DNA from: an uncultured bacterium | GTDB taxonomy: Bacteria; Patescibacteriota; Doudnabacteria; UBA920 | DNA: 64,000 nt | Direction of reading: 5' to 3' | Assembly: GCA_963749445.1 (NCBI GenBank) | Contig: CAVVMJ010000007.1 | Location: 9,971-73,970, forward strand | Shown here: piece after piece, positions 1 through 64,000 of the stretch | Layout: the number at the start of each line of letters is the position of its first letter | Numbering within the stretch: position 1 is the stretch's first letter | Made by a program: the position numbers and the translations under genes | The notes under the pieces: model-generated | What the model saw: the letters and a program-made list of their open reading frames with translations, nothing else | Database searches by the model: none | What the model was told of the DNA's origin: nothing

Positions 1-573
1 TAAACTTTCCAAAAAATCCCTGGCGTACCACTGCCGCAAATTCCAGAGATCAACGAAAGTCTGCACAGGCGGCGTCAGTTGGCCGAAAACTTTCAGGCGC
101 GGATCCGCGGCCAGGATCGCCAGATTGGGGAAGTCGGACGAGGCCAAAGGGAAGCGCTTGATAATCTCCGGCAAAAAATTTTCGTCCGCGTAAACGTAAA
201 CGTCCGCGTAATCGGCCGGAGTTAAACGGTACTGCCGGACAAACGCGCTGAACGCGCCATAAATTACTCCGGGCGGCATTAATCCCTCTATATCCAGGGG
301 CGAGTTTACCGAAACCTTTGTCTGGTATATTATATCATTCTCCAATTTGCGGTTGCTGGCCCAGAGCAGCAAAAACTTTTCCCTGTCCCGAACCCTAAAA
401 TTCCTGCCGGTTATTTCAATTGCCCCAGCTCTTTTTGGCAAGGCCATGGCGTTATTAACGGTGGATAGCGAAAAACCCAAACGGCCCGCCAGTTCCTTTT
501 GCGTAAAAACATACTGTTTCTTTTGGAAACAATCGTTTAATATTTCTCTCCAGATTTGTTCCTTTTTGAGCAT
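1..573 (-). CDS. TrmB-like HTH transcriptional regulator (3' end runs off window; no stop seen)
   Basis: Minus-strand ORF in frame from ATG at 571-573 to position 1 with no stop triplets. Translation MLKKEQIWREILNDCFQKKQYVFTQKELAGRLGFSLSTVNNAMA... has a winged-HTH-like N-terminus resembling the two other TrmB-family ORFs in the window. Confidence 0.5.
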   Translation of the reverse strand, partial: MLKKEQIWREILNDCFQKKQYVFTQKELAGRLGFSLSTVNNAMALPKRAGAIEITGRNFRVRDREKFLLLWASNRKLENDIIYQTKVSVNSPLDIEGLMPPGVIYGAFSAFVRQYRLTPADYADVYVYADENFLPEIIKRFPLASSDFPNLAILAADPRLKVFGQLTPPVQTFVDLWNLRQWYARDFLESL

Positions 574-816
574 ATCTGATATGTTTCGGTTTACTAACTA
601 TTTGATTAACCTCTTTTCTATTATATTAGAAACATAATAATTGGTCAAGTTACAAAATAATATGTGTAGTTTTTATGAGTGATATTATATTATTTGCCTT
701 ATATAAAAGGCTTTATTATTTAAATAGTTGATAAAAACCTTATTTTGTGCTATCATTGATGGTTAATTTCATAAAAGTACTTGTTTTGCTTGTGGTGGGC
801 AAAACCCTGTAAATTC

Positions 817-850
817 ATGCCCCCAAAGTCTTTTTGGGGGTTTTTGTTTC
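817..850 (+). terminator. intrinsic terminator-like hairpin (GCCCCCAAAGTCTTTTTGGGGG followed by T-run)
   Basis: Perfect 8-bp GC stem followed by TTTTTGTTT on the plus strand. Confidence 0.4.
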
Positions 851-1068
851 TCCCAAACAATTCGTCTGGCATTACCACCACTAATGCTTAATGAATTGCC
901 GGGTAGAAACACAAGGAGTTATTTCCGATAAATCCGACTTTCTGATTTATCTGACTGATTCCGAATTTACCGGGTTTTCCTCTCCATAAGTCGTCCCGAC
1001 TTAATACATTCAATTTATACGGGACATTATGAGAGGGCGATGGCAATATCGCAGCGGCAATTTTATAA

Positions 1069-1797
1069 TTGAGCCGCAGACGTGCACGGCGTTTCCCGTG
1101 CGGGCACCTTAACAATCGAGAAAACCAAATGTTAAAACTAACGTCTGACCCGGTTCGGACCATGGGTCCGAACAATCACTCGGTTGTGATTGGCGTTACG
1201 ATTATCGGCGACAGAAGAACGCCGGTGGTGAACGCAGACGTGCTCCTAAAGCTGGACTCACGAGATTGGGGCACACGAAAGACAAACCGTAATGGCCAAA
1301 TCGAACCGACGGAAGTGACTGCCATCCCCGATGGCAGTTTCAATGGCAACGGCAAACTGACGGTGGAGGCAATCCGCGTCGGCGCACCGGGGGATATGGA
1401 TCGCAAGATTATTGACATCCCAATGCCTCAACCCAAACCCGAACCCGCGGCAGTGGAAAGCATTGCCGTGACCAACGCGACTGAAGGCATTGTCTTGTGC
1501 TCCGGTTTCAACGGAACGCTCGAGATCGCCTTAGGGTTTGAGCAGGGAAAGAAGTCTCGCCCTGTCAGACTGAAAGTTTCGGCCGACCACAGGGTAGATT
1601 TTGCCAACGATAAAACGGGCACGCCTTTAGGCGCGAACGTAAAGTCGTGCGCGGCAACTACTTCGGCAGACGGAGTGCTCCGTCTGCGCGTCAACTTCCT
1701 GGCCTGCGGTCGGGACGAAGTCGAGATCAAAGTATCGGTCCCGAACTCGTCCAAAACTGCTACCGCCAAACTCAAATACAAAATGTTCGAAACTTAG
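1069..1797 (+). CDS. hypothetical protein, first gene of the GC-rich island (true start probably ATG 1129 or 1162)
   Basis: 242-aa ORF at about 60% GC against AT-rich flanks. No recognisable domain. The first codon of the ORF is TTG. Confidence 0.45.
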   Translation: MSRRRARRFPCGHLNNRENQMLKLTSDPVRTMGPNNHSVVIGVTIIGDRRTPVVNADVLLKLDSRDWGTRKTNRNGQIEPTEVTAIPDGSFNGNGKLTVEAIRVGAPGDMDRKIIDIPMPQPKPEPAAVESIAVTNATEGIVLCSGFNGTLEIALGFEQGKKSRPVRLKVSADHRVDFANDKTGTPLGANVKSCAATTSADGVLRLRVNFLACGRDEVEIKVSVPNSSKTATAKLKYKMFET

Positions 1798-1810
1798 GAG
1801 AGATAGACTG

Positions 1811-2788
1811 ATGACTCGTCACACACCCACATCCGCTGCACCGCCGCCGGCACCACCCGTGGCAACCGCACCGGCACCCCTCGCACCCGCAGTCATCCCG
1901 GCACAGGCACCCCTCGCACCCGCCACAATTCCGATCCCGGGAGGACACCACCTTAGCGACAAAACTTTGGTGACACTCGACATCCTCGTTGGAATCATCA
2001 CCGCTCTGTTCGGCCACGAAATCGGCCGCCAAGCGGGAAAGTGGTTCCAGGGAGCCAAACGCGGCTTGCAACAGATCGGTACGCCCGGGACAGCAACCGG
2101 GGTCACCATCTCAGGCAACGCACCCGCTCACATCGACCCCACCATCCATAGCGCCCTCCTAGGCATTGGACCGTGGGACGAAGCCGCCACTGGCATGACG
2201 CTGGGTGCTGCTTTCCGGCGGGCATTTCAACGCTTGTTGGAAGCAACCGGCACGCCAATGGAAGCGCCCATCCGCGCCGCGCTTGCCCAGCTGGAACAGA
2301 CTGTCGGCTTCATCGCCAACAAGCTCAACCAGCACCAGCGCGACTTCCTCCGCGAAGTCGTCGGCAAGCTCAAGACGGCTGAACTCCAGAACCTCTTCTG
2401 GCAGGACTTGGTCCTCGCCAGCAAGGACGAAACCGGTTTCATAAACTTTATGAAGGCAATGGGGATCGTCCACGAGCCGAACGAACTCACCCAGGAACTC
2501 GCGATTGCTATTGCCTATGGTTTCGAGCAGGCGAATGTGATCCGGGTCCAAATGGTGACCACGCTCACAGTTCGCTACGACGCCCGTTCCGACGCTGCCA
2601 GACAGCGCTGGTTCACCGCACATGGGCAACTCGCTCAAGGGCAGCCCGTTCAACAAAACGCGACGCCGTTCTGGCGCCGCCGCACGATATGGCTCGTCAT
2701 TGGACTGGCCATTCTGGCAGTGGCTCTATTTCTAGGCCTGCCCCACATCTACCTCAACCTTCGAAATTGGGAATGGAGTTGGAAATGA
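1811..2788 (+). CDS. hypothetical Pro/Ala-rich protein with C-terminal transmembrane anchor
   Basis: GGAG 8 nt upstream of the ATG. N-terminal PAPP/APLAP repeats and a C-terminal hydrophobic helix (IWLVIGLAILAVALFLGL). Confidence 0.55.
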   Translation: MTRHTPTSAAPPPAPPVATAPAPLAPAVIPAQAPLAPATIPIPGGHHLSDKTLVTLDILVGIITALFGHEIGRQAGKWFQGAKRGLQQIGTPGTATGVTISGNAPAHIDPTIHSALLGIGPWDEAATGMTLGAAFRRAFQRLLEATGTPMEAPIRAALAQLEQTVGFIANKLNQHQRDFLREVVGKLKTAELQNLFWQDLVLASKDETGFINFMKAMGIVHEPNELTQELAIAIAYGFEQANVIRVQMVTTLTVRYDARSDAARQRWFTAHGQLAQGQPVQQNATPFWRRRTIWLVIGLAILAVALFLGLPHIYLNLRNWEWSWK

Positions 2789-4197
2789 CGAATCTAGGAA
2801 GAATCGGAAGGTCGATCGGCACAATGGTGTCCGGTCTGGAAGCGAGGATTTTGGGCTGGATTAGCGCTCATGTCTCGCTAACGCCGCGCGCCTTCGGCAC
2901 GTGGCTTGACGAACACAATTTCATCCGGCTGGAAAACGGCGCGCCTGTCACGGACTACGCCGGTTTCTTCCGCTGGACACGCAACTCGCTCCTGTCCCTG
3001 ATGGCACTGACTTTATTGCTCGAAGCCTACACCATAGTCATCGGGACATTCAACAACACCCCGCTCGGCCTCGGCATAAGCTTAGGTTTCGGTGTGGCAG
3101 TGTTCGGCATCGCGTCGGTGGTCTGGATTTGGAGGACCATCGGCCGCGTCAACGAAGGCTTGGCCTGGATTTTCACTCTGGCCACTGCCACCCTTGCCCT
3201 AATTGGCTTAGGGACTCCGACTTACCAGTACTACGCCGCGGGGAACCTCGCCAAACTTTCGGCAAAAGATATCCAAAATCTGATCGCGGCAGGCATTCCG
3301 CGAATCTGGGCTATGGCGGGCTTTTGCCTGCTCAGCCTGATCGTTCTTCCGCTTACCTGGATGACCACTCTGGGGCCCGCCCTGCTGTCCCTGGCTTTCG
3401 CCAAGACGGCAGAAGGTCTGGAAACGGCGTGGACAGAAATCCGGAAAATATTCTCGCACGATAGGGAAGTAGCGGAAGCCGCTGCGGAAAACCTCCGCAA
3501 GCGGACAGAAACACAGACCGGCCTGCTCATGCTCACATGGGCGATCCTGGCGCTGTTTACTCTCTCTATTATTCTCTCGTCCACGGTCTGGGGGCCTTTC
3601 GGCGGCTTGGTCATCGGTATGACCGCAATCGTGCCGGTATGGATACGACGGTGGAATATGTTCTTGGGAACTTTCTTAACCAAGGCACTCTACGGCGTAG
3701 CCACAGGAGGGCTGATCTTTATCTGCTTCCTGTACGGCCTTTCACTCTCGGCCTTGATGCTGATTCCCGACCAAATTTCGCTCAACGCACTGCTAGTAAT
3801 CAAGTGGGCCAGCTTCCTAATCGGTCTCGCTTCGGCAGTTGGAGTGTTGTTTACCTCCACCACGGCCAGCAAACAGAACGAACTGGAAGCCGGCATGGGG
3901 GAAATTCAGCCCTACACCAGAAAGGTCACGGGTTTCGGGACTGATGGGCAGCCGATTTTTGAAGCTGTTCACCCCAAACCGACGTCCTTCGCCTGGGTCA
4001 AGCCCACGGTCTTCGGTGCTGTTGTCATCGCTCTGGTTGCCTATGTGCACTACAACGGCAACCCGCTTTCCGGCACCAGCCCGCTCAAGCTGGTCGCTTA
4101 CACAATGGTTGTCGGCTTGATCCTTATTCTCTTTGGGATCTTTTCCGGCGGCAAGACGCAAGCCACCCCTACACAGGAGGTGCGCCATGACCACTAG
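2785..4197 (+). CDS. hypothetical polytopic membrane protein (at least 10 predicted TM helices)
   Basis: ATGA start/stop overlap with the upstream gene and GGAG upstream. Long hydrophobic segments throughout. The longer track ORF from 2689 would overlap the previous gene by 100 nt. Confidence 0.5.
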   Translation: MTNLGRIGRSIGTMVSGLEARILGWISAHVSLTPRAFGTWLDEHNFIRLENGAPVTDYAGFFRWTRNSLLSLMALTLLLEAYTIVIGTFNNTPLGLGISLGFGVAVFGIASVVWIWRTIGRVNEGLAWIFTLATATLALIGLGTPTYQYYAAGNLAKLSAKDIQNLIAAGIPRIWAMAGFCLLSLIVLPLTWMTTLGPALLSLAFAKTAEGLETAWTEIRKIFSHDREVAEAAAENLRKRTETQTGLLMLTWAILALFTLSIILSSTVWGPFGGLVIGMTAIVPVWIRRWNMFLGTFLTKALYGVATGGLIFICFLYGLSLSALMLIPDQISLNALLVIKWASFLIGLASAVGVLFTSTTASKQNELEAGMGEIQPYTRKVTGFGTDGQPIFEAVHPKPTSFAWVKPTVFGAVVIALVAYVHYNGNPLSGTSPLKLVAYTMVVGLILILFGIFSGGKTQATPTQEVRHDH

Positions 4198-4771
4198 GAA
4201 AAAGTGCATCGTCATCGGCACTTTAATCGTCGGCGCAGCAGCCGCTGTGCTCCTCGGCTATTACGTAGGCATTGGCAAGTACGCGCCCAGCGAACAGGCG
4301 GCCTACAACCGCCTTCACGCGGCGAACAACTGGGAGTTTGAGGGGAAAACAAGCGATGTTGAAGACAAGCAAGTTCCCCTCGCCGACAAGGTTGCTCAAG
4401 TCAACGTCCTAGCCGTGCAAAAACGCACTCTGGACGCGCAAATCGGCCACCCGGAGCTGACCAACTGCCGGACGCAACCCGGCAAGGACAAGGACGGCAA
4501 GCCAATACTGGTGTCCGAGCCGTGCCCCGGCGGCGTCTCCGCGGCAATCTACAGGGGCAAAGAGGCCGTCATAACGGTCCAGCTCCTAACTTACAGCAAC
4601 GACGAACTCCCGCTCAATGTCGCACCGACCCTCGTCGGCGACGAGCAACTCGGTGGGACAGCAGTACCCCTGGGCAACAACCGGTTCCGCGTGTCGGGAC
4701 TGGTGTATGACCAGGAAAAAATCGCCGGCGGATACAAGATTCGCGTTACGCCGGAAGGAGGAGGAAACTAA
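4185..4771 (+). CDS. hypothetical membrane-anchored protein (N-terminal TM, extracytoplasmic domain)
   Basis: GGAGG upstream. The ATG overlaps the upstream stop by 11 nt. MTTRKKCIVIGTLIVGAAAAVLLGYYV signal-anchor. Confidence 0.5.
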
Positions 4772-5000
4772 TGAGAGACAGGATCCCGTGGCCTCGATCG
4801 ACAATTGACAGTAATGATTGCCCGACGAGGTGTAGGGAACCGACTTGGACAGGAGAGAAAAACAAATAATTAAGCAATTATTTCTCTCCCGTCCGTTTTA
4901 AAAGCCGTCATAGATTAACCTTATCATTCTCCCCCAAATCATGAGGAGATACCCCGCCGAAGGCGGAACAGAGAGGTTAAACTATGGCGGCTTTTAAATT

Positions 5001-5027
5001 GGCCACATTCCATTTTGGAATGTGGCC
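5001..5027. terminator. perfect 12-bp hairpin GGCCACATTCCA-TTTT-GGAATGTGGCC between convergent genes
   Basis: Palindrome seen directly. It lies between the end of the + island operon and the end of the - strand pilin-like gene. Confidence 0.45.
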
Positions 5028-5060
5028 ATCCCGAACGAAGTGAGGAATCTATTTAACTTT

Positions 5061-5765
5061 TTAATTAGTTGTCTGGGTTGTAGTGCCCCGCTGTAAAATG
5101 TCGGAGGTCGTTAAGGTGGAGGTAATAATCGTAACAATGGAGTAAGCCAAAATTACCACTACCAAACCGACAATCGCGTTAATCAAAGCTTTTTTGCCTT
5201 TTTCCGACTGCTCCTCATTGCCCGCGGACGTAATGTACCAAAACCCGCCGACAATTAACGCGACCACCGCTATCAATCCGGAAAGAATCAATAAATACTT
5301 TATAACGACAAAAATCAAATCCACCAAGGTTCCCGCGCCTGCCGGGCTGCCGGCAGTATAAGTATTTGCCGGTACGCAAAAGCCGTTGATTTGCACCAGT
5401 CGGCTGTCGCCGCAAGGGCCACTCACCGTGGAAGGGATGGTTGGATTTAAGTTCACTCCTCCGCTATTTTGATACGCAGTACAAACCGGATCGTTCGGGT
5501 AGCTGTTGCAACAAGCTAACCCGGTTAAGCCCGAAGAGGCGCAGTCAACTTGCTTTGGCCCGACAATTCCGCCGGCAACGCAGGCACTTCCTGAATAAGT
5601 GCATCCCACTGTATTTGCGCACTGGATCGGATCAGCAATACCGGTACAATTATCGGCTTTAGCCAACAAAGGCCCACATGCCAAAAAACTAAAGGCCAAA
5701 GCAAAAACTGCAAAAAACACAAGTCCTGTCAGTTTATCAAATTGCAATTTGCTATTTTTTTTCAT
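5061..5765 (-). CDS. secreted Cys-rich surface protein with C-terminal VirB2/TrbC-like two-helix pilin module (paralog 1)
   Basis: Signal peptide and 16 Cys in the ectodomain. C-terminal motif IVGGFWYITSAGNEEQSEKGKKALINAIVGLVVVILAYSIV is shared with five neighbouring ORFs. Confidence 0.6.
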   Translation of the reverse strand: MKKNSKLQFDKLTGLVFFAVFALAFSFLACGPLLAKADNCTGIADPIQCANTVGCTYSGSACVAGGIVGPKQVDCASSGLTGLACCNSYPNDPVCTAYQNSGGVNLNPTIPSTVSGPCGDSRLVQINGFCVPANTYTAGSPAGAGTLVDLIFVVIKYLLILSGLIAVVALIVGGFWYITSAGNEEQSEKGKKALINAIVGLVVVILAYSIVTIITSTLTTSDILQRGTTTQTTN

Positions 5766-5774
5766 CGCGAAAAT

Positions 5775-6173
5775 TTAAACCCCGAGCCCGCCGGTAATGG
5801 TATTTTCAATGACCGTAATAATTGTATAAGCCAAAATAATAATCACAATGCCGATAATGGCATTGATTAAAGTTTTTTTGCCTTTTTCCGACTGCTCCTC
5901 GTTGCCGGACGCGGTAATGTAATAGTACCCGCCGATAATAATGAACAGCACGGCAATGGCGCCGGCAAACAGCAGCATCAGCTTAATGACATCATAAATC
6001 AAATGCGGCAAATCCGGCTCCTGGGACAGCCCGCCGATGCCGAACAAATCCCTTAAACCGCCTATGCCGGTCAGCCCCTGGCCGACCGCGCTGGTCTGGG
6101 CAAAAACCATAGCCGGCAAAAATAGCAAAGCGGAAGATATCCAGGCAAATATTTTTTTGACTGTTTGTTTCAT
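5775..6173 (-). CDS. VirB2/TrbC-like pilin-family protein (paralog 2, minimal form)
   Basis: Signal peptide followed by IIGGYYYITASGNEEQSEKGKKTLINAIIGIVIIILAYTII. Confidence 0.6.
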   Translation of the reverse strand: MKQTVKKIFAWISSALLFLPAMVFAQTSAVGQGLTGIGGLRDLFGIGGLSQEPDLPHLIYDVIKLMLLFAGAIAVLFIIIGGYYYITASGNEEQSEKGKKTLINAIIGIVIIILAYTIITVIENTITGGLGV

Positions 6174-6214
6174 AAGATTGTGCTTCTAATTATTAAAAGT
6201 TAATTAAACACCAA

Positions 6215-6392
6215 TCAGAATGTCGGAATGTCGAATTAATCGGAGGGGTCATTTCCAAAATTTTTCCAATTTGTTATTAACCGATTAATTTGTTCAGAAA
6301 CTAAGACCAATCTTTATTGCCTGTATACGTCCAACTACCCGACCTCCGATATTCTGATTTATCCGATTATTCCGACTTCTGATTCCAAACTC
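6215..6392. repeat. MITE-like intergenic repeat module with about 17-bp terminal inverted repeats (AATCAGAATGTCGGAAT / ATTCCGACTTCTGATT)
   Basis: The internal 150 bp is homologous to 7947-8030 plus 8345-8470. Related fragments (GATTTATCCGA, ATTCCGAC) also occur at 930-990. Confidence 0.45.
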
Positions 6393-6548
6393 AGGGGCAG
6401 AACCAGTTCCGCCCGAGAGCCCGGAGCCGAAATTTTCGGCCGACCGTTTAGTGTCATTGCGAGGAGGCCGGGGCTTTGTCCGGCCGACGCGGCAATCCCT
6501 TCTTTTGATAAGATTGCTTCGGCTGCTACTGCAATGACACTAAATTTT

Positions 6549-6941
6549 TTAGCTGGATGACTTGGAAACCAAACCGGCCACCACGTTAACGATTACGTAG
6601 GACAAAAGAATAATGACAATACCGATAATGGCGTTAATGGCCGTGTTCTTGCCTTTTTCCGCGGTTTCCTCATTGCCGGCGGAGGTAATGTACCAGAAGC
6701 CGCCAATGATTAAGAACAACACGGCAATACCAAAGGCGATCCCTAGGAGCCAATTGATGATATTTTTAATCAACGCGTTAGCATCGGTAGTGCCGCAGTT
6801 TAATCCGGTTCCGGAGCAGTTAGGAGCGGTCAGCTGCGCCTGTCCAAAATGCAATGGGACAAACACAAAAATCGCCACCAACACCAGCTCAGCGACCACT
6901 AACCAATTGATTTTCTTGATTATTTGTTTCAAGCTGTTCAC
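6549..6941 (-). CDS. VirB2/TrbC-like pilin-family protein (paralog 3)
   Basis: Signal peptide, CSGTGLNCG ectodomain, then IIGGFWYITSAGNEETAEKGKNTAINAIIGIVIILLSYVIV. Confidence 0.6.
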   Translation of the reverse strand: MNSLKQIIKKINWLVVAELVLVAIFVFVPLHFGQAQLTAPNCSGTGLNCGTTDANALIKNIINWLLGIAFGIAVLFLIIGGFWYITSAGNEETAEKGKNTAINAIIGIVIILLSYVIVNVVAGLVSKSSS

Positions 6942-7061
6942 CCCCTCTCGTTTCCCTTTCCCTCTCCCTCGGGGAGAGGGCAGGGTGAGGGTTAATTTGC
7001 TGACATTATTATACTACGATTCCTAATTTTTGGCCATCTCTATCTTTTTGGCACACGGTTG

Positions 7062-7946
7062 TCATCTCGGGCTCGGCCCAGGCGTAGGATAGGTTAAATT
7101 CTTATTGGTGGCTTGGCCGCAAACAAAAGTTTGCACCTCCTGCCCGGGCTGTATGGGTTTCTGGGAAGCCATGGCCACGGCCCAGCCGCTTGCGTTTTGC
7201 GTATAGTTTGATTGCATATAATCCGCGCCGTCAACTTTTACGGTAAAAGAGATAGGACTTACATCGCCACATATCATCGCAATCTGTGCCAATAAATCTC
7301 TTTCGCCAGTAGAAATTGTGGAATTCACTAACAGGCCGGGATTTTTGGGCGTAATGACAATATTGTCCCCCAAATAATTTTTATTGGTGCTCCTAGCATT
7401 ACTGACATCCTGTAAACTGATGCCCGCGAACATCGGGTTGGAATAAGCATTGCCTCCTTGCGTACCCGCGACCGCCGGATTGGTGTTGGTATTAGCCGAC
7501 GGATTAGTTACTGCCGGGGTATTGCCATTGCCGGTACTGCCCCCGGTCAACCCGCTGGTTAGCAAATTAACCGTGATGCGGACTATGGCATAAGCCATAA
7601 TAATTACGACCAAACCGATAATCGCGCTGGTAATGGCCTTGCGGCCTTTTTCGGATTGCTCCTCGTTGCCCGCGGCCGTCAGGTACCAAAAACCGCCCAA
7701 AATTATGAACACTACGGCCACCAAGGCGGCAAATTCCAGCAATAACTGGATAACATTGCCCACGGCCTGCTGGGGCGTACATAGTTTGGGGAGGCCTTCA
7801 ATGGTATTTACCGGTTTGCCGTTAACGGTAATTTGAAACTGGCCAAAAAACTTGTTGCAATCAAATTGCGCCGACGCCGGCATGGCCAACAGCCAGCTGA
7901 AAAGGATTATCACCAGAAAAAATTGAAGCTTATGCGTTTTCTTCAT
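7062..7946 (-). CDS. VirB2/TrbC-like pilin-family protein with 170-aa C-terminal extension (paralog 4)
   Basis: Signal peptide. The conserved module ILGGFWYLTAAGNEEQSEKGRKAITSAIIGLVVIIMAYAIV is in the N-terminal half, followed by a Gly/Asn/Thr-rich linker and a C-terminal domain. Confidence 0.55.
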   Translation of the reverse strand: MKKTHKLQFFLVIILFSWLLAMPASAQFDCNKFFGQFQITVNGKPVNTIEGLPKLCTPQQAVGNVIQLLLEFAALVAVVFIILGGFWYLTAAGNEEQSEKGRKAITSAIIGLVVIIMAYAIVRITVNLLTSGLTGGSTGNGNTPAVTNPSANTNTNPAVAGTQGGNAYSNPMFAGISLQDVSNARSTNKNYLGDNIVITPKNPGLLVNSTISTGERDLLAQIAMICGDVSPISFTVKVDGADYMQSNYTQNASGWAVAMASQKPIQPGQEVQTFVCGQATNKNLTYPTPGPSPR

Positions 7947-7965
7947 AATTTTTCGGAAAATCGGA

Positions 7966-8307
7966 TTAATCGGAATTATCGGATCTGAAATTCTTCCAAT
8001 TGGTTATTAGTCGATTAATTTGCTTGGATACTATTTTATAGTGCTTGATTAGTGCTTCGCAGGTTTCGGGTTTAATATTCGGGAAACCAATGAGTTTAAT
8101 TTGTCTTAGATGGGTTATAACTTCATCCGAAGATCCCAACGCAATCCGCAAGTAACGCTTGAATTCTTTTTCCGAATTTCGTTTGGCAAAACCTTCGGTA
8201 ATTTGCGCCGGAACTCCTTTTGCCGCGCCCGTTAACTGGTCTTTTGTCCGAAACTCATTTTTTGGCAACAAATCTGCTAACCGGTAAATCGGCCTAATCA
8301 ACTTCAT
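7966..8307 (-). CDS. four-helix-bundle protein (23S rRNA IVS protein family)
   Basis: The sequence ...GAAKGVPAQITEGFAKRNSEKEFKRYLRIALGSSDEVITHLRQ... matches the four-helix-bundle family. The gene sits inside copy 2 of the repeat module. Confidence 0.55.
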   Translation of the reverse strand: MKLIRPIYRLADLLPKNEFRTKDQLTGAAKGVPAQITEGFAKRNSEKEFKRYLRIALGSSDEVITHLRQIKLIGFPNIKPETCEALIKHYKIVSKQINRLITNWKNFRSDNSD

Positions 8308-8394
8308 TGACCTTCTGATAAACCTCTAAATCCTCAACATCCTTTATCATAATTAAAAAATTAAGACCGGTTTTTATTGCCTATATCCATCCAA

Positions 8395-9978
8395 CTATCC
8401 GACCTCCGATTTATCCGACATTCCGACATTCCGACATTCCGACATTCCGACATTCCGATTTATCCGAATCATACTCGTACTCTGGCTGACGTTTTGGATT
8501 TGCGTCTGCAAAATATATTGGACAATGGCAATGATGCTAAAGGACAGCAAAGCAATGGCTAAACCCAAAATGGCCCAGGTGATGGTCTTGCGCGCGGCCG
8601 TGACCGCCTCTTCGTTGCCCTGGGACATGACGTAGCGGAAGCCACCGATGACTATAAAAGCCACGGACCACAAAGCAATGACGCCCAAAAAGGCGCGCAT
8701 TATCAACAGCAAAGTCGCAGTCAAAGAATCCACGGGCAGGGGGTTATATAAACAATTGTTGGCATCGGGACCGGTACAATTAGCGGTGGAAGGAGTGCCG
8801 GCGGCAGAACATGTCCCTCCCGTGGCGGCTGAACATATCTGCCCGGAACTGCAAGTCCCCTGCTGCCCGGGACCTCCGGTACAAGAAGCACCAGGCGCGA
8901 CAGCCGCGGTCGGACTTACAGTAATATTAAAAGTAGTCGGTCCAACCCCATTTAACGCTGTGGTTCCGTCAGCGGCCACCGGAGTCGCGACAATTGAATT
9001 AACGCCGCTAATATTAAAACCGGAGTTTGCGTCCAAGGTAAAATTTTGGCTCCATTGTTTTGAACTGTCAAGTTTTACATCTTGATTACCCGCGTGCACC
9101 AATAAAATGCCGCCACTGGGCATATTGGTGGCAGAAATTGTTATGGTAGTTCCGGGCGCATAAGTACTATTGGCCGCAGGCGGCGATAAAACAACCGTCG
9201 GCGCGTTACCACTTGCGCCTGTGGCCTGAGTTAAAGTATAAGTTTGATCATAAATTCCCTTGCCGCTACTATCAGTCAGGACAAATCTTAACTTGTTATC
9301 CCCATTGCTAATAAATCCATTTGTGGCATTTACCGCTATTTGGTTGCCGCCTGAGTATATTGCAACAAAGTGATTATTATCGTTGACATAAATGTTTCCC
9401 TGCGCACCGGGCGGAAAATCTGTATAAGTAATTTTTAAGGTATCGCCAATTTTAGCGGTAGGCGGTGAAACTGTAAAGTTAAACCCCTCTCCTAAAGGAT
9501 TATTAGAAACATTTAGCTGTTTTCCCCAATTTTTTGTATCTCCCAAGTCACCCAAACTTGAATGAACATCCAAATAGTAAGGAAAAATGTAATCTGACCC
9601 TGACTTGGTAACATCACTCCAACGGGAAAAATTTGATAAATTAAAAGGGCAGTCAATATTAACATTGTTAGGAACAGGCGGGCTGACCTGGCACCTGGCC
9701 AAATACCAAGGGCTACCACTGATAGGGGCAATAAAATCAAACTCCATGATATTATTGGCACTACAGCCGTTTGTATTAACTATGGTATTAAATTTTGCCG
9801 AATCGCCTTTATAAATTCTGGTTGGAACTGCCTCCATAGAGGTAATTTGCACCTGGCAAATTCCTGCGGCTATTGCAGATTTTATGAATCCACGCCCAAA
9901 AACCCCGGCCAGCATCAATAAAATTATGACGCTGCTTTTTAGTGCGCTTAATATTTTATTGTACTTGTTCTGCGTCAT
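8395..9978 (-). CDS. large secreted surface protein with C-terminal VirB2/TrbC-like pilin module (paralog 5). The 3' end reads through the octamer repeat
   Basis: Signal peptide, about 400-aa beta-rich ectodomain, Cys/Gly-rich linker, then FIVIGGFRYVMSQGNEEAVTAARKTITWAILGLAIALLSFSII. The last 30 or so aa are encoded by the repeat module. Confidence 0.55.
   Translation of the reverse strand: MTQNKYNKILSALKSSVIILLMLAGVFGRGFIKSAIAAGICQVQITSMEAVPTRIYKGDSAKFNTIVNTNGCSANNIMEFDFIAPISGSPWYLARCQVSPPVPNNVNIDCPFNLSNFSRWSDVTKSGSDYIFPYYLDVHSSLGDLGDTKNWGKQLNVSNNPLGEGFNFTVSPPTAKIGDTLKITYTDFPPGAQGNIYVNDNNHFVAIYSGGNQIAVNATNGFISNGDNKLRFVLTDSSGKGIYDQTYTLTQATGASGNAPTVVLSPPAANSTYAPGTTITISATNMPSGGILLVHAGNQDVKLDSSKQWSQNFTLDANSGFNISGVNSIVATPVAADGTTALNGVGPTTFNITVSPTAAVAPGASCTGGPGQQGTCSSGQICSAATGGTCSAAGTPSTANCTGPDANNCLYNPLPVDSLTATLLLIMRAFLGVIALWSVAFIVIGGFRYVMSQGNEEAVTAARKTITWAILGLAIALLSFSIIAIVQYILQTQIQNVSQSTSMIRINRNVGMSECRNVGMSDKSEVG
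8415..8454. repeat. octanucleotide microsatellite (CCGACATT)x5
   Basis: Five perfect tandem units. Translated on the minus strand they form the C-terminal tail (RNVGMSECRNVGMS) of ORF 8395..9978. Confidence 0.9.
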
Positions 9979-9990
9979 ACTTTTTGATTT

Positions 9991-10485
9991 TTACTTCCCT
10001 GCCGGCGCGATGCCTTCTTCCACGTTATAGGAATTTGGGACGCAGGTATAACTGCTCGGGTTGGTCAAAGTAATGTAAGTCCACGGACTGGCAAAATCAA
10101 TTTTGCATTTGGACATTAATAGAATATTAACTGCGGTATTGACGAACATATACGCGGCCACGACCACAAAAAATCCTATGAATACCTGGGTTAACGCTCC
10201 CTTGTGTTTGGTAATGTCCTCCTCGTTGCCGCTGCTCGCCACCAGCCAAAAAGAATGTTCAACAATCTTGTAAACCGCGTAAAGCCCGGCCATGGCTATC
10301 AGCCAGTTGGTCACCCGCGCCACCCCGTAAAAAGCGTCCAAAACTCCGCAGGGATGATTATCCGTCGGCCCGCTGCCGCCGCAGGGAACTAGTCCAGCGG
10401 CATGGACGAAAAATGGCATAGAAAAAGCTATTGTTATTGTTAAGATTACCGCAACTAAAAGCCTTTTTTGTTTCAAGATAATCAT
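9991..10485 (-). CDS. VirB2/TrbC-like pilin-family protein (paralog 6, divergent)
   Basis: Signal peptide, CGGSGPTDNHPCG, then LVASSGNEEDITKHKGALTQVFIGFFVVVAAYMFV. Confidence 0.5.
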   Translation of the reverse strand: MIILKQKRLLVAVILTITIAFSMPFFVHAAGLVPCGGSGPTDNHPCGVLDAFYGVARVTNWLIAMAGLYAVYKIVEHSFWLVASSGNEEDITKHKGALTQVFIGFFVVVAAYMFVNTAVNILLMSKCKIDFASPWTYITLTNPSSYTCVPNSYNVEEGIAPAGK

Positions 10486-10540
10486 TTTTCTACAATAACT
10501 CTACCACATTTTTGGCAAATTTTCAATTTTTGTCGCTTTG

Positions 10541-10622
10541 TTGAAATTGCGAGGGCGTGCATCCGACCGAAGCAATCCCCAAAAAATAACCGGATTGCTC
10601 CGGCCACCCTCGCAATTTCATA
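10541..10622. repeat. palindromic repeat element, copy A (GAAATTGCGAGGG...CCCTCGCAATTTC)
   Basis: Terminal inverted arms plus an inner GAAGCAATCC/GGATTGCT pair. Three longer copies lie at 28142, 43438 and 48535. Confidence 0.6.
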
Positions 10623-10727
10623 AAAAACACAACTTTGCAAAAACAACAACTAGTTTCCCAATTTCCAATTTTTCTGTCGTTTTGGCTTTGCATTGGAAAT
10701 TAGTAATTGGGTATTGGAAATTCGCCA

Positions 10728-12024
10728 TCACTGCCCCGCAGTGATTGCGGCCGCTTGTTGTTCGGCTTGACTAAGCGAATCCTGCGCGCTCAACCCGTTT
10801 AAAATTACGTTATCAATCGCCTTGCCGAAAATGTTGTCCATCTTGGCCTGGTCCGGGCGGTAAAAAGATTTAGCGGTAAGGTTGGCGTTGGCAAACACGC
10901 CGATGTCCGGGTCCGGAATTTGCAGCTCAATAAGGTCGCGGCGCGAAGACGGCACTTTGTTTTGCGCGTAATATTGGTCCAGGCTGTCCTTGCTCGTTAA
11001 AAATTTTACCAAATCCCAGGCTGCGGCCAGTTCTTACTCTGTTTGCTCACCACCTCTCCCCAGTAGTTGGCAAAATTCACGGATGGGTTATTCAAATCCG
11101 GCTGCGGCACGCCGGCCACGTCAAAATTCAAATTGGGAGATTTTTGTAAGATGGTGGCGCGACTATAGGAATAGCTGTACAAAAACGCGGCGCGGCCGTT
11201 GGCAAAAGCGTCAATGGAATAATCGCTTTGGGCGTTCCAGTTGTAATTAGGGCTGGAAGGATTGGCAAAAGATGTGTAAAAACTCAAAGCACTGACTCCG
11301 GGATTGGTAAAATTGCCGTTTTTCTGAACCGGGTCGGCAAAAGTCGGCTGCATGCCGGTATAAGGCATGGTGCCCTGCTGCAGCATCATCAAATACAAAA
11401 TATCCACCGCGCGATTGACATTGGCGTTAGTACCTAATGCTACGCCGCTTTGCAAAAAATAACCGTGGCTGTCCTGCCGCTTGATTTTCTGCACATCCGT
11501 TGCCAGCTCGCTCCAGGTCTTCGGCGGCGTGGCAATCCCCGCGCTGCCCATCATATCCTTGTTATAATACAGCGCCAAAGAATCCACGGACATGGCCGCG
11601 CCGTAAATTTTTCCTGGCTGGTAAAATCGTTGACCACCGCGTCCACAAAGGTATCCTTAAAATCCTTCAAAGTAAAAATGGAAGCCGGCGAAGGCGTGGC
11701 TTTGTCCAAATACTGCGGCAGCCAGGCGTTGTTGATGGAAAAAATATCCGGCCCGTTGCCTGCGGCCAAAGCGTTCAGCAAATCCTGCTGGTAAGTGTTA
11801 ATGTCTTTTTTGGTGTAGACGATGGTAATATTGGGATTTTTTTGGCGGTAAGCGTCGAGCAGCGGCTGCAGGCTTTGGCTGTCCATAAACGGATTCCACA
11901 TGGTCAGGGTAATATTCCGCTGAACCGTAGTTGTCCCTCCCCCGCCGCATCCCGCCGCAAGCAAACTAAGGCCGATGGCGGATAAAAGCAATTTTGGTTT
12001 GAAAAATTTTCTTTTTGGTTTCAT
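10728..12024 (-). pseudogene. ABC transporter substrate-binding lipoprotein (sugar-binding family) disrupted by two frameshifts
   Basis: Three consecutive minus-strand ORFs (11551..12024, 11006..11593, 10728..11012) translate to one SBP with a lipobox LAAGC. One frameshift is in the AAAAATTT run near 11588 and one is near 11010. Confidence 0.55.
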
Positions 12025-12123
12025 ATGCCGCGGATATTCACGCGGATTACTACGCGGATCTACCGCTGACAGCCGCGCCTTCCGCGTCTGATCTGCGTTG
12101 CTATCCGCATTTAATCCGCAATT

Positions 12124-13020
12124 TTAAATTTTTAGACCTTTTAAAAATTTGCCAAACTCTTCCCTCAAATCCTCGTGTTTAAGTCCGAATTCCACCACGG
12201 TCTTTAAATACTCCAGCTTGTTGCCGCAGTCGTAATATTTGCCTCCTTTAATCTCCAGGGCGTGGCACGGCTTGCCTTTTTCCAGCAAAATATTGACGGC
12301 GTCAATGTAAACCAGCTCTTTCGGCGTGTTGTCCTCCTTTACCCGCCACATGGCTTCCTCAATAGCGCCAAACATTTCCGGCCCGTAAACCGCTCCGGAA
12401 ATCACCGCGTAGTCGGAATCAATTCTGCCGGGCCCGGGTTTTTCTATCAACCGGTCAATTTTCAAAAGCCCCGGCTTGATTTCTTTGCCGACCGCGTAAC
12501 CGTAGCGCTTGTAATCTTCGTCTTTGTTCATCCGAATGCTGGCCAGCATGGCGCTGGAATCGCTTGAGCCAAAAGCTTCCACCAATTGCCGGCTCCGCGA
12601 AGGCTCGGCTTCTATAAAATCATCTCCCCACAAAACCAAAAACGGCTCATTGCCAACAAAGTCCCGCGCGTTCCAAATCGGCGTGGCATTGCCCAGCGGC
12701 CCTTTTTGCCGGACAAAATAAAAGTTGGCCATGTTGGCGATGTTGCGGATTTGTTCCAGCTCCTCGTATTTGTTGGCTTCTTCCAACCGTTTTTCCAGTT
12801 CAAACGGATAGTCAAAATGGTCCTCAATGCTGCGCTTGCTCTGGCCGGTGACGATAATGATGTCTTCAATGCCCGCGCTCACCGCGTCTTCCACCACGTA
12901 CTGAATAATTGGCTTATCCACTATGGGCAGCATCTCCTTTGGCTGGGCTTTGGTGGCCGGCAAAAACCTGGTCCCATACCCCGCCGCCGGAATAATAGCT
13001 TTTCTGATTTTCTTGTTCAT
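12124..13020 (-). CDS. galU: UTP--glucose-1-phosphate uridylyltransferase
   Basis: AIIPAAGYGTRFLPATKAQPKEMLPIVDKPIIQYVVEDAVSAGIEDIIIVTG motif. Confidence 0.8.
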   Translation of the reverse strand: MNKKIRKAIIPAAGYGTRFLPATKAQPKEMLPIVDKPIIQYVVEDAVSAGIEDIIIVTGQSKRSIEDHFDYPFELEKRLEEANKYEELEQIRNIANMANFYFVRQKGPLGNATPIWNARDFVGNEPFLVLWGDDFIEAEPSRSRQLVEAFGSSDSSAMLASIRMNKDEDYKRYGYAVGKEIKPGLLKIDRLIEKPGPGRIDSDYAVISGAVYGPEMFGAIEEAMWRVKEDNTPKELVYIDAVNILLEKGKPCHALEIKGGKYYDCGNKLEYLKTVVEFGLKHEDLREEFGKFLKGLKI

Positions 13021-13046
13021 GATGATATTATACATCAACTTCTACT

Positions 13047-13123
13047 AAATACGAAAGTGGCTAAAAATACTAAACTTATGGTTTATAAGTTTAGTATTTT
13101 TAGATAATTTAGTATTTAGTAAA
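13047..13123. repeat. long AT-rich nested hairpin (TACTAAATAC...GTATTTAGTA, inner perfect 19-bp stem)
   Basis: CTAAAAATACTAAACTTAT-GGTT-ATAAGTTTAGTATTTTTAG nested within TACTAAATAC/GTATTTAGTA. Related elements lie at 29371, 58565 and 62882. Confidence 0.6.
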
Positions 13124-13125
13124 GA

Positions 13126-14631
13126 TTATTCCGTCTTCGGGCGGTACTGAATGGCTTCGGACAGATGTTTGATGATGATATTCTCGCTGCCGTCCAAGTC
13201 GGCTATGGTGCGGCTAACTTTGAGTAGGCGGTGCATGCTGCGGCCGGAAAAATTGTAGCGTTGCATGGCGGTTTTCATCAGCTGCTGGCCGGCCTGGTCC
13301 AGCCGGCAAAATTCCTTCAGCTCCACCAAGCTCATTTCGCTGTTGGTCTTGGCGCGGCCATAACGCGCGGTTTGGATTTCCCGTGTGCGCTCCACGCGCA
13401 GTTTAATATCGGCTGATTTTTCACCGGCTTCAGGCTGCGACATTTTATCGTAAGAAAGGCGCGGCACTTCCACGTGCAAATCAATGCGGTCAAGCAATGG
13501 ACCGGAAATTTTTTTCTGGTATTTAAAAATCTGCCCGGGGGTGCAGGCGCACGGCTTGCTGCCGTCGCCCAAATAGCCGCACGGGCAGGGATTCTGCGCC
13601 GCTATTAGAGTAAACTTGGCCGGAAAAGTAAAACTGCCCGAGGCGCGCGCCACAGTGACCACGCCGTCTTCCAACGGTTGCCGCAGCGCTTCCAAAACAT
13701 TGCGCGGAAATTCCGGAAATTCATCCAAAAATAAAATTCCCCGATGGGATAACGTCACTTCCCCGGGTTTAGGGTTGGCGCCGCCGCCCACCAACGCCAC
13801 GTTGGAAGTAGTGTGGTGCGGGCTGCGCACCGGCCGGCTGGCCACAAACGAACCGGTTAGCTTTCCCGCAATGCTGTAAATTTTGGTCAGCTCCAAAGCC
13901 TCTTCCAAAGCCAAATCCGGCAACAGGCCGGCCATGGCGCGGGCCAGCAAAGTCTTGCCGCTGCCCGGCGGGCCCGAAAGCAGCACATTATGCCCGCCAG
14001 CGGCCGCGATTTCCAGCGCCCGCTTGGCCAGTTCCTGCCCGGCAATATCGCTCATGTCCAAAGCCGGCGCGGGATTAATTAAAATTTTCTCCAAATCAAT
14101 AGGCGGCTGTTTGGTCAAATTGCCGCTGCCTAACAAATGCTCCAATAACCCTTTCAGGTGGGCCACCGGAAAAATTTTCAGTCCACTAACCAGCGCCGCT
14201 TCCCGGGAATTTTCCCGGGGCACAAAAATTTCCTTAAACCCCAATTCTTTGGCCCTAAGCGCCGCGGCCAAAACCCCGGGCACCGGCCTGACCTGTCCGT
14301 CCAGGGACAATTCTCCCAAAAACAGTTTACCTTTGCCGTCAAAACTGATTTGCTCCGAGGCCGACAAAATCGCCAAGGCAATCGGCAAATCAAACTGCGT
14401 GCCCAACTTTGGCACGTCGGCCGGCGCCAAATTCACGGACACGCGCGTCGGCGGATAAAAACAGCCGGAATTTTTTATCGCCGCCTTGACGCGCTCGCGG
14501 CTTTCCTGCACCGCCGTATCCGCCAGCCCCACGACAACCGTAGCCGGAAGTCCGTTAGTAATGTCAGCTTCCGTTTCCACCAATTCCGCGCCCAAGCCCA
14601 CCACGGCCGCGGAATAAATTCGCGCGATCAT
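13126..14631 (-). CDS. comM: YifB/ComM family Mg-chelatase-like ATPase
   Basis: Lon-like N-domain. Walker A GPPGSGKT, LFLDEFPEF, C-terminal CPCGYLGD...C Zn motif and Mg-chelatase C-terminus. Confidence 0.8.
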   Translation of the reverse strand: MIARIYSAAVVGLGAELVETEADITNGLPATVVVGLADTAVQESRERVKAAIKNSGCFYPPTRVSVNLAPADVPKLGTQFDLPIALAILSASEQISFDGKGKLFLGELSLDGQVRPVPGVLAAALRAKELGFKEIFVPRENSREAALVSGLKIFPVAHLKGLLEHLLGSGNLTKQPPIDLEKILINPAPALDMSDIAGQELAKRALEIAAAGGHNVLLSGPPGSGKTLLARAMAGLLPDLALEEALELTKIYSIAGKLTGSFVASRPVRSPHHTTSNVALVGGGANPKPGEVTLSHRGILFLDEFPEFPRNVLEALRQPLEDGVVTVARASGSFTFPAKFTLIAAQNPCPCGYLGDGSKPCACTPGQIFKYQKKISGPLLDRIDLHVEVPRLSYDKMSQPEAGEKSADIKLRVERTREIQTARYGRAKTNSEMSLVELKEFCRLDQAGQQLMKTAMQRYNFSGRSMHRLLKVSRTIADLDGSENIIIKHLSEAIQYRPKTE

Positions 14632-14706
14632 TTTTGAATGGAATTATGAATCAAAAATTATGAATCATGGGCCAAATCCCCTAATTCTTAATTCCTGATT
14701 CCTGAT

Positions 14707-15150
14707 TCAATCTTTATCCGCAATTCCCTTTTTATTCCAACCGGATGAGAAAAATAAAATAACTATGCCAATAATAATATATCCGTCCGCCAAATTATAA
14801 ACCCCCACCCACTTCCAAAAATGGATATAAATAAAATCCCGGACGTAACCCAAAACCAAGCGCTCGCCGACGTTCAAAGCGGCACCGGTAAAAATCAACA
14901 GCCAGGCCAAACTCTGCCCAAAACTAAATTGCCGAAAGTTTTTTGTACAATAAATTACCATGCCCAAAATTACCACAGCGTAAATTGTAAACATCAATCC
15001 GTTCGGCAGCGGCAGGCTGAACGCGAATTGCCTGTTCAAAAATTGATGGCTGACGATTTTTTTGGAGGCTTGATCAAAAACAATCAACAAAGCAAACAAA
15101 AAAACACCCAGCCCCCAAAAGCTCCTGGATGTTTTTTGAAAATTTTCCAT
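14707..15150 (-). CDS. lspA: lipoprotein signal peptidase II
   Basis: Four TM segments, FDQASKK, NVGERLVLGYVRDFI and NLADGYI motifs. Confidence 0.7.
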   Translation of the reverse strand: MENFQKTSRSFWGLGVFLFALLIVFDQASKKIVSHQFLNRQFAFSLPLPNGLMFTIYAVVILGMVIYCTKNFRQFSFGQSLAWLLIFTGAALNVGERLVLGYVRDFIYIHFWKWVGVYNLADGYIIIGIVILFFSSGWNKKGIADKD

Positions 15151-15284
15151 TCCGGATTCTGAAATGAATGCTTTCCATTTCGACCGAATGCACCTGAGGG
15201 AGAAATCTATTAACTTCTAACTTCGGATATTAACGGATCTCTCCTCGACTGCACTCGTCGAGATGGGAAAAAATATGCTAAGTT

Positions 15285-15638
15285 CTATAATGCCTTATCA
15301 GCCCACGGCATAGCGCGCAAACGGGCTTCGGGTATCTGTTTGCCTTCGTCGTCCGTCCCGTAAGTCCCCTGGCCGATTTTCGCCAAGGCTTTGTCAATTT
15401 TGGCCAAATCCGCCTGCATTACGGCAATCACGTCCTGGCTGGCTTCGTCCACGTTAATTTCCTCGGCATTTTCGTCTTCTTCGTCGCCCATTTCAGTATG
15501 AGCCGAAAGGCCGGCCAAATCATTCTCCAGTTGCCGCTTTTTTTGCAGCAGCTGTTTTTTCATTTCTTCGGTAAAAGATTGCGATAGCATATTTTTTTGA
15601 TTATCTGATGTAATTTCATTATAGCCGATATCCGTCAT
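15285..15638 (-). CDS. DksA/TraR-like protein lacking the Cys4 zinc finger
   Basis: Coiled-coil N-terminus. C-terminal GTYGTDDEGKQIPEARLRAMPWADKAL matches DksA GTYGxCxxCGxxIPxxRLxAxPxA with all Cys replaced. Confidence 0.5.
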   Translation of the reverse strand: MTDIGYNEITSDNQKNMLSQSFTEEMKKQLLQKKRQLENDLAGLSAHTEMGDEEDENAEEINVDEASQDVIAVMQADLAKIDKALAKIGQGTYGTDDEGKQIPEARLRAMPWADKAL

Positions 15639-15656
15639 TTATCAAAACTCTCGGGC

Positions 15657-15860
15657 AGGGCTTACGCATTGGCCAAGTGCGAGGCATTTTGCGAGGATGT
15701 TTGGAGGCGTACTAAAGGTACGACGACAAACACCGCAGCAAAATAACGAAGCAATTGGCCAAAGCCACTTTTTTGGAACCCGGACTTCCTCTGCCAAAAA
15801 ACGGCGGTGCGTAAGTCCTGCCAAAATTGAAAAAGCGCCCCGGTTAGGGGCCGTTTATAA
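15657..15860 (+). ncRNA. candidate structured small RNA with intrinsic terminator (family unknown)
   Basis: 15-bp closing helix GGCAGGGCUUACGCA/UGCGUAAGUCCUGCC, perfect only as plus-strand RNA (one G-U). Nested 8-bp UUGGCCAA helix and GUAC-UAAAG-GUAC hairpin. Then GCCCC-GGUUA-GGGGC stem plus U-rich tract at 15835-15860. Lies in an 850-bp gene-free gap. Confidence 0.3.
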
Positions 15861-16486
15861 AATAAAATGCCCACGCGAGGCGCTTGTAACCCGAAATTAA
15901 TCGGATACGCTTCGCGCAAACGAGTTGCGCAAAGAATACCACACTGTTAATTCCAGGCCTTCCCAACTTTACAGTCGGGAGAAAGCGTCTGAAGTCCAAT
16001 CGCATTTCAAACTGCACTCTAAACTTCTCTTGTGGTAGTTTAACAACTACCTAAAAACTTTGATTGCCTATTTTGGGCAATTAATGCTAATCCATTGGGG
16101 AATAAATTAGCCTACATTTTTGTTTTTGTTTTTCAAACAGCTTAGATTGGAATAAGCTATGACGAGAAGTTTAAAGGAAAATACCCTCAAATATCAAAAT
16201 TAAGAGCAACTTCCTTTAGTTCAGTTTACCTCGACCTTGCGTCGGGGTTTGAAATCAATTTTTAAAGTGCTTTTGTTTCCGAATCTGCTTGAATAACTGT
16301 GTATTTATCATAGCAATGTTTGCCTAAAATGTCAATTACTGACGTCTTTTGTAACTAAACTCCTTTTAAATAAAAGCGATTTAAATTTTGCTGATATAAG
16401 TTGGCTTGCTTTACCGAATTTTTGATTATTTTATCTTTTGGGGATAACCCATATAAACCTTTTAATTATGCCGGGAATAGGAAAAT

Positions 16487-18799
16487 TTAATCACCTTTGG
16501 TCAGCCTAATCCTAAAAAGAGATTTTAAATGGTTCTGATATAATTCCTTATATTTAAAAGCTTTTTTTGCATCTAGAATTATAATTTGTTTCAATTTGGC
16601 TGTATAAAAAAATCGCAGTAAACTTTGAAAGTCATACATGCTCCGCGGCAAGAAAAACTCCCTATCCGGATCAGCAGACTTTTGAGCCAAAGCTTTGCTA
16701 TAAGGATCAGCTACTTTCATACTTGGCCACTGCGAAAAAATGACGGTTTTTGCCTGCAATTGGGCCACCGGCTGGACCTGCTGGACGGAGCGCAAAAAAT
16801 TTAAAACCCCGCTGCTGCTTATTAAAAGCAAGCTGTCTTTATGGATACTGAAATTGCGGAACAGTCTGTTGCTTCCTCCGCCGCTGCGTTCAACCAATAA
16901 AAACGCGCGCTTTTTCAGTTCTCCGTAATATTCTTTGTAAAGCTTCGTAATTTCCGCCGGCGAGTCAAACACCATTACTGCCGGCAAGTCGGCTTTGCTT
17001 AAAATTTTGACGGGATTTGAATCGACGGCCGGCGTAATCCGGCAAATCGGCTGATGATGCAGAATTCCGACTAATTTGCTTCGTAATTTTTTTACCGGCC
17101 ATGGTATCAAAGAAAATTTCCCCATACCGAGGCGATTAATAAAATAGTCGAGCGCGACTTGTTCTCCTTGCGGTTCAATGACGCAAACCTTTTCAAAGCC
17201 TGAAAAACTTTTGCCAACGATGCCGCCAATATCTAGCGGCAAGGAATGGAAACTGCAGGAACGCTCCCCAAAACTTATCCATTTTACTTCCGTAGGCCTA
17301 TCCTCAAAAAAATCCTTGAGGTTACTGGCAAAGTCCGTGAGGCTTTGGAGCTTTAAACTTTGGTTTGCCGATGATAACTTTTCCGTAAAATTTTCCGCGG
17401 CACTCATAATCTTTAAAAATTCTTCGGAATTTCTTAATTCATCCGTTACGCTCACTTCGCCCCAGCCTTTGTTAAATTTTAACAATAGCGCGTTGGTCAA
17501 ACCAAAAAATAAATCCGCGTCCGAAAGCAATCGGCTGATAATATCTCTATATTCGGCATCGCCAAAGCCGGTTTCCGGATCGTAAACGGTTTTTAATAAA
17601 TAAGATAAAAAGCCCCAGCTGCTGCGCTGCCCAATAGTAGCCGTGATTACGGCCTCAAAATCACCAAGACCGATAACAATCAGGCCGCGCTGGCGGAATA
17701 GCTCGGAACTTTTCAATTCTAAAAAAGTTTGCTGGTCGCAACATAACACCCTATCGGGTAATTTCTCCGGCAGTTGCCGGCCTGAAACCAAACCCTGAAA
17801 CTGACCGCCGAAAAATGACAGATTCAAATCCAACAAGCACTCCGTTTGCCAATTTGTGGCCTGCCAAACCAAAAGCTTCATTAAAAACCTAGCCTGCTCC
17901 GGATTTTGGATGTCCTGATGAAGCAGTACTTCAAATTTTTGGCGGTCAAACATATGCCGCGGCTGGAAAATTCCCCGCGCCAAATTTTGCCGCCATGTTT
18001 CCAAAACCTGATAGCGCTTGGGTACCACAATCAGCAGTCGCTCGGCTGTCCGGCTGACAATTTGCCCGATAATATCCTCAACGGGAACAAAAGGGTCAAC
18101 GATGTAAACCGTTTTGTCCTGCATAACAACAGAGCCCAAGCGTGATTTAGCCACTGATATTTTTTTGACTGGTTTGGCTGGCTCTAATTTGTAGGGTTTG
18201 ATTTTTGCTTTTAACAAATCCGACCACGGAGCCTTGACGCGTTCCGCCAGTCCGGTAATCTGGGTCTTAGCTTCGTTGGGCAAACTTTGATAAACGCCGA
18301 GCAGCCGCTCCAGCAACTCCATGGATGCCATGGCGTCCGCCAAAGCGCGGTGCGCGTTTTTGTGCGAAATTTTAAAAATACTCGCCAAATTTTCCAAATT
18401 GTAACTATGATGCGTAGGCAGCAAAAACTGCACCAAGTCCATAGTGTCAATTACCGGCCCGAAAAATTTTATGCCGCACTTTTGCAAAAACTTAATGTCA
18501 AAACCCACGTTATGCCCAACTATCGCCGCCGTCCCCAGCTTCCCCTGCAAAAAAAACAGCTCGTCCGAAATCGCGCCGCCTTTTTCTAGGTCGGCTGATG
18601 TGAGTCCAGTCAGTCCCAAAACATGGTGCGACACCTCGCCCTTTGGCTTAAACACCCTGTCCCATTTTTCAACAATCCGAAATCCGAAATCCGAAATCCG
18701 AAATCCGGCTATCCCCACTTCCAAAATCTCATTGGTTACCGGGTCAAACCCGCTCGTCTCAATATCCAAGCTGTAATAAATTTTTTCTTGATTTGCCAT
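16487..18799 (-). CDS. DnaQ-like 3'-5' exonuclease domain protein with a large C-terminal domain of unknown function
   Basis: DEDDh motifs YYSLDIETSGFDP, GHNVGFDIKFL and HRALADA. No Walker A seen in the 600-aa C-terminal part. Start chosen at MANQEK (18799), which avoids overlap with the upstream gene. The track ORF extends to 18844. Confidence 0.55.
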   Translation of the reverse strand: MANQEKIYYSLDIETSGFDPVTNEILEVGIAGFRISDFGFRIVEKWDRVFKPKGEVSHHVLGLTGLTSADLEKGGAISDELFFLQGKLGTAAIVGHNVGFDIKFLQKCGIKFFGPVIDTMDLVQFLLPTHHSYNLENLASIFKISHKNAHRALADAMASMELLERLLGVYQSLPNEAKTQITGLAERVKAPWSDLLKAKIKPYKLEPAKPVKKISVAKSRLGSVVMQDKTVYIVDPFVPVEDIIGQIVSRTAERLLIVVPKRYQVLETWRQNLARGIFQPRHMFDRQKFEVLLHQDIQNPEQARFLMKLLVWQATNWQTECLLDLNLSFFGGQFQGLVSGRQLPEKLPDRVLCCDQQTFLELKSSELFRQRGLIVIGLGDFEAVITATIGQRSSWGFLSYLLKTVYDPETGFGDAEYRDIISRLLSDADLFFGLTNALLLKFNKGWGEVSVTDELRNSEEFLKIMSAAENFTEKLSSANQSLKLQSLTDFASNLKDFFEDRPTEVKWISFGERSCSFHSLPLDIGGIVGKSFSGFEKVCVIEPQGEQVALDYFINRLGMGKFSLIPWPVKKLRSKLVGILHHQPICRITPAVDSNPVKILSKADLPAVMVFDSPAEITKLYKEYYGELKKRAFLLVERSGGGSNRLFRNFSIHKDSLLLISSSGVLNFLRSVQQVQPVAQLQAKTVIFSQWPSMKVADPYSKALAQKSADPDREFFLPRSMYDFQSLLRFFYTAKLKQIIILDAKKAFKYKELYQNHLKSLFRIRLTKGD
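18675..18708. repeat. heptanucleotide tandem repeat (ATCCGAA)x4 plus partial, inside the exonuclease ORF
   Basis: Encodes GFRISDFGFRI in the N-terminal exonuclease domain. Confidence 0.85.
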
Positions 18800-18809
18800 A
18801 ATTGTTACT

Positions 18810-19547
18810 TTAGGCAGGTAAACTGATTTGCCAAAGCGCTTCAAATAAGTAACCCAAATTCTGGTTCAGCTCCGCGCTTTCAACAATCATGCCAAAATTT
18901 TCTTTTGTTGAAGAAATAATCCCAACTTTATCGTCATAGATATATAAGGTCATGGCAAAAATCATATTTGCTGGGGCGTAACGCAATAACCTTAATTCAG
19001 AAGGGTCGGTCGGCCAAGTTTCTTTTACATCTTTTTGCTTGCTTCTAACAACCCTCAAAGCATAACCTGATTTAATTCTCCGCGCAACATATTCTTTCAT
19101 AAATCTTTCGCCGGGGATTTTAAATAAGTCAACTATCGATAACACGCCTCTTATATTTTTGTCCGGGGTTGAAATTGTATCTTCTAAAACCGTTTTAATT
19201 CCCTCCACTCCTTCGTAAAAAGAAGTTTTCGGCTTAGACTTTAAAGTATTGTAAACAGACTTAAGTTCCGGCAACAAGCTGTCAAAAGTTCGTTGTTTTT
19301 CGGCCAAATTCCGTTTAATTTTTTCCGGGTCATTGGCGATATAATACCGGACTTTATGTTTTTCATATGCCCCCACTAATCCTTCTTCCGCGAGTTTTTC
19401 CAAAAGATCGTAGGCAGTCGGCCTGGCCACCTTGGCTCTCAAAGCAATCTCGTGGGCCTTGGCCTGCCCCATTTCCAAAAGCGCCAAATAAACCCGCGCT
19501 TTTTTATCGTCCAAACCGAATTCCTTTAAGTCTTCTTTTAATGCCAT
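18810..19547 (-). CDS. TrmB-family transcriptional regulator
   Basis: MALKEDLKEFGLDDKKARVYLALLEMGQAKAHEIALRAKVARPTAYDLLEKLAEEGLV winged-HTH plus TrmB-like C-domain. The track ORF extends to 19685. Confidence 0.65.
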   Translation of the reverse strand: MALKEDLKEFGLDDKKARVYLALLEMGQAKAHEIALRAKVARPTAYDLLEKLAEEGLVGAYEKHKVRYYIANDPEKIKRNLAEKQRTFDSLLPELKSVYNTLKSKPKTSFYEGVEGIKTVLEDTISTPDKNIRGVLSIVDLFKIPGERFMKEYVARRIKSGYALRVVRSKQKDVKETWPTDPSELRLLRYAPANMIFAMTLYIYDDKVGIISSTKENFGMIVESAELNQNLGYLFEALWQISLPA

Positions 19548-19569
19548 AAAATTGCGTTTACGATGCTTT

Positions 19570-19589
19570 TTTGATATTTGTCGAAACTT
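19570..19589. promoter_or_regulatory. perfect palindrome TGTCGAAACTTTTCGACA upstream of the TrmB-family gene (candidate operator)
   Basis: 18-bp palindrome 23 bp upstream of ATG 19547, in the divergent intergenic region shared with the 19719 gene. Confidence 0.35.
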
Positions 19590-19718
19590 TTCGACTACAT
19601 AAATATTATATAATAATGCCTTATTTATGTCAACTATTGATAATAAAACTGTTATTAGTCGAATATTATTAACATCGTACGACAAAACTGTTATGCTTGC
19701 AGATTATAAGGAGGAAGT

Positions 19719-20102
19719 ATGCGCTTTGAATCCCAACAGACTACACACGGTCTACCGACAGTTGCCATCGACGACTTCGAAAAGCTCGGCAAAGGAGAGC
19801 TTCTCTGGTTTTTCCTTTTACGGATACAACGCCGCTGGAGACCATGGACTAACCGACGTCTTATGAGAGTTAGCTCAGACAATGGTGTGGTGTTCGTCAA
19901 CAACTTTCTTAACAGATTGCCGAAAGAACTGATTTGCTCCGGGGGTGAGGGAACCCACGGTCTGATCTGCAAAGGTGATGACGGCAAAATAAACGTGCTC
20001 TTGGGCTCTTGGGGGCCAGAACTTTCACTCCCCCTTGCGAAACAGGCTGTTCAGTTGCTGTCCGAAGCCGGCCTACCAGCCAAAATCTTCGGAAAAGAAT
20101 AG
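19719..20102 (+). CDS. hypothetical protein (GC-richer, strong SD AAGGAGG)
   Basis: ATAAGGAGGAAGT-ATG. 127-aa ORF with no recognisable domain, divergent from the TrmB-family gene. Confidence 0.45.
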   Translation: MRFESQQTTHGLPTVAIDDFEKLGKGELLWFFLLRIQRRWRPWTNRRLMRVSSDNGVVFVNNFLNRLPKELICSGGEGTHGLICKGDDGKINVLLGSWGPELSLPLAKQAVQLLSEAGLPAKIFGKE

Positions 20103-20214
20103 CCTCCAATCCCTGCCGTCTGCCACTAAAAAACGCAAAACCGCCCCGGGCAACCTGTCCTCCGTAGCTTTATGCGGAGGAGGGATGCGAAGGGCGGTTG
20201 TTTTTTTATACATT

Positions 20215-20478
20215 TTACGGTTTATATTCCAGCCCAATCTTGGAGCCGGCTTTTGTAATCCAATTTTCTGTGGTCGTGACTCTGCTGTTTACAACCAAAA
20301 TTTCATCGGCATTTTTCTTTGTGCCAACCGCAAAGGATTCCACGGACGCTTGGAGGTTATTAAAATCCTTGCGCTGACCTTCAAACTTTTCATCCATTTC
20401 CAGCTTATCGTAAAATAACTGTTTGTTGGCCTCAATCACCTTATTCACAATTTTAGTTGTGTCTTCGTCGGTAATCAT
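20215..20478 (-). CDS. hypothetical protein
   Basis: 87-aa ORF, charged/helical, no domain recognised. Confidence 0.3.
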   Translation of the reverse strand: MITDEDTTKIVNKVIEANKQLFYDKLEMDEKFEGQRKDFNNLQASVESFAVGTKKNADEILVVNSRVTTTENWITKAGSKIGLEYKP

Positions 20479-20728
20479 ATACGCGGCTATTTATTTTTTG
20501 GTTTTTCGATTAAATGATGACTATTTAAAAATCTTATTACGGGCTTGCCGCAATTCAAACAAAAAGTTAAACTAGACAGTTTGCCCGGGGGAGCGACATT
20601 AACTTCCTTGTTATAATCTTTAATTTGCTTTTTACAAATATCACATTTTGTAACATGCATATGATTTTATTTTAAGGCTTGGGATAAAATCATAAACCCA
20701 AGAAAACTTTCCGTCAACTGTGGAAAAC

Positions 20729-21832
20729 TTATTCCGCCGCGTCTTCTTCCTCGGCCGGCTTGGCGGCCACAACGACTTCGCTTTCTTTGACGCGCTTACG
20801 CACTTCGGCATCTATTTCTTTAAAAACTTTGGGAGTTTCTTTAAGGAAAGCTTTGGCATTCTCGCGGCCCACGCCCAATTTAACGTCTTTGAACATAAAC
20901 GTGTTGCCGTTCTTTTCTATGGCGCCAATTAACACGCCGGTATCCAGCAAATCGCCGGAAGCGGAAATGCCTTCGTTGTACATAATGTCAAATTCCGTGG
21001 TGCGGAAAGGCGGCGCCACTTTGTTTTTGACGACTTTGACCTTAACGCGGTTGCCCACAACCTTGTCGCCGTTTTTGATTTGCGCCGACCGGCGGACTTC
21101 TATCCTGATTGAAGCGTAAAACTTAAGCGCGTTGCCGCCGGTGGTGGTTTCCGGATTACCGAACATCACGCCGATCTTCATACGGATCTGGTTAATGAAT
21201 ACCACGGTGGTCTGAGTTTTGCTGATGATAGCCGTAAGCTTGCGCAAAGCCTGCGACATTAGCCGCGCGTGCAAGCCCATATGGCTGTCGCCCATTTCGC
21301 CCTCAATTTCGTTGCGCGGGGTCAGCGCGGCCACGGAATCAATCACGATTAAATCCAAGCCGTTTGAGCGCACCAAAGTTTCGCAAATATCCAAAGCCTG
21401 CTCGCCGTTGTCCGGCTGGCTAATCAACAAATCTTCCAGTTTGACGCCGATGCGCTTGGCATACTCCGGATCCAGCGCGTGCTCGGCGTCTATAAACGCG
21501 GCGAGTCCCCCGCGCTTTTGCACTTCCGCGATCATATGCAAGGTCAAAGTGGTTTTGCCCGAACTTTCCGGACCGTAAATTTCAATGACGCGGCCTTTGG
21601 GAAAACCGCCCACGCCCAGAGCCAAATCCAAAGAAATGGAACCCGTGGGAATGGAAGCCACGTCCATAGTTCTGGAATCAGACAACTTCATGATGCTGCC
21701 AGCGCCGAACTTTTCCTGGATTTGGTCCATGGCGCTGGTCACGGCCTTCCATTTGCCTGTCTCGGGCTTAGCCGAGGAACCGGAATCCGCCGGCGCGGTT
21801 TTTGGTGTTGGTTTGGTCATAAATTTGCTCAA
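20729..21832 (-). CDS. recA: recombinase RecA
   Basis: [13 protein letters not shown] Walker [51 protein letters not shown]. Confidence 0.95.
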
Positions 21833-22014
21833 ATTCTAATTTCTAAAGCCTAAAATCTAAACAATATTCAAATCCCAAATTTTCAAAGTTTAAACTGTTT
21901 GATATTTTGGGTTTTAGAGTTTGTTTAAAATTTAGCGTTTCGATTTTAGATTTTAATGATTACTTATATAGTATACAATCGTTCACCATATGTCAAATAA
22001 TCCCTGTGGATAAT

Positions 22015-22968
22015 TCACGGCGCGCTGCTGGTAGCGGTATTTTCCGCGGTAAACGGGATATCGGACAGCTGTTCGCCTCGGCGGCCGAGCGGCCCCAGGC
22101 GCTGGCCGTTCAAAGTGGCCGCGGTGGCGCCGGCATTGCTGGTGGAAATGACGATTTTATTCTGGCCCGTCAATGTTTTGACGTCGCCGGCATGAAAAGA
22201 AATCTGCTGAGACGGGCTGTTATCAATAGCGTAGGTTAAACTGCCGTCAGCGGAAAATTCCAATTTTAAACTGACCTGGTTGGGGGAGCTCGGCAAGTCC
22301 GCCTGGCCGATTACCGACATTTTTGCCGCAGCGGTTTTGCCCATCTTGTTATCGGCCACAATGTTAATTTCCTCAGGGCCTGGCTTTAAGCTGAGCTGGG
22401 TCTGAAAATTCCCGCCGCTGTCCACGAACACGCTCTGCCCGTTTACGGTCACGCTGGAGCCCGAATCGGTTTGGCCGCGCACGTTGACAAAAGAATCCTT
22501 AATAATTTGCCCGTCACGCGGCTGGAAAATTTCCAACGACGGAGTTTTATTAATGGATAAAACTTGCCAAACAATATAGAGCAATGTCAGGGCCACAAAC
22601 AAGCTGCCTACCGTGATGCTCAAAACTTTCGGCGTTATCACCAGCTTGCCAAAATGACGGCCCGCCCAGCTCTTACGGACAGCGGTGGAACGCTGCATTT
22701 GGTTGGCAATGGCCTTTTCTTTTTTGTACTGGCTGATCAGCGCCAAGCCGTCCACGGCATACAGTTCGGCCAGCTGGCGCAAAAATCCAAACACATAGAC
22801 ATCAGGAGGCAAAGCGTTAAACTCGCCGGCTTCTAAGGCCCGCAAAAATTCCAGTCTTATCCCAGTCTGCCCGGCGGCGGTCTCCACGGACAGCCCATGT
22901 CCGCTTCTTATGGCTGACAGATATTCGCTTAGGGTTTCGGCCTGGATTTTTTTCTTTTCAAAAGACAC
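22015..22968 (-). CDS. rodZ: RodZ-like protein (XRE-type HTH, TM anchor, C-terminal DUF4115-like domain)
   Basis: N-terminal HTH (LSVETAAGQTGIRLEFLRALE), single TM segment and beta-rich C-terminal domain. Confidence 0.5.
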   Translation of the reverse strand: MSFEKKKIQAETLSEYLSAIRSGHGLSVETAAGQTGIRLEFLRALEAGEFNALPPDVYVFGFLRQLAELYAVDGLALISQYKKEKAIANQMQRSTAVRKSWAGRHFGKLVITPKVLSITVGSLFVALTLLYIVWQVLSINKTPSLEIFQPRDGQIIKDSFVNVRGQTDSGSSVTVNGQSVFVDSGGNFQTQLSLKPGPEEINIVADNKMGKTAAAKMSVIGQADLPSSPNQVSLKLEFSADGSLTYAIDNSPSQQISFHAGDVKTLTGQNKIVISTSNAGATAATLNGQRLGPLGRRGEQLSDIPFTAENTATSSAP

Positions 22969-22974
22969 AAATTA

Positions 22975-23070
22975 ATTGAACAAGATTGACATGATTGATC
23001 AAGATTGACAAGATTGCCATTCCCAAATCATGCTCAATCTTTTAATTCTTTTAAATCTTGTCAATCTCTT
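22975..23070. repeat. direct and inverted repeats of CAAGATTGAC(A) in the intergenic region
   Basis: caagattgacatgattgatcaagattgacaagattgccat ... atcttgtcaatctc lies upstream of the rodZ-like start. Confidence 0.5.
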
Positions 23071-25276
23071 CTATTCCATACTCCGCCTTCTCATCCCGCG
23101 GCACTACCCCATAGACTTCCCTCGGTTTGGCTCCCTCGCCAGGGCCGATGATTCCTCTCCCTTCCAAAATATCCAAAACCCGCGCCGCGCGCGCGTAACC
23201 GATTTTCAAACGCCGCTGCAGCAGCGAGGCGCTGGCTTTGCCCGCGCGCCGCACTTCTGCTATGGCTTCTTCCAAAAGCGGCTCATCATCATCGCCTTCG
23301 CCTTCAAATCCGGGCACGCCAATTCCCCGCTTGGGCTTTTCCAATATCGCCTCATTATAAATAACCGCACCGGTCTGCTGCTTAAAAAAATCCACCACGC
23401 GCCTGACTTCTTTTTCGCCGACGAACGCGCCCTGGATACGCCGCGGCTTGTTGAATTCCGCGGAAATATAGAGCATATCGCCGTTGCCCAAAAGTTTTTC
23501 CGCGCCGCTACTGTCCAAAATGGTGCGGCTGTCAATCTGGCTGGCCACGGCAAAGGCAATGCGCGAGGTAATGTTGGCCTTAATCAAACCAGTGATAATA
23601 TCCACGGACGGGCGCTGGGTCGCCACCACCAAATGGATGCCCACGGCGCGCGCCATTTGCGCCAAACGCACAATGGCCGCTTCCACGTCGACCTGGGCCA
23701 CGGCCATCAAATCGGCCAACTCATCCACCAAAATCACAATGTACGGCAATTTCAAACTTATTGCTTCATTGTATTCAATGATGTTGCGCTTGTTGGCTTC
23801 GGACAAAAGTTTATAACGGCGGTCCATTTCGGCAACCGCCCACTTTAAGGCATTGACCGCTTTCTCATGGTCAATGACCACGGGCGTCAGCAAATGCGGG
23901 ATGCCGTTGTACAAATTCAGCTCCACCCTTTTGGGGTCAATGACAATAAATTTAACGTCCTGCGGCGTGTTGCGGTAAAGCAGCGAAATAAATAAAGAAT
24001 TGATGGCCACGCTCTTACCCGTGCCCGTGGCGCCGGCGATAAGCAAGTGCGGCATCTTGGCCAAGTCCGCCACCATGGGCCGGCCGGCCACGTCGCGGCC
24101 CAAAGCCATGGCCAGCTTGCTCTTGTGATCCACAAAATCTTTGGTCTGCATGACCTCGCGAAGGCGCACGATGGCCGTGGCTTTGTTAGGCACTTCAATG
24201 CCCACCAAGGCCTTGCCCGGGATCGGCAATTCCATGCGGATGCTGTGCGCGGCCAGGGCCAAAGCCAAATCGTTCTGCAAAGTGGCGATCTGCGACAATT
24301 TTACCCCCACTGTCGGCCGCAAAGTGTATTGCGTCACCGTAGGCCCGACATTAACCTCGCCCATTTCCACTTCAATGCCAAAATCCGCCAAAGTTTTTTT
24401 AATAATGGCCACATTGGCCTCAATGTTACCGCTGTCCACCGCGGTCTGGTTGTCATCCAACAAATCAAACGTCGGCAGTTTCCAGTCTTTGCGCTCCAGC
24501 GGCAGGGTTTCAATCTGCGGGCCTTTGGATTTTTGATTGGTGTTAATAACTGTGCCTTTGGGTTTTTCCGGCTCATCCTGTTCTTCCTCATCTCCAACAA
24601 TGGCCTGGTTTTTGCCGGCCACCTTTTCGCTCACAAACCCCTGCGTACCCATGGCATTAATCTTCAATGTAGGCAAAGCGGTTTGCGCGACCGCGGTTGA
24701 TTCGGCAGGCTCTTCTTTTGATTTAGAAAAGAACGCGCGCAGCGATATGTCAAAAGCAATTAAGATGCCAATGACCAATAAGGCAAATAGCACCAAACTG
24801 CCCGCCCAAAAACCCAAAAAATTATAGGCAGGCGAGGCAAAAATCGCGCCAAAATAACCGCCGGCGCGGCCCTGGGACGCCAAATCAAACGCGCTCGCGC
24901 CATTGCCCAAACTAAAAATATGGATTAACCCCGTAATGCCCCCAATCAGCAAAATCGCGCCAAGATAAGTCCGCGCATAAGCGCCGCGGTGCTCCAGCTG
25001 TTCATCCGTTTGCCGATAAAGCAGCACAGCCACCATAATCAAAAGCAGCGGCACAATGTAAACCATCACCCCGAACATTTGCGCCAAAAAGCCAAATAAA
25101 GACGCGCCGAAACTGCCGGCCAAATTTGCCAAACCGAGCAAACAAACAAGCGCCAAAACCACAAACACCACCACTACAATCCCGCGCTTGGTTTCGGCGG
25201 ATAAATTTAAAGTCGGCTTCTCGCGCCTTTTCTTGGCCTGCCTTTCTTCTTCCTTGTCTTTTTTGTTTCTCGCCAT
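23051..25276 (-). CDS. ftsK: DNA translocase FtsK/SpoIIIE
   Basis: N-terminal TM helices, GATGTGKSVAINSLFISLL Walker A, C-terminal gamma winged-helix. Confidence 0.9.
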   Translation of the reverse strand: MARNKKDKEEERQAKKRREKPTLNLSAETKRGIVVVVFVVLALVCLLGLANLAGSFGASLFGFLAQMFGVMVYIVPLLLIMVAVLLYRQTDEQLEHRGAYARTYLGAILLIGGITGLIHIFSLGNGASAFDLASQGRAGGYFGAIFASPAYNFLGFWAGSLVLFALLVIGILIAFDISLRAFFSKSKEEPAESTAVAQTALPTLKINAMGTQGFVSEKVAGKNQAIVGDEEEQDEPEKPKGTVINTNQKSKGPQIETLPLERKDWKLPTFDLLDDNQTAVDSGNIEANVAIIKKTLADFGIEVEMGEVNVGPTVTQYTLRPTVGVKLSQIATLQNDLALALAAHSIRMELPIPGKALVGIEVPNKATAIVRLREVMQTKDFVDHKSKLAMALGRDVAGRPMVADLAKMPHLLIAGATGTGKSVAINSLFISLLYRNTPQDVKFIVIDPKRVELNLYNGIPHLLTPVVIDHEKAVNALKWAVAEMDRRYKLLSEANKRNIIEYNEAISLKLPYIVILVDELADLMAVAQVDVEAAIVRLAQMARAVGIHLVVATQRPSVDIITGLIKANITSRIAFAVASQIDSRTILDSSGAEKLLGNGDMLYISAEFNKPRRIQGAFVGEKEVRRVVDFFKQQTGAVIYNEAILEKPKRGIGVPGFEGEGDDDEPLLEEAIAEVRRAGKASASLLQRRLKIGYARAARVLDILEGRGIIGPGEGAKPREVYGVVPRDEKAEYGIEEIDKI

Positions 25277-25406
25277 CTTTGTTGTTTCCCTTCTCCCCCT
25301 CTGGGGGAGATGTCCCGCCTTTGGCGGGACAGAGAGGGTGCATTAAATAAAATTAATCGATTATAATTTCTCGCCTCCCTATTTTACCATTTTTTTACCC
25401 GCCTTA

Positions 25407-26168
25407 CTAGCCTAAACTTTTCCAAATTAACTGGTACATCACCTTAACCACTTCCACTACCTCTTTGCTCTTTATTACCGCGGCAAAAGGCTTGTTTTCA
25501 AGATTCAAGATGGCCAGTTTGTCTTCATAAATAATAAAACCCGTTCCCACGCTTATTACCCCGGGCAAAATTTTCATTTCCCGCCACGGGGTTTTGGTTT
25601 TTTGCCATTCTTTCCCCAAAGCGAAAACCCCGGAATCCGTAATTATATAAATTTTTGGCCGGTCAGGATTGCCGCGCAAAGCCCAGGCCTCATTTAGGAT
25701 ATCCATTCTTTTTGATTTAACCAGTTTATCCAAAATTTTCGCGCCTGAGCCAAAAAAAAGCCAGGAAGTCGGGCACGCCGATATTTCCAAAGCGATATTT
25801 TTTAAGCCTTCCACCCCGGAATAAAAACTAACCTTTGGCTCTTCCGCGTATTGTTTAGGAAATTTAATAAGCCCGGGTAAAATACTTTCCAATAAAATTT
25901 CCGCATCAACAACCTGCCGCCGCATCCGCTTGGTCAGCTTTCCCAGCTTTTGCGGCTTTTCGGCTTCAAACAGCCTTTTCTTTCCGGCAAAACTTTCTAT
26001 AATCAACCCTTGTTTAATAAGATTCTCCAACGCCAAATAAACCGTCGGCCGCTTTATGCCTGACTGCTCCGATATTTGCCATGCCGATGAAGGCCCCAAA
26101 CTCAAAGCCGCCAAATAAACTTTGGCTTCGTGCTCACTTAACCCCAATTTTTGCAGTTCTTCTTCCAT
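25407..26168 (-). CDS. TrmB-family transcriptional regulator
   Basis: MEEELQKLGLSEHEAKVYLAALSLGPSSAWQISEQSGIKRPTVYLALENLIKQGLI plus TrmB C-domain. The track ORF extends to 26228. Confidence 0.65.
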   Translation of the reverse strand: MEEELQKLGLSEHEAKVYLAALSLGPSSAWQISEQSGIKRPTVYLALENLIKQGLIIESFAGKKRLFEAEKPQKLGKLTKRMRRQVVDAEILLESILPGLIKFPKQYAEEPKVSFYSGVEGLKNIALEISACPTSWLFFGSGAKILDKLVKSKRMDILNEAWALRGNPDRPKIYIITDSGVFALGKEWQKTKTPWREMKILPGVISVGTGFIIYEDKLAILNLENKPFAAVIKSKEVVEVVKVMYQLIWKSLG

Positions 26169-26329
26169 ATATATTTTGTCATCAAATTCTGACAACAATA
26201 ATATAACATAATCATTCAATGTTTGCAAGCAAGTTAATCCAATTTATATGAATTAGTCATAAAATATTGATCATAAATTCAATCGTATGGAATAATGACT
26301 AGTTGTAAACCTTAAGGAGGAAGAAAAAA

Positions 26330-27091
26330 ATGGAAATAAAGGAAATCTGCGAAGCGTACTCCGCGAGTGATGACGTCGCGTTGTTGAAAGCTTTGAACGA
26401 ATTCAGCCTTCGGCTGTCTTATTCTTGCCATTCGATTGGGCCAGCCGCCACGGCAATGCAGTTGCGCGAAACTCATCTGCTTGGGATCTTAAACAAGACC
26501 GCGGCTGAGGCAGAAGATAAGCCGGGGGGGTCTTTAGCTTTGGTAGTTGGACGCCTCTCCGCTTACATCCATTTTGTTGGACTAATCGCTGACCGTGAGC
26601 GTGTAGATTCGGTGGTCGCCCAGCTGTCTGATCTCCCTAACGCCGACTTGACTAACTTTTTCCTCAGAAATAGCTTCTGCCAAGGAGGACTGCGTCGTGA
26701 ACAGTTAGTTTACGCAGCCGCACGCTTTATCAAAGTCAAGGACGTTTTGGCGAGGTCTCGGTTCAGGCAACTTTTACGGATGGAGATGATTGAGTCATTC
26801 AAGGTGTACGAGACGCTGGAGGCGCAAGCGGAGGATCGGGCAGTGTTGCATTACAAGATAACCCATCTTGGCGAGGCAGTCCTGGAGCGCCTCATGCACC
26901 CGCACGAACTTGCGCTGTGGTTTGTAGATGAAGCGGCGTTTAATCCAGAACTGCGCGCCGCGATGAGGAACGAGATTAAACACACGTGGCCACTGGAAGA
27001 CCTGACGGTGCCTGACGCGGAACTACGCGCCATAACCGCAAGGCGGGATGAGATTAAACGCAAATGGTCATCAGATGAGCCGTCCGTCTGA
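26330..27091 (+). CDS. hypothetical protein (GC-richer, strong SD AAGGAGG)
   Basis: TTAAGGAGGAAGAAAAAA-ATG. 253 aa with no recognisable domain, divergent from the TrmB-family gene. Confidence 0.45.
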   Translation: MEIKEICEAYSASDDVALLKALNEFSLRLSYSCHSIGPAATAMQLRETHLLGILNKTAAEAEDKPGGSLALVVGRLSAYIHFVGLIADRERVDSVVAQLSDLPNADLTNFFLRNSFCQGGLRREQLVYAAARFIKVKDVLARSRFRQLLRMEMIESFKVYETLEAQAEDRAVLHYKITHLGEAVLERLMHPHELALWFVDEAAFNPELRAAMRNEIKHTWPLEDLTVPDAELRAITARRDEIKRKWSSDEPSV

Positions 27092-27289
27092 ACGGAATTA
27101 GGTTGTCCTGTTCGACGGGACAACCATCTTAAAACTGCCGGTACGCGTACCACGCCCCGGCAGTTTTTCTTTTGGTATTTTCACCCCTCCCTAACCCTCC
27201 CCCTCCAGGGGAGGGGAATAAAGAACGAAAAATCCCGCTCCGAATGGGGCGGGATTCCTATATGCTAATTACTAAATGCTATCTGCTAA

Positions 27290-27888
27290 TTACAAGCCCT
27301 TAACTTTAACCTTCTTCGTCTTCGCCTTCGCGGCCTTGGGGATTATTACCGTCAATATCCCGTCCTTCAAATCCGCCTCTATCTGCTCGCTGTCAATGTC
27401 TACCGGAATTATGACCGAGCGGGAAAATTGCCCCAGTAGCATTCCTGGTAAAAATAATCGTCCTGAACAATGGCTTCCTCTTTTTTGCGCGCGCCACGGA
27501 TAGTCACCATGTCGTTGGCCACGGTGATGTCAATGTCCTCGGGTTTGACGCCGGCAATGGTGGACTTGATAATCACGTTGTCCTTGGTCTGGTACATGTC
27601 TATGTTCAGCTGCCCTTCAAAATCCGACATCCATTCCTCGCCGCCGTTATTGTTGGCCCCGGCCGGAGCCACAACCGCGGGCTTGGCCGCCGCCGGAATT
27701 TCCGTAACCTGCTCCTCTATTAACACAGTTTCCTGCTCGTCGTCGTCGTCGGCATCGGCACCCAGCTCTTCGGCCTCCACAGTTTGCTGCGCCATGCCCT
27801 GTGAAACGCGCGGCTGTTGGATGTCTTCATCTGTCACACTGCCCCCCATAATTTTCCCGAAAAACGAAGCTCTGTCTTTCTTGGCCAT
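27290..27888 (-). CDS. Hsp20/alpha-crystallin family small heat-shock protein, split by an apparent one-G frameshift at the G-run 27432-27435
   Basis: The ORF ends YWGNFPARS*. The shifted frame continues GQFSRSVIIPVDIDSEQIEADLKDGILTVIIPKA..., the canonical Hsp20 C-terminus. Confidence 0.6.
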
Positions 27889-28141
27889 AGATTTATAATT
27901 ACTGATAATTGTTCTTTGCCTCCGCTTTTGTTTTAGTTCAAAATCTCAGATTTAGCTTATGCCTGTATAATAAAGCATTTGATTACATCCGTCAAACCCC
28001 CACACCAATTCCCCAAAACATCAGTTTGGTTGATAAACTGGGGTAGAATGGTGCTTTTTGAAAATTAAAATATAACCAAAATTGGTGCGGAGGCCAAACC
28101 CCATAAAACAATGTGCAACATCTGAGTATTAAAGCCACCGG

Positions 28142-28272
28142 AGTGGTGAAACTCCCGCAACTCTAAAATGAATTTGCGAGGAGCCAGGGCTTTATCTGGC
28201 GACGAAGCAATCCCAAAATTTGAATGGGATTGCCGCGCCCCTCTCTGCATCGGGGCTCGCAAATTCTGTTAT
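28142..28272. repeat. palindromic repeat element, copy B
   Basis: GAATTTGCGAGGAGCC...GAAGCAATCCC-loop-GGGATTGCCGCGCCCC...GCTCGCAAATTC. Confidence 0.65.
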
Positions 28273-28279
28273 TTGATAT

Positions 28280-29368
28280 TTAATTCCCGCCGGCCAAGTA
28301 CTGCGCCAAACTAGCGGCTGCGGAAGGGTAAGCAAGCAGCTGATGAGCGGCCGGATTATTTTCCAAAGACTGCCGAAAGTCACCGGCATCCAGCTCCTGC
28401 CTGATTTGTTGCAAAACATCTTTGGCCTCGGGCATAATCAAACGTTGCCTTCGCAAATATTCCAAATTCAACTTTTCCTGGCCGGGCAGCATAGAAGTTA
28501 TAATCATCGGTAAACCAAAACGCAAAGCTTCGGACGTGGACAGGCCGCCGGGCTTGGTTAAAAAAATATCCGCGATGGCGTAAAGCTCATCCATGGGTTG
28601 ATAAAAGCCGACTACGGAAATGTTGGCATGATGATGCCGCCCCGATAATTTTTCGCGGATGATTTGATTATTGCCGCAAACCACTATGGTATGCCAATTT
28701 GGGCGCGCGGATAATTGGGCTAGCAGACGATTATTAAGGCCTATGCCGAGTGAACCGCTACCTAACACTATAACTTTTTGATTATCGCTGATGTTAAACT
28801 TGGCGCGCACCGCCTGTTTATCAACGGCTAAAGGCGTGGACAAATTGAATCCGGTGACAAAGATTTTATTTGCCGATATACCCGCGTTAACCATTTGCTG
28901 TTTTTGCTCCTCGATGTTCACCAAATAAAAATCCGCCTGACGATAAAGCCAATACGGATGCAAATGGTAATCACTAAAGGCAATACCAAATGGATTTTTG
29001 TAATATCCTTTCTTCTTTAAATACGCAATGACTGCCGAAGCCGCGGTCTGGGTAGTAATAATAATATCGGGCTGATATTCATCAACCAAAACCTTGGCGC
29101 TTTTATAATTAAACCCCGCAATGTATACGCGGAAAGGCAAAATTAGATAATGCCCAAAACGGTAAATAAAGCCCCAGACAAACGGCAAGTACTTATTGAT
29201 AAACTGATGAATGCCAACGACGATCTGTTCAAATTTACCCTTTTGCACAGCGCCGATATCGGCCAATTTAACCTCAAACCCGCCCTCTCTTAAAGACCGG
29301 CCGATGTTTTCAGCAATGGTCTTGTGTCCAGGCCTACTGAAGTGTGTACAATTAAAATTCTTTTCATA
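28280..29368 (-). CDS. GT28 glycosyltransferase (MGDG-synthase/UgtP-like), with apparent N-terminal one-base frameshift near 29325-29332
   Basis: The main ORF lacks the N-terminal Gly motif. An upstream short ORF, MKRILIVHTSVGL..., continues in the shifted frame as HKTIAENIGRSLREGGFEVKLADIGAVQKG. Confidence 0.55.
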   Translation of the reverse strand, partial: YEKNFNCTHFSRPGHKTIAENIGRSLREGGFEVKLADIGAVQKGKFEQIVVGIHQFINKYLPFVWGFIYRFGHYLILPFRVYIAGFNYKSAKVLVDEYQPDIIITTQTAASAVIAYLKKKGYYKNPFGIAFSDYHLHPYWLYRQADFYLVNIEEQKQQMVNAGISANKIFVTGFNLSTPLAVDKQAVRAKFNISDNQKVIVLGSGSLGIGLNNRLLAQLSARPNWHTIVVCGNNQIIREKLSGRHHHANISVVGFYQPMDELYAIADIFLTKPGGLSTSEALRFGLPMIITSMLPGQEKLNLEYLRRQRLIMPEAKDVLQQIRQELDAGDFRQSLENNPAAHQLLAYPSAAASLAQYLAGGN

Positions 29369-29370
29369 AT

Positions 29371-29462
29371 CTCTACTAAATACTAAAGAATACGAAAGGT
29401 ACTAAATACGAAACTTAATGGCATGCTGATAGTTTCGTACATTTTAGTATTTCGTATCTTTA
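29371..29462. repeat. AT-rich long hairpin of the TACTAAATAC family
   Basis: tactaaatactaaagaatacgaaaggtactaaatacgaaact ... tttcgtacattttagtatttcgtatctttagtatttagta. Confidence 0.55.
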
Positions 29463-29536
29463 GTATTTAGTAGAAAAACAAGTCCCATCCCGACCAACCG
29501 GCCAAGACGGGACATATCAAACTTTATATTAAATTC

Positions 29537-30403
29537 CTATTTCACGACCTGAACATACTGCCCCGTGACCCAGCCCTGGCTGCCGTCTGAAAGTGTAATG
29601 TAATACCAGCCGTTCTTGGTTTGGGTGTAAGTATAAATTTCGCCGGGATGGACTTTAGTCAAAAGTTTGCCCGAAGTGGAAGGCGCGTTTCTGACGTTGA
29701 GGTAGCCGGTCGGGGTATTGCTGATTTTTACCTGAGTGAGGTTAGCAACAGGGGTGGAAGTCGGGACCACGACAGGAGTTGAGGTCGCGGCCGGAACAGT
29801 TACAGGAGAAGGGGTCGCCGCAACGGGATTTTGCGGGGCCTGATTGACCGGAACATTGGGCCGTTGGGGAAACAGGCTGAAATTCTGGCCGGCATTGCCG
29901 CCGCTTTTATTGTTGTACCAAAGCAGCAGGCCGAAAACCAGGCATACGGCCAGCAGGGAAATCAACAGGCTCCAGCCGATTTTGCGGACCGAAGAAGACT
30001 TGGTCGGCAGGCTGATTTTTTGGGAAGTGGACGGGGTGGGAAAAATTTTTGGCTTGGCCGCGGGCACGCCCGTAAACGAAGGCGAAGCCGGCTCTTCTAT
30101 GAGCTGTTTTTCTGAATTGGTGAGGGTAATCTTTGGCGGCACCACAATGCTTTGCCCCTGCATCGCGCCGGCAGGCACAGGTTCCGGCTGGATCGGAGCC
30201 GGAGCCAGCGACACAGGCGCCGGCTCGCCGCCAACAGGCGTATTAATGCCTTCCACTAATGGCTTCGGGCTTTTCCGCGCACGGGCCGGCTTAATATCGC
30301 CGGTATCGGTCGGCCTTTGCGGCACTTTATCAACTTCGGGGATCAAATCGCTTGCCGAAGCGGTCGGCTGGACGGGGAAGTCATTTTTTTTGTCTAGAAC
30401 CAT
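29537..30403 (-). CDS. membrane-anchored Pro-rich protein with C-terminal bacterial SH3 domain
   Basis: Single TM segment (IGWSLLISLLAVCLVFGLLLW). C-terminal GYLNVRNAPSTSGKLLTKVHPGEIYTYTQTKNGWYYITLSDGSQGWV is SH3b-like. Confidence 0.55.
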   Translation of the reverse strand: MVLDKKNDFPVQPTASASDLIPEVDKVPQRPTDTGDIKPARARKSPKPLVEGINTPVGGEPAPVSLAPAPIQPEPVPAGAMQGQSIVVPPKITLTNSEKQLIEEPASPSFTGVPAAKPKIFPTPSTSQKISLPTKSSSVRKIGWSLLISLLAVCLVFGLLLWYNNKSGGNAGQNFSLFPQRPNVPVNQAPQNPVAATPSPVTVPAATSTPVVVPTSTPVANLTQVKISNTPTGYLNVRNAPSTSGKLLTKVHPGEIYTYTQTKNGWYYITLSDGSQGWVTGQYVQVVK

Positions 30404-30490
30404 AAAAAGTAATGCTAAAATTTAACGTTGGATAAATCCATTATACCACCTTTTTAAAAAATGTTTAAATTTTGTCAAACTGGTTTGATT

Positions 30491-31108
30491 TTATCCAACT
30501 TTCGCCACGACCCGGCAGGGTGCCGCGTCGGTCGCAAGCTTCATCGGCAGGGCGACAACCTCAAAATTTGGATGGCCGATGAGGGCTGCCAGGTTAATCA
30601 GGTTTTCAATAATTAAAATATCGCGCCCAAACAAAATTTTGTGTGTGCTGTAAGGAGCGCGGTCGGGGCTTGGCGTGTCCAACCCGACTATCGAGGCACC
30701 GGATTCAGCCAACTTTTTGGCAAAGCCCTCACTAAGTTCGGGATAGTTTTGGTAATATTCCTCTTCCTGGAATTCGCTGGACCAGCCAAAACAAACAAGG
30801 ACAATGTCACCGCGATGAATATCAACATGGGATAACAAATTTTCTCCAGCCGATGTCTTTCCCCGAGCGTCGATGATGATGCCGCGGCCAAAAAACTTTT
30901 CGGACGGATAATCGGACAACATTTTCCCGCCGGAGAGCATATGCGCCGGCCCTTCCATATGCGTACCCACATGCATGCCGGTTTTAAGTTCGTAGTCAAC
31001 AAACCCGTCTTTGCCTATATCAGCAATCCGGTGAAGCGCCGGCGCGGGATCGCCCGGATATACCGGCGCCTGATCGGTAAAAATATGGGTTAAATCAGTG
31101 TATTTCAT
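30491..31108 (-). CDS. cyclase family protein (kynurenine formamidase-like)
   Basis: HVGTHMEGPAHM and ...DTPSPD motifs. Confidence 0.55.
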   Translation of the reverse strand: MKYTDLTHIFTDQAPVYPGDPAPALHRIADIGKDGFVDYELKTGMHVGTHMEGPAHMLSGGKMLSDYPSEKFFGRGIIIDARGKTSAGENLLSHVDIHRGDIVLVCFGWSSEFQEEEYYQNYPELSEGFAKKLAESGASIVGLDTPSPDRAPYSTHKILFGRDILIIENLINLAALIGHPNFEVVALPMKLATDAAPCRVVAKVG

Positions 31109-32411
31109 TTTTGTTCAAAAGCAAATCTTTTAATTCTTTGTAATCATTTTTTATTATAACCAATCTCTTTTGCTTTTTCATTGCCGCCCGGAGCTGTTTA
31201 GGCAAAACAAGCTTGCGATGAATTACGGGCTCCACAATTTCCCTGAATTTGGCCGGATGGGCTGTGGCAAGCACGACCAGCGGATGAATGTCTTCCGATG
31301 ACTCCCTATATCGTAACGCCGCGGTGATTCCCACGGCCGTATGCGGGTCGCAAACATAACCGGTTTGTTCATAAATCTTTTTTATAGTTTTTCGCGTCTC
31401 GGTATCGCTTATGCCGATTCCAACAATGTCCTTGCCCATCTTCCTATAATCGTTACCATACAATTCCAACATACGGACAAAATTACTTGGATTGCCCACA
31501 TCCATGGCATTGGATATGGTCTTTTTGGATTTTTTTGGATTAAAATCGCCCGTACGCAAGTATTTTGGCACACTATCGTTAATATTAGTAGCGGCGATAA
31601 ATTTGTAAACCGGCAAACCCATTTTTTTGGCAATTAAGCCTGAGGTTAAATTGCCAAAGTTGCCGCTTGGCACAACAAAAATCGGCGGCTGATTTATCCC
31701 TTGCCTTCTAAGTTGCCCCGTCGCCCAAAAATAATAGAACGATTGTGGCAATAACCGGCCAAAATTTATTGAATTTGCCGAAGAAAAAACCATAATCTTG
31801 CTTAAACTCGCGTCTAATAAAACCTGCTTAGCCAATTTTTGGCAATCGTCAAAACTGCCCTTAACTTCAATTGCCGTAATATTGTGTCCGTAAGTTGTCA
31901 GTTGCTTTTCCTGAAGTGGACTGACCTTGCCGCTCGGGTAGAGAATAAATACCCCGATGTTTGGCACTTTAAAAAATCCGCCGGCCACCGCGCTGCCGGT
32001 ATCTCCGGAGGTGGCCACGATAATATTTAAAATTTGGTTTTGATTTTTTAAAAAATAACCCAAAGCGCGGGCCAATAACCTTGCGCCGAAATCTTTAAAA
32101 GCCATGGTCGGGCCATGGAATAATTCCAGCACGAACAAATTGGAACCTATCTGTCTTAAAGGAACTGGAAAATTAAAAGCATCCCTAATGATTGCCTTTA
32201 ACTTTTTTTCGGGGATTTCTTTTATAAAATTCCCGGCAACGGCAAAGGCAATTTGCTTAAAACTTAAACTGTCCAAATCCGCAAAAAAATCCCGCGGTAG
32301 CCTCGCCCAGCGGTCAGGCATAAAAAGGCCCCCGTCGGGAGCCAAACCTTTCTGTAAAACTTCGGGCAAACTAAAATTTTTTGACTTTTTATTGGTGCTG
32401 TGAAATTTCAT
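31095..32411 (-). CDS. thrC: threonine synthase
   Basis: LFHGPTMAFKDFGAR PLP-lysine motif. Roughly 438 aa. Confidence 0.8.
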   Translation of the reverse strand: MKFHSTNKKSKNFSLPEVLQKGLAPDGGLFMPDRWARLPRDFFADLDSLSFKQIAFAVAGNFIKEIPEKKLKAIIRDAFNFPVPLRQIGSNLFVLELFHGPTMAFKDFGARLLARALGYFLKNQNQILNIIVATSGDTGSAVAGGFFKVPNIGVFILYPSGKVSPLQEKQLTTYGHNITAIEVKGSFDDCQKLAKQVLLDASLSKIMVFSSANSINFGRLLPQSFYYFWATGQLRRQGINQPPIFVVPSGNFGNLTSGLIAKKMGLPVYKFIAATNINDSVPKYLRTGDFNPKKSKKTISNAMDVGNPSNFVRMLELYGNDYRKMGKDIVGIGISDTETRKTIKKIYEQTGYVCDPHTAVGITAALRYRESSEDIHPLVVLATAHPAKFREIVEPVIHRKLVLPKQLRAAMKKQKRLVIIKNDYKELKDLLLNKNEIH

Positions 32412-32938
32412 ATATTTTTAAGCGTAAAGTTTATTCCCGCTGCCCGCAAGCCGGCAATAACTTTCTCGGCCATCTCTTGCTTGGTCTGCTCCGCGGAATC
32501 AAAAATGTAATCCGCATATTTTTCGTACAAAACCGCCCGCTCCGCCATCAATTTTGGCAGTCCTTTTCCTTCCAACCCGATGATGCCGTTTTTGTACAAG
32601 CGCTCTCCCAGACGTTTTTCCACAATCCCCGGAGTGGTCCTTAAATAAACAACCAGGGAATCCCGCTTGATTCTTTCCATGGCCCGCTCCGCGTAAACCA
32701 TGCTGCCGGGCGGGGCAAAAACGGCATTTTGCAAATCCAGCGACATAGCGTATTGCTCTTCCAACTGGCTTAAAGACTGTTCTCCGTTGCGCTTCATATA
32801 TTCATGGTGGCTAATGCCCTGCCTTTCCAGAATAATTTTGTCCAAATCCCAAAATTGCCAACCCAAAAGTTCAGCCATAGACCTGCCCACGGCGGATTTG
32901 CCCGCTCCGGCCATGCCGATTAAAGTTATGCCGTTCAT
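32408..32938 (-). CDS. aroK: shikimate kinase-like P-loop kinase
   Basis: ITLIGMAGAGKSAVGRSMAELLGWQFWDLDKII P-loop. Confidence 0.6.
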   Translation of the reverse strand: MNGITLIGMAGAGKSAVGRSMAELLGWQFWDLDKIILERQGISHHEYMKRNGEQSLSQLEEQYAMSLDLQNAVFAPPGSMVYAERAMERIKRDSLVVYLRTTPGIVEKRLGERLYKNGIIGLEGKGLPKLMAERAVLYEKYADYIFDSAEQTKQEMAEKVIAGLRAAGINFTLKNI

Positions 32939-32947
32939 GAATGAGCC

Positions 32948-34267
32948 TTAACTTATTTTTACCAATTTATCAAATTCCTTATTGGTCAGCCATTCTTTCT
33001 CCAGCACCACCTCGCGCAAAGTTTTGCCCAAAGCCAGCGATTCTTTTACGGCTAAAGCGGCGTTGTCGTAGCCGATTTTCGGGGAAAGCAGCGTGGCAAA
33101 AGCCGTGGAATTTTCCAAATGCTTTTTGCAGTTTTCGCGGTTGGCTTTCAGCGTCTTTATGCAGGATCGGGTGAATTTGTCCAGGACTTCCGCGGACAGG
33201 GTCAGGCTCTGCAGCAAACGGTCGGCCAAAATGGGGAACATTACCCCCAGCTCAAGCTGGGCCGCATGCGCCGCGTGCTCAATGCTTAAATTATTGCCGG
33301 AAATCAGGTAGTAAAATTGGTTCACGGTTTCCGGCAAAATCGGGTTGATCTTGCCCGGCATTATGGAAGAGCCTTTTTGCAGCTCTTGGAGTTTTATTTC
33401 GCCCAATCCCCCGCGCGGGCCGCTGGCCAGCAGGCGCAAATCACTGGCAATTTTGGAACAGTCAACCATCAGGGCCGTCACGGCCTGCGATATCGCCAAA
33501 AAATCGGTCTGGCTGGAAGTTTGGGACATTAAATTTTTGGCCGGATGGAATTTTTGGCCCGTAATTTTATTGAGCTCGCGGTAAACCGCCCGAATGTATT
33601 TCGGACTGGCATTCAGCGAATTGCCAATGGCCGTGCCGCCCAGGTTCAATTCCTGGCAATAAGCGACCACGCGGTTTATTTTTTCCTGGTGCCATTTGAC
33701 AATGGCGGCATAAGACGCGAATTCCGCGCCCAATGTGGTGGGGATTGCGTCCTGCAAATGCGTCCGCGCCAGTTTTTGGATATTTTTATACTGGCGCGAC
33801 TTTTGTTCCAGGACTTCCACCATATGGCCCAAGACCTGCTGCAAATTTTGGGTCAGGCCGATGGAAGCGATTTTTATGGCCGACGGGTTGGCATCGTTGG
33901 TGGACATACTGCAGTTAACGTGGTCGTTGGGATGGACCGTAACGTTTTTGCCGGCTTTCGCCAGAATCTCCGTAGCCCGCCCGGCCAGAACTTCGTTGAC
34001 ATTCATGTTAATGGACGTGCCTGCCCCTCCCTGCAAAGCCGGCAAAGGGAACTGGCCGTCTAACCTGCCGGCCAGGACTTCATCGGCCGCCTTGACAATG
34101 GCGTCGCTGATGTCGCGGTGGAAATTTCCGGCTTCGTGGTTGGCTATGGCGGCGGAACGCTTAATCTTCGCCAAGGCGGCAATAAATTCCTTGTGCACTT
34201 TGTACACATGGAACGGAAAATTTTTTATGGCTTTTTGCGTTTGCGCGCCGAAGTATTGTTTGGTCAT
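32948..34267 (-). CDS. aspartate ammonia-lyase/fumarate hydratase class II family lyase
   Basis: GSSIMPGKINP signature and GTAIGN loop. Roughly 439 aa. Confidence 0.75.
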   Translation of the reverse strand: MTKQYFGAQTQKAIKNFPFHVYKVHKEFIAALAKIKRSAAIANHEAGNFHRDISDAIVKAADEVLAGRLDGQFPLPALQGGAGTSINMNVNEVLAGRATEILAKAGKNVTVHPNDHVNCSMSTNDANPSAIKIASIGLTQNLQQVLGHMVEVLEQKSRQYKNIQKLARTHLQDAIPTTLGAEFASYAAIVKWHQEKINRVVAYCQELNLGGTAIGNSLNASPKYIRAVYRELNKITGQKFHPAKNLMSQTSSQTDFLAISQAVTALMVDCSKIASDLRLLASGPRGGLGEIKLQELQKGSSIMPGKINPILPETVNQFYYLISGNNLSIEHAAHAAQLELGVMFPILADRLLQSLTLSAEVLDKFTRSCIKTLKANRENCKKHLENSTAFATLLSPKIGYDNAALAVKESLALGKTLREVVLEKEWLTNKEFDKLVKIS

Positions 34268-34424
34268 AAAATAGAGGTTAAATATCTGACTTAACTATAC
34301 TCTTTTTGAGATTGGGATTCAAGGATTATTTGCGGAGCATCCCCTCCTATCTTAAGCTCTTTATTAGCACATAGGAGGGGTGTCCCGACTTGTCGGGACG
34401 GGGTGGTATCGTCATAATTTTCTA

Positions 34425-34485
34425 CCACCTCCCCCGCCTGCGGCGGGTACTCCTCCTATAATAGGAGGAGGGGCTCCGCGGTTGT
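34425..34485. repeat. GC hairpin plus GCTCCGCGGTT motif element
   Basis: CTCCTCCTAT-AAT-AGGAGGAGGGGCTCCGCGGTT. Similar elements lie at 55085-55127 and 60245-60292. Confidence 0.55.
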
Positions 34486-34548
34486 CCTTTAATACAGTCA
34501 CCGCCGAAACCTTGGTGTAGATGGATGGCCGAACCGATAATCCATAAG

Positions 34549-35707
34549 CTATACCATCGCCCTCGCCACCGCTGCCACCGCGGATTTATCCAAAGGGCTC
34601 GGAATAATGTTTGCCGGATTTAGTTTGGTTACGCAACCCGCCAGGTTTTTGGCCGCCCTAATGAGCATCGGCTGGGTAATTTGTTTTATCTGATTGTCCA
34701 GCGCGCCGCGGAAGATTCCCGGAAAAACCAAAACATTGTTAATCTGGTTGGGAAAGTCCGACCGGCCCGTGGCCACAATAAAAGCTCCGGCCCGCTTGGC
34801 CGAAACGGGATTTATTTCCGGATCCGGATTGGCCATGGCAAAAATTACCGGGTCTTTGGCCATGCTTTTAACCATCCGCTGGCTTAAAATATTCGGCGCG
34901 CTCACGCCAATGAAAACATCGGCTGATTTTAAAGCGCCTGATAAATCCCCGGCAATTTTACAGCCGGTCAGTCTTGCCAGCTGGCGTTTGTGCCAGTTCA
35001 AGTCTTTGCGATGACGGCCGATGATTCCCCTACTATCACATACGATAACATGCCGGAAACCGTATTTCATCAGCAATACGGTAATGGCCGTGCCTGCCGC
35101 GCCTGCACCGCAGATGACCACTTTGGTTTTTCCAGCGGTCTGACGTTTTAGCTTTAGCGCGTTAATCAGCCCGGCCAAAACCACCACGGCCGTGCCGTGC
35201 TGGTCATCGTGCATCACCGGTATATCCAGTTCCGCTTTGAGCCGCCGCTCTATTTCAAAACAGTGCGGCGCCGAAATATCCTCCAAGCTTATGCCGCCAA
35301 ACGCCGGCGTGATATTTTTGATGGTGCTGATAACGGCTTCGGTATCCTGCGTGTCTAGGCAAATGGGGACAGGCGTCAACTCCAGCCAACCGTTTAAATA
35401 AAACACACTTGCCTTCCATAACCGGCAACGCCGCCAAAGGCCCCAAATTCCCCAATCCCAAAACCGCGCTGCCGTCTGTCACCACGGCTACGGTATTTTT
35501 TTTGATGGTATAAATTTTGGCCAGAGATTTATCTTGAAAGATTTTTTGGCAGACATCGGCCACGCCCGGGGTATAAGCCAAAGAAAGATCCCTACGGTTT
35601 CGCAGGGGTATTTTGCTTTTTATTTCCAGTTTCCCGCCGTGCTTTTTGTGCAGGGCTAAAGATTGTTTGCCGAGGTCGTTCATTTTTTTTATCAACACCG
35701 TGCTCAT
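34549..35707 (-). CDS. NAD(P)-dependent malic enzyme, split by an apparent single-base frameshift near 35395-35410
   Basis: The N-terminal ORF has LSLAYTPGVA and VVTDGSAVLGLGNLGPLAALPVMEGKCVLFK. The downstream ORF continues ICLDTQDTEAVIS...VICGAGAAGTAI. Confidence 0.7.
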
Positions 35708-35853
35708 TTATGGATAACCGATGATAATCGTGTGTTTCCTTCTCCCCTGCCTGTCCGCCAAAGCCTTGGCGACGGCGGGGCGAGGGGAGATGCCCACACC
35801 CGGACTCACGAGGGGCAGAGAGGTCGAACGGATGACAATCCTAAACGATACCA

Positions 35854-36555
35854 TCACCGCGCATTAAACAGCTTCCCCAATTTTTCCACACTCAATCCGG
35901 AAAAATCCTTTATTACCAAATCCGCCTGCCTTAAATCTTTGGCTTTATTGGTAGTAGTTATGGCCACAATTTTCATTCCTGCCCTTTGCGCCGCCTTTAT
36001 GCCATTTAAGGCATCTTCAAACACCACGCAATTTTGTGGTTTGGCTTTTATCAGCTTTGCGGCTTTTAAGAAAACTTCCGGGTTGGGCTTGCCTTTTTTG
36101 ACCTGGGATGAATCTATAATTTTGTCAAAAAACCTTCCCGTTCCCGTTTTGCCCAAAACGAATTTGATATTTTCCGCTGGCGCGGACGTAGCCATGGCAA
36201 CTTTAATCCGATTTTTCTTCAGGGTCGATAAAAAACCGACCAATCCTTTCACCGGTTTTATAAACTTTTTGTAGCTGTCCCTATAGAATTTTTCCTTTTC
36301 GCCGGCCAGACGGGCAATTTCCCGCGCGGAAACTTTTTCTTTTGCGATAATTTTGACGTCTTCTTCCGCCCGCCTGCCGTTGATTCTGGTTTTAAAAAAT
36401 TTCCAGGTCAGCCTTACCCCAAACTTTGCAGCTATAAACTGCCAGGACTTAAAATGATACTTTGTGTTATTAACCAACACGCCGTCCATGTCAAATATCG
36501 CGGCAAATTCTATTTTTTTATCTTGATGAGTCCCAGTTTCTTTTTTCTTGGCCAT
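35854..36555 (-). CDS. HAD-IA family hydrolase (beta-phosphoglucomutase-like)
   Basis: Motif I FDMDGVLVNN and motif IV-like FEDALNGIKAAQRAG. Confidence 0.65.
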   Translation of the reverse strand: MAKKKETGTHQDKKIEFAAIFDMDGVLVNNTKYHFKSWQFIAAKFGVRLTWKFFKTRINGRRAEEDVKIIAKEKVSAREIARLAGEKEKFYRDSYKKFIKPVKGLVGFLSTLKKNRIKVAMATSAPAENIKFVLGKTGTGRFFDKIIDSSQVKKGKPNPEVFLKAAKLIKAKPQNCVVFEDALNGIKAAQRAGMKIVAITTTNKAKDLRQADLVIKDFSGLSVEKLGKLFNAR

Positions 36556-36755
36556 TTTTTTACTTCCATTTCCCGCCGCAACGCCTTGCTTAATGTCCTA
36601 AACTTTTCCGAATAAACAATTTTCCCGCCGCCGCGGCTCCTGACATATTTGGATCCTTTGCCGCTGTTATGTAACATCAATCGCCGCGCTAAGTCTTTCG
36701 CGCTCCCGCTGTACAGCGTCCCGTCTTTGCATTTAAGGATGTAGAAATAAAACAT
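36510..36755 (-). CDS. GIY-YIG nuclease family protein (UPF0213-like)
   Basis: FYFYILKCKDGTLYSGSAKDLARRLMLHNSGKGSKY. Confidence 0.6.
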   Translation of the reverse strand: MFYFYILKCKDGTLYSGSAKDLARRLMLHNSGKGSKYVRSRGGGKIVYSEKFRTLSKALRREMEVKKWPRKKKLGLIKIKK

Positions 36756-36757
36756 AA

Positions 36758-37093
36758 CTAGCCAATAGACAAGAGCACGATGGATATTACCGCCAACACC
36801 ATTCCAGAAATGCCAACAATGCTCAATTTTTCTTTAAACACCGCAATGCCGATTAAAACCGTGGCAAACAAACTTAATACCGACCAAATGGTGCCCGCTA
36901 TGGAAAGCGAATTTTTTTGCAAAATCGCCGGCAGCCAGGCCAGCGTCCCTAAAATATAGGCTAAAAGGATCAGCAGCGCCAGCGTAAACCTTGGGCCGAG
37001 GGCGAACTTTTTTGAAAAAAATTCGCCGACGGCAAAAAACACAGCCGACAGCACCAGCCAATATAAATAATTTATTGATAACAAAAATTTCAT
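36758..37093 (-). CDS. small multidrug resistance-like (SMR/DMT) four-TM membrane protein
   Basis: 111 aa with four hydrophobic helices. Confidence 0.45.
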   Translation of the reverse strand: MKFLLSINYLYWLVLSAVFFAVGEFFSKKFALGPRFTLALLILLAYILGTLAWLPAILQKNSLSIAGTIWSVLSLFATVLIGIAVFKEKLSIVGISGMVLAVISIVLLSIG

Positions 37094-37139
37094 ATATTTG
37101 TATTATAACCTCTTTTCCAGGTATAATAAATAGCGGCTC

Positions 37140-37229
37140 GGAGAGGTGCGAGAGTGGTTGAATCGGGCGGTCCCGAAAACCGCTAGCTCCGCAAGGGGCT
37201 CGTGGGTTCGAATCCCACCCTCTCCGCCA
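37140..37229 (+). tRNA. tRNA-Ser (anticodon CGA)
   Basis: Acceptor GGAGAGG/CCTCTCC, G discriminator, CCA, long variable arm, TTCGAAT T-loop. Anticodon stem GCGGT/ACCGC with loop CCCGAAA, which has C rather than U at position 33. Confidence 0.7.
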
Positions 37230-37341
37230 AGACAATTTCTTATCGGAGCAACCCGATTAATCGAGAGCGAGTTGCGACCCGAGTAGTTAAATTTTGTAAT
37301 TTTTCTATCCATGTGAAAGAAGTCATGGTAGAATTACACAT

Positions 37342-37788
37342 ATGAAAGAAATTACACTTCATGATCAGTGGCTTGTTAAAGCACCTGTTGAAGATGTATT
37401 CAGGATGATGACAGACTTCGAGAAATTTCCGGAGCATTTCCCGAAGGTTGCCGAATCAATACAGGTGAAGAAACGGGAAGGAAATTATGTAGAAATGGAT
37501 GCAATTGTCAGATCGTTCGGCAAAAAATTTCCGGTACAAATGAAAACCCACATTCTCCCGGGGGAAGGCTTTATTTCAGACAATGACAGTTTTAAATTCG
37601 GAACTTCCGGACATGAAGAGATGCTACTTTCCAAATCCCCCGAAGGAACCTTAATTGATTACACCTATCGCGTTTCAATTCATAAGGCATGGCTACGCGT
37701 AGTTGCAACGCCACTTATCCGCTGGTATTCGATGAAGTACTGGGAAAAAGCAGTTATAAGCGAATTAAGGAAGGCGCTTGAGAAATAA
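37342..37788 (+). CDS. SRPBCC (START/Bet v1-like) family protein
   Basis: 148 aa. VKAPVEDVFRMMTDFEKFPEHFPKV is typical of the polyketide-cyclase/SRPBCC fold. Confidence 0.5.
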   Translation: MKEITLHDQWLVKAPVEDVFRMMTDFEKFPEHFPKVAESIQVKKREGNYVEMDAIVRSFGKKFPVQMKTHILPGEGFISDNDSFKFGTSGHEEMLLSKSPEGTLIDYTYRVSIHKAWLRVVATPLIRWYSMKYWEKAVISELRKALEK

Positions 37789-37950
37789 CGGTTCCAATTC
37801 TGGAATTTCAAACCATTCTGGCTTATCCCTGTAAATTCTCCTCAATTTCTGTATACTTTTATCAATAACCGCGAAGTTTAGGCGTTTTACCGGTTCAAAG
37901 TTCCGGCAATCGTCTCCGCCAGAAAAAAATCCCGTGTTTCGGAATTTTTT

Positions 37951-38718
37951 TTATATCAGGTGACTGCAAAAAGTTAGACGATGGATATCACTCAACCCGT
38001 GCCTAATAATCATTGTTCGATGAAACAACGTGCCGTAGCCTTTATGCTGGGCGAAGTTATAGATTGGATATTGCTGATGATATTTTTTCATCAAGTCATC
38101 GCGGAAAACTTTGGCCACAATGGACGCGGCGGCAACTGATAAAATTTTGTTGTCGCCGCCGACCACGGCTTCCTGGGCAAGGTTGACGCCGGGGATGGTG
38201 AACTTGCCGTCGATAAACAAAAATAGGCCGCCACCCCGACCGACGAGTGCATCCGAGGAGTGGAGGGGTCTGTTTATCTGTGTCTTTGACAGATTCCTCG
38301 ACTCGTCCGGCTGATGATGTTCCAATGCGGACTCGCTCGGAATGGAAGCTAATAAATTCTCTGCCGCCCTTTTCATCGCCAACAATGTTGCGTGGTGAAT
38401 GTTAACTCCATCAATAATTTTTTCATCCACCACCCCAATTCCCCACCAAGCGTGCTTTTTTATCGTAGACGATAATTCCTCGCGCTTCTTTGGTAATAAC
38501 AGCTTGCTATCCCTTATTCCCCGCTTCATATTCCATGTTTCAGGCTTCAAGATTACTGCCGCCGCTACTACCGGTCCGGCCAAACTTCCCCTGCCCACTT
38601 CATCGCAGCCGATAACGTAAGTATAGCCTTGTCTAAATTTTTGATTTTCGTATTTTGGAGACATAAAAAATGTGTCCATCCCGGCCGAGTGCAGCCGAGA
38701 GCCGGGATCCAGAATCAA
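37951..38718 (-). CDS. rnhB: ribonuclease HII, with a palindrome-bearing internal insertion
   Basis: YVIGCDEVGRGSLAGPVVAAAVIL active-site motif. 38250-38340 is a palindromic segment related to 57905-58030. Confidence 0.75.
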   Translation of the reverse strand: MILDPGSRLHSAGMDTFFMSPKYENQKFRQGYTYVIGCDEVGRGSLAGPVVAAAVILKPETWNMKRGIRDSKLLLPKKREELSSTIKKHAWWGIGVVDEKIIDGVNIHHATLLAMKRAAENLLASIPSESALEHHQPDESRNLSKTQINRPLHSSDALVGRGGGLFLFIDGKFTIPGVNLAQEAVVGGDNKILSVAAASIVAKVFRDDLMKKYHQQYPIYNFAQHKGYGTLFHRTMIIRHGLSDIHRLTFCSHLI

Positions 38719-38890
38719 GCTTTATACTGGATCCTGGATATTTTTCACAGCCCTAAAAAATTCCAGGATGACTGCAATAAAGCATCGGCAGCTATCCGCA
38801 TATCCGGATCGGTTTTACATCAAACTCACCACGTGGAAAAAGGTTCCACCGTCTTTTTGGCTTATCTGCAACCCCGTGGCTGATGAAACA

Positions 38891-40091
38891 CTATTGCAAT
38901 TTCGCTGATCCGAATTTTTTTGAATTTAGGTGTTTGAGCACGTTTGATTCAAAAGTAAACGTCACGCTACGTTTTTGCTGATACCTTGCCTCGGCGAAAG
39001 CTATCAATTTTTGCAGCAACTGGCCAAATTCCACTCCGCTGGCTTTCCATAAATGATGATACAGCGTGCCGGGCAAAGGATTAACCTCATTGGCAAAAAA
39101 TTTATTGGATGATTTGTCCAGCAAAAAATCCACGCGCGCGATGCCGCAGCAGCCAAGCGCGCGGTACACCTCTTTGGCTGTATTTTGAATCGCCGATGTT
39201 ACGCCCGCATCCAGCCGCGCCGGAATTATCACCCCGCCCTGCGATTTGCCCAATTGCGCGCCCCCGCCTTTTAAGTATTTTTCCTCAAAATCAAACAAAT
39301 CGGAAGCAAACGTCGATTCCTGCAAAGCTGATGCCGTCAAGTCGTCGTTACCGATAATACAACACGTCACATCCATCACATTTTCCACGCCCTCTTCCAC
39401 CAGAACCTTGTTATCATAATGCAGGGCCACCTCAACCCGGAATTCCAAATCTTTCAAGTCCTGATTTTTGACTTTGGCGATGCCAATGGACGAACCCAAA
39501 TGCACCGGCTTTACAAACAGAGGGTATTTTAATTCACTAATTCTCTTATTCACTAATTCTTTATTTCTCTCCCATTCGTTTTTAGTAAAATAAACAAATT
39601 TTGTGGTCGGGATGCCCGCCTGCCGCATCACGATTTTCGTCAGCGCCTTGTCCATGGAAACGGCGGACGACGGCACATCGCAGCCCACGTAAGGGATGCC
39701 GAACATTTCAAACAAACCCCTGGATGGTGCCGTCTTCGCCGTAAGAGCCGTGCAGCGCGGGAAACGCCAGGTCGATGGTTATTGATTTTCCCATCAGCCC
39801 TTTCTTTCTGAATACCATTTTTCCGATTGATTCTTCAAGATCCAAATAATACCGCGCGTAGGCCGGCTTGCCCTCCGTAGCTTTAGCGAAGGAGGGGTCC
39901 GTAAATAACTTCATATTGCCCAAATCCTCGCCGAGCATCCACTTACCCTGCTTGGTAATGTAAACCGGCGTCACTTGATAGCCCAAACCTTTTAGCCCGG
40001 CGATAATCAGCTGGCCGGTAATAATGGACACGTCATGCTCCGGCGATCCACTTCCAAAAAACACCCCGATATTTTTGTTCAATTTTGTCAT
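38891..40091 (-). CDS. ddl: D-alanine--D-alanine ligase, split by an apparent extra T near 39712
   Basis: The N-terminal ORF ends ...HGSYGEDGTIQGFV*. The shifted frame gives IQGLFEMFGIPYVGCDV, continuing the ATP-grasp domain. Confidence 0.75.
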
Positions 40092-40109
40092 TTATGTCAA
40101 TTTTGTCAA

Positions 40110-41571
40110 TTATAAATACTGGTCTCCCCAGTCATTCTGGAACACCACCACGTCGCCAGGCTGCACGATGTTTTTTAACGACTCATGCATGTCCAGCGCC
40201 GTGTCAAACCAGACGATTTGTGGTTTGTCTCCACCCTTAGCCCTTAGCCCTATACCCTCTGCAATCCACGGCGTCGCGCTGTCCCTAATCAGTATAACCA
40301 CATCGGCCACCGCTGCCAACTGCCGGCCGATTTGCCGGTGGACTTCGGCCGTAGCGGCGCCGATTTCCACCAGACCGGGCGTAATGTAGATTTTGCGCCG
40401 GCCATTAAAGCGCGACAAAACACTTACGGCCTCGGCCGCGCCGGCCGGGTTACCGTTATAACTGTCGTCAATCACCAAAACCCCGCTGGCCGAAATTATG
40501 GGCTTCAGCCGGTGCTCCACGGCCCGGACCTGCGACAGCCCAACCTTAATGTCCACAACGCTCAACCCCAAATGTTCGCCCACGGCCATCGCCGCCACGG
40601 CCGCGCCAATGCTGTATTCGCCGAGCAAAGCCAAGGAAAACGCGCCGTGATTTTTGACATTAAAACTCCAGGCCAGCTGACTTTGGTCAAATTTTTGGTC
40701 ACTGACAAAATAATCGGTCCGACCGCCTTCGCGGCCGGAATAAAAACGCACTTCCCGGCCACCGGTATAGTCCTTAAAATGGCTCACCACCCGCTCGTCG
40801 TCGCCGTTCATAATCACCAACGCTTCCGGCTTGGCGAATTCCGCGGCTTCAAAAATCGTGGCGATGATGTTACCCAAACTGCCCATGCGCTCCAAATGCG
40901 CTTCGTTAATGCCCGTGATTATGGAAATATCCGGCCGCGCGATGTCGCACAACTCTTTAATGTCGCCGCGGTAATGCTCGCCCAGTTCCAAAATTAATAT
41001 TTTCGTGTCATCGCCGACTTTATTCAAAATAAACCGCGCAATACCCACCGGCGTATTCACGCTCTCCGGTGGGCTAAGAACTGCGTACTGTGTACTGAGC
41101 ACTGATCGCAGCACTTCACTTCACCGTAGTCTTGCCATAGCTGCCGGCTATGCCGATAATCTTTAAATCTTTCAATCTTTCAATCTTCAATCTCGCCTGT
41201 TTGGCCAATTTATTTTTGGCGTAACCGTCCAGCGGCCGAATCAAAATCAGCGCAATGCTGTACCATAAAAAATAAAGCCAAAAACCGGCTATAAAACAAA
41301 CAATCACAAAAATTTGCGCCCCGTCAGTCCCGCCAAAAACCAAAAACGAGGCCGCTGCCGGAAAAATCGCAAACAGCAAATGCAAAGCAACGGCCATAAC
41401 CATCAAAGCTTTGGCCTTGGCCGTCCACACCAGCTCTTTTCGCTGCGGCTGGTGCTTGTCCGGAAAAAATCCCTTAATCTTAAGCAATTTCCAATACCTC
41501 CCCAGCTCATAATTTTCCAGTTGGAGCAGGTAAAGTTGATATTTGATGAATTTTGGGACAAATATGTCCAT
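40110..41571 (-). CDS. murF: UDP-N-acetylmuramoyl-tripeptide--D-alanyl-D-alanine ligase, split by an apparent single-base indel near 41112-41118
   Basis: The N-terminal ORF ends IGIAGSYGKTTVK*. The next ORF continues VLRSVLST... and carries the Mur ligase middle and C-terminal domains. Confidence 0.7.
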
Positions 41572-41617
41572 AAGTTACTGAGCATGGGCTAATTCGTGCG
41601 AATAAGCCTATGATGAG

Positions 41618-42398
41618 TCAGGTGATAAATTTTTTCAAAATCTCTGCAAACTCCTCCGGCTGGTCCAAAAAACTAAAATGCCCGGCGTTTTTTAGAATTG
41701 CGAATTGCGAATTGCGAATTAACGAATTCATTTTTTTGCCAAAACTGACAGGGGTGTCCGCGTCGTTTTCACCGCTGATAATTAAGGTTGGACATTTTAT
41801 ATTTTCCATATCGGACGATAAATCTTCGCCTGTGATGTTAACAAACGTTTTTTGCAGTTCCGGCGTAGCCAGGTAATCTTCCGCGTCGATTTTTTGGTAG
41901 ATTTTTTTCCTCAATCCTTGCATAAATGCCGACTTAAAAAACGGTTTTGCGATTTTTGCCGCGGACCGATAAAAATTTTTCTTGGGTGTGTCCATGGCAA
42001 ACCCCGCGCTGTCCACCAAAACCAATTTTCTGACAAGTTCCGGATGCGCAGATGACAATTTTATCCCAACCCTTCCCCCAAACGAATGACCGATAACAAT
42101 TACGTCAGTCAAATCCAATTTTTTTATAAACTCCGCCACCACTTCCGCATAATCCCCCACCGTCATCGGCAACTTCAGGAGCCTGTGATCCGCCAAACCC
42201 GGGTAAATCTATAGCAAACAATTGACGATTGACGATTGACGATTGACTCATCACGTTCGCCCAAACTTCCTTGCTGCTCCGCCATCCGTGCAAAAACAGC
42301 AGAGTCCCCGCGCCCTGGCTTTTATCCTCGCTGTAGCTGATTAACAAATCCTTGATGATTATCTGCTTATCCATATCTATATAATACCATTGCTTCAT
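41618..42398 (-). CDS. alpha/beta hydrolase, split by an apparent frameshift within 42105-42200. It also carries two in-frame 7-bp x3 tandem repeats
   Basis: N-terminal part LLFLHGWRSS...AIDLPGFGGSQAPE, C-terminal part MTVGDYAEVVAEFIKKLDLTDVIVIGHSFGG. (GACGATT)x3 at 42222-42242 and (GAATTGC)x3 at 41696-41716. Confidence 0.65.
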
Positions 42399-42435
42399 CT
42401 AAGATAAAACCCCCAATAACTTGGAGGTTTTATCA

Positions 42436-42509
42436 TGGTCGGGATGCTGGGAATCGAACCCAGTCTCCACGCACCCGAAGCGTGTGTACTACCGGTATAC
42501 TACATCCCG
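42436..42509 (-). tRNA. tRNA-Pro (anticodon CGG)
   Basis: Cloverleaf folded by hand. Acceptor CGGGATG/CATCCCG, loop TTCGGGT, T-loop TTCGATT, CCA. Confidence 0.7.
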
Positions 42510-42632
42510 ATATCTTGTTTATTGTTCCGGACAAAAATAACCCTTATTAGGGTTCAATTATTAGCGGTTTGGTCAAAGCCCGTTAGGGCGCAGACCGCGA
42601 GCGAGTCCCGATATCAATCGGGATGAGTGAAG

Positions 42633-42706
42633 TGGTGGACCTGGGGGGAATCGAACCCCCGACTGAACTATGCCATAGTCCCGTATTACCATTATACTAC
42701 AGGCCC
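42633..42706 (-). tRNA. tRNA-Ala (anticodon GGC)
   Basis: Acceptor GGGCCTG with G3-U70, anticodon loop ATGGCAT, T-arm GGGGG-TTCGATT-CCCCC, CCA. Confidence 0.7.
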
Positions 42707-42882
42707 TTATGAAAATAACGATGAACAATTAACCATTCACGATTAACCATTTATGTTCGGGTTAATTGTCAATCGTAAATTGTTAATTGTATTTGGGTAT
42801 TTTACTGGTTTTGATTGATTTCGGCAAGAGCCAATCCCCTATTGCGTCACATTGACCTTATATTGCTGGCCGTTGGGCAAAG

Positions 42883-43197
42883 TTACGGTTGTCGCTCCCC
42901 GCCGGCCGGCTGACTGGGGTTGGAAGATTTTTGATCTGTGGGAATTAACTTTTTTGCCGAATCCACGAGGTCGGTAAAATTTTTCACCTGGGCCTCAAAC
43001 GCCGGCAACAAGCCTGTCCTTTGCAAAATCCAACCAAGGATGACAACCACAATTGCCAGCCCGGCAACATACCCCAAAGCGCTGAACACACCGTTAAAAA
43101 ACGACCTCCAAATGCCGGTTTTACCGCTTTTTTTGTTGATTTGATTTAAATTTTCGGTGATAGAATCCAGCTGGATTTTAAGCTCCGGGTCGATCAT
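42883..43197 (-). CDS. hypothetical small membrane protein
   Basis: 104 aa with one central TM helix. Confidence 0.35.
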   Translation of the reverse strand: MIDPELKIQLDSITENLNQINKKSGKTGIWRSFFNGVFSALGYVAGLAIVVVILGWILQRTGLLPAFEAQVKNFTDLVDSAKKLIPTDQKSSNPSQPAGGERQP

Positions 43198-43326
43198 TCA
43201 CCCGCCTAAATTTTGCCCAAACTGCTTGGGCAAACTTAATTTATAAAAAAATTAAACAAAAGGCTAACTTTTTCAAATCCCCGGCAAAATTTTGGCGGGT
43301 AAATTTATTATATCATAGATAACTTT

Positions 43327-43402
43327 TGGTCTCCTCGGCAGGAATCGAACCTACATCGTCTCGTTAGGAGTGAGATGCTCTATCCATTGAGCTACGAGGA
43401 GA
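43327..43402 (-). tRNA. tRNA-Arg (anticodon CCT)
   Basis: Acceptor CTCCTCG/CGAGGAG, D-arm GCTC-AATGGATA-GAGC, loop CTCCTAA, TTCGATT T-loop, CCA. Confidence 0.7.
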
Positions 43403-43437
43403 TACAAAATTCAAATTGCAAAACTTAAAACAAGCTG

Positions 43438-43560
43438 AAATTGCGAGCCCCGATGCAGAGGGGCGCGGCAATCCCATAAAATTGACGGGATTGCTTCGCC
43501 CGCCTTCGCTGAAGCTTCGGCGGATAAATCGGATGCACTCCTCGCAATTTCTGATGGAAA
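43438..43560. repeat. palindromic repeat element, copy C (inverted orientation)
   Basis: GAAATTGCGAGCCCCGATGCAGAGGGGCGCGGCAATCCC-loop-GGGATTGCTTCGCC...CTCGCAATTTC. Confidence 0.65.
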
Positions 43561-43724
43561 GAAAGGCTTAAAAGCCCCAAAATTATAACATAGATGGAGA
43601 ATTTGTGCTAAAATGGCCTTATAAAAGCAAAAATGGCACTCCAATGGCCATTATATATATTATAGCATAATTATAAACTATTGTCAATAGATTAAACAAC
43701 AAACCTTTCTTTCTGTCAAATATT

Positions 43725-45068
43725 TTGTTACATATGGAACACTTTTTTAAAAAATCGGTAAATCCTCTTAACATAGCGACAATTTTCCTATTTTTGTTTA
43801 TTTTAAGCTTATTTTTTCCTATAAGATATGTTTTCCCTAGTAATTTTAGCTTAATTACAGGCATTTATTCGGACTTTACCAGCTTTTCTTTATATTTAAG
43901 CGACATTTTCTTAGTATTTACCTTTATTTTTGTTTTAATTGATTCAGCAAAACTTTGGATTTTCCACGTGAAAAAGCTAAAATGGCTCGTTCTTTGGCTA
44001 ATTTTGGCTTTTATCGTTAGTTTTAATGCAAACCACAAGGAAACCATATATTATCTACTTAAATTCCTGGAATTGGTTGTTGCATATGGAACGATTGCCA
44101 CGATCTTATCAAAAAAACCCATAAAAACGGCGCTGTTAACCTTTTTTGTTTGTTTGTCAGCCTTTCAAAGCTTGATAGCACTGTTGCAATTCTATCTCCA
44201 GCACCCAATTGGGTTGTTCAAGCTGGGAGAGCAACAAGTTTACCCCTGGCAACAGGGGATTGCCAAAATCATCCTAAACGGCCAAGCCTATGTCCGGGGT
44301 TACGGGACCTTTTTTCACCCCAACCCCTTGGCCGCTTTTTTGCTGGCCGGAATTTTCTTTAATCTTTATTTGTTTGCGATAGCAAAAAAACGCTTTGCCC
44401 AAATCCTCCTAAGTTTGACACTTTTGATCAATATTTTGGGGATGGCTGTCACATTTTCCCGCGCCGCTTTTTTGGCTTTGGCAGTCGGCCTGGTAATTTA
44501 TTTTGGGTTCCTAATGATGAAAAAAATTGAATTGAAAAAAACTTACCAGTCCCTGGGTTTGGTAATTTTAGGATTGCTGATTGCGCTGTTTTGTTTTAAA
44601 TCTTTTCTTTTGACCCGGGCGACTGTCACCGATTCAGCGTCGCTCGATAGAATTACCTACGACAAAATCGGTTTGCGGATAATTGTCAGCCACCCGCTAT
44701 TCGGCGTCGGGCTAGGGGAGAGCGTGCCGCTGATGAATCAGTATTCCCCGATAAAGCTCCTGCCCTGGGACATCCAGCCCATCCACAACTACTTCCTCCT
44801 CGCCGCCGCGGAACTCGGCATCCCCGGCGCCCTGATTTTAATTTGGATATTTTTGTCTCATTTAATAAAAATCACCAAACACGAGCTGGCTACTAACTAC
44901 TTACTACTAACTACTAGCCTGGTTTGCATCCTAATCCTGATGATGTTTGATCATTATTTTTATACCCTGCAACAAACCCAAATGCTCCTGTGGCTAATTT
45001 TAGGCTTAATTGCGGCGGAAATTTTTCCTAACAAATATGACCAAAGCCCAAAAAGTCAATCTGATTGA
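43725..45068 (+). CDS. O-antigen ligase/polymerase family membrane protein
   Basis: About 11 TM helices. YGTFFHPNPLAAFL and TFSRAAFLALAVG motifs typical of the Wzy_C domain. Confidence 0.55.
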   Translation: MLHMEHFFKKSVNPLNIATIFLFLFILSLFFPIRYVFPSNFSLITGIYSDFTSFSLYLSDIFLVFTFIFVLIDSAKLWIFHVKKLKWLVLWLILAFIVSFNANHKETIYYLLKFLELVVAYGTIATILSKKPIKTALLTFFVCLSAFQSLIALLQFYLQHPIGLFKLGEQQVYPWQQGIAKIILNGQAYVRGYGTFFHPNPLAAFLLAGIFFNLYLFAIAKKRFAQILLSLTLLINILGMAVTFSRAAFLALAVGLVIYFGFLMMKKIELKKTYQSLGLVILGLLIALFCFKSFLLTRATVTDSASLDRITYDKIGLRIIVSHPLFGVGLGESVPLMNQYSPIKLLPWDIQPIHNYFLLAAAELGIPGALILIWIFLSHLIKITKHELATNYLLLTTSLVCILILMMFDHYFYTLQQTQMLLWLILGLIAAEIFPNKYDQSPKSQSD

Positions 45069-45435
45069 AGGAACAATTTTTATTGCCCTGATGGCTTACG
45101 GATACTACCGCCATCCGGTTTTAGATTTTTGGACAATTGCCGGCGGCGTGCTGTTCATAGTTGGAGCAATATTGGGCGTGACGGCTCGCCACGAGTTGGC
45201 GGAGTGTTTTTCGGGCACGCCAAAAGCCAAGAGAATCGTCCATTCCGGAATTTATGCCAAAATCCGCCACCCGATTTATATCGGAGGATTATTAATTTGC
45301 GTTAGCTTATGCCTGCTGTACCGGAATTTGATTTTTTATTCCGTTTTATTAATTATCTTTGTTATCCAAAGTATTCGAGCCAGAGCAGAAGAAAAACTTT
45401 TGCTCAAAACCTTTGGACAAGAATATATAAATTAG
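45037..45435 (+). CDS. isoprenylcysteine carboxyl methyltransferase (ICMT/PEMT) family protein
   Basis: IVHSGIYAKIRHPIYIGGLL motif. The stop TAG at 45433-45435 abuts the IS. Confidence 0.55.
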   Translation: MTKAQKVNLIEGTIFIALMAYGYYRHPVLDFWTIAGGVLFIVGAILGVTARHELAECFSGTPKAKRIVHSGIYAKIRHPIYIGGLLICVSLCLLYRNLIFYSVLLIIFVIQSIRARAEEKLLLKTFGQEYIN

Positions 45436-46462
45436 GCTTAATGGTAAATATTAGTGCTTAGATTTCGGCGTTTGTGCCATACTTAAGATAAATAATTAAC
45501 TTTGATTATGTATGGCTTGTAAAAAAAGTGCCCAAGATGCCGTTCTTCGGCAATTATTAAGAAAGGGAAACAGTTAGGGCTCCAGCGTTACCAGTGCAAG
45601 AATTGCGGAAAGAATTTTGAGAATAAACGGCGTAAACAGAAACTTCAACGCGCCCTCTGGCGGCAATACATCTGGGGCAAACAAACAGTTAAGCAGCTGG
45701 TTAAAAAATATCAGCGGAGTGAAAAGTGGATTCGGCAGCAGCTGGATAAAGCTCCTACAAAGTCATTTCGCCTTTATCCGCAACCTGTAGTTGCCATCGC
45801 TGATTGCACATTCTGGGGTCGGGGTTACGGGGTGTTGGTTTTTAGATCCTTTGACCTTAAACAGAACCTGTACTGGACGGAGGTTAAAACTGAAACGGCT
45901 GATGTGTATCGGGAAGCCAGACAACTGCTGGAAGAATTGGGCTACACCTTTGAAGCAGTGGTCTTAGACGGTAAAAAGGGCGTCAGAGAAGTGTTTTCCG
46001 ACATTCCGGTACAAGTCTGCCAGTTCCACCAAATGGCCATCGTTACCAGGTATTTGACCAAACGGCCGAAGCTGGAAGCGGGAAAAGAACTGCGGATGAT
46101 TGCCTTGGCTTTAACTGAATTAACTGAAAACATGTTGCTGTTGTTGCTGGATGCCTGGCATGAAAAATGGGGAGACTTTTTAAAAGAACGAACCGTTAAT
46201 CCCTTTAATCCTAAAAAGTGGTTTTACACCCACAAGCGAATTAGGTCTGCTTATCGGAGTTTGAAAACCAACGCGCCTTACCTGTTTACTTACCAACGAT
46301 ATACCGGTTTAAATATTCCCAATACTACGAATTCTTTAGACGGCAGTTTTAAATATCTTAAACAACTGATTGGCATCCATAGCGGTCTGAAACGCGACAG
46401 GCGCTGGCGGTTAATCGAGGAAGTTTTAGCCGGTTTCAAGCACTAGAATTTACCATTAAACC
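45435..46462 (+). mobile_element. insertion sequence, IS1/IS1595-like, complete, flanked by an 8-bp target duplication ATAAATTA
   Basis: Imperfect 28-bp terminal IRs (left GGCTTAATGGTAAATATTAGTGCTTAGA, right reverse complement GGTTTAATGGTAAATTCTAGTGCTTGAA). The same 8-mer lies at 45427-45434 and 46463-46470. Confidence 0.7.
45512..46446 (+). CDS. IS1/IS1595-type transposase (N-terminal Zn ribbon plus DDE domain). The start is separated from the body by a frameshift in the A7 run 45521-45527
   Basis: CPRCRSSAIIKKGKQLGLQRYQCKNCGKNF zinc ribbon, HTH, then a DDE-like C-terminus ending NTTNSLDGSFKYLKQLIGIHSGLKRDRRWRLIEEV. An A8 would fuse ATG 45512 to the ORF. Confidence 0.65.
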
Positions 46463-46576
46463 ATAAATTACAAAAAATCCACTTGGTTTTAAAAACCCCT
46501 CTTTACCAAAAAGGGGATTAAATGGGTTATCTGCGGTTATCCGTATATCCGTATCCTATCCGTACTCCGTAGACGT

Positions 46577-47047
46577 TTACTTGTGATACTCCCGACCAGC
46601 TAAAATCATGCACGCGCGATATACCTGCTCTTCCAAAAGCACCCGAGCGAAGTTGTGGGTAAAAGTGAGAGGGGAGAGCGACACCGAATAATTGCTGTAC
46701 TGCTTTAGCGACTCGTGCAGACCCAAACCGCTGCCGATGACAAATACCAGCTCCTTGCCCAAACCGCCGGTACGCTGTAAAAACGCGGCAAAATCTTTGG
46801 AATTGCGGAGAGTGCCTTTTTCTTCCAGCAAAATAACCATCGCGCCGGCCGGCAGCTGCTTGGCGATCATCGCGGCTTCTTTTTCTTTTATCTGATTGAT
46901 ATCATCCTTGGCGCGATAAGAAACTTCCGGCAATTCCACCACCTTGATTTTGGCAAACTGATGAAGGCGTTTTAAATATTCCTTTTCCAAATCCAAAAAC
47001 GCCTTCTCCTTAAATTTTCCCAGCGCGATAATCTTTATTTTAAACAT
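46577..47047 (-). CDS. rlmH: 23S rRNA (pseudouridine1915-N3)-methyltransferase RlmH (SPOUT)
   Basis: 156 aa. The MKIKIIALGK start and ...VFVIGSGLGLHESL... are typical of YbeA/RlmH. Confidence 0.7.
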   Translation of the reverse strand: MFKIKIIALGKFKEKAFLDLEKEYLKRLHQFAKIKVVELPEVSYRAKDDINQIKEKEAAMIAKQLPAGAMVILLEEKGTLRNSKDFAAFLQRTGGLGKELVFVIGSGLGLHESLKQYSNYSVSLSPLTFTHNFARVLLEEQVYRACMILAGREYHK

Positions 47048-47100
47048 AGCTTTACTACTTTACCATATCCAGATAAAATACAATAGATACCTCTAAAACG

Positions 47101-47730
47101 ATGGAAATAAAAACAAAATCTGGATTTACCTTAATAGAATTATTGGTGGTCATAGCAATTATCGGCCTGCTGGCATCGGTGGTGTTGGTGGCGTTAAATA
47201 ATGCCAGAAACAAGGCAAAATCGGCACTAGCCTTGACTAATCAAAGACAACTGCAAAAAGCAGTGGAAATGTACAATCTTGATGTGGGCTTTTACCCGCC
47301 AGACGTAAACAGAGGATGGGATCCGGGTATTGCCAAGCCTCTTCCTTCAAATAAGGATCTGGGATTTGATTGTAATATTGACGCAACTGCCTGCACCTGC
47401 CCCAGCACTGATTTTCCCCCATGCTCCATCACACCATTTCCTTTACCGGCAGACTGGATGAATCAAGTAAAAAATAACTGGAAAGGTCCTTATGTGGCTG
47501 TCTGGCCAAATACGGCACCCTGGGGGGGCAAGTATGACTTCAATAATTGGAATGTACCTACGGTACGATATGGCTGCACCGTGCCGGCCGGCATTTACAT
47601 AGGCACCCAAAGAAACTACGATGATAGTAATCCTATTCCCCAAGATCAGGAACAATGGTTTTTGGATCAAAAAATGGACGCGGATAATTGCCTAAACGGC
47701 GAGGTTCAACTTATGCTTATTAAATATTAG
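47101..47730 (+). CDS. prepilin-type N-terminal cleavage/methylation domain pilin (type IV pilin/pseudopilin)
   Basis: SGFTLIELLVVIAIIGLLASVVLVAL class III signal. Cys-containing C-terminal domain. Confidence 0.7.
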   Translation: MEIKTKSGFTLIELLVVIAIIGLLASVVLVALNNARNKAKSALALTNQRQLQKAVEMYNLDVGFYPPDVNRGWDPGIAKPLPSNKDLGFDCNIDATACTCPSTDFPPCSITPFPLPADWMNQVKNNWKGPYVAVWPNTAPWGGKYDFNNWNVPTVRYGCTVPAGIYIGTQRNYDDSNPIPQDQEQWFLDQKMDADNCLNGEVQLMLIKY

Positions 47731-47806
47731 CCGGATTTACCAGGTAGGCATAATCGGCTAAGATTATTCGGTAGAGACTGTATTAATTGTTAATTACTCC
47801 TGATAA

Positions 47807-47880
47807 GGGCCTGTAGTAAAGTGGTATTACGCGGCATTCGCATTGCCGAGGCGGGGGTTCGATTCCCCCCAGGTCCACCA
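47807..47880 (+). tRNA. tRNA-Ala (anticodon CGC)
   Basis: Acceptor GGGCCTG with G3-U70, anticodon stem CGGCA/TGCCG, loop TTCGCAT, T-arm GGGGG-TTCGATT-CCCCC, CCA. Confidence 0.75.
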
Positions 47881-47940
47881 AAGAAAAACGCTCAAAATTT
47901 TTTGAGCGTTTTTCTTTGTCTCAGACTGAGAGATTATATT

Positions 47941-48510
47941 TTAGATTTCTTTTTTCAGGCGTTTTGATACCAGCCATTTGGCAAAAAAGTAAAGGCCGAT
48001 AAATATTAACGGGATTACTTCCGCAAACCGGAGATAATTTTTAAATTGATGGTAAGAAGCGCTAAAAATAAATCCTAAACTGCCGATTATGGCCAGCCAA
48101 ATTACCCCAATGTAAGCGGAGTCTTTCATAAATTTTTTAAAAGGCAACCTTATCATACCGCTTCGAATAAGTAGGCCGTGATGCAGGCCGTAAATAAATT
48201 TGGATATCAGCAGAGTATGGAAAGGCCGCGCCAGCAAATGCCGGTCAAACGGCGCGGCGACTTTATTGGCCCATTTGGCCAGCCATTCCCGCTTGGATAA
48301 TTTCATCCCCAACCAGTAAAACCCCAACTGCTCGGCAAAAATCCCGAGCAATAAAACCAAAAGCCCCGGCGCGATGCCGATAATTTTATCGGCCATCAAA
48401 AAAACCGCAGCAAACACGGTCAGTGCGGCGTCAATGAACATCCCGCAAAATAGGGCAAAATAGATGTAATTTTGCAACTGGTGCGCCTGGATAAAATGGA
48501 CGATGTGCAT
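47941..48510 (-). CDS. DedA/TVP38-like membrane protein (start set at MHIVHF; the longer track ORF begins inside a repeat)
   Basis: Polytopic membrane protein. The first 41 codons of the track ORF (MRAPMQRGARQS...) are a translation of repeat copy D. Confidence 0.45.
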   Translation of the reverse strand: MHIVHFIQAHQLQNYIYFALFCGMFIDAALTVFAAVFLMADKIIGIAPGLLVLLLGIFAEQLGFYWLGMKLSKREWLAKWANKVAAPFDRHLLARPFHTLLISKFIYGLHHGLLIRSGMIRLPFKKFMKDSAYIGVIWLAIIGSLGFIFSASYHQFKNYLRFAEVIPLIFIGLYFFAKWLVSKRLKKEI

Positions 48511-48534
48511 AAATATTGATGGATCATCTAAGCA

Positions 48535-48658
48535 GATGAAATTGCGAGGAGCCGAGGGCTTTTTATCTGGCGACGAAGCAATCCCGATACTTAACTGGGA
48601 TTGCCGCGCCCCTCGCTGCATCGGGGCTCGCAATTTCCGGGCATTTGGGATTTTGCAA
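48535..48658. repeat. palindromic repeat element, copy D
   Basis: GAAATTGCGAGGAGCCGAGGGC...GAAGCAATCCC-loop-GGGATTGCCGCGCCCCTCGCTGCATCGGGGCTCGCAATTTCC. Confidence 0.65.
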
Positions 48659-48692
48659 TTAAAGACTGACTCTACCTATCAAGGAACATTAG

Positions 48693-51128
48693 CTAGTCAG
48701 AAAACCGCCGGTAAAAACGGCGCTTAATCAATTCCACCAAAACCAGGTAAACCGCGGTTATCAAAATAATTCCGCCTACCGCAGTTACCGGCAATACAGC
48801 AAATTTAAATACCGCGCCAAACCTTGACAGCGCCACCCACCAGCCCGCGGCAATGGCGGCCAGCACGGAAAACGCCAAATACTTGGACGGATTGCTTTGC
48901 AGGAACGGAATTTTTTTGGTGCGGATAATAAAAATCACCAAAGCCTGGGTGGCTAGGCTTTCTAAAAACCAGCCGGTCTGAAACTTACTGCCGGAAAATT
49001 TAAATACCACGAACAGCAAATAAAAAGTGGCAAAATCAAACACGGAACTGACCGGGCCGAACACCAGCATAAACTCCTTAATGAATTTTAGGTTCATTTT
49101 GCGCGGTTTCTGAACCTGTTCGTGATCTACCCGGTCAAGGGGAATGGTGAATTGGGAAGAATCGTATAAAAGATTGTTAAATAATATTTGCGTCGGCAGC
49201 ATGGGCAAAAATTTAAAAAACAGCGAAGCTCCGGCCATGGAAAACATATTACCGAAATTGGATGACAGCGCCATCATTAAATACTTCATGGTGTTGGCAA
49301 ACGTCTGCCGTCCCTGGATAACGCCGTTGGCCAAATCACGCAGGCTTTTGTGCATTAAAATCAGATCAGCCGAGTCTTTGGCCACATTGACCGCGTTGTT
49401 CACGGAAATGCCCACGTCCGCGGCTTTCAGGCTCGGCGCGTCATTTATGCCGTCACCCATATATCCGACCGTGTGGCCGTTTTTTTGCAAGGCTATGATG
49501 ATGCGCTTTTTCTGCTCCGGATTGACGCGCGCGAAAATCGTGGTGGCCTCAACGGCTTTAACCATTTCGTGGTCGGATAACTTTTCTATTTCCTCGCCGA
49601 GCAATACTCCTAAAACCGGCAGCTCAATTTCCTGGGCGATTTTTTTGGTCACCAAATCGTTATCACCGGTAATAATTTTAATGCTAATGCCGTAATGTTC
49701 CAGCAATTTTAAAGTTTCCGTAACGGTTTTTTTGGGCGGATCCAAAAACGCCACAAAGCCCAAAAATATCATAGCTGATTCATCCGCTTTATCGTAAACT
49801 CTTTTGGATTCACTAATGGGTTTGTAAGCGATGCCGAGCACTCGAAATCCGTCCTGACTTAATTTCCGGTATTCATCTTCCAGTTCTTTTAACACATGCG
49901 GTGTAAGCTTGGTCTCTTCGTTTTTATAATGACCACAAGTCGTCAATAACCCCTCGGGCGCGCCTTTGGCCACCAGCTCTTTGCCTGCCGCGGATTCCAC
50001 CACCACGCTGTCCCGCCGGCGGTCAAAGTCAAACGGGATTTCATCGAGCTTCTGATAATGTTTGGTTTCGATCTTTTTAAATTTCTTGATGGCGGCATCC
50101 AGCGGGTTATGGAAACCGCTGCGGAACGTGCTGGTCAAATACGCATACTCAAAAATTTTCTCATCCGCCTCGCCCTTGGCATCCAAATATTTTACCAGGA
50201 CAATGTTGTCCTCGGTCAAAGTTCCGGTTTTGTCCGTGCACAGTACGTCCATACTGCCGAAGTTTTGGATGGATGATAGTTTTTTCACGATAACGCCGTG
50301 CTTGGACATATTCAAACTACCTTTGGAAAGGTTTAACGCGATAATCATCGGCAATAACTCCGGGGTCAAACCGACTGCCAGCGCGGCCGAAAACAAAAAC
50401 GATTCCAAAATGTTGGCCTTAAGCAGGGCGTTTATCAAAAAAATGCAGATTACCAAAACAAAGGTAATCTTCATAATCAAATAACTAAAATCTTTGATGC
50501 TGCGGTCAAATTCCGTGGGCTGTTCGCTGCCTTCCAGAGATTGCGCAATATGGCTAAACTTGGTTTGCCGGCCGGTAAGCTCCACTTCCATGGTCGCCGT
50601 GCCGCTTATGACGCTGGTGCCCAAAAACAGGGGAGTACCCGGCTCTTTTTCCGTGGGGAACGATTCGCCGGTCAACGCCGACTCGTTCAGAAAAAAATCT
50701 TTGGCCTGCAAAATTTTGCCGTCAGCCGGCACTAAATCGCCGGCTTCCAATTCCACCGCATCGCCGGGCACGATTTGCCGAAGCGGTAAATCAACGGTTT
50801 TGCCATCGCGGATGACGCGCGCCAGGACCTGGACTTTTTCCTTTAATTCCTCTGCCGCGCGGCTGGACCTAAAAGTATTAATAAAATCCAGCAGCACGCT
50901 TACCAAAATAATGGCGATGATAATCGTGGCGCTCACCGGATCGCCGGTCAAAGCCGATATGCCGGCCGCAAACACCAAAATCAAAACCAGCGGATTCTTA
51001 AACCTTACCAAAAAATCCACCAACCCTGAAATCTTTTTCCCCTCCGCCATCTGGTTCGGCCCATACTGCTTAAACCGCTTTACGGCTTCGGCTGATGTTA
51101 AACCTAAATTTTGATTTGTTTCTCCCAT
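48693..51128 (-). CDS. mgtA: magnesium-translocating P-type ATPase (MgtA-like)
   Basis: DKTGTLT phosphorylation motif, TGDN, GDGxNDxP-like motifs and MgtA-like N-terminus. 811 aa. Confidence 0.75.
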   Translation of the reverse strand: MGETNQNLGLTSAEAVKRFKQYGPNQMAEGKKISGLVDFLVRFKNPLVLILVFAAGISALTGDPVSATIIIAIILVSVLLDFINTFRSSRAAEELKEKVQVLARVIRDGKTVDLPLRQIVPGDAVELEAGDLVPADGKILQAKDFFLNESALTGESFPTEKEPGTPLFLGTSVISGTATMEVELTGRQTKFSHIAQSLEGSEQPTEFDRSIKDFSYLIMKITFVLVICIFLINALLKANILESFLFSAALAVGLTPELLPMIIALNLSKGSLNMSKHGVIVKKLSSIQNFGSMDVLCTDKTGTLTEDNIVLVKYLDAKGEADEKIFEYAYLTSTFRSGFHNPLDAAIKKFKKIETKHYQKLDEIPFDFDRRRDSVVVESAAGKELVAKGAPEGLLTTCGHYKNEETKLTPHVLKELEDEYRKLSQDGFRVLGIAYKPISESKRVYDKADESAMIFLGFVAFLDPPKKTVTETLKLLEHYGISIKIITGDNDLVTKKIAQEIELPVLGVLLGEEIEKLSDHEMVKAVEATTIFARVNPEQKKRIIIALQKNGHTVGYMGDGINDAPSLKAADVGISVNNAVNVAKDSADLILMHKSLRDLANGVIQGRQTFANTMKYLMMALSSNFGNMFSMAGASLFFKFLPMLPTQILFNNLLYDSSQFTIPLDRVDHEQVQKPRKMNLKFIKEFMLVFGPVSSVFDFATFYLLFVVFKFSGSKFQTGWFLESLATQALVIFIIRTKKIPFLQSNPSKYLAFSVLAAIAAGWWVALSRFGAVFKFAVLPVTAVGGIILITAVYLVLVELIKRRFYRRFSD

Positions 51129-51462
51129 ACTTTGTGCTTTTCTTTATTTTAGCACAAAAAAACCGAACTTTGCTCCAAATAGCTCGGCCTCCTGAACGAC
51201 GTTCGTACCTGTGTGGAAATTGCCCCGGTTTAACCCCGACTAGTACTTTAAACTTGGTTATCTAAATCTTTAGCATTAACACCCATTTTTTTATAATAGC
51301 AATCAGCCAGTTCCTGTAATTTTTTTAAGTTGGACAACATTTCTTCTTCTAAAAGCAACGGCCTATAAGTATCCATTATAATCCTAATAAGTAAACCGGC
51401 CACAAAAATACAATCTACGTACGCGTTCTGGACATCTTTGTCTGATGAACTGCCCCCAACGT

Positions 51463-52245
51463 TTATCCGAACCTGTAAACGTCCGTCTTTGACACCGCCT
51501 TGTGTAACCTTTGATTGAATGTACTTAAAAGTGGCGTGGAACCCATTTCTGAAAATTTGCTATAATATTCGTCTCGGGCTGGCTTACCTAATTTTTTTCT
51601 TACGGCAGCAGGTTTTAACTCTTCCCAACGTTCTTTTGTATCTTCGCCGGCCCAAAGTTTTATAAGTTCAGGACGCAGATTGAATAGCTCTATTTTATCA
51701 ATAATGTCTAAAACAATTCTCGTATGCGCTATGGATTGCGGCGCAAATCTATGCTCTGCCAGGTGATATGCGACAACAATTTCATCTATAGCGGAGAACA
51801 ACAAACCCAACTTCGCCATATCTGCTGACTTTAAACCGCTGTCCGAAACGTCAGAAAGATAATTAAGTAAAGTTTGCCCTATAAAAATAAAAATCTCTTT
51901 TGCTTCCGCAGCCAAGTTAGTTGTTGGGTTGGGCGCTTTATTTAAACTATCCAGGAAAGTATTCAGGTCAAAATGTTCATTTTTAACTTGTTTGGATAGC
52001 CGCAGGGCTTTCCTTTTGTCTAAACTGTCTGGCTTACTTTTCCAAGTTTTAGTAATTTCATCATTTGCTTCTTCCAGAAGTTTAATTTGTTTATCAATCA
52101 GCTCTTTTGCCTCGGGTGTTAACTCTTCATAATGTTCCGACGCAAATTTGAGGTGTTCGGATATAGCATTAGCTAAATCCGCTTCTGTCTTGGCTTGTGT
52201 TGCTGCGTCTTTAAGTTTATTTTTTAAGAAATCGGCATCAATCAT
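51463..52245 (-). CDS. hypothetical protein (island gene; weak HEPN-like R-x7-H)
   Basis: 260 aa, helical and charged. HRFAPQSIAH resembles an Rx4-6H motif only loosely. Confidence 0.3.
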   Translation of the reverse strand: MIDADFLKNKLKDAATQAKTEADLANAISEHLKFASEHYEELTPEAKELIDKQIKLLEEANDEITKTWKSKPDSLDKRKALRLSKQVKNEHFDLNTFLDSLNKAPNPTTNLAAEAKEIFIFIGQTLLNYLSDVSDSGLKSADMAKLGLLFSAIDEIVVAYHLAEHRFAPQSIAHTRIVLDIIDKIELFNLRPELIKLWAGEDTKERWEELKPAAVRKKLGKPARDEYYSKFSEMGSTPLLSTFNQRLHKAVSKTDVYRFG

Positions 52246-52347
52246 TTTTATAGCGCCATTAGTTCTATGGTAAAATTTAGCCCCCAGCCCAACTCATGGT
52301 ATCTTTGGGGAGGTTCACGGGGTTCACTGATTCACGTTCTTAAATGT

Positions 52348-52641
52348 TTATTTTCTTAAAAAATAAGCTAATAAATATCCAACAATGGCTGTCGCAACAA
52401 TCGCTATAATAATCTTATAGCTTTTACTAAGTATGTCTTTAGCGAGTTTAGAAATGCCCTTCCAAATTCCCCAAAAAATTAGCATGATGGGTGCCAAAAT
52501 ATAATTTAGCAGAAATTCTATAACACTTATTTTTTTATCGTATTTGTTCCATCTTTTTTTCATAATGGTCTGATTATGGCTTTCTCCATTTATCCCGGCC
52601 ACCGACTTTCGTATCCCGCACTCGTTCAACATGCGGAGCAA
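52348..52641 (-). CDS. hypothetical small membrane protein
   Basis: 97 aa with two TM helices. Overlaps the next ORF by 68 nt, so one of the two may be mis-called. Confidence 0.25.
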   Translation of the reverse strand: MLRMLNECGIRKSVAGINGESHNQTIMKKRWNKYDKKISVIEFLLNYILAPIMLIFWGIWKGISKLAKDILSKSYKIIIAIVATAIVGYLLAYFLRK

Positions 52642-52795
52642 CGCCGGGGTTTAATTCTTGAGCTATCTCGATCGCTTCTTGCTGGGTAGGAGCGGTTGCG
52701 GAAGCCCTATCCGCGTCCGCCCTTCTCACGGCGTAATCGCCTTGTTCGCGCCGCTCCACATACAATCTTTTGTCCGATTTACTCATAAGTAACAA
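52574..52795 (-). CDS. DUF2188 family protein
   Basis: RLYVERREQGDYAVRRADADRASATAPTQQEAIEIAQELNPGVAPHVERVRDTKVGGRDKW matches the DUF2188 consensus. Confidence 0.5.
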   Translation of the reverse strand: MLLMSKSDKRLYVERREQGDYAVRRADADRASATAPTQQEAIEIAQELNPGVAPHVERVRDTKVGGRDKWRKP

Positions 52796-52805
52796 AGTTA
52801 ATTTT

Positions 52806-54311
52806 TTAGGTAGTGATTTTTTCTTTCTTCTTTTGACTTAAATTTTCTTTTGCCAAGTCTACATTATTACAGAAGAAAGAATATAATTCATCGAAACTAG
52901 CAATGTATTCTTGAGGTGTAAGTTTTTCGTCGTCTTCTGGTACTGCCAACTGTATAGCGGCAGTTTCTATAAGATATAGGATTTGACCTCGGCTGGCTTT
53001 ATAACCTGAAAATAAATTGTTTATTACCAAAGTTTTTTTACTATTAACTTCCTCAATCATACTTCTGAGACTTTCATCCATAGGCCTAATATCCCAGTCC
53101 AAAAATTCCTTGAGCCTGCGGCGCTTTCCAGTTGCATCAGGTGGAGGGGGTGTTCGTGGGTTGTACTTTCGATTTAAGATTTCAGGTTTGGGTTTGGGAT
53201 CAACGGGTTCCACAGTCTTGATGCGGGGTTTTTGACCTTGGGTAAACGTATCCATTAAATTGGAACCTTTTATGTCCTTGTTACGCATTTTCATTAATTC
53301 GGCAACCAAATCTTTAGCGTTCTTTACCCGGTCTTTTTCTTCATCTGTTGCTTCTTGTATTTCCCTACCGAGCAAATCATCGATATGGGGTTTGAGAACC
53401 TCAAACATAAGCTGGCTAACCTCCTGCCACTCATCTGTATCCCTGTCAAAATCAGTTTTATTGGTTGTTGCGTGAACGTGGTTGAGGTAAACTTCGCCAA
53501 ATAGTGAATTAAGTGTTTGTTTATAATGAGCGTCGGGGTGTCCGAAATACTCTCTATCGCAGATAAGCCGACCAAGCTTATAACATCTTATTCCTCCCTT
53601 AACTCCGGTTCTTGGGGCAAGCCTGCCAACCCATCCCTTAATTTTTTTATAATGTTCATCACCAAACCGTAGAGGAAACTCGAATTTTTGAATTTTAAAT
53701 GACTCCTCAAGGGGAAAGTCTTTGGTTTTAACTAATTCGTCATTAATTCGAAATTCAACCTCGTAGTTATCTATAAGCGGTTTGTATCTATCGACAACTA
53801 GCAATTTTAATTCGTCGTTCTTAACTTTACGTTTTAATTTATGCACTTCGACTGAGACAAATCCGTCTTGATTGTTTGTATCAAATTGTTCAACTTGAAA
53901 TTTTTTAAGTCTGTAGTCGTGAAGATTATCGTCCTCAATTTGATAAACTATTTTGCTTTTGTCCGGAGAAGCCTTAACAATCATAGTACCACCCAAATAA
54001 CCCATAGCCGCTTTACCACCTTGTGAGTACGCTCCTAAATCGTGAGACTCCCTCTCTTTTATTTTTCCCCAAGCCAAAAAATCCTGTAATTGATCCGGGC
54101 CCATTCCCTTGCCCCCTTTGTTTGTAATAGAAATAAATTTTGGAGAAGTGAGTATTTCAACAATTAGTTTTTTCCCAATTATCCGATTACTAACAGCATT
54201 GTCTAGTAGTTCCAAAACAGCCTCTTCCCAATTTTTAAAGTTGGAGTAAAGGGAGTGTTTTAGCCCACCTTCGAAGCTTTCTTGTAATATTAATTTTTTA
54301 TTCTTTTTCAT
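52806..54311 (-). CDS. GHKL (histidine-kinase/HSP90/MutL-like) ATPase domain protein with a long charged C-terminal region
   Basis: N-box ELLDNAVSNRI and G1-box ISITNKGGKGMGPDQL. No kinase dimerisation or DNA-mismatch domains seen. Confidence 0.5.
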   Translation of the reverse strand: MKKNKKLILQESFEGGLKHSLYSNFKNWEEAVLELLDNAVSNRIIGKKLIVEILTSPKFISITNKGGKGMGPDQLQDFLAWGKIKERESHDLGAYSQGGKAAMGYLGGTMIVKASPDKSKIVYQIEDDNLHDYRLKKFQVEQFDTNNQDGFVSVEVHKLKRKVKNDELKLLVVDRYKPLIDNYEVEFRINDELVKTKDFPLEESFKIQKFEFPLRFGDEHYKKIKGWVGRLAPRTGVKGGIRCYKLGRLICDREYFGHPDAHYKQTLNSLFGEVYLNHVHATTNKTDFDRDTDEWQEVSQLMFEVLKPHIDDLLGREIQEATDEEKDRVKNAKDLVAELMKMRNKDIKGSNLMDTFTQGQKPRIKTVEPVDPKPKPEILNRKYNPRTPPPPDATGKRRRLKEFLDWDIRPMDESLRSMIEEVNSKKTLVINNLFSGYKASRGQILYLIETAAIQLAVPEDDEKLTPQEYIASFDELYSFFCNNVDLAKENLSQKKKEKITT

Positions 54312-54329
54312 AAGATTGTTTTTAACTGG

Positions 54330-54554
54330 TTATAACCTAAATTCTCCTTTTTGCCTAGGAAAATAAAATTTTGTCTTTATATCCTTTGTGGCTCTTTCTA
54401 TTTCTGAAAATATTTTGTTTATCTCTTCCGGAGTGTAGTCGTAAGCGCTACGATTCGAGCAATTACCTAAAACCCTAAGCTTTTTTAAGACCTCGTTTGT
54501 TCTATAAACTGCCAGCCTTTTAAACCTTTCCTTTTTATTATCAATGGATACCAT
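54330..54554 (-). CDS. hypothetical protein
   Basis: 74-aa ORF immediately upstream of the GHKL ATPase gene. Confidence 0.3.
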   Translation of the reverse strand: MVSIDNKKERFKRLAVYRTNEVLKKLRVLGNCSNRSAYDYTPEEINKIFSEIERATKDIKTKFYFPRQKGEFRL

Positions 54555-54717
54555 ATATTTATATCCTGTGTATATTTAATGCTTATACGGTAATAGTATA
54601 CTCCTATTGCGTATTTTGTCAATAGGTACTTTTAAAAATCAAAAAAGTACCTCATTTAAAACATTTTGTTATCATTTACCTTTACCTAAGGCTCGCTCTC
54701 CAGGAGAGATGAAAATG

Positions 54718-54996
54718 CCAAGGCATTTGACAAACCCAGTAACAACAAGTAAGATTAAGTCATACTCATTAATTAACCATAAATTTATGCGCACGACGCA
54801 AACCATGACAATTTCCCTGCCGCCGCAGATTATGGAATACTTGGAAACTTACAGAAAAAAACACGATTTTACCCGGTCGGAACTAGTAAGACACGCTTTG
54901 CGGGAATTATTCAATAAACAATCTCCTGTTAATAAGCCGACAAAATCCGAGCAAGTATACCCAAAAAGGTTGGGGAGAAACAAAAAACACTACTAA
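54718..54996 (+). CDS. ribbon-helix-helix (CopG/Arc-like) DNA-binding protein
   Basis: GGAGAGATGAAA-ATG. The C-terminal TMTISLPPQIMEYLETYRKKHDFTRSELVRHALRELF is RHH-like. Confidence 0.45.
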   Translation, partial: PRHLTNPVTTSKIKSYSLINHKFMRTTQTMTISLPPQIMEYLETYRKKHDFTRSELVRHALRELFNKQSPVNKPTKSEQVYPKRLGRNKKHY

Positions 54997-55122
54997 AATC
55001 CCGCCCCGAGCGAAGCCGAGGGGCGGGATTTTAAACAGTTAATTAGATGGCAACCAATACACCTCATCTGTCGCTCCGATGCAGTCGCGACATCTTCCCC
55101 TCCAGGGGAAGAGGCTCCGCGG

Positions 55123-56694
55123 TTAAACCCCGCGCAATAATTCTATTTTGGCGCCAATCTTGCGCAGGCGCGAGACGAGGTCTTCGTAGCCGCGGTTGAT
55201 GGAGTAGGCGTTGCGGAGGATGGAGGTGCCTTTGGCCGCCAGCATGGCGACCAGAATGTTGGCGGCCGGGCGCAGGGCGGGAGGACAAATGACTTCTGCG
55301 CCGCGGAGCTCGGTCGGCCCTTCAATGTATACCCGATGGGCATCGGCCAAAATTATATTGGCGCGCAGCTTGGTTAATTCCATATAGTAAATTGCGCGGT
55401 TTTCGTAAACCCAGTCGTGGATTAAAGTTGTGCCCTTGGCCTGCGTGGCAATGGGCACAAAAAACGGCAAATTGTCTATATTTATGCCCAATCCGCCGGG
55501 CAACGGGTGCAATTTTTCCTCCAGCGCCTTGAGTTTGGAAGGAAAAGCTTGCACATCGGCCAAATTGGTTATGCCGTTATAACTTTTGTACTGTTTGATA
55601 ATTTTATAGCGGAAACCCATTTTTTCCAGCTTTAAAAGTTCAAGCTCCAAAAAATCAATCGGGCAACGCTCAATCGTCAGCGAAGAATTCGTCGTGGCCG
55701 CGATGGCCAAAAACAGCATTGACTCAATCGGGTCTTCGCTTAAATAATAACTGACGGTTTGGTTGATATGCGGTTTGCCGTGGACAACAAGAGTGGAAGA
55801 ACCGACCCCGTCTATTTTTACGCCCAGGGCAATAAGGAAATGGCACAAATCCCGCACCATATAATTGGCGCTGGCCATTTTGATGATGGTAATGCCGGGC
55901 AAGCGCGCGGCAGCCATTAAGGCATTTTCCGTAACCGTATCACCGGTTTCATAAAGTACGATTTCGGAGGTTTTCCCGCCGGAGGCGGATCCGCCTTTGG
56001 CGGAAAGTCCAACCGATGTGACCTGGTAATTATCATGGGTGGTTTTAACTTTAACGCCCAGTTTTTCCAAAGCGAACAAATGCGGCCGCACCGTGCGCGC
56101 GCCAAGGCGGCAGCCGCCGGGGTGGGGAAGGGCAAAATTTTGCAGCAGATGAACCAGCGGCCCAAGCAGCATCAGCACGCTGCGCGTTTTGGCCGCGGAC
56201 TCCACGTCCATAGCCTTTAAATTCAGCCTTTTTGGCGGAATAATTTGCAAATCCCGGTCTTTCCATTTCACATCCACGCCAATGCTTAAAAGAACTTCCA
56301 CCATCCGATAGACCTCTTCAATCTTGGGAACTCTTTTGAGTATGGTCTTGCCCGAATTGAGCAGGCTCGCGCACAGCAGAGCCACGGCCGCGTTTTTAGA
56401 GGTGTTGGTGGTTACTTTGCCGGAAAGTTTAAACCCACCTTCAATTTTAAAATTAACGCTTTGGCCGCCCAAAGTAATAATTTCCCGCCCCAGCACGGCG
56501 CTGATTTTAGCCAGGGTTTCCGTTGTTAAATTCTGCAAACCGTTTTCCATGCGGGCCACGGCCGATTGGGAAGTTTTCAGCAGCACGGCAAACTCCGCCT
56601 GGGTCAAGCCCTTTTGTTCGCGCGTCTGGCTAATAAACCGGCCGATTCTGGCCTGTTCTTGGGCGATATTTTTAGTTAAAGCCACATTTGGCAT
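55123..56694 (-). CDS. murA: UDP-N-acetylglucosamine 1-carboxyvinyltransferase with N-terminal XRE-type HTH domain fusion
   Basis: The N-terminal 70 aa (GLTQAEFAVLLKTSQSAVARMENGLQNLTTETLAKISAVLG) are HTH_XRE. The rest is an EPT-family enzyme. There is an internal GGSASGG insertion at 55970-56000. Confidence 0.75.
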   Translation of the reverse strand: MPNVALTKNIAQEQARIGRFISQTREQKGLTQAEFAVLLKTSQSAVARMENGLQNLTTETLAKISAVLGREIITLGGQSVNFKIEGGFKLSGKVTTNTSKNAAVALLCASLLNSGKTILKRVPKIEEVYRMVEVLLSIGVDVKWKDRDLQIIPPKRLNLKAMDVESAAKTRSVLMLLGPLVHLLQNFALPHPGGCRLGARTVRPHLFALEKLGVKVKTTHDNYQVTSVGLSAKGGSASGGKTSEIVLYETGDTVTENALMAAARLPGITIIKMASANYMVRDLCHFLIALGVKIDGVGSSTLVVHGKPHINQTVSYYLSEDPIESMLFLAIAATTNSSLTIERCPIDFLELELLKLEKMGFRYKIIKQYKSYNGITNLADVQAFPSKLKALEEKLHPLPGGLGINIDNLPFFVPIATQAKGTTLIHDWVYENRAIYYMELTKLRANIILADAHRVYIEGPTELRGAEVICPPALRPAANILVAMLAAKGTSILRNAYSINRGYEDLVSRLRKIGAKIELLRGV

Positions 56695-56904
56695 ATTTTA
56701 TCCGCCTAAATTTTATATTTAATAGAATAAAATTAAACTCAATTATCCACCCTAACTTATTGGGTGTTTGATAATAAACAACCAAAATTTTGCGGATTTA
56801 TATCACCTATGATATTTATTGCATTCTAATTATAGCAAATCTAACTAATTCCGTCAAAATATACCATATATGACAAAACCCGCACGTAGGTGCGGGTTAA
56901 AGTT

Positions 56905-57005
56905 TTAAGTTATAAGTTGTGGCGGCCGGTACGGTCATAGGGATATGGTTTTAGGCGACTTACAACCTATTACCTACAACTATACTGGCCGCCATACCTT
57001 ATAAC
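56905..57005. repeat. long inverted repeat (22-nt arms GTTATAAGTTGTGGCGGCCGGTA / ACTGGCCGCCATACCTTATAAC) upstream of murA
   Basis: Arms separated by about 50 nt in the 320-bp intergenic region. Confidence 0.5.
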
Positions 57006-57017
57006 CTATTCCCCATC

Positions 57018-57227
57018 TTAAAAATGAAACAGCTTCCCAAACCAGTGTTCCAAATACTGCGAGCGCTGGTTAGTAAAATAAACCACTAACAACGCAGCAA
57101 GATAAATCAAATTCAAATACAACACCTTCCATAAATCATGCCGGATAATCCGGTATTCTGCCGCGTGCATTGAGCCGCCGGAAACGGTTACGTTTTCCTG
57201 GACGATTTTTTTGTGCTTTTTGGACAT
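57018..57227 (-). CDS. hypothetical small membrane protein
   Basis: About 69 aa with one TM helix. Confidence 0.3.
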   Translation of the reverse strand: MSKKHKKIVQENVTVSGGSMHAAEYRIIRHDLWKVLYLNLIYLAALLVVYFTNQRSQYLEHWFGKLFHF

Positions 57228-57392
57228 AAATAGTAGCGTTCCCAAATATACAAATCAACACAAATATACAAATTACTGACAGTGCTATAGATTTGTATAT
57301 TTGTTAAAATTTGTATATTTGCGATTACTACAATTATAGCATTTGAAAGGATTTGAACGCAAGCCGCCGGAGTGCTACAATACCAAAAGCTT

Positions 57393-57881
57393 ATGACTTC
57401 ACCGCTTCTCAGTTTAGCCGCTTTAATCATCGGCATTTTGGCTTTAACCGTGGCCATTGTCGGCTGGTTAAGTTTGCGTTCCTTTAACCGCCTGCGGCAA
57501 ACGTTTTTTACCGGCAGCGGGGGAGCCAACCTGGAGCATATCCTCAATAGCCTGGCCGCAGATTTCCGGCAACTGCAAAGCCAACAAACGGCCCTGGAGC
57601 AGACCTTATTAAAGCTCAAAAAAGATTTCGGTTTCGCCGTGCAGAAAATCGGCGTGGTGCGCTTTAATCCGTTCGCGGACGGCGGCGGCAATTTTAGTTT
57701 CACTCTGGCCCTGCTCAACGGCCACGACACCGGGGTGGTCATAACCAGCATGCACGGCCGCGAGCAGAACCGAATTTATACCAAAAAAATCCAAGACGGA
57801 AAAAGCGAAACAGCGCTGACCGAAGAAGAACAGCAGGCCATTGAACGCGCGGTTGACCAGCATCGCAAACAGATGGAATAA
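57393..57881 (+). CDS. DUF4446 family protein
   Basis: N-terminal TM helix. GVVRFNPFADGGGNFSFTLALLNGHDTGVVITSMHGREQNRIYTK matches the DUF4446 core. Confidence 0.5.
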   Translation: MTSPLLSLAALIIGILALTVAIVGWLSLRSFNRLRQTFFTGSGGANLEHILNSLAADFRQLQSQQTALEQTLLKLKKDFGFAVQKIGVVRFNPFADGGGNFSFTLALLNGHDTGVVITSMHGREQNRIYTKKIQDGKSETALTEEEQQAIERAVDQHRKQME

Positions 57882-57904
57882 TATTTCTCCACCCTTGGAT
57901 TCCA

Positions 57905-58030
57905 TCCCGAGCGAGTCCTCAATGTACTCTCAAGACGAGCCGAGGGATCTATCCAATATAGCAGATCCCTCCACTCCCCCTCGACTCGTCCGCTTCGCGG
58001 TGCTCGCTCGGGGTCGGTCGGGATGGACAC
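57905..58030. repeat. multi-stem palindromic element (CCATCCCGA...TCGGGATGG outer stem, GAGGGATCT...AGATCCCTC inner stem)
   Basis: Nested inverted repeats. Shares CCTCGACTCGTCCG and GACGAG..CCGAGG with the insertion inside rnhB. Confidence 0.5.
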
Positions 58031-58118
58031 TTATCTAGACAAGTTATGAAGTTGTTAAATCAAAAAGGTAAATAAAACAAAACCGGTTATCAGCAATTAA
58101 TCATAGAAAGGAAAAACA

Positions 58119-58562
58119 ATGGACAAAACGTTGAGTGACGAAAATTTAAGCCAGCAGGCCGAGACCGTGGTCGGGCCGTCCGTAAAAATTCAGGGCGACC
58201 TGAATTCCGAAGGCAACATCCGCATAGAAGGCCAGGTCAGCGGCAAAGTCAAAACCAGCCAAAGCGTGTTCGTCAACCAGGGCGCCAAAATCGCGGCCGA
58301 CGTTGTGGCCGGCAACGCCGTCATCGGCGGAGATGTCCAGGGAAATCTTAAAATTTCCGGGCACTTAATTCTCCAAACCACCGCCAAAATTACCGGCGAC
58401 GTCACTTGCTCAATTCTGCGCGTGGAAGACGGCGCCCAGTTTACCGGCAAATGCGCCATGAACGGCGCCGTGGCGGGAGCCCAACCGCCCACCAACGGCC
58501 ATACTGAACGCGGCGCCAGCAAAAAAACCGGCCGTGAGGAAATTTTGGAGATGGAAGAATAG
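58119..58562 (+). CDS. bactofilin family cytoskeletal protein
   Basis: Repetitive beta-helix pattern (GNIRIEGQVSGKVKTSQSVFVNQGAKIAADVVAGNAVIGGDVQGNLKISG...). Confidence 0.65.
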   Translation: MDKTLSDENLSQQAETVVGPSVKIQGDLNSEGNIRIEGQVSGKVKTSQSVFVNQGAKIAADVVAGNAVIGGDVQGNLKISGHLILQTTAKITGDVTCSILRVEDGAQFTGKCAMNGAVAGAQPPTNGHTERGASKKTGREEILEMEE

Positions 58563-58564
58563 AT

Positions 58565-58660
58565 AGCGATACTAATATACGAATGCATACGAATGATACT
58601 AATAATACGAATTCGTATTATTCGTTTCATTAGTATCAATTAGTATACTGGTATCTTTTA
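58565..58660. terminator. AT-rich palindromic hairpin element centred on GAATTC
   Basis: ATACTAATAATACGAA-TTCGTATTATT..ATTAGTAT with TACGAAT/ACTAAT repeats, downstream of the bactofilin gene. Confidence 0.35.
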
Positions 58661-58662
58661 AT

Positions 58663-59505
58663 ATGTACTACTATATTCTCGACCAAGGCAATCTGCCTCT
58701 TGAAAAATACGAGAAGCTGCAAACCCAACTTTCGGGGCTGTTGGCCGAGTTTAAAATTTCCGGCGAAAACGCCCGCGTCACGCCGCTGCGCAGCATCACC
58801 GATTTGGTGGATACCGCCAGCCAGCGCGGCACCAACACTTTGGTGGCCTGCGGTTCGGACGATACCTTTAACGTCATGCTGGCCGCGCTCAAAGGCCGCG
58901 ATTTTACTTTGGGTTTTATTCCCTTGGACGAAAATTCCATTTTGAGCACAATCTTAGGCATCCCAGATTTGTTTACCGGCGTCAAAACCATTGCCGCGCG
59001 CCGCATTGAAAAAATTGATTTGGCCAGAATTTCCGGCAGCTACTTTATCAGTTTTTTGGAATTTGGCGTTATGAGCCAGCGCCTGCAATCCGCCGGGCTG
59101 TGGCAGTCGTTAAAACTTCTGTCCAGCGAATCCAAAAACTTTACCATCCGGATTGATGATTCTTACACCGTCAACTTAAGCGGGCTCGGGGGGCTCGTGG
59201 CCAACATCCGTTCCAACTCCGGCAAAGACCAAAAAATCGCCAACCCCACGGACGGCAATTTGGATTTATTGATGCTGGAACGGCTGAAAAAAACCCAAGT
59301 TTTGGCTTACCGCCGCAGCATTGTGGACGGCCTCTTGGAAAAAGTGCCCAAGACCACGGTCATCAAATGCAAAAAAATCCAATTTTTGGAGCCGCGCGGT
59401 TTCCCCTTAACTATGCTTGGCCGCATGGTGACCAAATTCCCCGCCACCGTGGAAATTATTCCCAACCGGCTTAAAATGATTGTGGGGAAAAACCGGACAT
59501 TTTAA
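58663..59505 (+). CDS. diacylglycerol-kinase catalytic-domain family protein with a degenerate GGDGT motif
   Basis: TLVACGSDDTFNVMLAAL occupies the position of GGDGT. YegS-like length. Confidence 0.35.
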   Translation: MYYYILDQGNLPLEKYEKLQTQLSGLLAEFKISGENARVTPLRSITDLVDTASQRGTNTLVACGSDDTFNVMLAALKGRDFTLGFIPLDENSILSTILGIPDLFTGVKTIAARRIEKIDLARISGSYFISFLEFGVMSQRLQSAGLWQSLKLLSSESKNFTIRIDDSYTVNLSGLGGLVANIRSNSGKDQKIANPTDGNLDLLMLERLKKTQVLAYRRSIVDGLLEKVPKTTVIKCKKIQFLEPRGFPLTMLGRMVTKFPATVEIIPNRLKMIVGKNRTF

Positions 59506-59726
59506 GTTCACGGATACGCGGATTGAATCAGATATCGCGGATGTAGCGGCACGCCGTGGCGTGCCGCTTTGTTTACGATCTCACCCGCCCGGTGTAGTGT
59601 GCCGATTTATCGGCTCTGACGTTACCCGCTGTAATACGGGCCCGTGGCCTGCTTTTTTTATCCAAAACAAAACCGGCGGGGCTCGCTTGCGAACCAACCG
59701 CCGGTTTCATTATCTAAACATAATTT

Positions 59727-59962
59727 TTAATGTATTGGCGGGCCGTCAGGCGGATTCTTGCCGTTGGTAACCACAAAGCTCACGCAATCGCCCTGGTTCT
59801 TGAACGTATCGCCAAAGTCTCGCCAGTCGTCTTTCTTGCACTGGTCTTTGCTGGTCGGCACAGTCGGCGGGGGGGCGGCGTAAAATCCGCCAAAGCTGTC
59901 CCGGCGGCGACAAACAAGCTTGCCGCGGCCAGCAAAGAGGAAACAACAATTTGTTTTTTCAT
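59727..59962 (-). CDS. small secreted Cys-containing protein (needs a one-base correction in the G7/C7 run at 59869-59875)
   Basis: Signal peptide MKKQIVVSSLLAAASLFVAAGTALA. The shifted frame reads PPPPPTVPTSKDQCKKDDWRDFGDTFKNQGDCVSFVVTNGKNPPDGPPIH*. Confidence 0.3.
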
Positions 59963-60244
59963 TTTTGATTTCTTTCCGAAAAAATAATCTTTTCGACCTT
60001 TTACAATATTATATCATAGAAAAAAACCGGCAAGTTTACCCCGTACCGTCCCGACTTGTCGGAACCAGTGCGGGGTTATTCATACGTAACTATCGGAAAG
60101 CCCAAAAATCGCTTATAGCGAGCGCAAGAATTTTGACATCATTTGGGGACTGACAACCGCGGCAAACGCTTGATTTTATTAGAGTTTGCAAGTATAATCA
60201 ATGGGTTAAACATTATTTTCCCTCCAACCACCCCGTCTCGCGAA

Positions 60245-60292
60245 GCTCACCACCCCTCCTCAGCAAGGAGGGGAAGCTCCGCGGTTCAGCGA
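60245..60292. repeat. GC hairpin plus GCTCCGCGGTT motif element upstream of infB
   Basis: CCCCTCCTCAGCAAGGAGGGGAAGCTCCGCGGTT. Confidence 0.5.
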
Positions 60293-60329
60293 CATATCAG
60301 CGTCCCTATCAGCGACGTATCAGCGGAAT

Positions 60330-62249
60330 ATGAATTTATCCAGCCTCTCGTCACAATTAAATATGTCCATCCAAGACCTCCGCCTCAAAGCCAAGGAGAA
60401 GGGGTATTTTATTTCACCCAAGGCCAACAAGGTGGACAATTACGTGGCCAGAAAAATGATGGAAATTTTCGGCAAGCCGGCGCCAACTCCGTCGGGACCC
60501 AAAGAAATCAAAAAAATCAAACTGCCGGGCTTCATTAAAGTGCGCGACTTGGCCGACTTGCTCAAACTGCCCGTCACCGAAGTCATTAAAACTTTAATCA
60601 AAAACGGCGTCATGGCCACCATCAACGAAGAGGTAGATTTTGACACGGCCAGCATTGTGGCCCAGGATTTGGGTTTTGAAGTGGAAACCGAAGCCGACCA
60701 AACGCACAAAGAATTCGGCTTGGGATTCTTGCAGGAAATTTTAGCCAACGAAAAAGAAGAAAATTTAAAGCCGCGCTTTCCGATTGTCACCATAATGGGC
60801 CACGTGGACCACGGCAAAACCACGCTGCTTGATACCATCCGCAAAACTAAAGTTGCCGAAGGCGAAAGTGGGGGCATTACTCAGCACATCGGCGCCTACC
60901 GCGTGCAAAAAAACGGCAAGTGGATTACGTTTTTGGATACCCCGGGCCACGAAGCGTTTTCCGAAATGCGCGCCCGCGGCGCCAATGTTACGGACATTAT
61001 CGTGCTGGTAGTGGCCGCGGACGACGGCGTCAGGCCGCAGACTTTGGAAGTCATCAACCGCGCCAAATTTACCGAAACGCCGATGATTGTGGCCATCAAC
61101 AAAGTGGACAAGCCCGAAGCCAACGTCATTAAAGTCAAACAGGAGCTGGCCGGCGTTGGGGTTTTAACCGAAGAATGGGGTGGCAAAACCATTGCCTGCG
61201 AAATTTCCGCCAAACAGGGTTTGGGCATAGACAATCTTTTGGAAATGATTTTACTGACCGCAGAGTTGGAAAATTTACGCGCCAACCCGCAAGGCAAGAC
61301 AATCGGCACGGTCATTGAAAGCAAAATTAGCCAAGGTATGGGAGCCACGGCCACGGTGATCATCCAAAACGGCACCTTAAAAATCGGCGATATTTTTGCC
61401 GCGGGAACCGCTTTTGGCAGAATCCGGTCGCTGGAGGACGAAAAAGGCCGCAAGCTTAAAGACGCCGGCCCTTCCATCCCGGTGCAAATCTCCGGCCTGT
61501 CCGAAACGCCCAAGGCCGGCGACATTTTGCAGGTTATGGAAAATTTGGACGAGGCGCGGCAGATTGCCATGTCCGCCAAAAAAAAGGAGCAAAGCCACCG
61601 CTTTGCGCGCCACGGCCTGGCCGGGGACATAACCAGCAAAAGCTTAAATTTGGTTTTAAAGGCCGACGTGGCCGGCAGTTTGGAAGCCATTAAGCAAAGC
61701 ATTGCCAAATTAAAAAATGATGAGGTAAAAATTAATATTTTGTCCGACGGCGTGGGTGAAATAAACGAGTCCGATGTCCTGCGGGCCTCCAGCGCCAAAG
61801 CCACCGTTTTGGCGTTTCGCGTCAAGACCAATCCCAAAGCCGAAAGCCTGGCCAAACAAAGCAAGGTTACGATTGACAGCTACGAGGTTATTTACGAACT
61901 GCTCGAAGACGTAACTTCGGCGGTCATTAAAATGTTCACGCCCGAGCTGGAAAAAGTCGCCTACGGCACGGCCAAAGTTTTGGCGATTTTCCGCACGGAA
62001 AAAGGCGTAATGATCGTGGGCGGCAGCGTGCTCTCCGGCCAAATCAAAAAAAACAGCCGCATCGCGATTTTTAGAAATGACGTTGAGTTGGGTCGAGGCG
62101 AAATTATGGAACTCCAGCAAACCAAAGTCGCCGCCAAAACCATCGGCATCAACGAAGAATTCGGCATCAAACTAAAAACCCCGGTCAAAATTTTAGTCGG
62201 GGATATTTTGGAAAGCTTTGAGGAGAAAATAAAGATAAAAACTTTGTAA
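60330..62249 (+). CDS. infB: translation initiation factor IF-2
   Basis: [20 protein letters not shown] and NKVDK GTPase motifs. IF-2 C-terminal domains. Confidence 0.9.
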
Positions 62250-62311
62250 AGAAATTGGTAGAAATATGCCCCGATAAATCGGGACGAAATTTATTGAAAT
62301 TGGTTGCTGTA

Positions 62312-62340
62312 GGGGCGGGTCTAGACCCGCCCTTTTCTTT
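62312..62340 (+). terminator. intrinsic terminator (GGGGCGGGTCTAGACCCGCCC followed by TTTTCTTT)
   Basis: GC-rich perfect stem plus T-tract 60 nt downstream of infB. Confidence 0.6.
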
Positions 62341-62517
62341 GCCCGAAAACGGATTTAGCCTGCCCTTGCCCAAACTGTGGAAATTGATTATACTATGGGG
62401 CTGATATAATAAATATTGAAGCGAGATTATCTAGTTGTGCCATCCCGACCGAAGTGGATGGATCTATTATTAACAGATTCCTCGGCTCGGATGCACTCGA
62501 TCGGAATGGAATAATGT

Positions 62518-62880
62518 ATGAGACCAGTAAAAAAAGACACCAACCGCATTGCCAAGGTCAATTCGCTAATTAGGCGCGAGTTGGGACCGATTTTGTTAGT
62601 GTTTTTACAGGGGATGGAGGGATTAGTGACCATTACCAAAGCCGACACCAGCAAGGATATGAAGTGGTGCAAGGTTTGGATTTCCATTTTGGGCGGAGAT
62701 GATGATAAAATTTTAGGTTATCTTGCAAAAAATATTTACGACATCCAGGGCGAGCTGAATAAATATTTTTTCACTAAAATTATCCCGCGGATTTCCTTTC
62801 ACCTGGATACCAGCCCAAGGTACGCGCAGCATATTGATGAAGTGATACGGAAGATACACGATGAAGAAGAGACAATTTAA
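62518..62880 (+). CDS. rbfA: ribosome-binding factor A
   Basis: RIAKVNSLIRRELGPIL...VTITKADTSKDMKWCKVWISI matches the RbfA KH-like fold. Confidence 0.8.
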   Translation: MRPVKKDTNRIAKVNSLIRRELGPILLVFLQGMEGLVTITKADTSKDMKWCKVWISILGGDDDKILGYLAKNIYDIQGELNKYFFTKIIPRISFHLDTSPRYAQHIDEVIRKIHDEEETI

Positions 62881-62881
62881 G

Positions 62882-62928
62882 AATTACGGATTGCGGATTA
62901 CGAATTCGTAATGCGCAATCCGTAATTA
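62882..62928 (+). terminator. 22-bp inverted repeat ATTACGGATTGCGGATTACGAA/TTCGTAATGCGCAATCCGTAAT centred on GAATTC
   Basis: Near-perfect palindrome immediately after the rbfA stop. Confidence 0.45.
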
Positions 62929-62946
62929 ATAATTCCTATTAAGTTA

Positions 62947-63932
62947 ATGCAGCAAGATTTTATTAAAGCCAAACAACTAATTGACCAATCCCAAAACATC
63001 CTCCTGACAATGCATGAGCGGATGGACGGGGATGACGGCGGCAGCGTGCTGGCCGTTTTTCATCATTTGGCCAAAAACGGCAAGCAGGTCACCTGCGCCA
63101 TCAAAAAGGGCGTACCGCTCGCTTTGCGTTTTCTGCCCGGCAGCGAAAAAATCGCCGATGACATCAGCCATCAAAATTTTTCCGCCGAAGGCGGATCCGC
63201 CTCTGGCGGAGACTTTGATCTACTGATAATGTTCGGATGCTCTGCCAAAGACCGCTGCGGCAGCGAAGATATTATCAATTTGAACGTGCCTACGATTAAT
63301 TTTGACCACCATCCCGACAACTCCCATTTTGCCGACGTGAACGCCGTGGATCCGGCCAAATCTTCCGTGGCGGAGATAATTTATGACTTTTTCCGCTTCC
63401 ACAACTGGCCCATAACCCCCGAAGTCGCCACTTGTCTTTTGACCGGAATTATTACCGACACAGGCTCATTTATGCACGCCAACACCAAAAACTCTACGCT
63501 CAAAACCGCGGGCGAGCTGATGCGCAAAGGCGCCCAAACCAACCTTATCATTAAACACACTTCCCTGGGCAAAAATCCCCAAATTTTAAAAGCCTGGGAC
63601 AGGCTTTGGAAAACTCGCATTACGATAAAAAACACAAAATTATTTACGCTGTAATGACGGGAGAAGATTTACTCAATTTTAAAAACCTGCCGCAGGCGGC
63701 CTTTGAAGGATTCGTGGAAACGTTGAATACTTACCCGGATGCAAAGTTCGCCATGTTTTTGCGGCAGGACGGCGACGTAATTAAAGGCAGCCTGCGCTCC
63801 GACCCTTATAAAAATATTGATGTTTCCCAAATCGCCAAAGCCTTTGGCGGCGGCGGCCACAAACTGGCGGCGGGGTTTTCGCTGGCGGGAAAACTGACTA
63901 AGGACGAGGCGGGAAAATGGCGCGTAATTTAA
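62947..63932 (+). CDS. nrnA: bifunctional oligoribonuclease/PAP phosphatase NrnA (DHH-DHHA1), split by an apparent T-run frameshift near 63605
   Basis: DHH motifs (DHHP) in the first ORF and GGGGH in the second. The junction WDRLW|ENSHYDKKHKIIYAV is restored by one extra T. There is an internal GGSASGG insertion at 63180-63210. Confidence 0.7.
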
Positions 63933-64000
63933 TTGAACAAAATTAAATAAAATTTAAAAAATTGACATAATTGCCAACCGGTAATTATGTCAATTCTGTT

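Follow-up and report, generated by a model that had tools for sequence, protein, structure and literature searches.

A probable intervening-sequence-type cassette and its gene-less derivative between pilin paralogs of a CPR bacterium

Why does one array of pilin genes carry the same module twice, once with a gene inside it and once without? The question arises in a 64,000-nt stretch of DNA (the window) from an uncultured CPR (Patescibacteria-type) bacterium (GCA_963749445.1, CAVVMJ010000007.1:9971-73970), where six ORFs between 5061 and 10485 match T4SS_pilin (PF18895) at 28-54 bits against a Pfam cut-off of 26.6. These genes, p1 to p6, are tandem paralogs whose paralogy blocks of 187 nt are 64-70% identical, and all genes of the module and pilin region lie on the minus strand. 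Copy A of the module (6213-6392) lies between p3 (6549-6941), which has a promoter-like TATAAT site of its own (7008-7036), and p2 downstream of it (5775-6173); copy B (7947-8470) lies between p5 (8395-9978) and p4 (7062-7946), the start of p4 falling 19 nt past the stop codon of the four-helix-bundle gene that copy B carries. An Rfam scan of the window gives no rRNA match, and both copies sit between pilin ORFs. We conclude, at a probability of roughly 0.7, that the module is a selfish cassette of the IVS type residing outside rRNA, in the spacers of a pilin array, with copy B as its full-length form and copy A as a deletion derivative.

The initial annotation was right that one module is present here in two copies: window positions 6221-6350 are collinear with 7951-8022 plus 8353-8410 at 76-83% identity. 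A repeat search pairs 6223-6303 with 7953-8033 (75%) and 6293-6350 with 8353-8410 (83%), and gapped alignment equates 8410-8353 of copy B with 6350-6293 of copy A (48/58 positions identical) and 8022-7951 with 6292-6221 (55/72). Copy A lacks 330 nt of copy B (8023-8352) and a further ~41 nt, about five octamers, of its repeat array. For a 28-nt core the 64 kb contain exactly two matches, both on the minus strand (6264-6291 and 7994-8021; expected 0), and the leader block ATCGGAGGTCGGNTAGTTGGA likewise has two exact occurrences in the window (expected 0.01); a scan of the window found neither at the other four pilin paralogs. Independent assemblies contain both copies: one (L112) is 100% identical to window positions 2775-6481, spanning copy A, and another (L059) is identical to 7000-8443 save for one 1-nt indel, spanning most of copy B.

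What the core is decides which copy came first. The core, AAATTAATCGG-TAATAAC-AATTGGAA, codes for QINRLITNWKNF, the C-terminus that is conserved in the four-helix-bundle protein (PF05635/TIGR02436), and the core differences between copies A and B are all synonymous (CGG/CGA, TTA/CTA, ACA/ACC, AAA/AAG, TTT/TTC); it is therefore coding sequence and not the promoter or regulator site that had been one of two earlier suggestions. The gene of copy B (23S_rRNA_IVP / TIGR02436; 7966-8350, minus strand) has 127 codons and 385 nt with the core inside it, where a 330-bp insert bounded by module halves had been described. Its assignment as an IVS-type four-helix-bundle gene stands: the copy B protein matches PF05635 with an E value of 3.6e-17 (62.9 bits; cut-off 33.8). 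In this assembly a surplus base at 8315 causes a +1 frameshift in the gene, and the remaining ORF has 113 codons (7966-8307); the allele in L059 lacks that base and is intact. The intact allele (P0107) matches TIGR02436 at E 4.3e-22 (78.4 bits; cut-off 24) and, by sequence similarity, PDB 2GSC at E 4.5e-10. 2GSC is XCC0516, a homopentamer with a four-helix-bundle fold. We found 106 homologues of the copy B protein. Homologues have 127 aa and begin MIKDVEDLEVYRRSMKLL, and the C-terminus SKQINxLIKxWKNF is kept in the 19 that were aligned; close homologues bear SDxSD tails encoded by the arm.

Copy A retains the end of this gene: its coding remnant (6236-6304, minus strand) consists of the final 22 codons plus the stop, in frame (LVSEQINRLITNWKNFGNDPSD), contains the core, and is matched by tblastn with residues 92-113 of the copy B protein (E 9e-7, 77% identity), 8 of the 22 codons being synonymously different. 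Because an in-frame 3' gene fragment is present, copy A is a deletion derivative of a gene-bearing element, and because the core is coding and kept in frame there, copy B is the complete element. The size change was a deletion in A, not an insertion in B, and the earlier picture of a gene inserted into and splitting a pre-existing module falls with it: the core belongs to the 3' end of the gene itself and encodes a conserved C-terminus. Copy A has lost 330 nt (the start codon and ~105 codons) and ~5 octamers, and has kept its arms, the 22 codons and a leader remnant (6305-6344, minus strand) that is homologous to the copy B leader, with the start codon deleted.

The complete cassette is a small four-helix-bundle (S23p / 23S_rRNA_IVP) gene flanked by two arms complementary to each other, each an array of degenerate tandem 7-8-nt units. 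The 5' arm of copy B (8396-8470, minus strand) holds tandem octamers GTCGGAAT, read on the minus strand, with 5.6 perfect copies at 8414-8458 (TRF: period 8, 100% matches) and degenerate units at the flanks. Between it and the start codon lies a short leader, GGATAGTTGGATGGATATAGGCAATAAAAACCGGTCTTAATTTTTTAATT (8351-8395), in which TAATTT, a -10-like hexamer, ends 7 nt upstream of the ATG. The 3' arm (7950-7990, minus strand) is built of degenerate ATTCCGAT-type units (TRF: period 9 at 7959-7984), is inverted relative to the 5' arm, with which it pairs in the MFE fold, and overlaps the final 8 codons and stop of the gene, p4 starting 4 nt beyond; one inverted repeat (7961-7976 with 8452-8467) covers 16 nt at 94%. 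The same plan is seen in copy A, where a shorter array, AATCAGAAGTCGGAATAATCGGATAAATCAGAATATCGGA, forms the 5' arm (6345-6392, minus strand) and pairs in both MFE and centroid folds with the 3' arm (6213-6246, minus strand; inverted repeats I18 and I21), with which the coding remnant overlaps at its end. The inverted termini reported earlier are thus present in copy A (6213-6246 against 6345-6378), though imperfect and made of repeated units: 6213-6227 with 6345-6359 (15 nt, 93%) and 6230-6244 with 6362-6376 (15 nt, 87%). On the other side of copy B, the p5 ORF runs ~25 codons into the 5' arm and ends in an arm-encoded tail, MIRINRNVGMSECRNVGMSDKSEVG and a stop; p5 orthologues stop ~14 residues past IIAIVQ, and their p5-p4 spacer is at most 20 nt.

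Across 43 loci, arm complementarity is locus-specific. Duplex energies average -56.4 kcal/mol with a locus's own 3' flank versus -37.0 with the flanks of other loci, and the own partner arm ranks in the top 3 of 43 at 22 loci (median rank 3). The arms of copy B rank 18/43, since an array so long and regular finds pairing partners in many other arms; the 5' arm of this copy has the top periodicity score of the 43 (0.91). Many of these loci lie outside rRNA. Arms are periodic in general, with a mean best self-match of 0.62 versus 0.48 in controls, mainly at period 7-8. MFE folds pair the arms of both window copies at energies that only marginally beat shuffles (z -1.78 and -1.76). By analogy with rRNA IVSs, pairing of the arms into a stem of the RNase III type is most likely. 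No RNase III gene (rnc) lies within the 64-kb window; a related genome (L060) encodes the enzyme. As for transcription, an extended -10, TGNTANNNT, ends 6-8 nt upstream of the start codon at 8/31 loci, in seven of them at exactly 6 nt; the TAATTT of copy B is weak and was missed by the consensus scan. Neighbouring genes share the orientation of the cassette in 30/39 cases upstream and 28/38 downstream, no more often than the background of 173/213, which gives no support to a dependence on host transcription.

Is the cassette a property of this pilin array? The initial annotation had tied the module to the pilin paralogs, but it is not confined to them: the same arms-plus-gene build recurs in other Patescibacteria, and in more than 40 relatives the gene comes with its arms as a single unit. 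Relatives lie inside 16S rRNA (L003, L006, L007, L009) and 23S rRNA (L005, L018), in or after the 3' part of 16S (L013, L016, L026), adjoining tRNA-Thr (L008, L015), between rpsP and a KH-domain gene (L060, L105), where near-identical cassette proteins (74-75% identity) are encoded, and in pilin arrays (L001, L002, L004, L012, L014, L104, L106-108). Four of these last genomes (L001, L002, L004, L106) have the orthologous order p6-p5-p4-element-p3-p2-p1. The window is occupied at the p5-p4 and p3-p2 spacers, and its empty p4-p3 spacer aligns to that of L106 from TATAAT on; in L106, L001 and L104 the element ends just upstream of a conserved TGnTATAAT. Orthologous p3-p2 spacers, of ~55-155 nt, are element-free, and no module lies upstream of the orthologous p2 and p4 in the four genomes. 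Occupied versus empty orthologous spacers across genomes constitute an insertion polymorphism. Loss or rearrangement of p4 could partly mimic presence/absence patterns.

We infer movement of the cassette from presence/absence patterns only, because neither a transposase or other mobility enzyme nor a clear target-site duplication was seen. In its full-length form the cassette has a single product, the 127-aa four-helix-bundle protein. A 5-nt TATGA stands on both sides of copy B, at chance level, and the filled and empty sites are too diverged for a close comparison. Elsewhere in the window, a solo arm-like array, TTTCCGATAAATCCGACTTTCTGATTTATCTGACTGATTCCGAA (915-975, plus strand), lies at the edge of a GC-rich block and includes at 941-954 one of the six window occurrences of the unit TCYGATTTATCYGA (0.07 expected). 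It corresponds to the fragment previously placed at 930-990: arm-like it is, but with no gene and no partner arm (4700-5100 checked), and its fold is no better than shuffles.

Four other explanations deserve weighing. The array might have grown by tandem duplication of a module-plus-pilin unit, with no mobility and later decay of one module copy; the pilin genes are indeed tandem paralogs and both modules lie 5' of one. We consider this unlikely: the module copies are 76-83% alike, non-coding parts included, versus 64% for the best p2/p4 block; the six-gene array predates the insertions, the p1-p6 orthologues having the element in another spacer and the window's sites empty; and near-identical cassette proteins are found in the rpsP operon. 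It is rather improbable, too, that the module is a shared cis-regulatory unit whose octamer arrays or core bind proteins controlling p2 and p4. Its position directly upstream of two pilin genes in the same orientation would suit this, direct-repeat arrays are typical of regulator sites, and a TAnnnT hexamer in both leaders could let copy A fortuitously drive p2; yet the core is coding with synonymous differences only, the arms-plus-gene unit turns up elsewhere too, inside rRNA genes, near tRNAs and within the rpsP operon, and neither the orthologous p2 and p4 nor the window's other four paralogs have a module upstream.

Small size, imperfect terminal inverted repeats and the solo fragment recall a classical transposase-dependent MITE, of which copy B would have been secondarily invaded by a four-helix-bundle passenger gene. 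The in-frame gene fragment in the short copy points to a gene-bearing ancestor rather than the reverse, gene and arms form one unit in over 40 relatives, no transposase or clear target-site duplication accompanies the unit, only two copies occur in 64 kb, and a public metagenome scan with the leader motif returned chance matches only; we hold this reading very improbable. Of the suggestion that the module is a mobile miniature element, this much survives, that the short copy resembles a miniature non-autonomous element: copy A stands to copy B as a MITE to its parent, ends kept and interior lost, but copy B has no transposase, and the ends are degenerate tandem arrays, not unique TIRs. Hardly credible is a role for the gene as an Avd-like accessory of a diversity-generating retroelement (DGR) that diversifies the pilins. 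Avd proteins share a related pentameric four-helix-bundle fold (2GSC-type) and the Pfam neighbourhood (PMC10053308, which mentions PF05635), and surface proteins are typical DGR targets; there is, however, no reverse transcriptase beside the gene in the window or beside the relatives' copies, no template/variable repeat pair or IMH-type target (direct repeats of at least 40 nt in the 64 kb belong only to the pilin blocks, to this module and to an unrelated family of hairpins), and no PADLOC or PHROGs match.

The IVS-type cassette reading also invites comparison with known small elements. Correia elements (CREE) of Neisseria and the ERIC/IRU of enterobacteria are small transcribed inverted-repeat units between co-transcribed genes that fold into mRNA hairpins, those of Correia elements being RNase III substrates. 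Such units can include promoter elements, vary in size through internal insertion or deletion, are non-coding, and reach tens to hundreds of copies, with TA as the Correia target duplication. The window cassette is likewise a small inverted-repeat unit between genes, but its full form is protein-coding, its arms are tandem arrays, and only two copies and a fragment occur in 64 kb. Closer are the rRNA IVSs with an S23p / 23S_rRNA_IVP ORF (Leptospira, Coxiella burnetii, Xanthomonas, Brucella; CPR 16S and 23S), which share the protein family, likewise place the ORF between complementary termini, and commonly show ORF decay and deletions too. Such ORFs are known from CPR 16S and 23S insertions (PMC11270868), and direct relatives of the window cassette sit in Patescibacteria 16S and 23S genes. 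In the Coxiella IVS, 3-4 tandem heptamers (GACAGAT), variable in copy number, precede the S23p start, and there is a 28-bp terminal stem with RNase III excision (PMC4990558); tandem 7-8-nt repeats just upstream of the start codon are thus common to both. The window cassette differs in lying between pilin genes rather than in rRNA, in giving the upstream ORF an arm-encoded tail, and in having one copy reduced to arms plus 22 codons; RNase III excision, demonstrated for rRNA IVSs, is here a prediction.

On this comparison we propose that the arms of the transcript would pair into a stem of ~30-40 bp, cut by RNase III as in rRNA IVSs, and that the cut would release the RNA of the cassette and part the pilin cistrons on either side of it. 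The cassette gene may often be transcribed from its own extended -10, ~6 nt upstream of the start, yielding a leaderless mRNA. Spread would occur at the DNA level with no transposase, possibly through recombination aided by the repeat arms, and copy A may persist as a gene-less hairpin, a processing or stability element.

More tentatively, we speculate that S23p/four-helix-bundle cassettes are a distinct transposase-less mobile class in CPR bacteria, moving among rRNA genes, tRNA and ribosomal-protein operons and pilin arrays, in which the pentameric protein might recognise about five tandem 7-8-nt arm units, as RNA or single-stranded DNA, and so promote the element's processing, maintenance or copying. 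Were that so, the "intervening sequences" of rRNA would merely mark the places where the landing of a general element is best tolerated, and copy A and other gene-less hairpins would be its decay products.

The minus strand carries all genes within 5061-10485, six CPR-type T4SS pilin paralogs (PF18895): p6 (9991-10485), p5 (8395-9978), p4 (7062-7946), p3 (6549-6941), p2 (5775-6173) and p1 (5061-5765). Two copies of a repeat module occupy spacers of this array on the same strand, copy A (6213-6392) between p3 and p2 and copy B (7947-8470) between p5 and p4. The copies align collinearly, 6223-6303 with 7953-8033 at 75% identity and 6293-6350 with 8353-8410 at 83%, and the gapped alignment places one 330-nt gap in copy A, opposite 8023-8352 of copy B, and about five fewer octamers in one arm of copy A. 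Within the 64 kb there are exactly two occurrences of a 28-nt core and exactly two of a 21-nt leader block, against approximately zero expected for each. Independent assemblies reproduce both copies: contig L112 is 100% identical to 2775-6481, and contig L059 matches 7000-8443 except for one 1-nt indel. Taken together, these results confirm the pair of aligning modules described in the initial annotation. A metagenome scan for the leader motif GGAGGTCGGNTAGTTGGA found no further copies of this subfamily, with 42/42 matches arising by chance, devoid of extended similarity or a four-helix-bundle gene, and exact-match protein look-ups returned no record for the 113-aa ORF of the window, protein P0001 or p3.

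In copy B we observe, along the minus strand, a 5' arm of GTCGGAAT octamers (8396-8470; 5.6 perfect units at 8414-8458), a 45-nt leader (8351-8395), a four-helix-bundle gene (7966-8350) and, as the 3' arm, inverted units of the ATTCCGAT type (7950-7990). The 3' arm codes for the last 8 residues of the protein (FRSDNSD) and ends 4 nt before the p4 ATG, and the p5 reading frame, its stop displaced by the 5' arm, now finishes with ~25 arm-encoded residues. Phase variation by octamer copy number, conceivable where the p5 ORF reads through the array, was rejected as the main function because the array follows a complete pilin domain. Copy A retains both arms (6345-6392 and 6213-6246), the leader and a 22-codon remnant of the gene. 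The arms pair with each other in RNA folds of both copies, with energies only modestly better than shuffles (z -1.78 and -1.76).

The ORF at 7966-8307 (minus strand) belongs to the 23S_rRNA_IVP four-helix-bundle family (PF05635, E 3.6e-17); a database search returned 106 homologues, most of the closest being ~127 aa long. Aligned full-length homologues start with MIKDVEDLEVYRRSMKLL, and the first 11 codons of this start are present upstream, with an ATG at 8350, in a different frame because of one extra base at 8315. L059 lacks this base, which makes 7966-8350 the true extent of the gene; its intact allele matches TIGR02436 at E 4.3e-22 and PDB 2GSC at E 4.5e-10. The indel that frameshifts the gene here reflects either variation between strains or an error in the assembly.

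What, then, is the core (6264-6291 and 7994-8021)? The initial annotation saw in it a promoter or regulator site, or a mobile miniature element, and took copy B for a module split by an inserted gene. By the homologue alignment, the core codes for the C-terminus that the family conserves, QINRLITNWKNF, and a tblastn search of the window with the protein reads LVSEQINRLITNWKNFGNDPSD from copy A at 6239-6304, with 77% identity to residues 92-113 (E 9e-7) and the stop codon in the same place as in copy B. All core differences between the copies are synonymous (CGG/CGA, TTA/CTA, ACA/ACC, AAA/AAG, TTT/TTC), and 8 codons differ synonymously over the 22-codon remnant. At the sequence level, this pattern is what selection leaves behind when it has acted on a protein and not on a DNA-binding motif. 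Copy A, which keeps the 3' end of the gene in frame, thus derives by internal deletion from a second copy of the gene that was once functional; the difference in size reflects a deletion there, not an insertion into copy B, and the supposed regulatory motif is a gene relic.

Scanning relatives at one genome per species gave 58 loci, almost all of them from Patescibacteria. In the loci that we read directly, the gene is flanked by inverted arrays of degenerate short units, whose type differs by lineage (TCGGA, TCAGA, TCAGC, TTCGGTT and others). The arms are periodic, mostly with a period of 7-8 (mean best self-match 0.62 vs 0.48 in controls). We compared the 5' flank of each of 43 loci with the 3' flanks of all 43, a 43x43 duplex matrix that replaced an initial test with 8 random cross-partners. 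Mean duplex energy was -56.4 kcal/mol with the own partner vs -37.0 kcal/mol with the flanks of other loci, and the own partner ranked in the top 3 for 22/43 loci (median rank 3). The arms thus co-vary as whole units, at many non-rRNA loci as well.

These loci sit in diverse genomic contexts. Four (L003, L006, L007, L009) interrupt the 16S gene immediately downstream of ...GCAAGTCGAACG and ahead of AGTGGCGAACG; the 23S gene contains L005 and L018, and L013, L016 and L026 are located within the 3' part of 16S or just beyond it. Others stand 111-135 nt upstream of tRNA-Thr (L008, L015), between rpsP and a KH-domain gene in the rpsP-trmD-rplS operon (L060, L105), in T4SS-pilin arrays (L001, L002, L004, L012, L014, L104, L106-108) or in yet another context (L109-111). 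The rpsP/KH site, sought as an empty site, is absent from the 64-kb window. In L003, the 16S gene houses a group I intron at 5357-5566 (RF00028, 76.9 bits) in addition to the cassette near the 5' end of the gene, so one rRNA gene can host several kinds of insertion. The connection to intervening sequences (IVSs) suggested by the initial annotation was apt. In Coxiella burnetii, the IVS carries 3-4 tandem GACAGAT heptamers, a number that varies, immediately ahead of the S23p start (PMC4990558), IVS ends have been compared to the inverted repeats of mobile elements (PMC2743711), and 23S_rRNA_IVP ORFs have been catalogued in 16S and 23S insertions of CPR bacteria (PMC11270868). Our literature search found no description of this cassette, together with its arms, outside rRNA genes.

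By best-hit analysis, four of the pilin-array loci (L001, L002, L004, L106) match the window in having all six pilin orthologues, in unchanged order; the NTP-transferase and SBP genes upstream are common to L106 and the window too. The SBP_bac_1 gene is split here into overlapping minus-strand ORFs (11006-11593 and 11551-12024), which suggests a frameshift; its syntenic counterpart in L106 is a single 433-aa ORF. In all four relatives the element lies between p4 and p3, the p5-p4 junctions measure <=20 nt, and the p3-p2 spacers (~55-155 nt) hold only terminator-like hairpins. The window presents the converse, with the element between p5 and p4, the remnant between p3 and p2, and an empty p4-p3 spacer that aligns to L106 from a conserved TATAAT and CCCTCTCC hairpin onward, the exact end of the L106 element. 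The comparison suggests that the cassette moves or is lost site by site. No synteny with relatives was found for 1-5100. The p3 leader itself (6942-7036; about 4400-4500 in L106) is conserved, its CCCTCTCC ... GGGAGAGGG hairpin lying between the TATAAT promoter-like site and the start codon in both. A consensus promoter/terminator scan of 5000-10700 gave counts equal to shuffles, and its only useful results were promoter-like sites of p3 and p6.

The position of both copies just upstream of pilin genes would suit a promoter or regulator unit for the pilins, a reading contradicted by the purely synonymous core differences, by cassettes found away from pilin genes and by the p2 and p4 orthologues, which do without the module. 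Inverted arms around a gene recall a classical MITE with a passenger; here, however, the size change is a deletion, the opposite direction, and no transposase was found for the element. Around the copies we found no convincing target-site duplication. Pure tandem duplication of the module with its pilin gene is contradicted by the different spacers occupied in orthologous arrays, and the copies (76-83% identity) are more alike than the best-conserved block of adjoining p2 and p4 (64%), which speaks against the module having merely been duplicated along with the pilin genes.

Within the window, a four-helix-bundle accessory gene of the DGR/Avd kind is excluded: the 64 kb hold no TR/VR-type repeat, no RT lies nearby, and PADLOC and PHROGs searches gave no matches. 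The element differs from an rRNA IVS in the defining trait, residence in rRNA, whereas every other tested feature is common to both and its close relatives lie inside rRNA genes. A tentative proposal, to which we give roughly one chance in five, is that of a general cassette which needs no transposase and has a pentameric protein able to recognise its repeat arms.

How might such a cassette work? RNase III excises the IVS of Coxiella burnetii, whose terminal stem measures 28 bp (PMC4990558). By analogy with established IVS biology, transcribed arms would form a ~30-40-bp stem cut by RNase III, a cut that would free the RNA of the cassette and part the p5 message from that of p4. Between p3 and p2, copy A would still function as a hairpin for processing or stability. 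The rnc gene, sought in the window, is absent from the 64 kb. Many cassettes probably bring their own promoter: an extended -10 (TGNTANNNT) ends 6-8 nt before the start codon in 8/31 loci, exactly 6 nt in 7 of those, and a TANNNT ends 3-12 nt before the start in 18/31, a spacing that predicts leaderless mRNA. Copy B has only a weak TAATTT at this position, and copy A retains TAGTTT. Co-orientation with neighbouring genes, tested as a sign that the element depends on host transcription, did not differ from background, and we therefore do not claim such dependence.

The window holds other repeats. Of a third fragment placed at 930-990 by the initial annotation, an arm-like array stands at 915-975, containing TCTGATTTATCTGA (unit family 6 times in the window vs 0.07 expected), but we found no partner arm, including at the other edge of the adjacent GC-rich block, no gene and no significant fold. 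The array is best read as a solo relic, and its place at the block edge may be coincidental. The block (1000-4800; 55-60% GC vs ~46% around) lies on the opposite strand immediately after the pilin array and has four plus-strand ORFs of 212-502 aa, one a multi-pass membrane protein and none with a Pfam match. Its junction with p1 is probably not a misassembly, because it is identical in Logan contig L112, from the same sample as L059. Gene-less intergenic hairpins of inverted tandem 8-9-nt arrays, like the cassette arms, occur at 58568-58638 and 57243-57321 (units GATACGAAT x5 / ATTCGTATC x3 and CAAATATA / ATTTGTAT) and fold far better than shuffles (z -4.4 and -7.1); L001 has a similar array hairpin upstream of a tRNA. 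A second structured repeat family of ~100 nt (ATTGCGAG ... GC-rich hairpin ... CGCGGCAATCCC ... GGGATTGC ...) has copies at 6447-6544, between p3 and copy A (fold z -5.3), 28191-28266, 43436-43552 and 48562-48637; two are 91% identical over 76 nt, and one adjoins tRNA-Arg. Perfect tandem heptamer arrays (AATCCGA x4.9 at 18674-18707, GAATTGC x3.7 at 41695-41720, ATTGACG x3.9 at 42221-42247) fall within long ORFs of the minus strand, one of 785 aa (16487-18844) and one hydrolase-like, where their translation yields short odd inserts; each may be either an arm inserted on its own or a coding tract prone to slippage.

IVSs and S23p ORFs have been known for about three decades, and PF05635 genes are widely annotated outside rRNA; to our knowledge, neither the function of the S23p protein nor the spread of IVSs has been explained so far. 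Here one architecture, with repeat-built arms, a short leader that often resembles a leaderless promoter and a four-helix-bundle gene, appears in two settings, rRNA genes and ordinary operon spacers, and the latter offers filled and empty orthologous sites and a deletion derivative. Annotators should bear in mind that a short conserved 'motif' ahead of a CPR surface-protein gene can be what remains of a four-helix-bundle gene. The cassettes provide concrete substrates for tests of RNase III processing and protein-arm binding, and their occurrence in both settings would recast IVSs as general mobile cassettes.

Follow-up and report, generated by a model that had tools for sequence, protein, structure and literature searches.

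The 64-kb window, the whole stretch of DNA analysed here (64,000 nucleotides), contains six paralogous genes on the minus strand between positions 5061 and 10485. The genes are chromosomal, and their host is an ultrasmall Patescibacteria (CPR) bacterium, probably Doudnabacteria-like. All six products match PF18895 (T4SS_pilin, VirB2/TrbC-like) with E values of 2e-14 to 1.9e-6 and scores of 28.3–53.8 bits, above the Pfam gathering threshold of 26.6 bits, and each carries a signal-peptide-like N-terminal segment by hydropathy. The shared module consists of two strongly hydrophobic stretches (Kyte-Doolittle maxima 2.2–2.9) flanking a short charged loop, xGNEE..K/R, and is thus of the membrane type, as an anchor role assigned to it in a preliminary description of this DNA supposes. 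No seventh copy was found within the window. For PF04956 (TrbC; gathering threshold 27.9 bits), gene 4 is the sole member above the cut-off, at 28.9 bits; genes 3, 5 and 6 score 15.9–19.3 bits and genes 1 and 2 give no match. Pairwise identity among the six paralogs is 27–44% over the full length and 30–65% in the module. With six genes, one non-pilin insert and this low full-length identity, the locus conforms to the published definition of a Patescibacteria pilin array, which is given as 2–11 pilin genes, in tandem or with one non-pilin gene between them, of low mutual identity (PMC12102498). The PF18895-type hairpin family as a whole comprises about 67,000 cluster representatives with a wide range of architectures. 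A PHROGs scan of the orphan ORFs, the inserted cassette gene and the two extended pilins returned no match, and an Rfam scan returned only tRNAs.

The paralogs are numbered here by array position; the preliminary description counted them in the opposite direction. Gene 1 (paralog 6; 9991–10485, 164 aa, PF18895 E 5.4e-7) encodes a signal peptide, a short N-segment with a Cys pair, the module at residues 48–126 and a 38-aa C-tail with two Cys; this C-tailed type occupies position 1 in relatives too. Genes 4 and 5 are minimal pilins. Gene 4 (paralog 3; 6549–6941, E 2e-14) encodes 130 aa, or 127 aa should translation begin at TTG 6932, and is the most conserved member, with a module 78–90% identical to those of its positional orthologues. 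It is a candidate major subunit and would probably form the bulk of a polymer. Gene 5 (paralog 2; 5775–6173, E 1.2e-13) encodes 132 aa without Cys. Gene 6 (paralog 1; 5061–5765, 234 aa, also matched by PF18895) has a Cys-rich N-terminal ectodomain of ~110 aa, with 10 Cys in the mature part, followed by the module at residues 144–222; its positional orthologues in loci with the six-gene layout have N-extensions of 92–220 aa. Together with genes 2 and 3, three of the six members bear folded or large extra domains, and a sizeable N-terminal domain is present only in genes 2 and 6.

Gene 3 (paralog 4; 7062–7946, 294 aa) begins with a signal peptide (residues 1–26) and an N-segment containing C30 and C56. 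The hairpin module spans residues 55–133 (7548–7784), with AlphaFold2 helices at 58–90 and 95–132, and is followed by 161 residues. The module therefore lies in the N-terminal half with the extra domain C-terminal to it, as had been described. Residues 134–164 (7455–7547) form a disordered G/S/T/N/P linker (AlphaFold2 pLDDT <50), and residues 165–294 (7065–7454) form a folded domain, modelled as an Ig-like sandwich with pLDDT >90, in which C226 and C276 are invariant across a 19-sequence alignment. Its best Foldseek match is weak (E 0.011), and the term ‘adhesin’ for this domain would be a guess from the fold class. A single-sequence search with the C-extension found no homologue; homologues surfaced only with a profile, which located the domain in 11 loci, in each case at array position 3 and C-terminal to the module; it did not occur on its own. 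The same profile matched none of the N-parts in 80 loci, and similarity between the C-extension and the N-domains of genes 2 and 6 is absent. The domain is a conserved family that lies C-terminal to the module throughout. Gene 3 had been interpreted as a domain-order swap, the reverse of the other five paralogs. That comparison fails on two counts: the extra domains of genes 2 and 3 are unrelated, and among the other genes, 4 and 5 have no variable domain while the tail of gene 1 is itself C-terminal.

An unusual extension could arise from an assembly or gene-calling artefact, with read-through or a frameshift fusing a short pilin to unrelated or non-coding sequence. Probable indel errors or pseudogenes do exist in the window: the cassette gene described below differs by 1 bp from its counterpart in another locus, and an SBP gene is broken into three ORFs. 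However, at least 19 homologues share the architecture of gene 3 with both cysteines invariant, the C-terminal domain is confidently modelled by AlphaFold2, and the same ORF, encoding an identical protein, is present in an independent assembly. These observations refute an artefactual origin, which we regard as extremely improbable.

Gene 2 (paralog 5; 8395–9978, 527 aa) has the opposite arrangement, with a signal-like N-terminus (9862–9978), an ectodomain at residues 40–415 (8734–9861) and the module at residues 416–494 (8497–8733), after a 415-aa N-part; AlphaFold2 helices span 418–451 and 456–497. Compared with orthologue C-termini, the last ~23 residues of its 33-aa tail are encoded by the CGGAATGT repeats of the inserted cassette. 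The ectodomain, about 376 aa, is all-beta in a model whose confidence (pLDDT 46.8) was too low to support a fold search. Two tandem segments, 161–255 and 256–362, are weakly related (25% identity, E 1e-4) and are followed by a Cys/Gly/Ser-rich stalk. The earlier wording, a 400-aa repetitive beta-rich domain, is roughly right. An iterated HMM placed the ectodomain family at array position 2 in nearly all of 15 loci; the exceptions are L002, a lone gene beside ftsZ, and L020, whose final pilin gene carries it. The orphan genes next to the L002 gene (P0002) were considered as counterparts, by layout, of the plus-strand ORFs at 1069–4771 of the window, and four BLASTP comparisons found no similarity. 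No recorded contig matched the exact gene 2 sequence.

Between genes 2 and 3 lies an inserted cassette (7953–8450) bounded by inverted, 8-bp-periodic TCGGA repeats at 7953–7985 and 8403–8450. Its gene, on the minus strand, belongs to the 23S_rRNA_IVP/four-helix-bundle family (PF05635, E 3.6e-17, 62.9 bits against a threshold of 33.8; TIGR02436, 69.9 bits against 24). The ORF spans 7966–8307; the true start is near 8349 and the gene is frameshifted in the window, and the L001 counterpart, with one base fewer, is an intact gene of 127 aa. In L004 and L006 the junction of genes 2 and 3 is a 4-nt overlap without an insert. A deleted remnant of the same cassette lies between genes 4 and 5 (6215–6357): both repeat ends survive in it, together with the final 22 codons of the four-helix-bundle gene, and tblastn aligns 6239–6304 to residues 92–113 of the cassette protein at 77% identity. 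The cassette is the only sign of mobility in the array, and the pilin domains are not moved by it.

The intergenic region between genes 3 and 4 (6942–7036, minus strand) contains a −10-like TATAAT at 7008–7013 (TGGCCA-17-TATAAT) and a CCCTC/GAGGG hairpin at about 6952–6991. Both the TATAAT-like box and GAGAGGGGGTGAACAGCTTG, a putative ribosome-binding/start region upstream of gene 4, are conserved across related loci. Promoter and terminator consensus scans showed no enrichment over shuffles, and cross-species conservation supported only the promoter-like site upstream of gene 4. From its sequence, this spacer may function as a promoter and ribosome-binding region.

Doudnabacteria-like genomes of other species share both the order of the six genes and the architecture found at each position, in the conserved synteny exonuclease-DksA-LspA-ComM-GalU-SBP-array. 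The best matches of the window modules are nearly always to the same-position gene in nine other loci (47–90% identity), and same-position module identity in the closest genomes, L004 and L006, is 70–90% where the gene is present. Related species share the layout, so it was inherited and gives no indication that genes are still being shuffled. The preliminary description had instead deduced a recombination-active locus that builds new surface proteins around one anchor. Such a locus would now be shuffling variable domains, much as antigenic-variation cassettes do. Several features are in keeping with that proposal. Six paralogs build varied architectures on one module, position 3 has a C-extension in some species (L004, L006, L010 and L015) and a short pilin in others (L003, L007–L009, L012 and L013), the array has twice received a mobile cassette, and the four-helix-bundle family of the cassette includes the Avd proteins of DGRs (PF22296 is listed for the L002 homologue). 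Yet orthology is positional across species, the longest identical DNA run between any pair of paralogs is 27 nt, and the gene 3 C-domain, encoded identically in the independent assembly, is never N-terminal or free-standing. Apart from the diverged module (64–70% identical DNA) and the ends of the cassette, the array contains no repeats. The scanned ORFs of the window include no reverse transcriptase, integrase/recombinase or transposase, and template/variable-type repeats are absent; lacking both a reverse transcriptase and a template/variable repeat pair, the DGR idea was rejected. Active shuffling is largely refuted by the positional orthology and the lack of long identical tracts, and we consider it improbable. 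The array layout is old and inherited. Within this stable layout the outer parts diverge quickly: between positional orthologues, ectodomains are 26–34% identical and modules 62–90%, and the neighbouring GalU and ComM are about 80% identical.

How one module can bear a domain on either side is suggested by its predicted topology, for which we used hydropathy, charge and domain markers. All six products carry a Sec-type signal peptide followed by two long hydrophobic helices with a short charged loop. After signal-peptide cleavage, helix 1 would cross inward and helix 2 outward, and both ends of the hairpin would face the cell exterior, or the filament exterior if the proteins polymerise like VirB2/TraA pilins. 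This N-out/C-out topology would account for extra domains both before and after the module. Several observations are consistent with it. Cys pairs occur in both N- and C-segments, and family-wide Cys content is 2.46% in the flanks versus 0.19% in the module. The inter-helix loop has 2–3 K/R, versus 0–2 in the flanks. In relatives, PG_binding_1 lies N-terminal to the module (P0037, P0044, P0046, P0047 and P0056) and Big_5 C-terminal to it (P0085). Some relatives are single polypeptides with 6–8 tandem hairpins behind one signal peptide. In the window, gene 3 would tether a disulfide-containing Ig-like sandwich to its C-terminus through a flexible linker of ~30 residues, and gene 2 would present three beta domains and the Cys-rich stalk on its N-terminus. 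The proposal that one conserved anchor module bears very different outward-facing domains is supported by PF18895, hydropathy and AlphaFold2.

Do these proteins assemble into a pilus? They may instead be six independent surface proteins, each held by the two-helix hairpin as a static membrane anchor, with no pilus and no functional relation to type IV secretion. Consistent with such an anchor, VirB4, VirD4, VirB6 and VirB3/PrgI were found neither among the window ORFs scanned nor in the flanks of L004 and L031 nor among large ORFs sampled near other arrays. A T4SS ATPase search of the window, L004, L031 and ten large ORFs of other loci recovered only housekeeping genes such as FtsH, SMC and GyrA. 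Solitary family members also occur among housekeeping genes (L031), the peptidoglycan-binding domains of some relatives fit wall tethering, and the poly-hairpin proteins resemble polytopic membrane proteins. Searched against all PDB sequences, the module profile recovered no solved VirB2/TraA/TrbC pilin, only a chance match to OSTC (E 0.76). On the other hand, TrbC/VirB2 and the pilin-like conjugal transfer protein of the Mycoplasma ICE are homologues of this family, and conserved arrays with one highly conserved minimal member resemble sets of major and minor pilins. Moreover, a pilin gene lies near virB4 in 1135 of 1948 Patescibacteria assemblies (PMC12102498), a proportion that also shows such proximity not to be obligatory. 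We consider a purely static anchor rather unlikely, and a link of these pilins to a T4SS machine may exist. A folded domain of 130 aa on every subunit might clash with a tight pilus wall, so the extended members may be rare subunits or may not polymerise. We favour, with some confidence, the view that the array encodes vertically inherited hairpin pilins. The members with extensions, which evolve fast, would then be adhesin-type components of a pilus or surface array, probably as minor or decorating subunits in contact with the host cell or the wall.

Comparison with known systems places the array within, and slightly apart from, described pilin families. Like VirB2, TrbC and TraA, its products have a signal peptide, two hydrophobic helices and a short charged loop, and the minimal members are ~100 aa when mature. 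The canonical pilins, however, are small and without extra domains, whereas window members bear them, and the window array belongs to a monoderm host, unlike the setting of the canonical proteins. The lumen of the F/pED208 pilus is lined by the inter-helix loop, with both termini on the exterior, an arrangement that agrees with outward-facing hairpin ends and would accommodate the terminal fusions seen here (PMC5018250). Divergent VirB2-like arrays of 2–11 genes occur in 383 Patescibacteria assemblies, and the same study reports 441 arrays (PMC12102498); in Southlakia epibionticum a six-pilin array has proved essential (PMC10633639; PMC12857230). The T4SS cluster of S. epibionticum ML1 likewise has six tandem, divergent PF18895/PF04956 pilins in a CPR genome. 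Unlike that cluster, the window array has no recognisable surrounding or adjoining T4SS cluster in the regions scanned. The passages searched on Patescibacteria pilin arrays make no mention of extensions such as those of three of the six members here. Genes 6 and 5 resemble the Mycoplasma ICE protein Mbov_0395, scoring 40.6 and 40.4 bits at the NF045849 cut-off of 40, although the window array lacks an ICE context. The larger transmembrane proteins Mbov_0396, MMCAP2_0566 and pLS20_p028 show weak matches in an N-terminal hairpin, behind which a long C-terminal part extends with the polarity of gene 3; the scores are far below the cut-offs (E 3e-4 to 4e-3). Tandem sets of several divergent VirB2 paralogs are also found in Bartonella and Anaplasma, where they have been proposed to provide antigenic variation (cited in PMC12102498); the window paralogs differ from them in being old and positionally orthologous and in varying by whole domains, not surface loops. 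A looser parallel is offered by other adhesive pili, in that a polymerisation or anchor module plus a binding domain may occur beside plain subunits. The chaperone-usher subunit FimH combines a lectin domain with a pilin domain, and the minor pilins of type IV pili include other two-domain adhesin subunits. Only the concept would be shared; their folds and assembly pathways are unrelated to hairpin pilins, and we claim no homology.

Comparable pilin arrays of Patescibacteria have been described before, and the domain-bearing members are a modest variant of them. What looked like a ‘domain swap’ is an architecture inherited from long ago and does not attest to an active shuffling mechanism, and a simple topological rule, both hairpin ends outward, would explain the family's wide range of architectures. 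Patescibacteria live attached to other microbes. In the sole genetically tractable species a VirB2-like pilin array is essential for this attached lifestyle. Should hairpin pilins with ectodomains form part of such a structure, they would be natural candidates for host contact, and the contrast between ectodomain and module identity is the divergence expected of host-specificity determinants. A bolder reading, which we offer tentatively, is that CPR VirB2-type pilins constitute a modular display scaffold. With both hairpin termini outward, folded binding domains would have been added at either end during evolution, with C-extensions of up to about 1,500 aa in loci of Peribacteria-like type, and hairpins would have been joined into ‘poly-pilins’. 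On this reading the conserved six-gene array of Doudnabacteria would build a heteropolymeric pilus whose extended subunits may set the host specificity of these epibionts.

The interval 7062-9978 singled out in the preliminary description spans two of six minus-strand ORFs and one small inserted gene. We call the six genes g1 to g6 in order of transcription. All six score above the gathering threshold of the Pfam family PF18895 ('T4SS_pilin') and share its two-helix hairpin, here termed the module. Several match PF04956 (TrbC/VirB2) more weakly, only the 130-aa g4 passing the threshold, and g5 and g6 reach the NCBIfam cut-off for the 'pilin-like conjugal transfer protein' of Mycoplasma ICEs. 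Searching the window with a profile of the six modules gave no seventh copy. In every protein, a basic N-terminus is followed by a hydrophobic segment closing in a small-residue motif (PASA|QF in g3, for example), and two strongly hydrophobic stretches flank a conserved xGNEE..K/R loop.

The segments on either side of the module vary in length. Two genes, g4 (6549-6941, 130 aa) and g5 (5775-6173, 132 aa), encode minimal pilins. In g6 (5061-5765, 234 aa), 143 residues precede the module and 12 follow it; in g1 (9991-10485, 164 aa), the numbers are 47 and 38. The very large N-terminal part reported for g2 (8395-9978, 527 aa) is real, with 415 residues ahead of the module and 33 after. For g3 (7062-7946, 294 aa), a domain order reversed relative to the other five had been proposed. 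The module does lie in the N-terminal half, preceded by 54 residues and followed by 161, but the wording is too strong, as two paralogs lack a variable domain and the extra piece of g1 is also C-terminal. We rejected the idea that one domain had moved to the other side of the module, since the g3 extension is dissimilar to the N-terminal domains of g2 and g6. Profiles of this extension matched no N-terminal part across 80 loci.

The C-terminal extension of g3 is a real feature. An independent assembly (locus L001) encodes a protein identical to g3, and profile searches recovered full-length homologues. The alignment of 19 sequences consists of a signal peptide, a Cys30...Cys56 segment, the highly conserved module, a low-complexity G/S/T/N/P linker and a domain of ~120 aa in which Cys226 and Cys276 are invariant. 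In the AlphaFold2 model derived from this alignment, two long helices (58-90 and 95-132) precede a linker that is disordered (132-163, pLDDT below 50); the C-domain, with pLDDT above 90, has two helices and eight strands. Foldseek against the PDB returned only weak matches to Ig-like or carbohydrate-binding-module-like sandwiches (best E 0.011), and a sandwich fold class is plausible for the modelled domain. The 19-sequence profile places the domain at array position 3 in L004, L006, L010, L014, L015, L017, L019, L022, L024 and L026, C-terminal to the module every time and never free-standing. Separately, six Peribacteria/Peregrinibacteria-like loci (L064, L066, L067, L071, L072 and L075) encode pilin-module proteins of 1,485-1,682 aa, with the module at residues ~75-160 and a C-terminal extension of 1,330-1,530 aa, carrying the polarity of g3 to an extreme.

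The g2 ectodomain has few relatives; besides the query, a single-sequence search returned only one protein, 48% identical. When a profile was iterated over the fetched loci, family members appeared in 15 loci, nearly all at array position 2, the exceptions being a lone gene adjoining ftsZ in L002 and the last pilin gene in L020. The structure model is all-beta but poor (pLDDT 46.8). Residues 161-255 and 256-362 form a pair of tandem repeats with weak mutual similarity, and residues 363-415 form a stalk rich in Cys/Gly/Ser/Thr with six cysteines. The L002 protein (P0002, 3859-5283), the sole close g2 homologue outside the fetched arrays, ends in four NTTGNPPS repeats past the module, and at a distance of 1.5 kb there is a further four-helix-bundle gene (IVP/bAvd).

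Scanning species-representative genomes yielded 77 loci, most labelled Candidatus Doudnabacteria or Patescibacteria. Our own module HMM identified 370 module-bearing ORFs in them, with a median of five pilin genes per locus. Short pilins account for 245 of the ORFs; 65 have only an N-extension (over 90 aa), 29 only a C-extension (over 80 aa, up to 1,533 aa), 21 a C-tail of 31-80 aa and 8 both extensions, while 2 touching a locus edge were left unclassified. The six-gene pattern of the window is repeated gene for gene in L004, L006, L010 and L015, and is kept except for a short pilin at position 3 in L003, L007-L009, L012 and L013. Across nine other loci, the best match of each window module almost always occupies the same array position (47-90% identity). 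For L004 and L006, the two closest genomes, positional matches are 62-90%, and 70-90% for g1-g4. Within the window, modules of different paralogs are 30-65% identical, and the longest identical DNA run between any two paralogs is 27 bases. Upstream synteny is also conserved (exonuclease, DksA/TraR, LspA, ComM, GalU, solute-binding protein), with protein identities of roughly 70-82% for GalU and ComM. The extra domains diverge fast, at 26-34% identity between positional orthologues versus 62-90% for modules. Taken together, the recurring layout, the positional best matches, the synteny and the consistently C-terminal C-domain indicate that the array and its architectures are older than the divergence of the compared species. 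The suggestion of a recombination-active locus is thus unsupported; orthologous loci show the same layout by position and no sign of ongoing shuffling.

The small inserted gene belongs to a cassette (7953-8450) between g2 and g3, comprising a four-helix-bundle gene (23S_rRNA_IVP/TIGR02436, Avd-like) with inverted, 8-bp-periodic TCGGA repeats on both sides. In L004 and L006, g2 and g3 share a 4-nt overlap with no intervening gene, so the window gene is an insertion. It exchanged the final few codons of g2 for a repeat-encoded stretch of ~23 residues. One extra G at about 8315 relative to L001, where the gene is an intact 127-aa ORF, frameshifts the window copy (within 7966-8349, minus strand), and represents either a genuine pseudogene variant or an indel introduced by assembly. 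A deleted cassette remnant lies between g4 and g5 (6215-6357). Closely related cassettes with similar repeats lie between g3 and g4 in L008 (9263-9679) and L013 (9354-9731), and L009 retains a repeat footprint at that site (about 9671-9720). The cassette, which contains no transposase, occupies different intergenic gaps in different genomes. It looks mobile and is recurrent in these arrays, but does not rearrange pilin domains.

Several other features were observed in the window. A REP-like hairpin repeat (CGAAGCAATCCC...GGGATTGC...) occurs in four copies (10568-10605, 28191-28266, 43414-43501 and 48562-48660), one just upstream of g1; two copies extend to 76 nt at 91% identity. The SBP_bac_8 solute-binding protein gene (10728-12024, minus strand) is intact at 432-440 aa in L003, L004, L008, L010, L013 and L015. 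In the window it is broken into three ORFs (157, 195 and 94 aa), and either is a pseudogene or contains two assembly indels. None of the four convergent ORFs at 1069-4771 (plus strand; 242, 325, 502 and 212 aa, the 502-aa product strongly hydrophobic) has a Pfam, NCBIfam or PHROG match. The G+C content is markedly raised, at 57.7% in 2001-4000 versus 44-51% around it. Downstream of the array, relatives lack these ORFs and have other orphan genes ahead of FtsH; the region may be an acquired island. The stretch 47101-47730 (plus strand) encodes a 209-aa protein whose N-terminal methylation motif (PF07963) marks it as a type IV pilin or pseudopilin; it has no relation to the VirB2-like array.

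If the signal peptide is cleaved and an even number of membrane helices follows, both ends of these proteins would lie on the outer face. Supporting this topology, Cys pairs occur in N- and C-segments alike (across the family, Cys makes up 2.46% of flanking segments versus 0.19% of modules), and Lys/Arg number 2-3 in the loop and 0-2 in the flanks. Other family members carry a peptidoglycan-binding domain N-terminal to the module or a bacterial Ig-like domain C-terminal to it, and some string 6-8 hairpins behind a single signal peptide. In the F/pED208 pilus (PMC5018250), the loop between the helices faces the lumen, with both termini exposed on the exterior. With both ends outside, either terminus could present a domain at the surface of the membrane or of a filament. 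Ahead of g4, the most conserved member (78-90%), lie a TATAAT-like box and a ribosome-binding/start region, both found again in other genomes. For these reasons g4 may be the bulk subunit; g2, g3 and g6 would serve as minor or decorating subunits with a binding role. Between the TATAAT-like box and the start of the minimal pilin gene g4 lies a CCCTC.../...GAGGG hairpin (6952-6991), which may have a regulatory or stabilising function in the 5'-UTR; L003 and L009 have similar hairpins at this position. At E<=1e-3, the family numbers about 67,000 cluster representatives. Its best scorers in a library of 1.8 billion proteins are 'poly-pilins' encoded outside the window, in which one polypeptide carries a single signal peptide and then 6-8 or more hairpins in tandem (P0093, 820 aa; P0094, 552 aa; P0146, 1775 aa; P0166, 1147 aa).

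No T4SS genes were found in the window ORFs scanned or within 10 kb of the related arrays examined (the flanks of L004 and L031, and large ORFs sampled around other arrays). For this reason, the main rival interpretation is that the pilins form a non-polymerising membrane anchor. We infer the tie to type IV secretion from family homology and from passages of published work on other Patescibacteria (PMC12102498, PMC10633639, PMC12857230). These passages describe arrays of 2-11 divergent VirB2-like pilins in 383 Patescibacteria assemblies (PMC12102498) and an essential six-pilin array in Southlakia epibionticum (PMC10633639, PMC12857230). The window array resembles them in its tandem divergent pilins, six as in S. 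epibionticum, and thus falls within the known pilin arrays. The passages searched make no mention of domain-bearing members, of a both-ends-out logic or of positional conservation of architectures. The locus is a modest variant on known pilin arrays rather than a new system.

Follow-up and report, generated by a model that had tools for sequence, protein, structure and literature searches.

Head-to-head hairpin repeats in a Patescibacteria (CPR) genome and their probable kinship with the Ssn-related motifs

The repeat copies in the window

The window, i.e., the whole stretch of DNA that was analysed (64 kb), contains five intergenic copies of a repeat, each between 77 and 115 nt long (Table 1). 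The initial annotation had listed four, with lengths of 85-125 bp. Each of these was found again, one of them inverted as it had described (c3), and the intergenic location it gave holds for all five copies, yet the fifth (c5) had been missed and the length range had to be corrected. The sites stood as well, but not their bounds: defined as the extent of the terminal inverted repeat, they show that the start formerly given for c2, 28142, lies 28 nt too far to the left. The repeat had rightly been said to create spurious ORFs at two places; these have the start (TTG) MRAPMQRGARQS and begin at 28262(-) and 48633(-). The head-to-head dimer modularity, the cross-phylum distribution and the link to the GIY-YIG nuclease Ssn had also gone unnoticed.

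Table 1. Repeat copies, their modules and the GIY-YIG ORF in the window.
Feature	Position	Strand	Description
c5	6452..6539	+	nhmmer E 1e-18; ssDNA fold z = -3.5
c5 left module	6453-6500		GTCATTGCGAGGAG-GCCGG-GGCTTTGT-CCGGC-CGACGCGGCAATCCC
c5 right module	~6509-6539		inverted; preceded by AT-rich spacer
c1	10543..10619	+	short form, 77 nt; ssDNA fold z = -6.0
c1 left module	10543-10580	+	tag TGAA; followed by spacer
c1 right module	10590-10619	-	tag TGAA
c2	28170..28266	+	97 nt
c2 left module	28170-28215	+	
c2 right module	28225-28266	-	
GIY-YIG ORF	36513..36755	-	small, 81 aa; UPF0213/YhbQ type; PDB 1ZG2 (UPF0213) match E 1.3e-16
c3	43437..43551	-	115 nt; orientation opposite to other copies
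c3 A-type module	43486-43551	-	additional internal hairpin
c4	48538..48637	+	100 nt
c4 left module	48538-48586	+	
c4 right module	48596-48637	-	

The 11-mer GAAATTGCGAG, with at most one mismatch, occurs eight times in the window, as four inverted pairs; shuffled sequences yielded a mean of 1.86, and eight was reached in 0 of 100 shuffles. An nhmmer profile of the dimers recovers the copies with E = 1e-16 to 7e-29, with no further match above noise. Chance similarity, or local duplication of intergenic DNA with no family behind it, would accord with the few copies in the window, but is refuted by the shuffles, by the nhmmer profile and by the related modules that occur by the hundred in unrelated genomes, IMG/VR matches included.

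Copy c5 sits inside a tandem array of related genes (5061-10485), which ends with the T4SS-pilin-like gene beside c1. The neighbours of c2 encode an MGDG-synthase-like glycosyltransferase and Hsp20, the copy lying 14 nt 3' of the stop codon of the former (28280-29266, -). Copy c3 neighbours tRNA-Arg and a Wzy_C protein gene; it lies between the tRNA gene (43327-43401, -) and sigma70-like promoter matches on the minus strand (43687-43659 and 43611-43582), presumably within the pre-tRNA leader. Copy c4, next to genes for a Mg-type P-ATPase and a VTT/DedA protein, lies downstream of the P-type ATPase gene (48693-51128, -), with 56 nt between it and that gene's stop codon. The membrane or surface gene neighbours remarked on in the initial annotation may recall those reported for the NTS repeats of Neisseria, though from five copies only.

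Module anatomy and folding

Each of the five copies consists of two hairpin modules placed head-to-head, with the tags outward. What looks like a "terminal inverted repeat" in a copy is simply the frame that its two smaller modules, inverted to each other, conserve. The order within a module is tag (NGAA or TGTC) - ATTGCGAG - variable GC hairpin - (C)GAAGCAAT - C, and its layers are a 4-nt tag, an AT-rich foot of 5 bp (ATTGC/GCAAT), an internal loop whose purine-rich sequence is conserved (GAG ... GAA) and a variable GC-rich upper hairpin. The conserved outer and inner inverted arms and variable GC-rich hairpin of the initial annotation describe this anatomy correctly. The frame ATTGC...GCAAT-C is common to all ten modules in the window, with C directly 3' of the foot in each. 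The tag is NGAA in eight modules (c1-c4) and the canonical TGTC in both modules of c5, a copy whose termini read GTGTCATTGCGAG.../...GCAATGACAC.

Modules are 29-65 nt long, and most fold as ssDNA into foot plus upper hairpin. The upper stems covary: about nine different, fully complementary stems occur on modules with the loop GGCTTTRT or GAGTGCATCCGA, and 12-nt cores carry the stems GC/GC, AC/GT and AT/AT. Whole dimers folded as ssDNA present z = -3.5 to -6.0, values equalled in 0 of 200 shuffles. The secondary structure of the module, for which folding and covariation had been named as a check, is under selection.

Distribution of the module

The module family is real and very large, and the reading of the copies as a REP-like dispersed element family was correct. 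Usually with a C/TGTC tag, the module is found in Alphaproteobacteria, Cyanobacteria, Bacteroidia, Gemmatimonadota, other Patescibacteria (CPR) and many IMG/VR contigs. Searching IMG/VR for ATTGCGAG-N8-38-GAAGCAATC yielded 163 matches, in which the four free upstream bases are TGTC in 80 cases and CGTC in 36; across the family modules, 123 of 175 have a C/TGTC tag. The canonical module has a 100% match on a Methylosinus plasmid, and near versions are carried by plasmids from Methylocystis, Novosphingobium, Legionella, Halomonas, Calothrix, Aulosira and Trichormus. Novosphingobium and Methylosinus present head-to-head heterodimers arranged as in the window, and a dimer of Cand. Doudnabacteria (L007:3086-3174) is 79% identical to c5. 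The module is also found single and in tandem arrays.

Comparison with mobile repeats

The copies come and go, three of them being missing at orthologous sites of relatives. Copy c2 is not present downstream of a 78%-identical glycosyltransferase orthologue (L148/L149); in the relative L133, c3 is not present at the orthologous tRNA-Arg / Wzy_C intergenic site, nor c4 at its own, where a plain hairpin and a GIY-YIG gene are found. A contig of an independent Logan assembly (L001) is broken within c4. Such absences and assembly breaks, together with the inverted-pair architecture and the terminal inverted repeats of 11-12 nt, favour the view that the copies are nothing but selfish miniature mobile DNA, REPIN- or MITE-like, moved by a transposase other than Ssn (RAYT, or IS200-like Y1 or DDE) and without a functional tie to a GIY-YIG enzyme. 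We regard this explanation as unlikely in light of the following comparisons and of the genes described further below.

The name REPIN is said to come from Bertels and Rainey in 2011. As in REPINs and GTAG REPs, two inverted REP hairpins make up a larger hairpin of ~100 nt that lacks a target-site duplication (Nunvar 2010, PMC2817692), and a single-copy nuclease gene flanked by its own repeats, here a GIY-YIG nuclease, is REPtron-like. However, the GTAG tag is found neither on the window copies nor on the IMG/VR family matches, and neither the window nor the 1.37 Mb of fetched loci yielded a homologue in searches with E. coli RayT (tblastn, phmmer), at limited sensitivity. Both results count against selfish mobile DNA. 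Membership in the REPIN/RAYT class was rejected, there being no GTAG tag and no Y1/HUH transposase match in the RayT searches.

The copies share with MITEs (Correia elements, Nezha) their small size, terminal inverted repeats, intergenic multi-copy occurrence and presence or absence between relatives. Target-site duplications, which the initial annotation had put forward as a check alongside its MITE-like reading, did not appear: when nine dimers were aligned with their flanks, the flanks held no direct repeat, which also argues against selfish mobile DNA. No IS with matching ends was noticed in the fetched loci, which were viewed without a systematic transposase scan. A MITE in the classical sense is not supported: the flanks of the aligned dimers lack a target-site duplication, a parent IS was not seen in the loci so viewed, and the frame belongs to a module that can stand singly or in arrays.

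Comparison with RNA elements

Action at the RNA level would make the copies terminators or attenuators, mRNA 3'-end stabilisers, or a small structured RNA family, the last of which had been proposed initially. Classical REPs stabilise upstream mRNA (summarised in PMC3733652), four of the five copies lie 10-109 nt 3' of stop codons of minus-strand genes, c3 is in the presumed tRNA-Arg leader, and the copies fold strongly as RNA (z = -4 to -8.6). Against this, the palindrome is equally foldable from either strand. There is no T-run after the hairpins in the flanks of c1-c4, and c3 and c4 are not flagged by the terminator scan; hence, an intrinsic terminator was rejected. Rfam 15 at gathering scores reports only four tRNAs in the whole window, and at E<=10 the c4 region has only a 14-bit CRISPR-DR11 noise match; the canonical modules in L131 and L132 have none at or above the gathering score. 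With no Rfam match at E<=10 and a related characterised protein partner whose substrate is ssDNA, not RNA (PMC11893778), the small RNA family was not upheld, and action at the RNA level in general is quite improbable.

Comparison with CGTC-tagged REPs and Ssn-related motifs

CGTC-tagged REPs have a terminal unpaired CGTC motif (or TGTC/CCTC), perfect 8-9-bp stems starting A-T, T-A, and loops of 4-5 nt (Di Nocera, De Gregorio & Rocco 2013, BMC Genomics, PMC3733652). They are intergenic, occur predominantly as head-to-head dimers that are often heterodimers, and have no dedicated transposase gene (PMC3733652). The copies agree with them in the tag of c5 (TGTC) and of the wider family (CGTC or TGTC), the stem start AT, the head-to-head dimers, the intergenic location, the lack of an adjacent transposase, and a short unpaired tail, which is CCA/CCAG in canonical ATTGCGAG modules. 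They differ in that the module stem is interrupted by the non-complementary GAG/GAA and encloses a core of 6-45 nt, so that stem and loop depart from the published definition, and in the NGAA tag of c1-c4 and the CCC/CCG tails in the window. The four published CGTC families were compared through their text description, and the family of the module may be among them (PMC3733652).

The Ssn-related motifs (SRMs), of which the Neisseria repeat NTS (alias NTS/dRS3), CGTCATTCCCGCGMAVGCGGGAATCYRG, is one, flank ssn, a gene for a single-domain GIY-YIG protein (cd10448) (Chenal et al. 2025, Nat Commun, PMC11893778). The small nuclease Ssn binds and cuts them only as single-stranded DNA and on one strand only, not as dsDNA or RNA; a conserved upstream HGTC tag orients the repeat, the cytosine immediately 3' of the palindrome is the base most critical for binding, and in Neisseria the three bases 5' of the palindrome (GTC) control cleavage (Chenal 2025, PMC11893778). 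NTS and the ATTGCGAG-type family have the frame CGTC-AT...AT-CCAG in common. Further likeness to the SRMs lies in an oriented hairpin of 20-50 nt whose stem begins with AT and is directly followed by C, with a 5' [C/T]GTC tag in c5 and the wider family, in intergenic copies by the hundred, often as inverted pairs, and, in relatives and a Gemmatimonadota locus, in the repeat-ssn-repeat architecture. In the window, the hairpin-forming inverted repeat (20-50 nt in SRMs) corresponds to modules of 29-65 nt, and GCAAT is followed by C in all ten. This conserved C and the unpaired tag match the ssDNA recognition determinants of the Ssn system, which is inactive on RNA (PMC11893778); both points speak against an RNA-level role.

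The module nevertheless departs from the SRMs known so far. In place of a simple 8-9-bp palindrome, it has a 5-bp foot, the GAG/GAA internal loop, a variable upper hairpin of 2-6 bp and subfamily-specific loops, and in place of the Neisseria GTC, the tag carries GAA in 8/10 window modules. The published SRM pattern, HGTCWYN(0-2)YYVSBRHN(0-5)WNVSBRGN(0-2)RNCYNB, yielded 0 matches in the window and 0 in any tested ATTGCGAG-type locus, against 7 in a Neisseria locus (L134) used as positive control.

Association with ssn genes

Six distinct CPR ssn loci have a ATTGCGAG-type module directly upstream (L007, L009=L157, L144, L156, L158/160/161 and L162-165). An inverted module also lies directly downstream of ssn in five of the six, the L007 locus ending inside the gene; the downstream modules of L156 and L158 are degenerate. 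The modules flanking most of the fetched CPR ssn genes have GAA tags, those of L162 being different. In the Gemmatimonadota locus L002, an ssn ORF is embedded in an array of such modules. Across these seven distinct loci, ssn is the only gene found bracketed by modules, which weighs against selfish DNA with no GIY-YIG tie. In comparison with the 94-aa SsnA of N. gonorrhoeae, whose ORF sits among 13 NTS copies, the GIY-YIG proteins of L009 and L144 present 44-46% identity (E 3e-21 and 2e-29), which confirms them as SsnA homologues. Hairpins with the CGTC-AT...AT-CCAG frame flank Ssn homologues in Azospirillum, Shinella, Rhizobium, Aeromonas, Spirosoma and Planktothrix.

The present host differs from the SRM hosts in being a Patescibacteria (CPR) bacterium, with no Ssn-type gene in the 64-kb window. 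The only GIY-YIG gene there (Table 1) has no modules beside it and was rejected as an Ssn: it presents 33% identity over 67 aa to N. gonorrhoeae SsnA and is of the UPF0213 type instead.

Proposed role

The elements are probably head-to-head pairs of hairpin modules of the CGTC-tagged REP/'Ssn-related motif' superfamily, acting as DNA partners of an Ssn-family nuclease. Given ssn is bracketed by the module in relatives, they represent a new family within the recently described repeat-nuclease system; the kind of element is known, while the family and the CPR host are new.

By this mechanism, the module would fold when the DNA becomes single-stranded during replication, DNA uptake or repair. An Ssn-family nuclease, small and with GIY-YIG as its single domain, would bind the folded module and nick the strand immediately 5' of the tag; in a head-to-head pair, each strand would carry one such site. 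In the minimum-energy fold of whole dimers, each module pairs with its partner module and not with itself, so the Ssn-type substrate is just one possible conformation. By analogy with Neisseria, the cell might in this way control ssDNA that enters it. Since the window holds no ssn and only a UPF0213-type GIY-YIG gene, we infer that the Ssn partner is encoded elsewhere in this genome. This putative partner would cut at the sites of the copies, the GAA tag would reflect an altered cleavage specificity, and the repeat would have spread through Ssn activity or recombination.

A more far-reaching and tentative possibility is that module-ssn-module is an autonomous, IS-like ssDNA mobile element, and that the dimers of 77-115 nt are its ORF-less derivatives, as MITEs relate to IS and REPINs to REPtrons. 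CPR bacteria might then have retargeted the cleavage tag from GTC to GAA, and Ssn would be the long-missing mobiliser of CGTC-tagged REPs.

The repeat elements of the window are probably REP-type hairpin repeats that act as ssDNA recognition sites for a nuclease of the Ssn family, i.e., the small GIY-YIG ssDNA nucleases.

Repeat copies in the window

The four palindromic copies reported in the initial annotation are all present in the window sequence, but a fifth (c5) had been overlooked and was recovered with a looser pattern search. The outer arm GAAATTGCGAG occurs eight times with at most one mismatch, forming four inverted pairs as described, against a mean of 1.86 matches in dinucleotide-preserving shuffles, none of which reached eight (0/100). 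Scanning with nhmmer without filters, using a profile of nine such elements, recovered exactly c1-c5 with E-values from 1e-16 to 7e-29, and nothing else in the whole window rose above noise. Chance similarity is excluded. Setting the bounds by the terminal inverted repeats shows that the start first given for c2 lay 28 nt too far to the left.

Every copy is intergenic, and the spurious ORFs starting (TTG) MRAPMQRGARQS, also noticed earlier, begin at 28262(-) and 48633(-). Stop codons of minus-strand genes precede c1, c2, c4 and c5 by 10-109 nt. Copy c3 has two minus-strand sigma70-like promoter matches on one side, one of them a perfect TTGACA-17-TATAAT, and tRNA-Arg on the other, and is therefore in the presumed pre-tRNA leader. 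A common orientation relative to transcription, which at first seemed consistent in 5/5 copies, was dropped given the position of c3 in a minus-strand tRNA-Arg leader. Copies c3 and c4 share an additional AATTGCAAAA motif about 23 nt beyond the terminal repeat, on the side of the B-module (one of the two unlike halves of the dimer); none is found at c2, and the motif may be due to chance or mark the end of a longer subfamily.

Coordinates of the repeat copies (bounds of c1-c4 by terminal inverted repeat) and of other features in the window and in two further loci, L133 and L140
Feature	Position	Strand	Length	Remark
c1	10543-10619		77 nt	
c2	28170-28266		97 nt	
c3	43437-43551		115 nt	inverted relative to other copies
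c4	48538-48637		100 nt	
c5	6452-6539			ends GTGTCATTGCGAG.../...GCAATGACAC
Motif beyond c3 and c4	43414-43436, 48638-48660			
GIY-YIG ORF	36513-36755	(-)		UPF0213/YhbQ type; sole one in window
UPF0213-type gene, L133	12521-12772			between ATPase and tRNA-Ala
Second repeat family	34449-34483, 55090-55124, 60252-60286; L140 6683-6730			
Third repeat	55976-56006, 63179-63209 (inverted); L140 7975-8011			L140 copy 100% identical over 37 nt
AT-rich palindromes	13043-13121, 57229-57335, 58568-58655, 62877-62932			
Frameshift in glycosyltransferase	29266-29420	(-)		
Tandem gene array	5061-10485			
T4SS-pilin-like array gene	9991-10485			PF18895
Duplicated segments in array	6223-6350 vs 7953-8410			intergenic
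Inverted 32-mer in array	6215-6246 / 8403-8434		32 nt	
Genes in window only	51160-55142		~4 kb	EPSP synthase to ATPase
Genes in L133 only	16393-19086			radical-SAM and TrmB genes

Anatomy and folding

Each element consists of two inverted modules, tail to tail, separated by an 8-13-nt AT-rich spacer. A module presents, in order, a tag, ATTGCGAG, a variable GC-rich hairpin, (C)GAAGCAAT or CGCGGCAAT, and then C, where the tag is NGAA in c1-c4 and TGTC in c5. Given the cores differ between the two modules of a pair, the pairs are heterodimers.

As ssDNA, most modules leave the tag unpaired and form a 5-bp foot (ATTGC/GCAAT) and an upper hairpin, with a purine-rich internal loop between the two, while the whole pair, either as ssDNA or as RNA, folds into a four-way junction closed by an 11-12-bp outer stem. 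The fold z-scores of whole pairs range from -3.5 to -6.0 for DNA and from -4 to -8.6 for RNA, with no shuffle as good. Among modules of the window and of related bacteria, the upper stems covary around a common loop, GGCTTTRT or GAGTGCATCCGA (GCCAG/CTGGC, GGCCGG/CCGGCC, GGGCAG/CTGCCC, GGCAAG/CTTGCC, TCAAG/CTTGA, GGCC/GGCC, GCTCCG/CGGAGC, GCCCC/GGGGC and GTTCTG/CAGAAC). The 12-nt core class seen most often, GA-NN-NNN-NN-GAC, has GC/GC, AC/GT or AT/AT as its 2-bp stem. The commonest core contains GCGAAGC, a well-known DNA mini-hairpin of very high stability with a GNA loop; core hairpins were judged by direct stem counts, since nearest-neighbour MFE is insensitive to 2-bp GNA mini-hairpins.

An RNA-level terminator, stabiliser or sRNA would suit both the strong folds and the position past stop codons. 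However, the elements have no T-run, both strands fold equally, the conserved unpaired positions fit protein-ssDNA determinants, and Rfam returned nothing relevant, either for the window at gathering scores or for c4 and canonical modules at E<=10. We consider this explanation unlikely, and recognition by Ssn would leave room for a side effect at the RNA level. Two further candidates were rejected: a K-turn or hammerhead-like reading of GAG...CGAA, for which inspection showed the needed base order to be absent, and a CRISPR repeat, which yielded a 14-bit noise match only, with neither array nor spacers.

Relation to known repeat families

CGTC-tagged REPs, as defined by Di Nocera et al. (PMC3733652), have the tag CGTC, TGTC or CCTC, an AT stem start and a short CCA tail, form mainly head-to-head dimers (tags outside), and have no dedicated transposase. 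The Neisseria NTS/dRS3 repeats (CGTCATTCCCGCGMAVGCGGGAATCYRG) and related SRM repeats were studied by Chenal et al. (PMC11893778): the single-domain GIY-YIG nuclease SsnA (94 aa) binds these repeats and cleaves only their ssDNA form, the C after the SRM palindrome being critical for binding and the three bases upstream of it for cleavage, and ssn genes typically have repeats on both flanks. The modules share the frame [C/T]GTC-AT...AT-C-C-A/C-G, in the window with the GTC tag in c5 alone, and the head-to-head dimer habit. They differ in that their stem is interrupted and 8/10 window modules carry GAA in place of GTC.

The published SRM search pattern has 0 matches in the window, compared with 7 in a Neisseria control locus. 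Full-text literature searches for ATTGCGAGG, GAAGCAATCC, GTCATTGCGAG and their complements yielded unrelated primers only; the module sequence is absent from the Di Nocera supplements, the RepRanger paper and the HUH-phylogenomics paper, and NCBIfam has no model covering the Ssn-type GIY-YIG proteins of module loci. The kind is known, with CGTC REPs described since 2013 and Ssn/SRM since 2025, whereas the composite-hairpin family ATTGCGAG...GAAGCAAT, its CPR presence and Ssn linkage, and the GAA-tag variant are absent from the literature text searched. Relative to that text, this is a new sequence family of the known REP/Ssn kind. As this family escapes the published motif pattern, Ssn-repeat pairs are probably more widespread than reported.

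Distribution of the module

In one-genome-per-species GTDB contigs, the pattern GAAATTGCGAG-N14-44-GAAGCAATCCC was found at nine loci: a Gemmatimonadota MAG (three contigs), a Bacteroidia MAG, a Cand. Doudnabacteria genome, an unclassified 'bacterium' bin, a Limosilactobacillus bin (two contigs), and one probable chance match. The same pattern yielded eleven loci in JGI metagenomes, and the looser ATTGCGAG-N8-38-GAAGCAATC at least 120 in IMG/VR viral contigs. Chance alone could, by our own estimate, supply many IMG/VR matches to this 17-base pattern. However, among the 163 IMG/VR matches listed, the four unspecified upstream bases are TGTC in 80 and CGTC in 36, and several contigs among them carry 4-6 copies each; hence, the module family is real.

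The canonical module CGTCATTGCGAGGAGCGAAGCGACGAAGCAATCCAG is present at 100% identity on a Methylosinus trichosporium plasmid, with close versions on plasmids of Methylocystis, Novosphingobium, Legionella, Halomonas, Calothrix, Aulosira and Trichormus. Novosphingobium and Methylosinus have the same tags-outward heterodimer directly past a stop codon. Typical ATTGCGAG-type modules and dimers also occur in the Limosilactobacillus gorillae bin (contigs L006 and L010), an unexpected host, which may be a true one or result from contamination in binning.

Linkage to ssn genes

GIY-YIG ORFs lie directly beside modules in loci fetched by DNA pattern alone. L009 presents a module, 11 nt, an ORF from ATG to stop, a degenerate module, a spacer and an inverted module; L007 a dimer, a module and an ATG; L144 a dimer, a module, an ORF and an inverted module; and L002 a GIY-YIG ORF within a module array. 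Compared with a 94-aa ORF of an N. gonorrhoeae chromosome record, which has 13 NTS copies around it, the L009 protein is 43.8% identical (E 3e-21) and the L144 protein 46% identical over 93 residues (E 2e-29). The module-adjacent proteins are SsnA homologues.

Through homologues of the L144 protein, four more loci were fetched, three being further CPR ssn loci (L156, L158 and L162) and one repeating the L009 locus (L157). In all four, a ATTGCGAG-type module stops a few bases short of the start codon, and an inverted module, degenerate in L156 and L158, lies at or just past the stop codon. The ssn gene directly follows gap in L156, L157, L007 and L009, with pgk next in L156 and L157. Module-flanked ssn genes with other stems are found in Azospirillum, Shinella, Rhizobium, Aeromonas and Spirosoma, and Planktothrix has TGTCATTCTGAG-TGAAAC-GAAGAATC, with the GAG/GAA frame in common with the window modules. 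Among the 120 viral loci listed, none has a GIY-YIG gene near its modules, as would be the case for genomes with numerous repeats but just one or a few ssn genes. Many Ssn homologues are on contigs <2 kb, as expected for repeats.

The CPR Ssn-type proteins are 63-70% identical to those of Nostoc, Rivularia, Balneola and Xanthobacteraceae (P0241-P0360). For a protein of 97 aa, such identity across phyla is unusually high, suggesting that the Ssn nuclease has been transferred horizontally.

The only GIY-YIG ORF in the window was rejected as the Ssn partner: it is of UPF0213 type, matches PDB 1ZG2 (E 1.3e-16), shares only 33% identity with Neisseria SsnA, and lacks modules on its flanks. Judging from relatives, this genome presumably encodes an Ssn partner elsewhere. 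In L133, part of a 246-kb contig, a UPF0213-type gene occupies a spot that in the window holds c4 and a DedA/VTT gene, the window's own GIY-YIG gene being 12 kb off; this gene itself thus appears to have moved.

Gain and loss among relatives

The window belongs to a Patescibacteria (CPR) bacterium with kinship to Doudnabacteria: its genes include T4SS-pilin-like paralogues and a DUF5665 protein, and its ATPase and glycosyltransferase have their best named homologues in Doudnabacteria. The nearest ATPase relative is P0002 (87% identical). Window 40-61 kb is largely syntenic with L133, from a relative with an 82%-identical ATPase, and no modules were found anywhere in the 22 kb of L133. There, c3 is absent, with a promoter-to-tRNA-Arg distance of ~27 nt compared with ~180 nt in the window, and instead of c4 a plain hairpin and the UPF0213-type gene lie downstream of the ATPase. 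Likewise, a 78%-identical orthologue of the c2-adjacent glycosyltransferase has no element in the 118 nt past its stop. Copies are thus gained or lost within short evolutionary spans. As is expected of repeats, an independent Logan assembly is interrupted within c4. Gene content also differs between the window and L133 through indels (see table).

A rival origin is a selfish REPIN or MITE moved by another transposase. The flanks of nine aligned elements, however, contain no target-site duplication, a feature that had been proposed as a check; the GTAG tag is lacking, and no RayT homologue occurs in 1.37 Mb of fetched sequence. We regard this origin as unlikely. As to how the repeats spread, the module-ssn-module arrangement could conceivably be an autonomous ssDNA mobile unit, with dimers as its ORF-less derivatives and Ssn as the missing mobiliser of CGTC REPs, a proposal we advance tentatively and with some doubt.

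Implications of the Ssn reading

If the repeats are Ssn recognition sites, each strand of a pair would offer one Ssn site, and Ssn would presumably bind and cleave them in the window's genome. This very common repeat, ATTGCGAG...GAAGCAAT, which extends from Alphaproteobacteria and Cyanobacteria to CPR, probably belongs with the Ssn ssDNA-nuclease system. Whatever meaning the GAA tag may have, GAA versus GTC provides a natural tag variant for testing cut-site choice by these tiny nucleases, and this choice bears on their proposed use as ssDNA tools. CPR bacteria are presumed to rely on DNA uptake. Their genomes are small, with few repeats described, and their handling of incoming DNA could be affected by a repeat-nuclease pair that acts on ssDNA. 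In practice, the repeats also create spurious ORFs and break assemblies.

Other repeats and features nearby

A second intergenic repeat family has a variable GC hairpin (e.g., CCTCCTATAATAGGAGG) followed by a conserved tail, RGCTCCGCGGTT. Over 48 nt, one copy matches the JGI metagenome contig L140 at 98% identity, and L140 also bears a GAA-tag module. A third, short repeat is a double hairpin, CCGCC-NNN-GGCGG-ATCCGCC-NNN-GGCGG, with two window copies. AT-rich intergenic palindromes are composed of the short repeated words TACTAAAT, AAATATACAAAT, TACGAAT and ATTACGGATTGCG.

The MGDG-synthase-like glycosyltransferase by c2 has a frameshift near its N-terminus, with MKRILIVHTSVGL in one frame and GHKTIAENIG... 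in another. A G seems to be lacking from a G-run, and the gene is either a pseudogene or affected by an assembly error. Lastly, the window contains a tandem array of related genes, of which the single one scanned against Pfam is T4SS-pilin-like; the array has duplicated intergenic segments and an inverted 32-mer, holds c5, and has c1 at its end.
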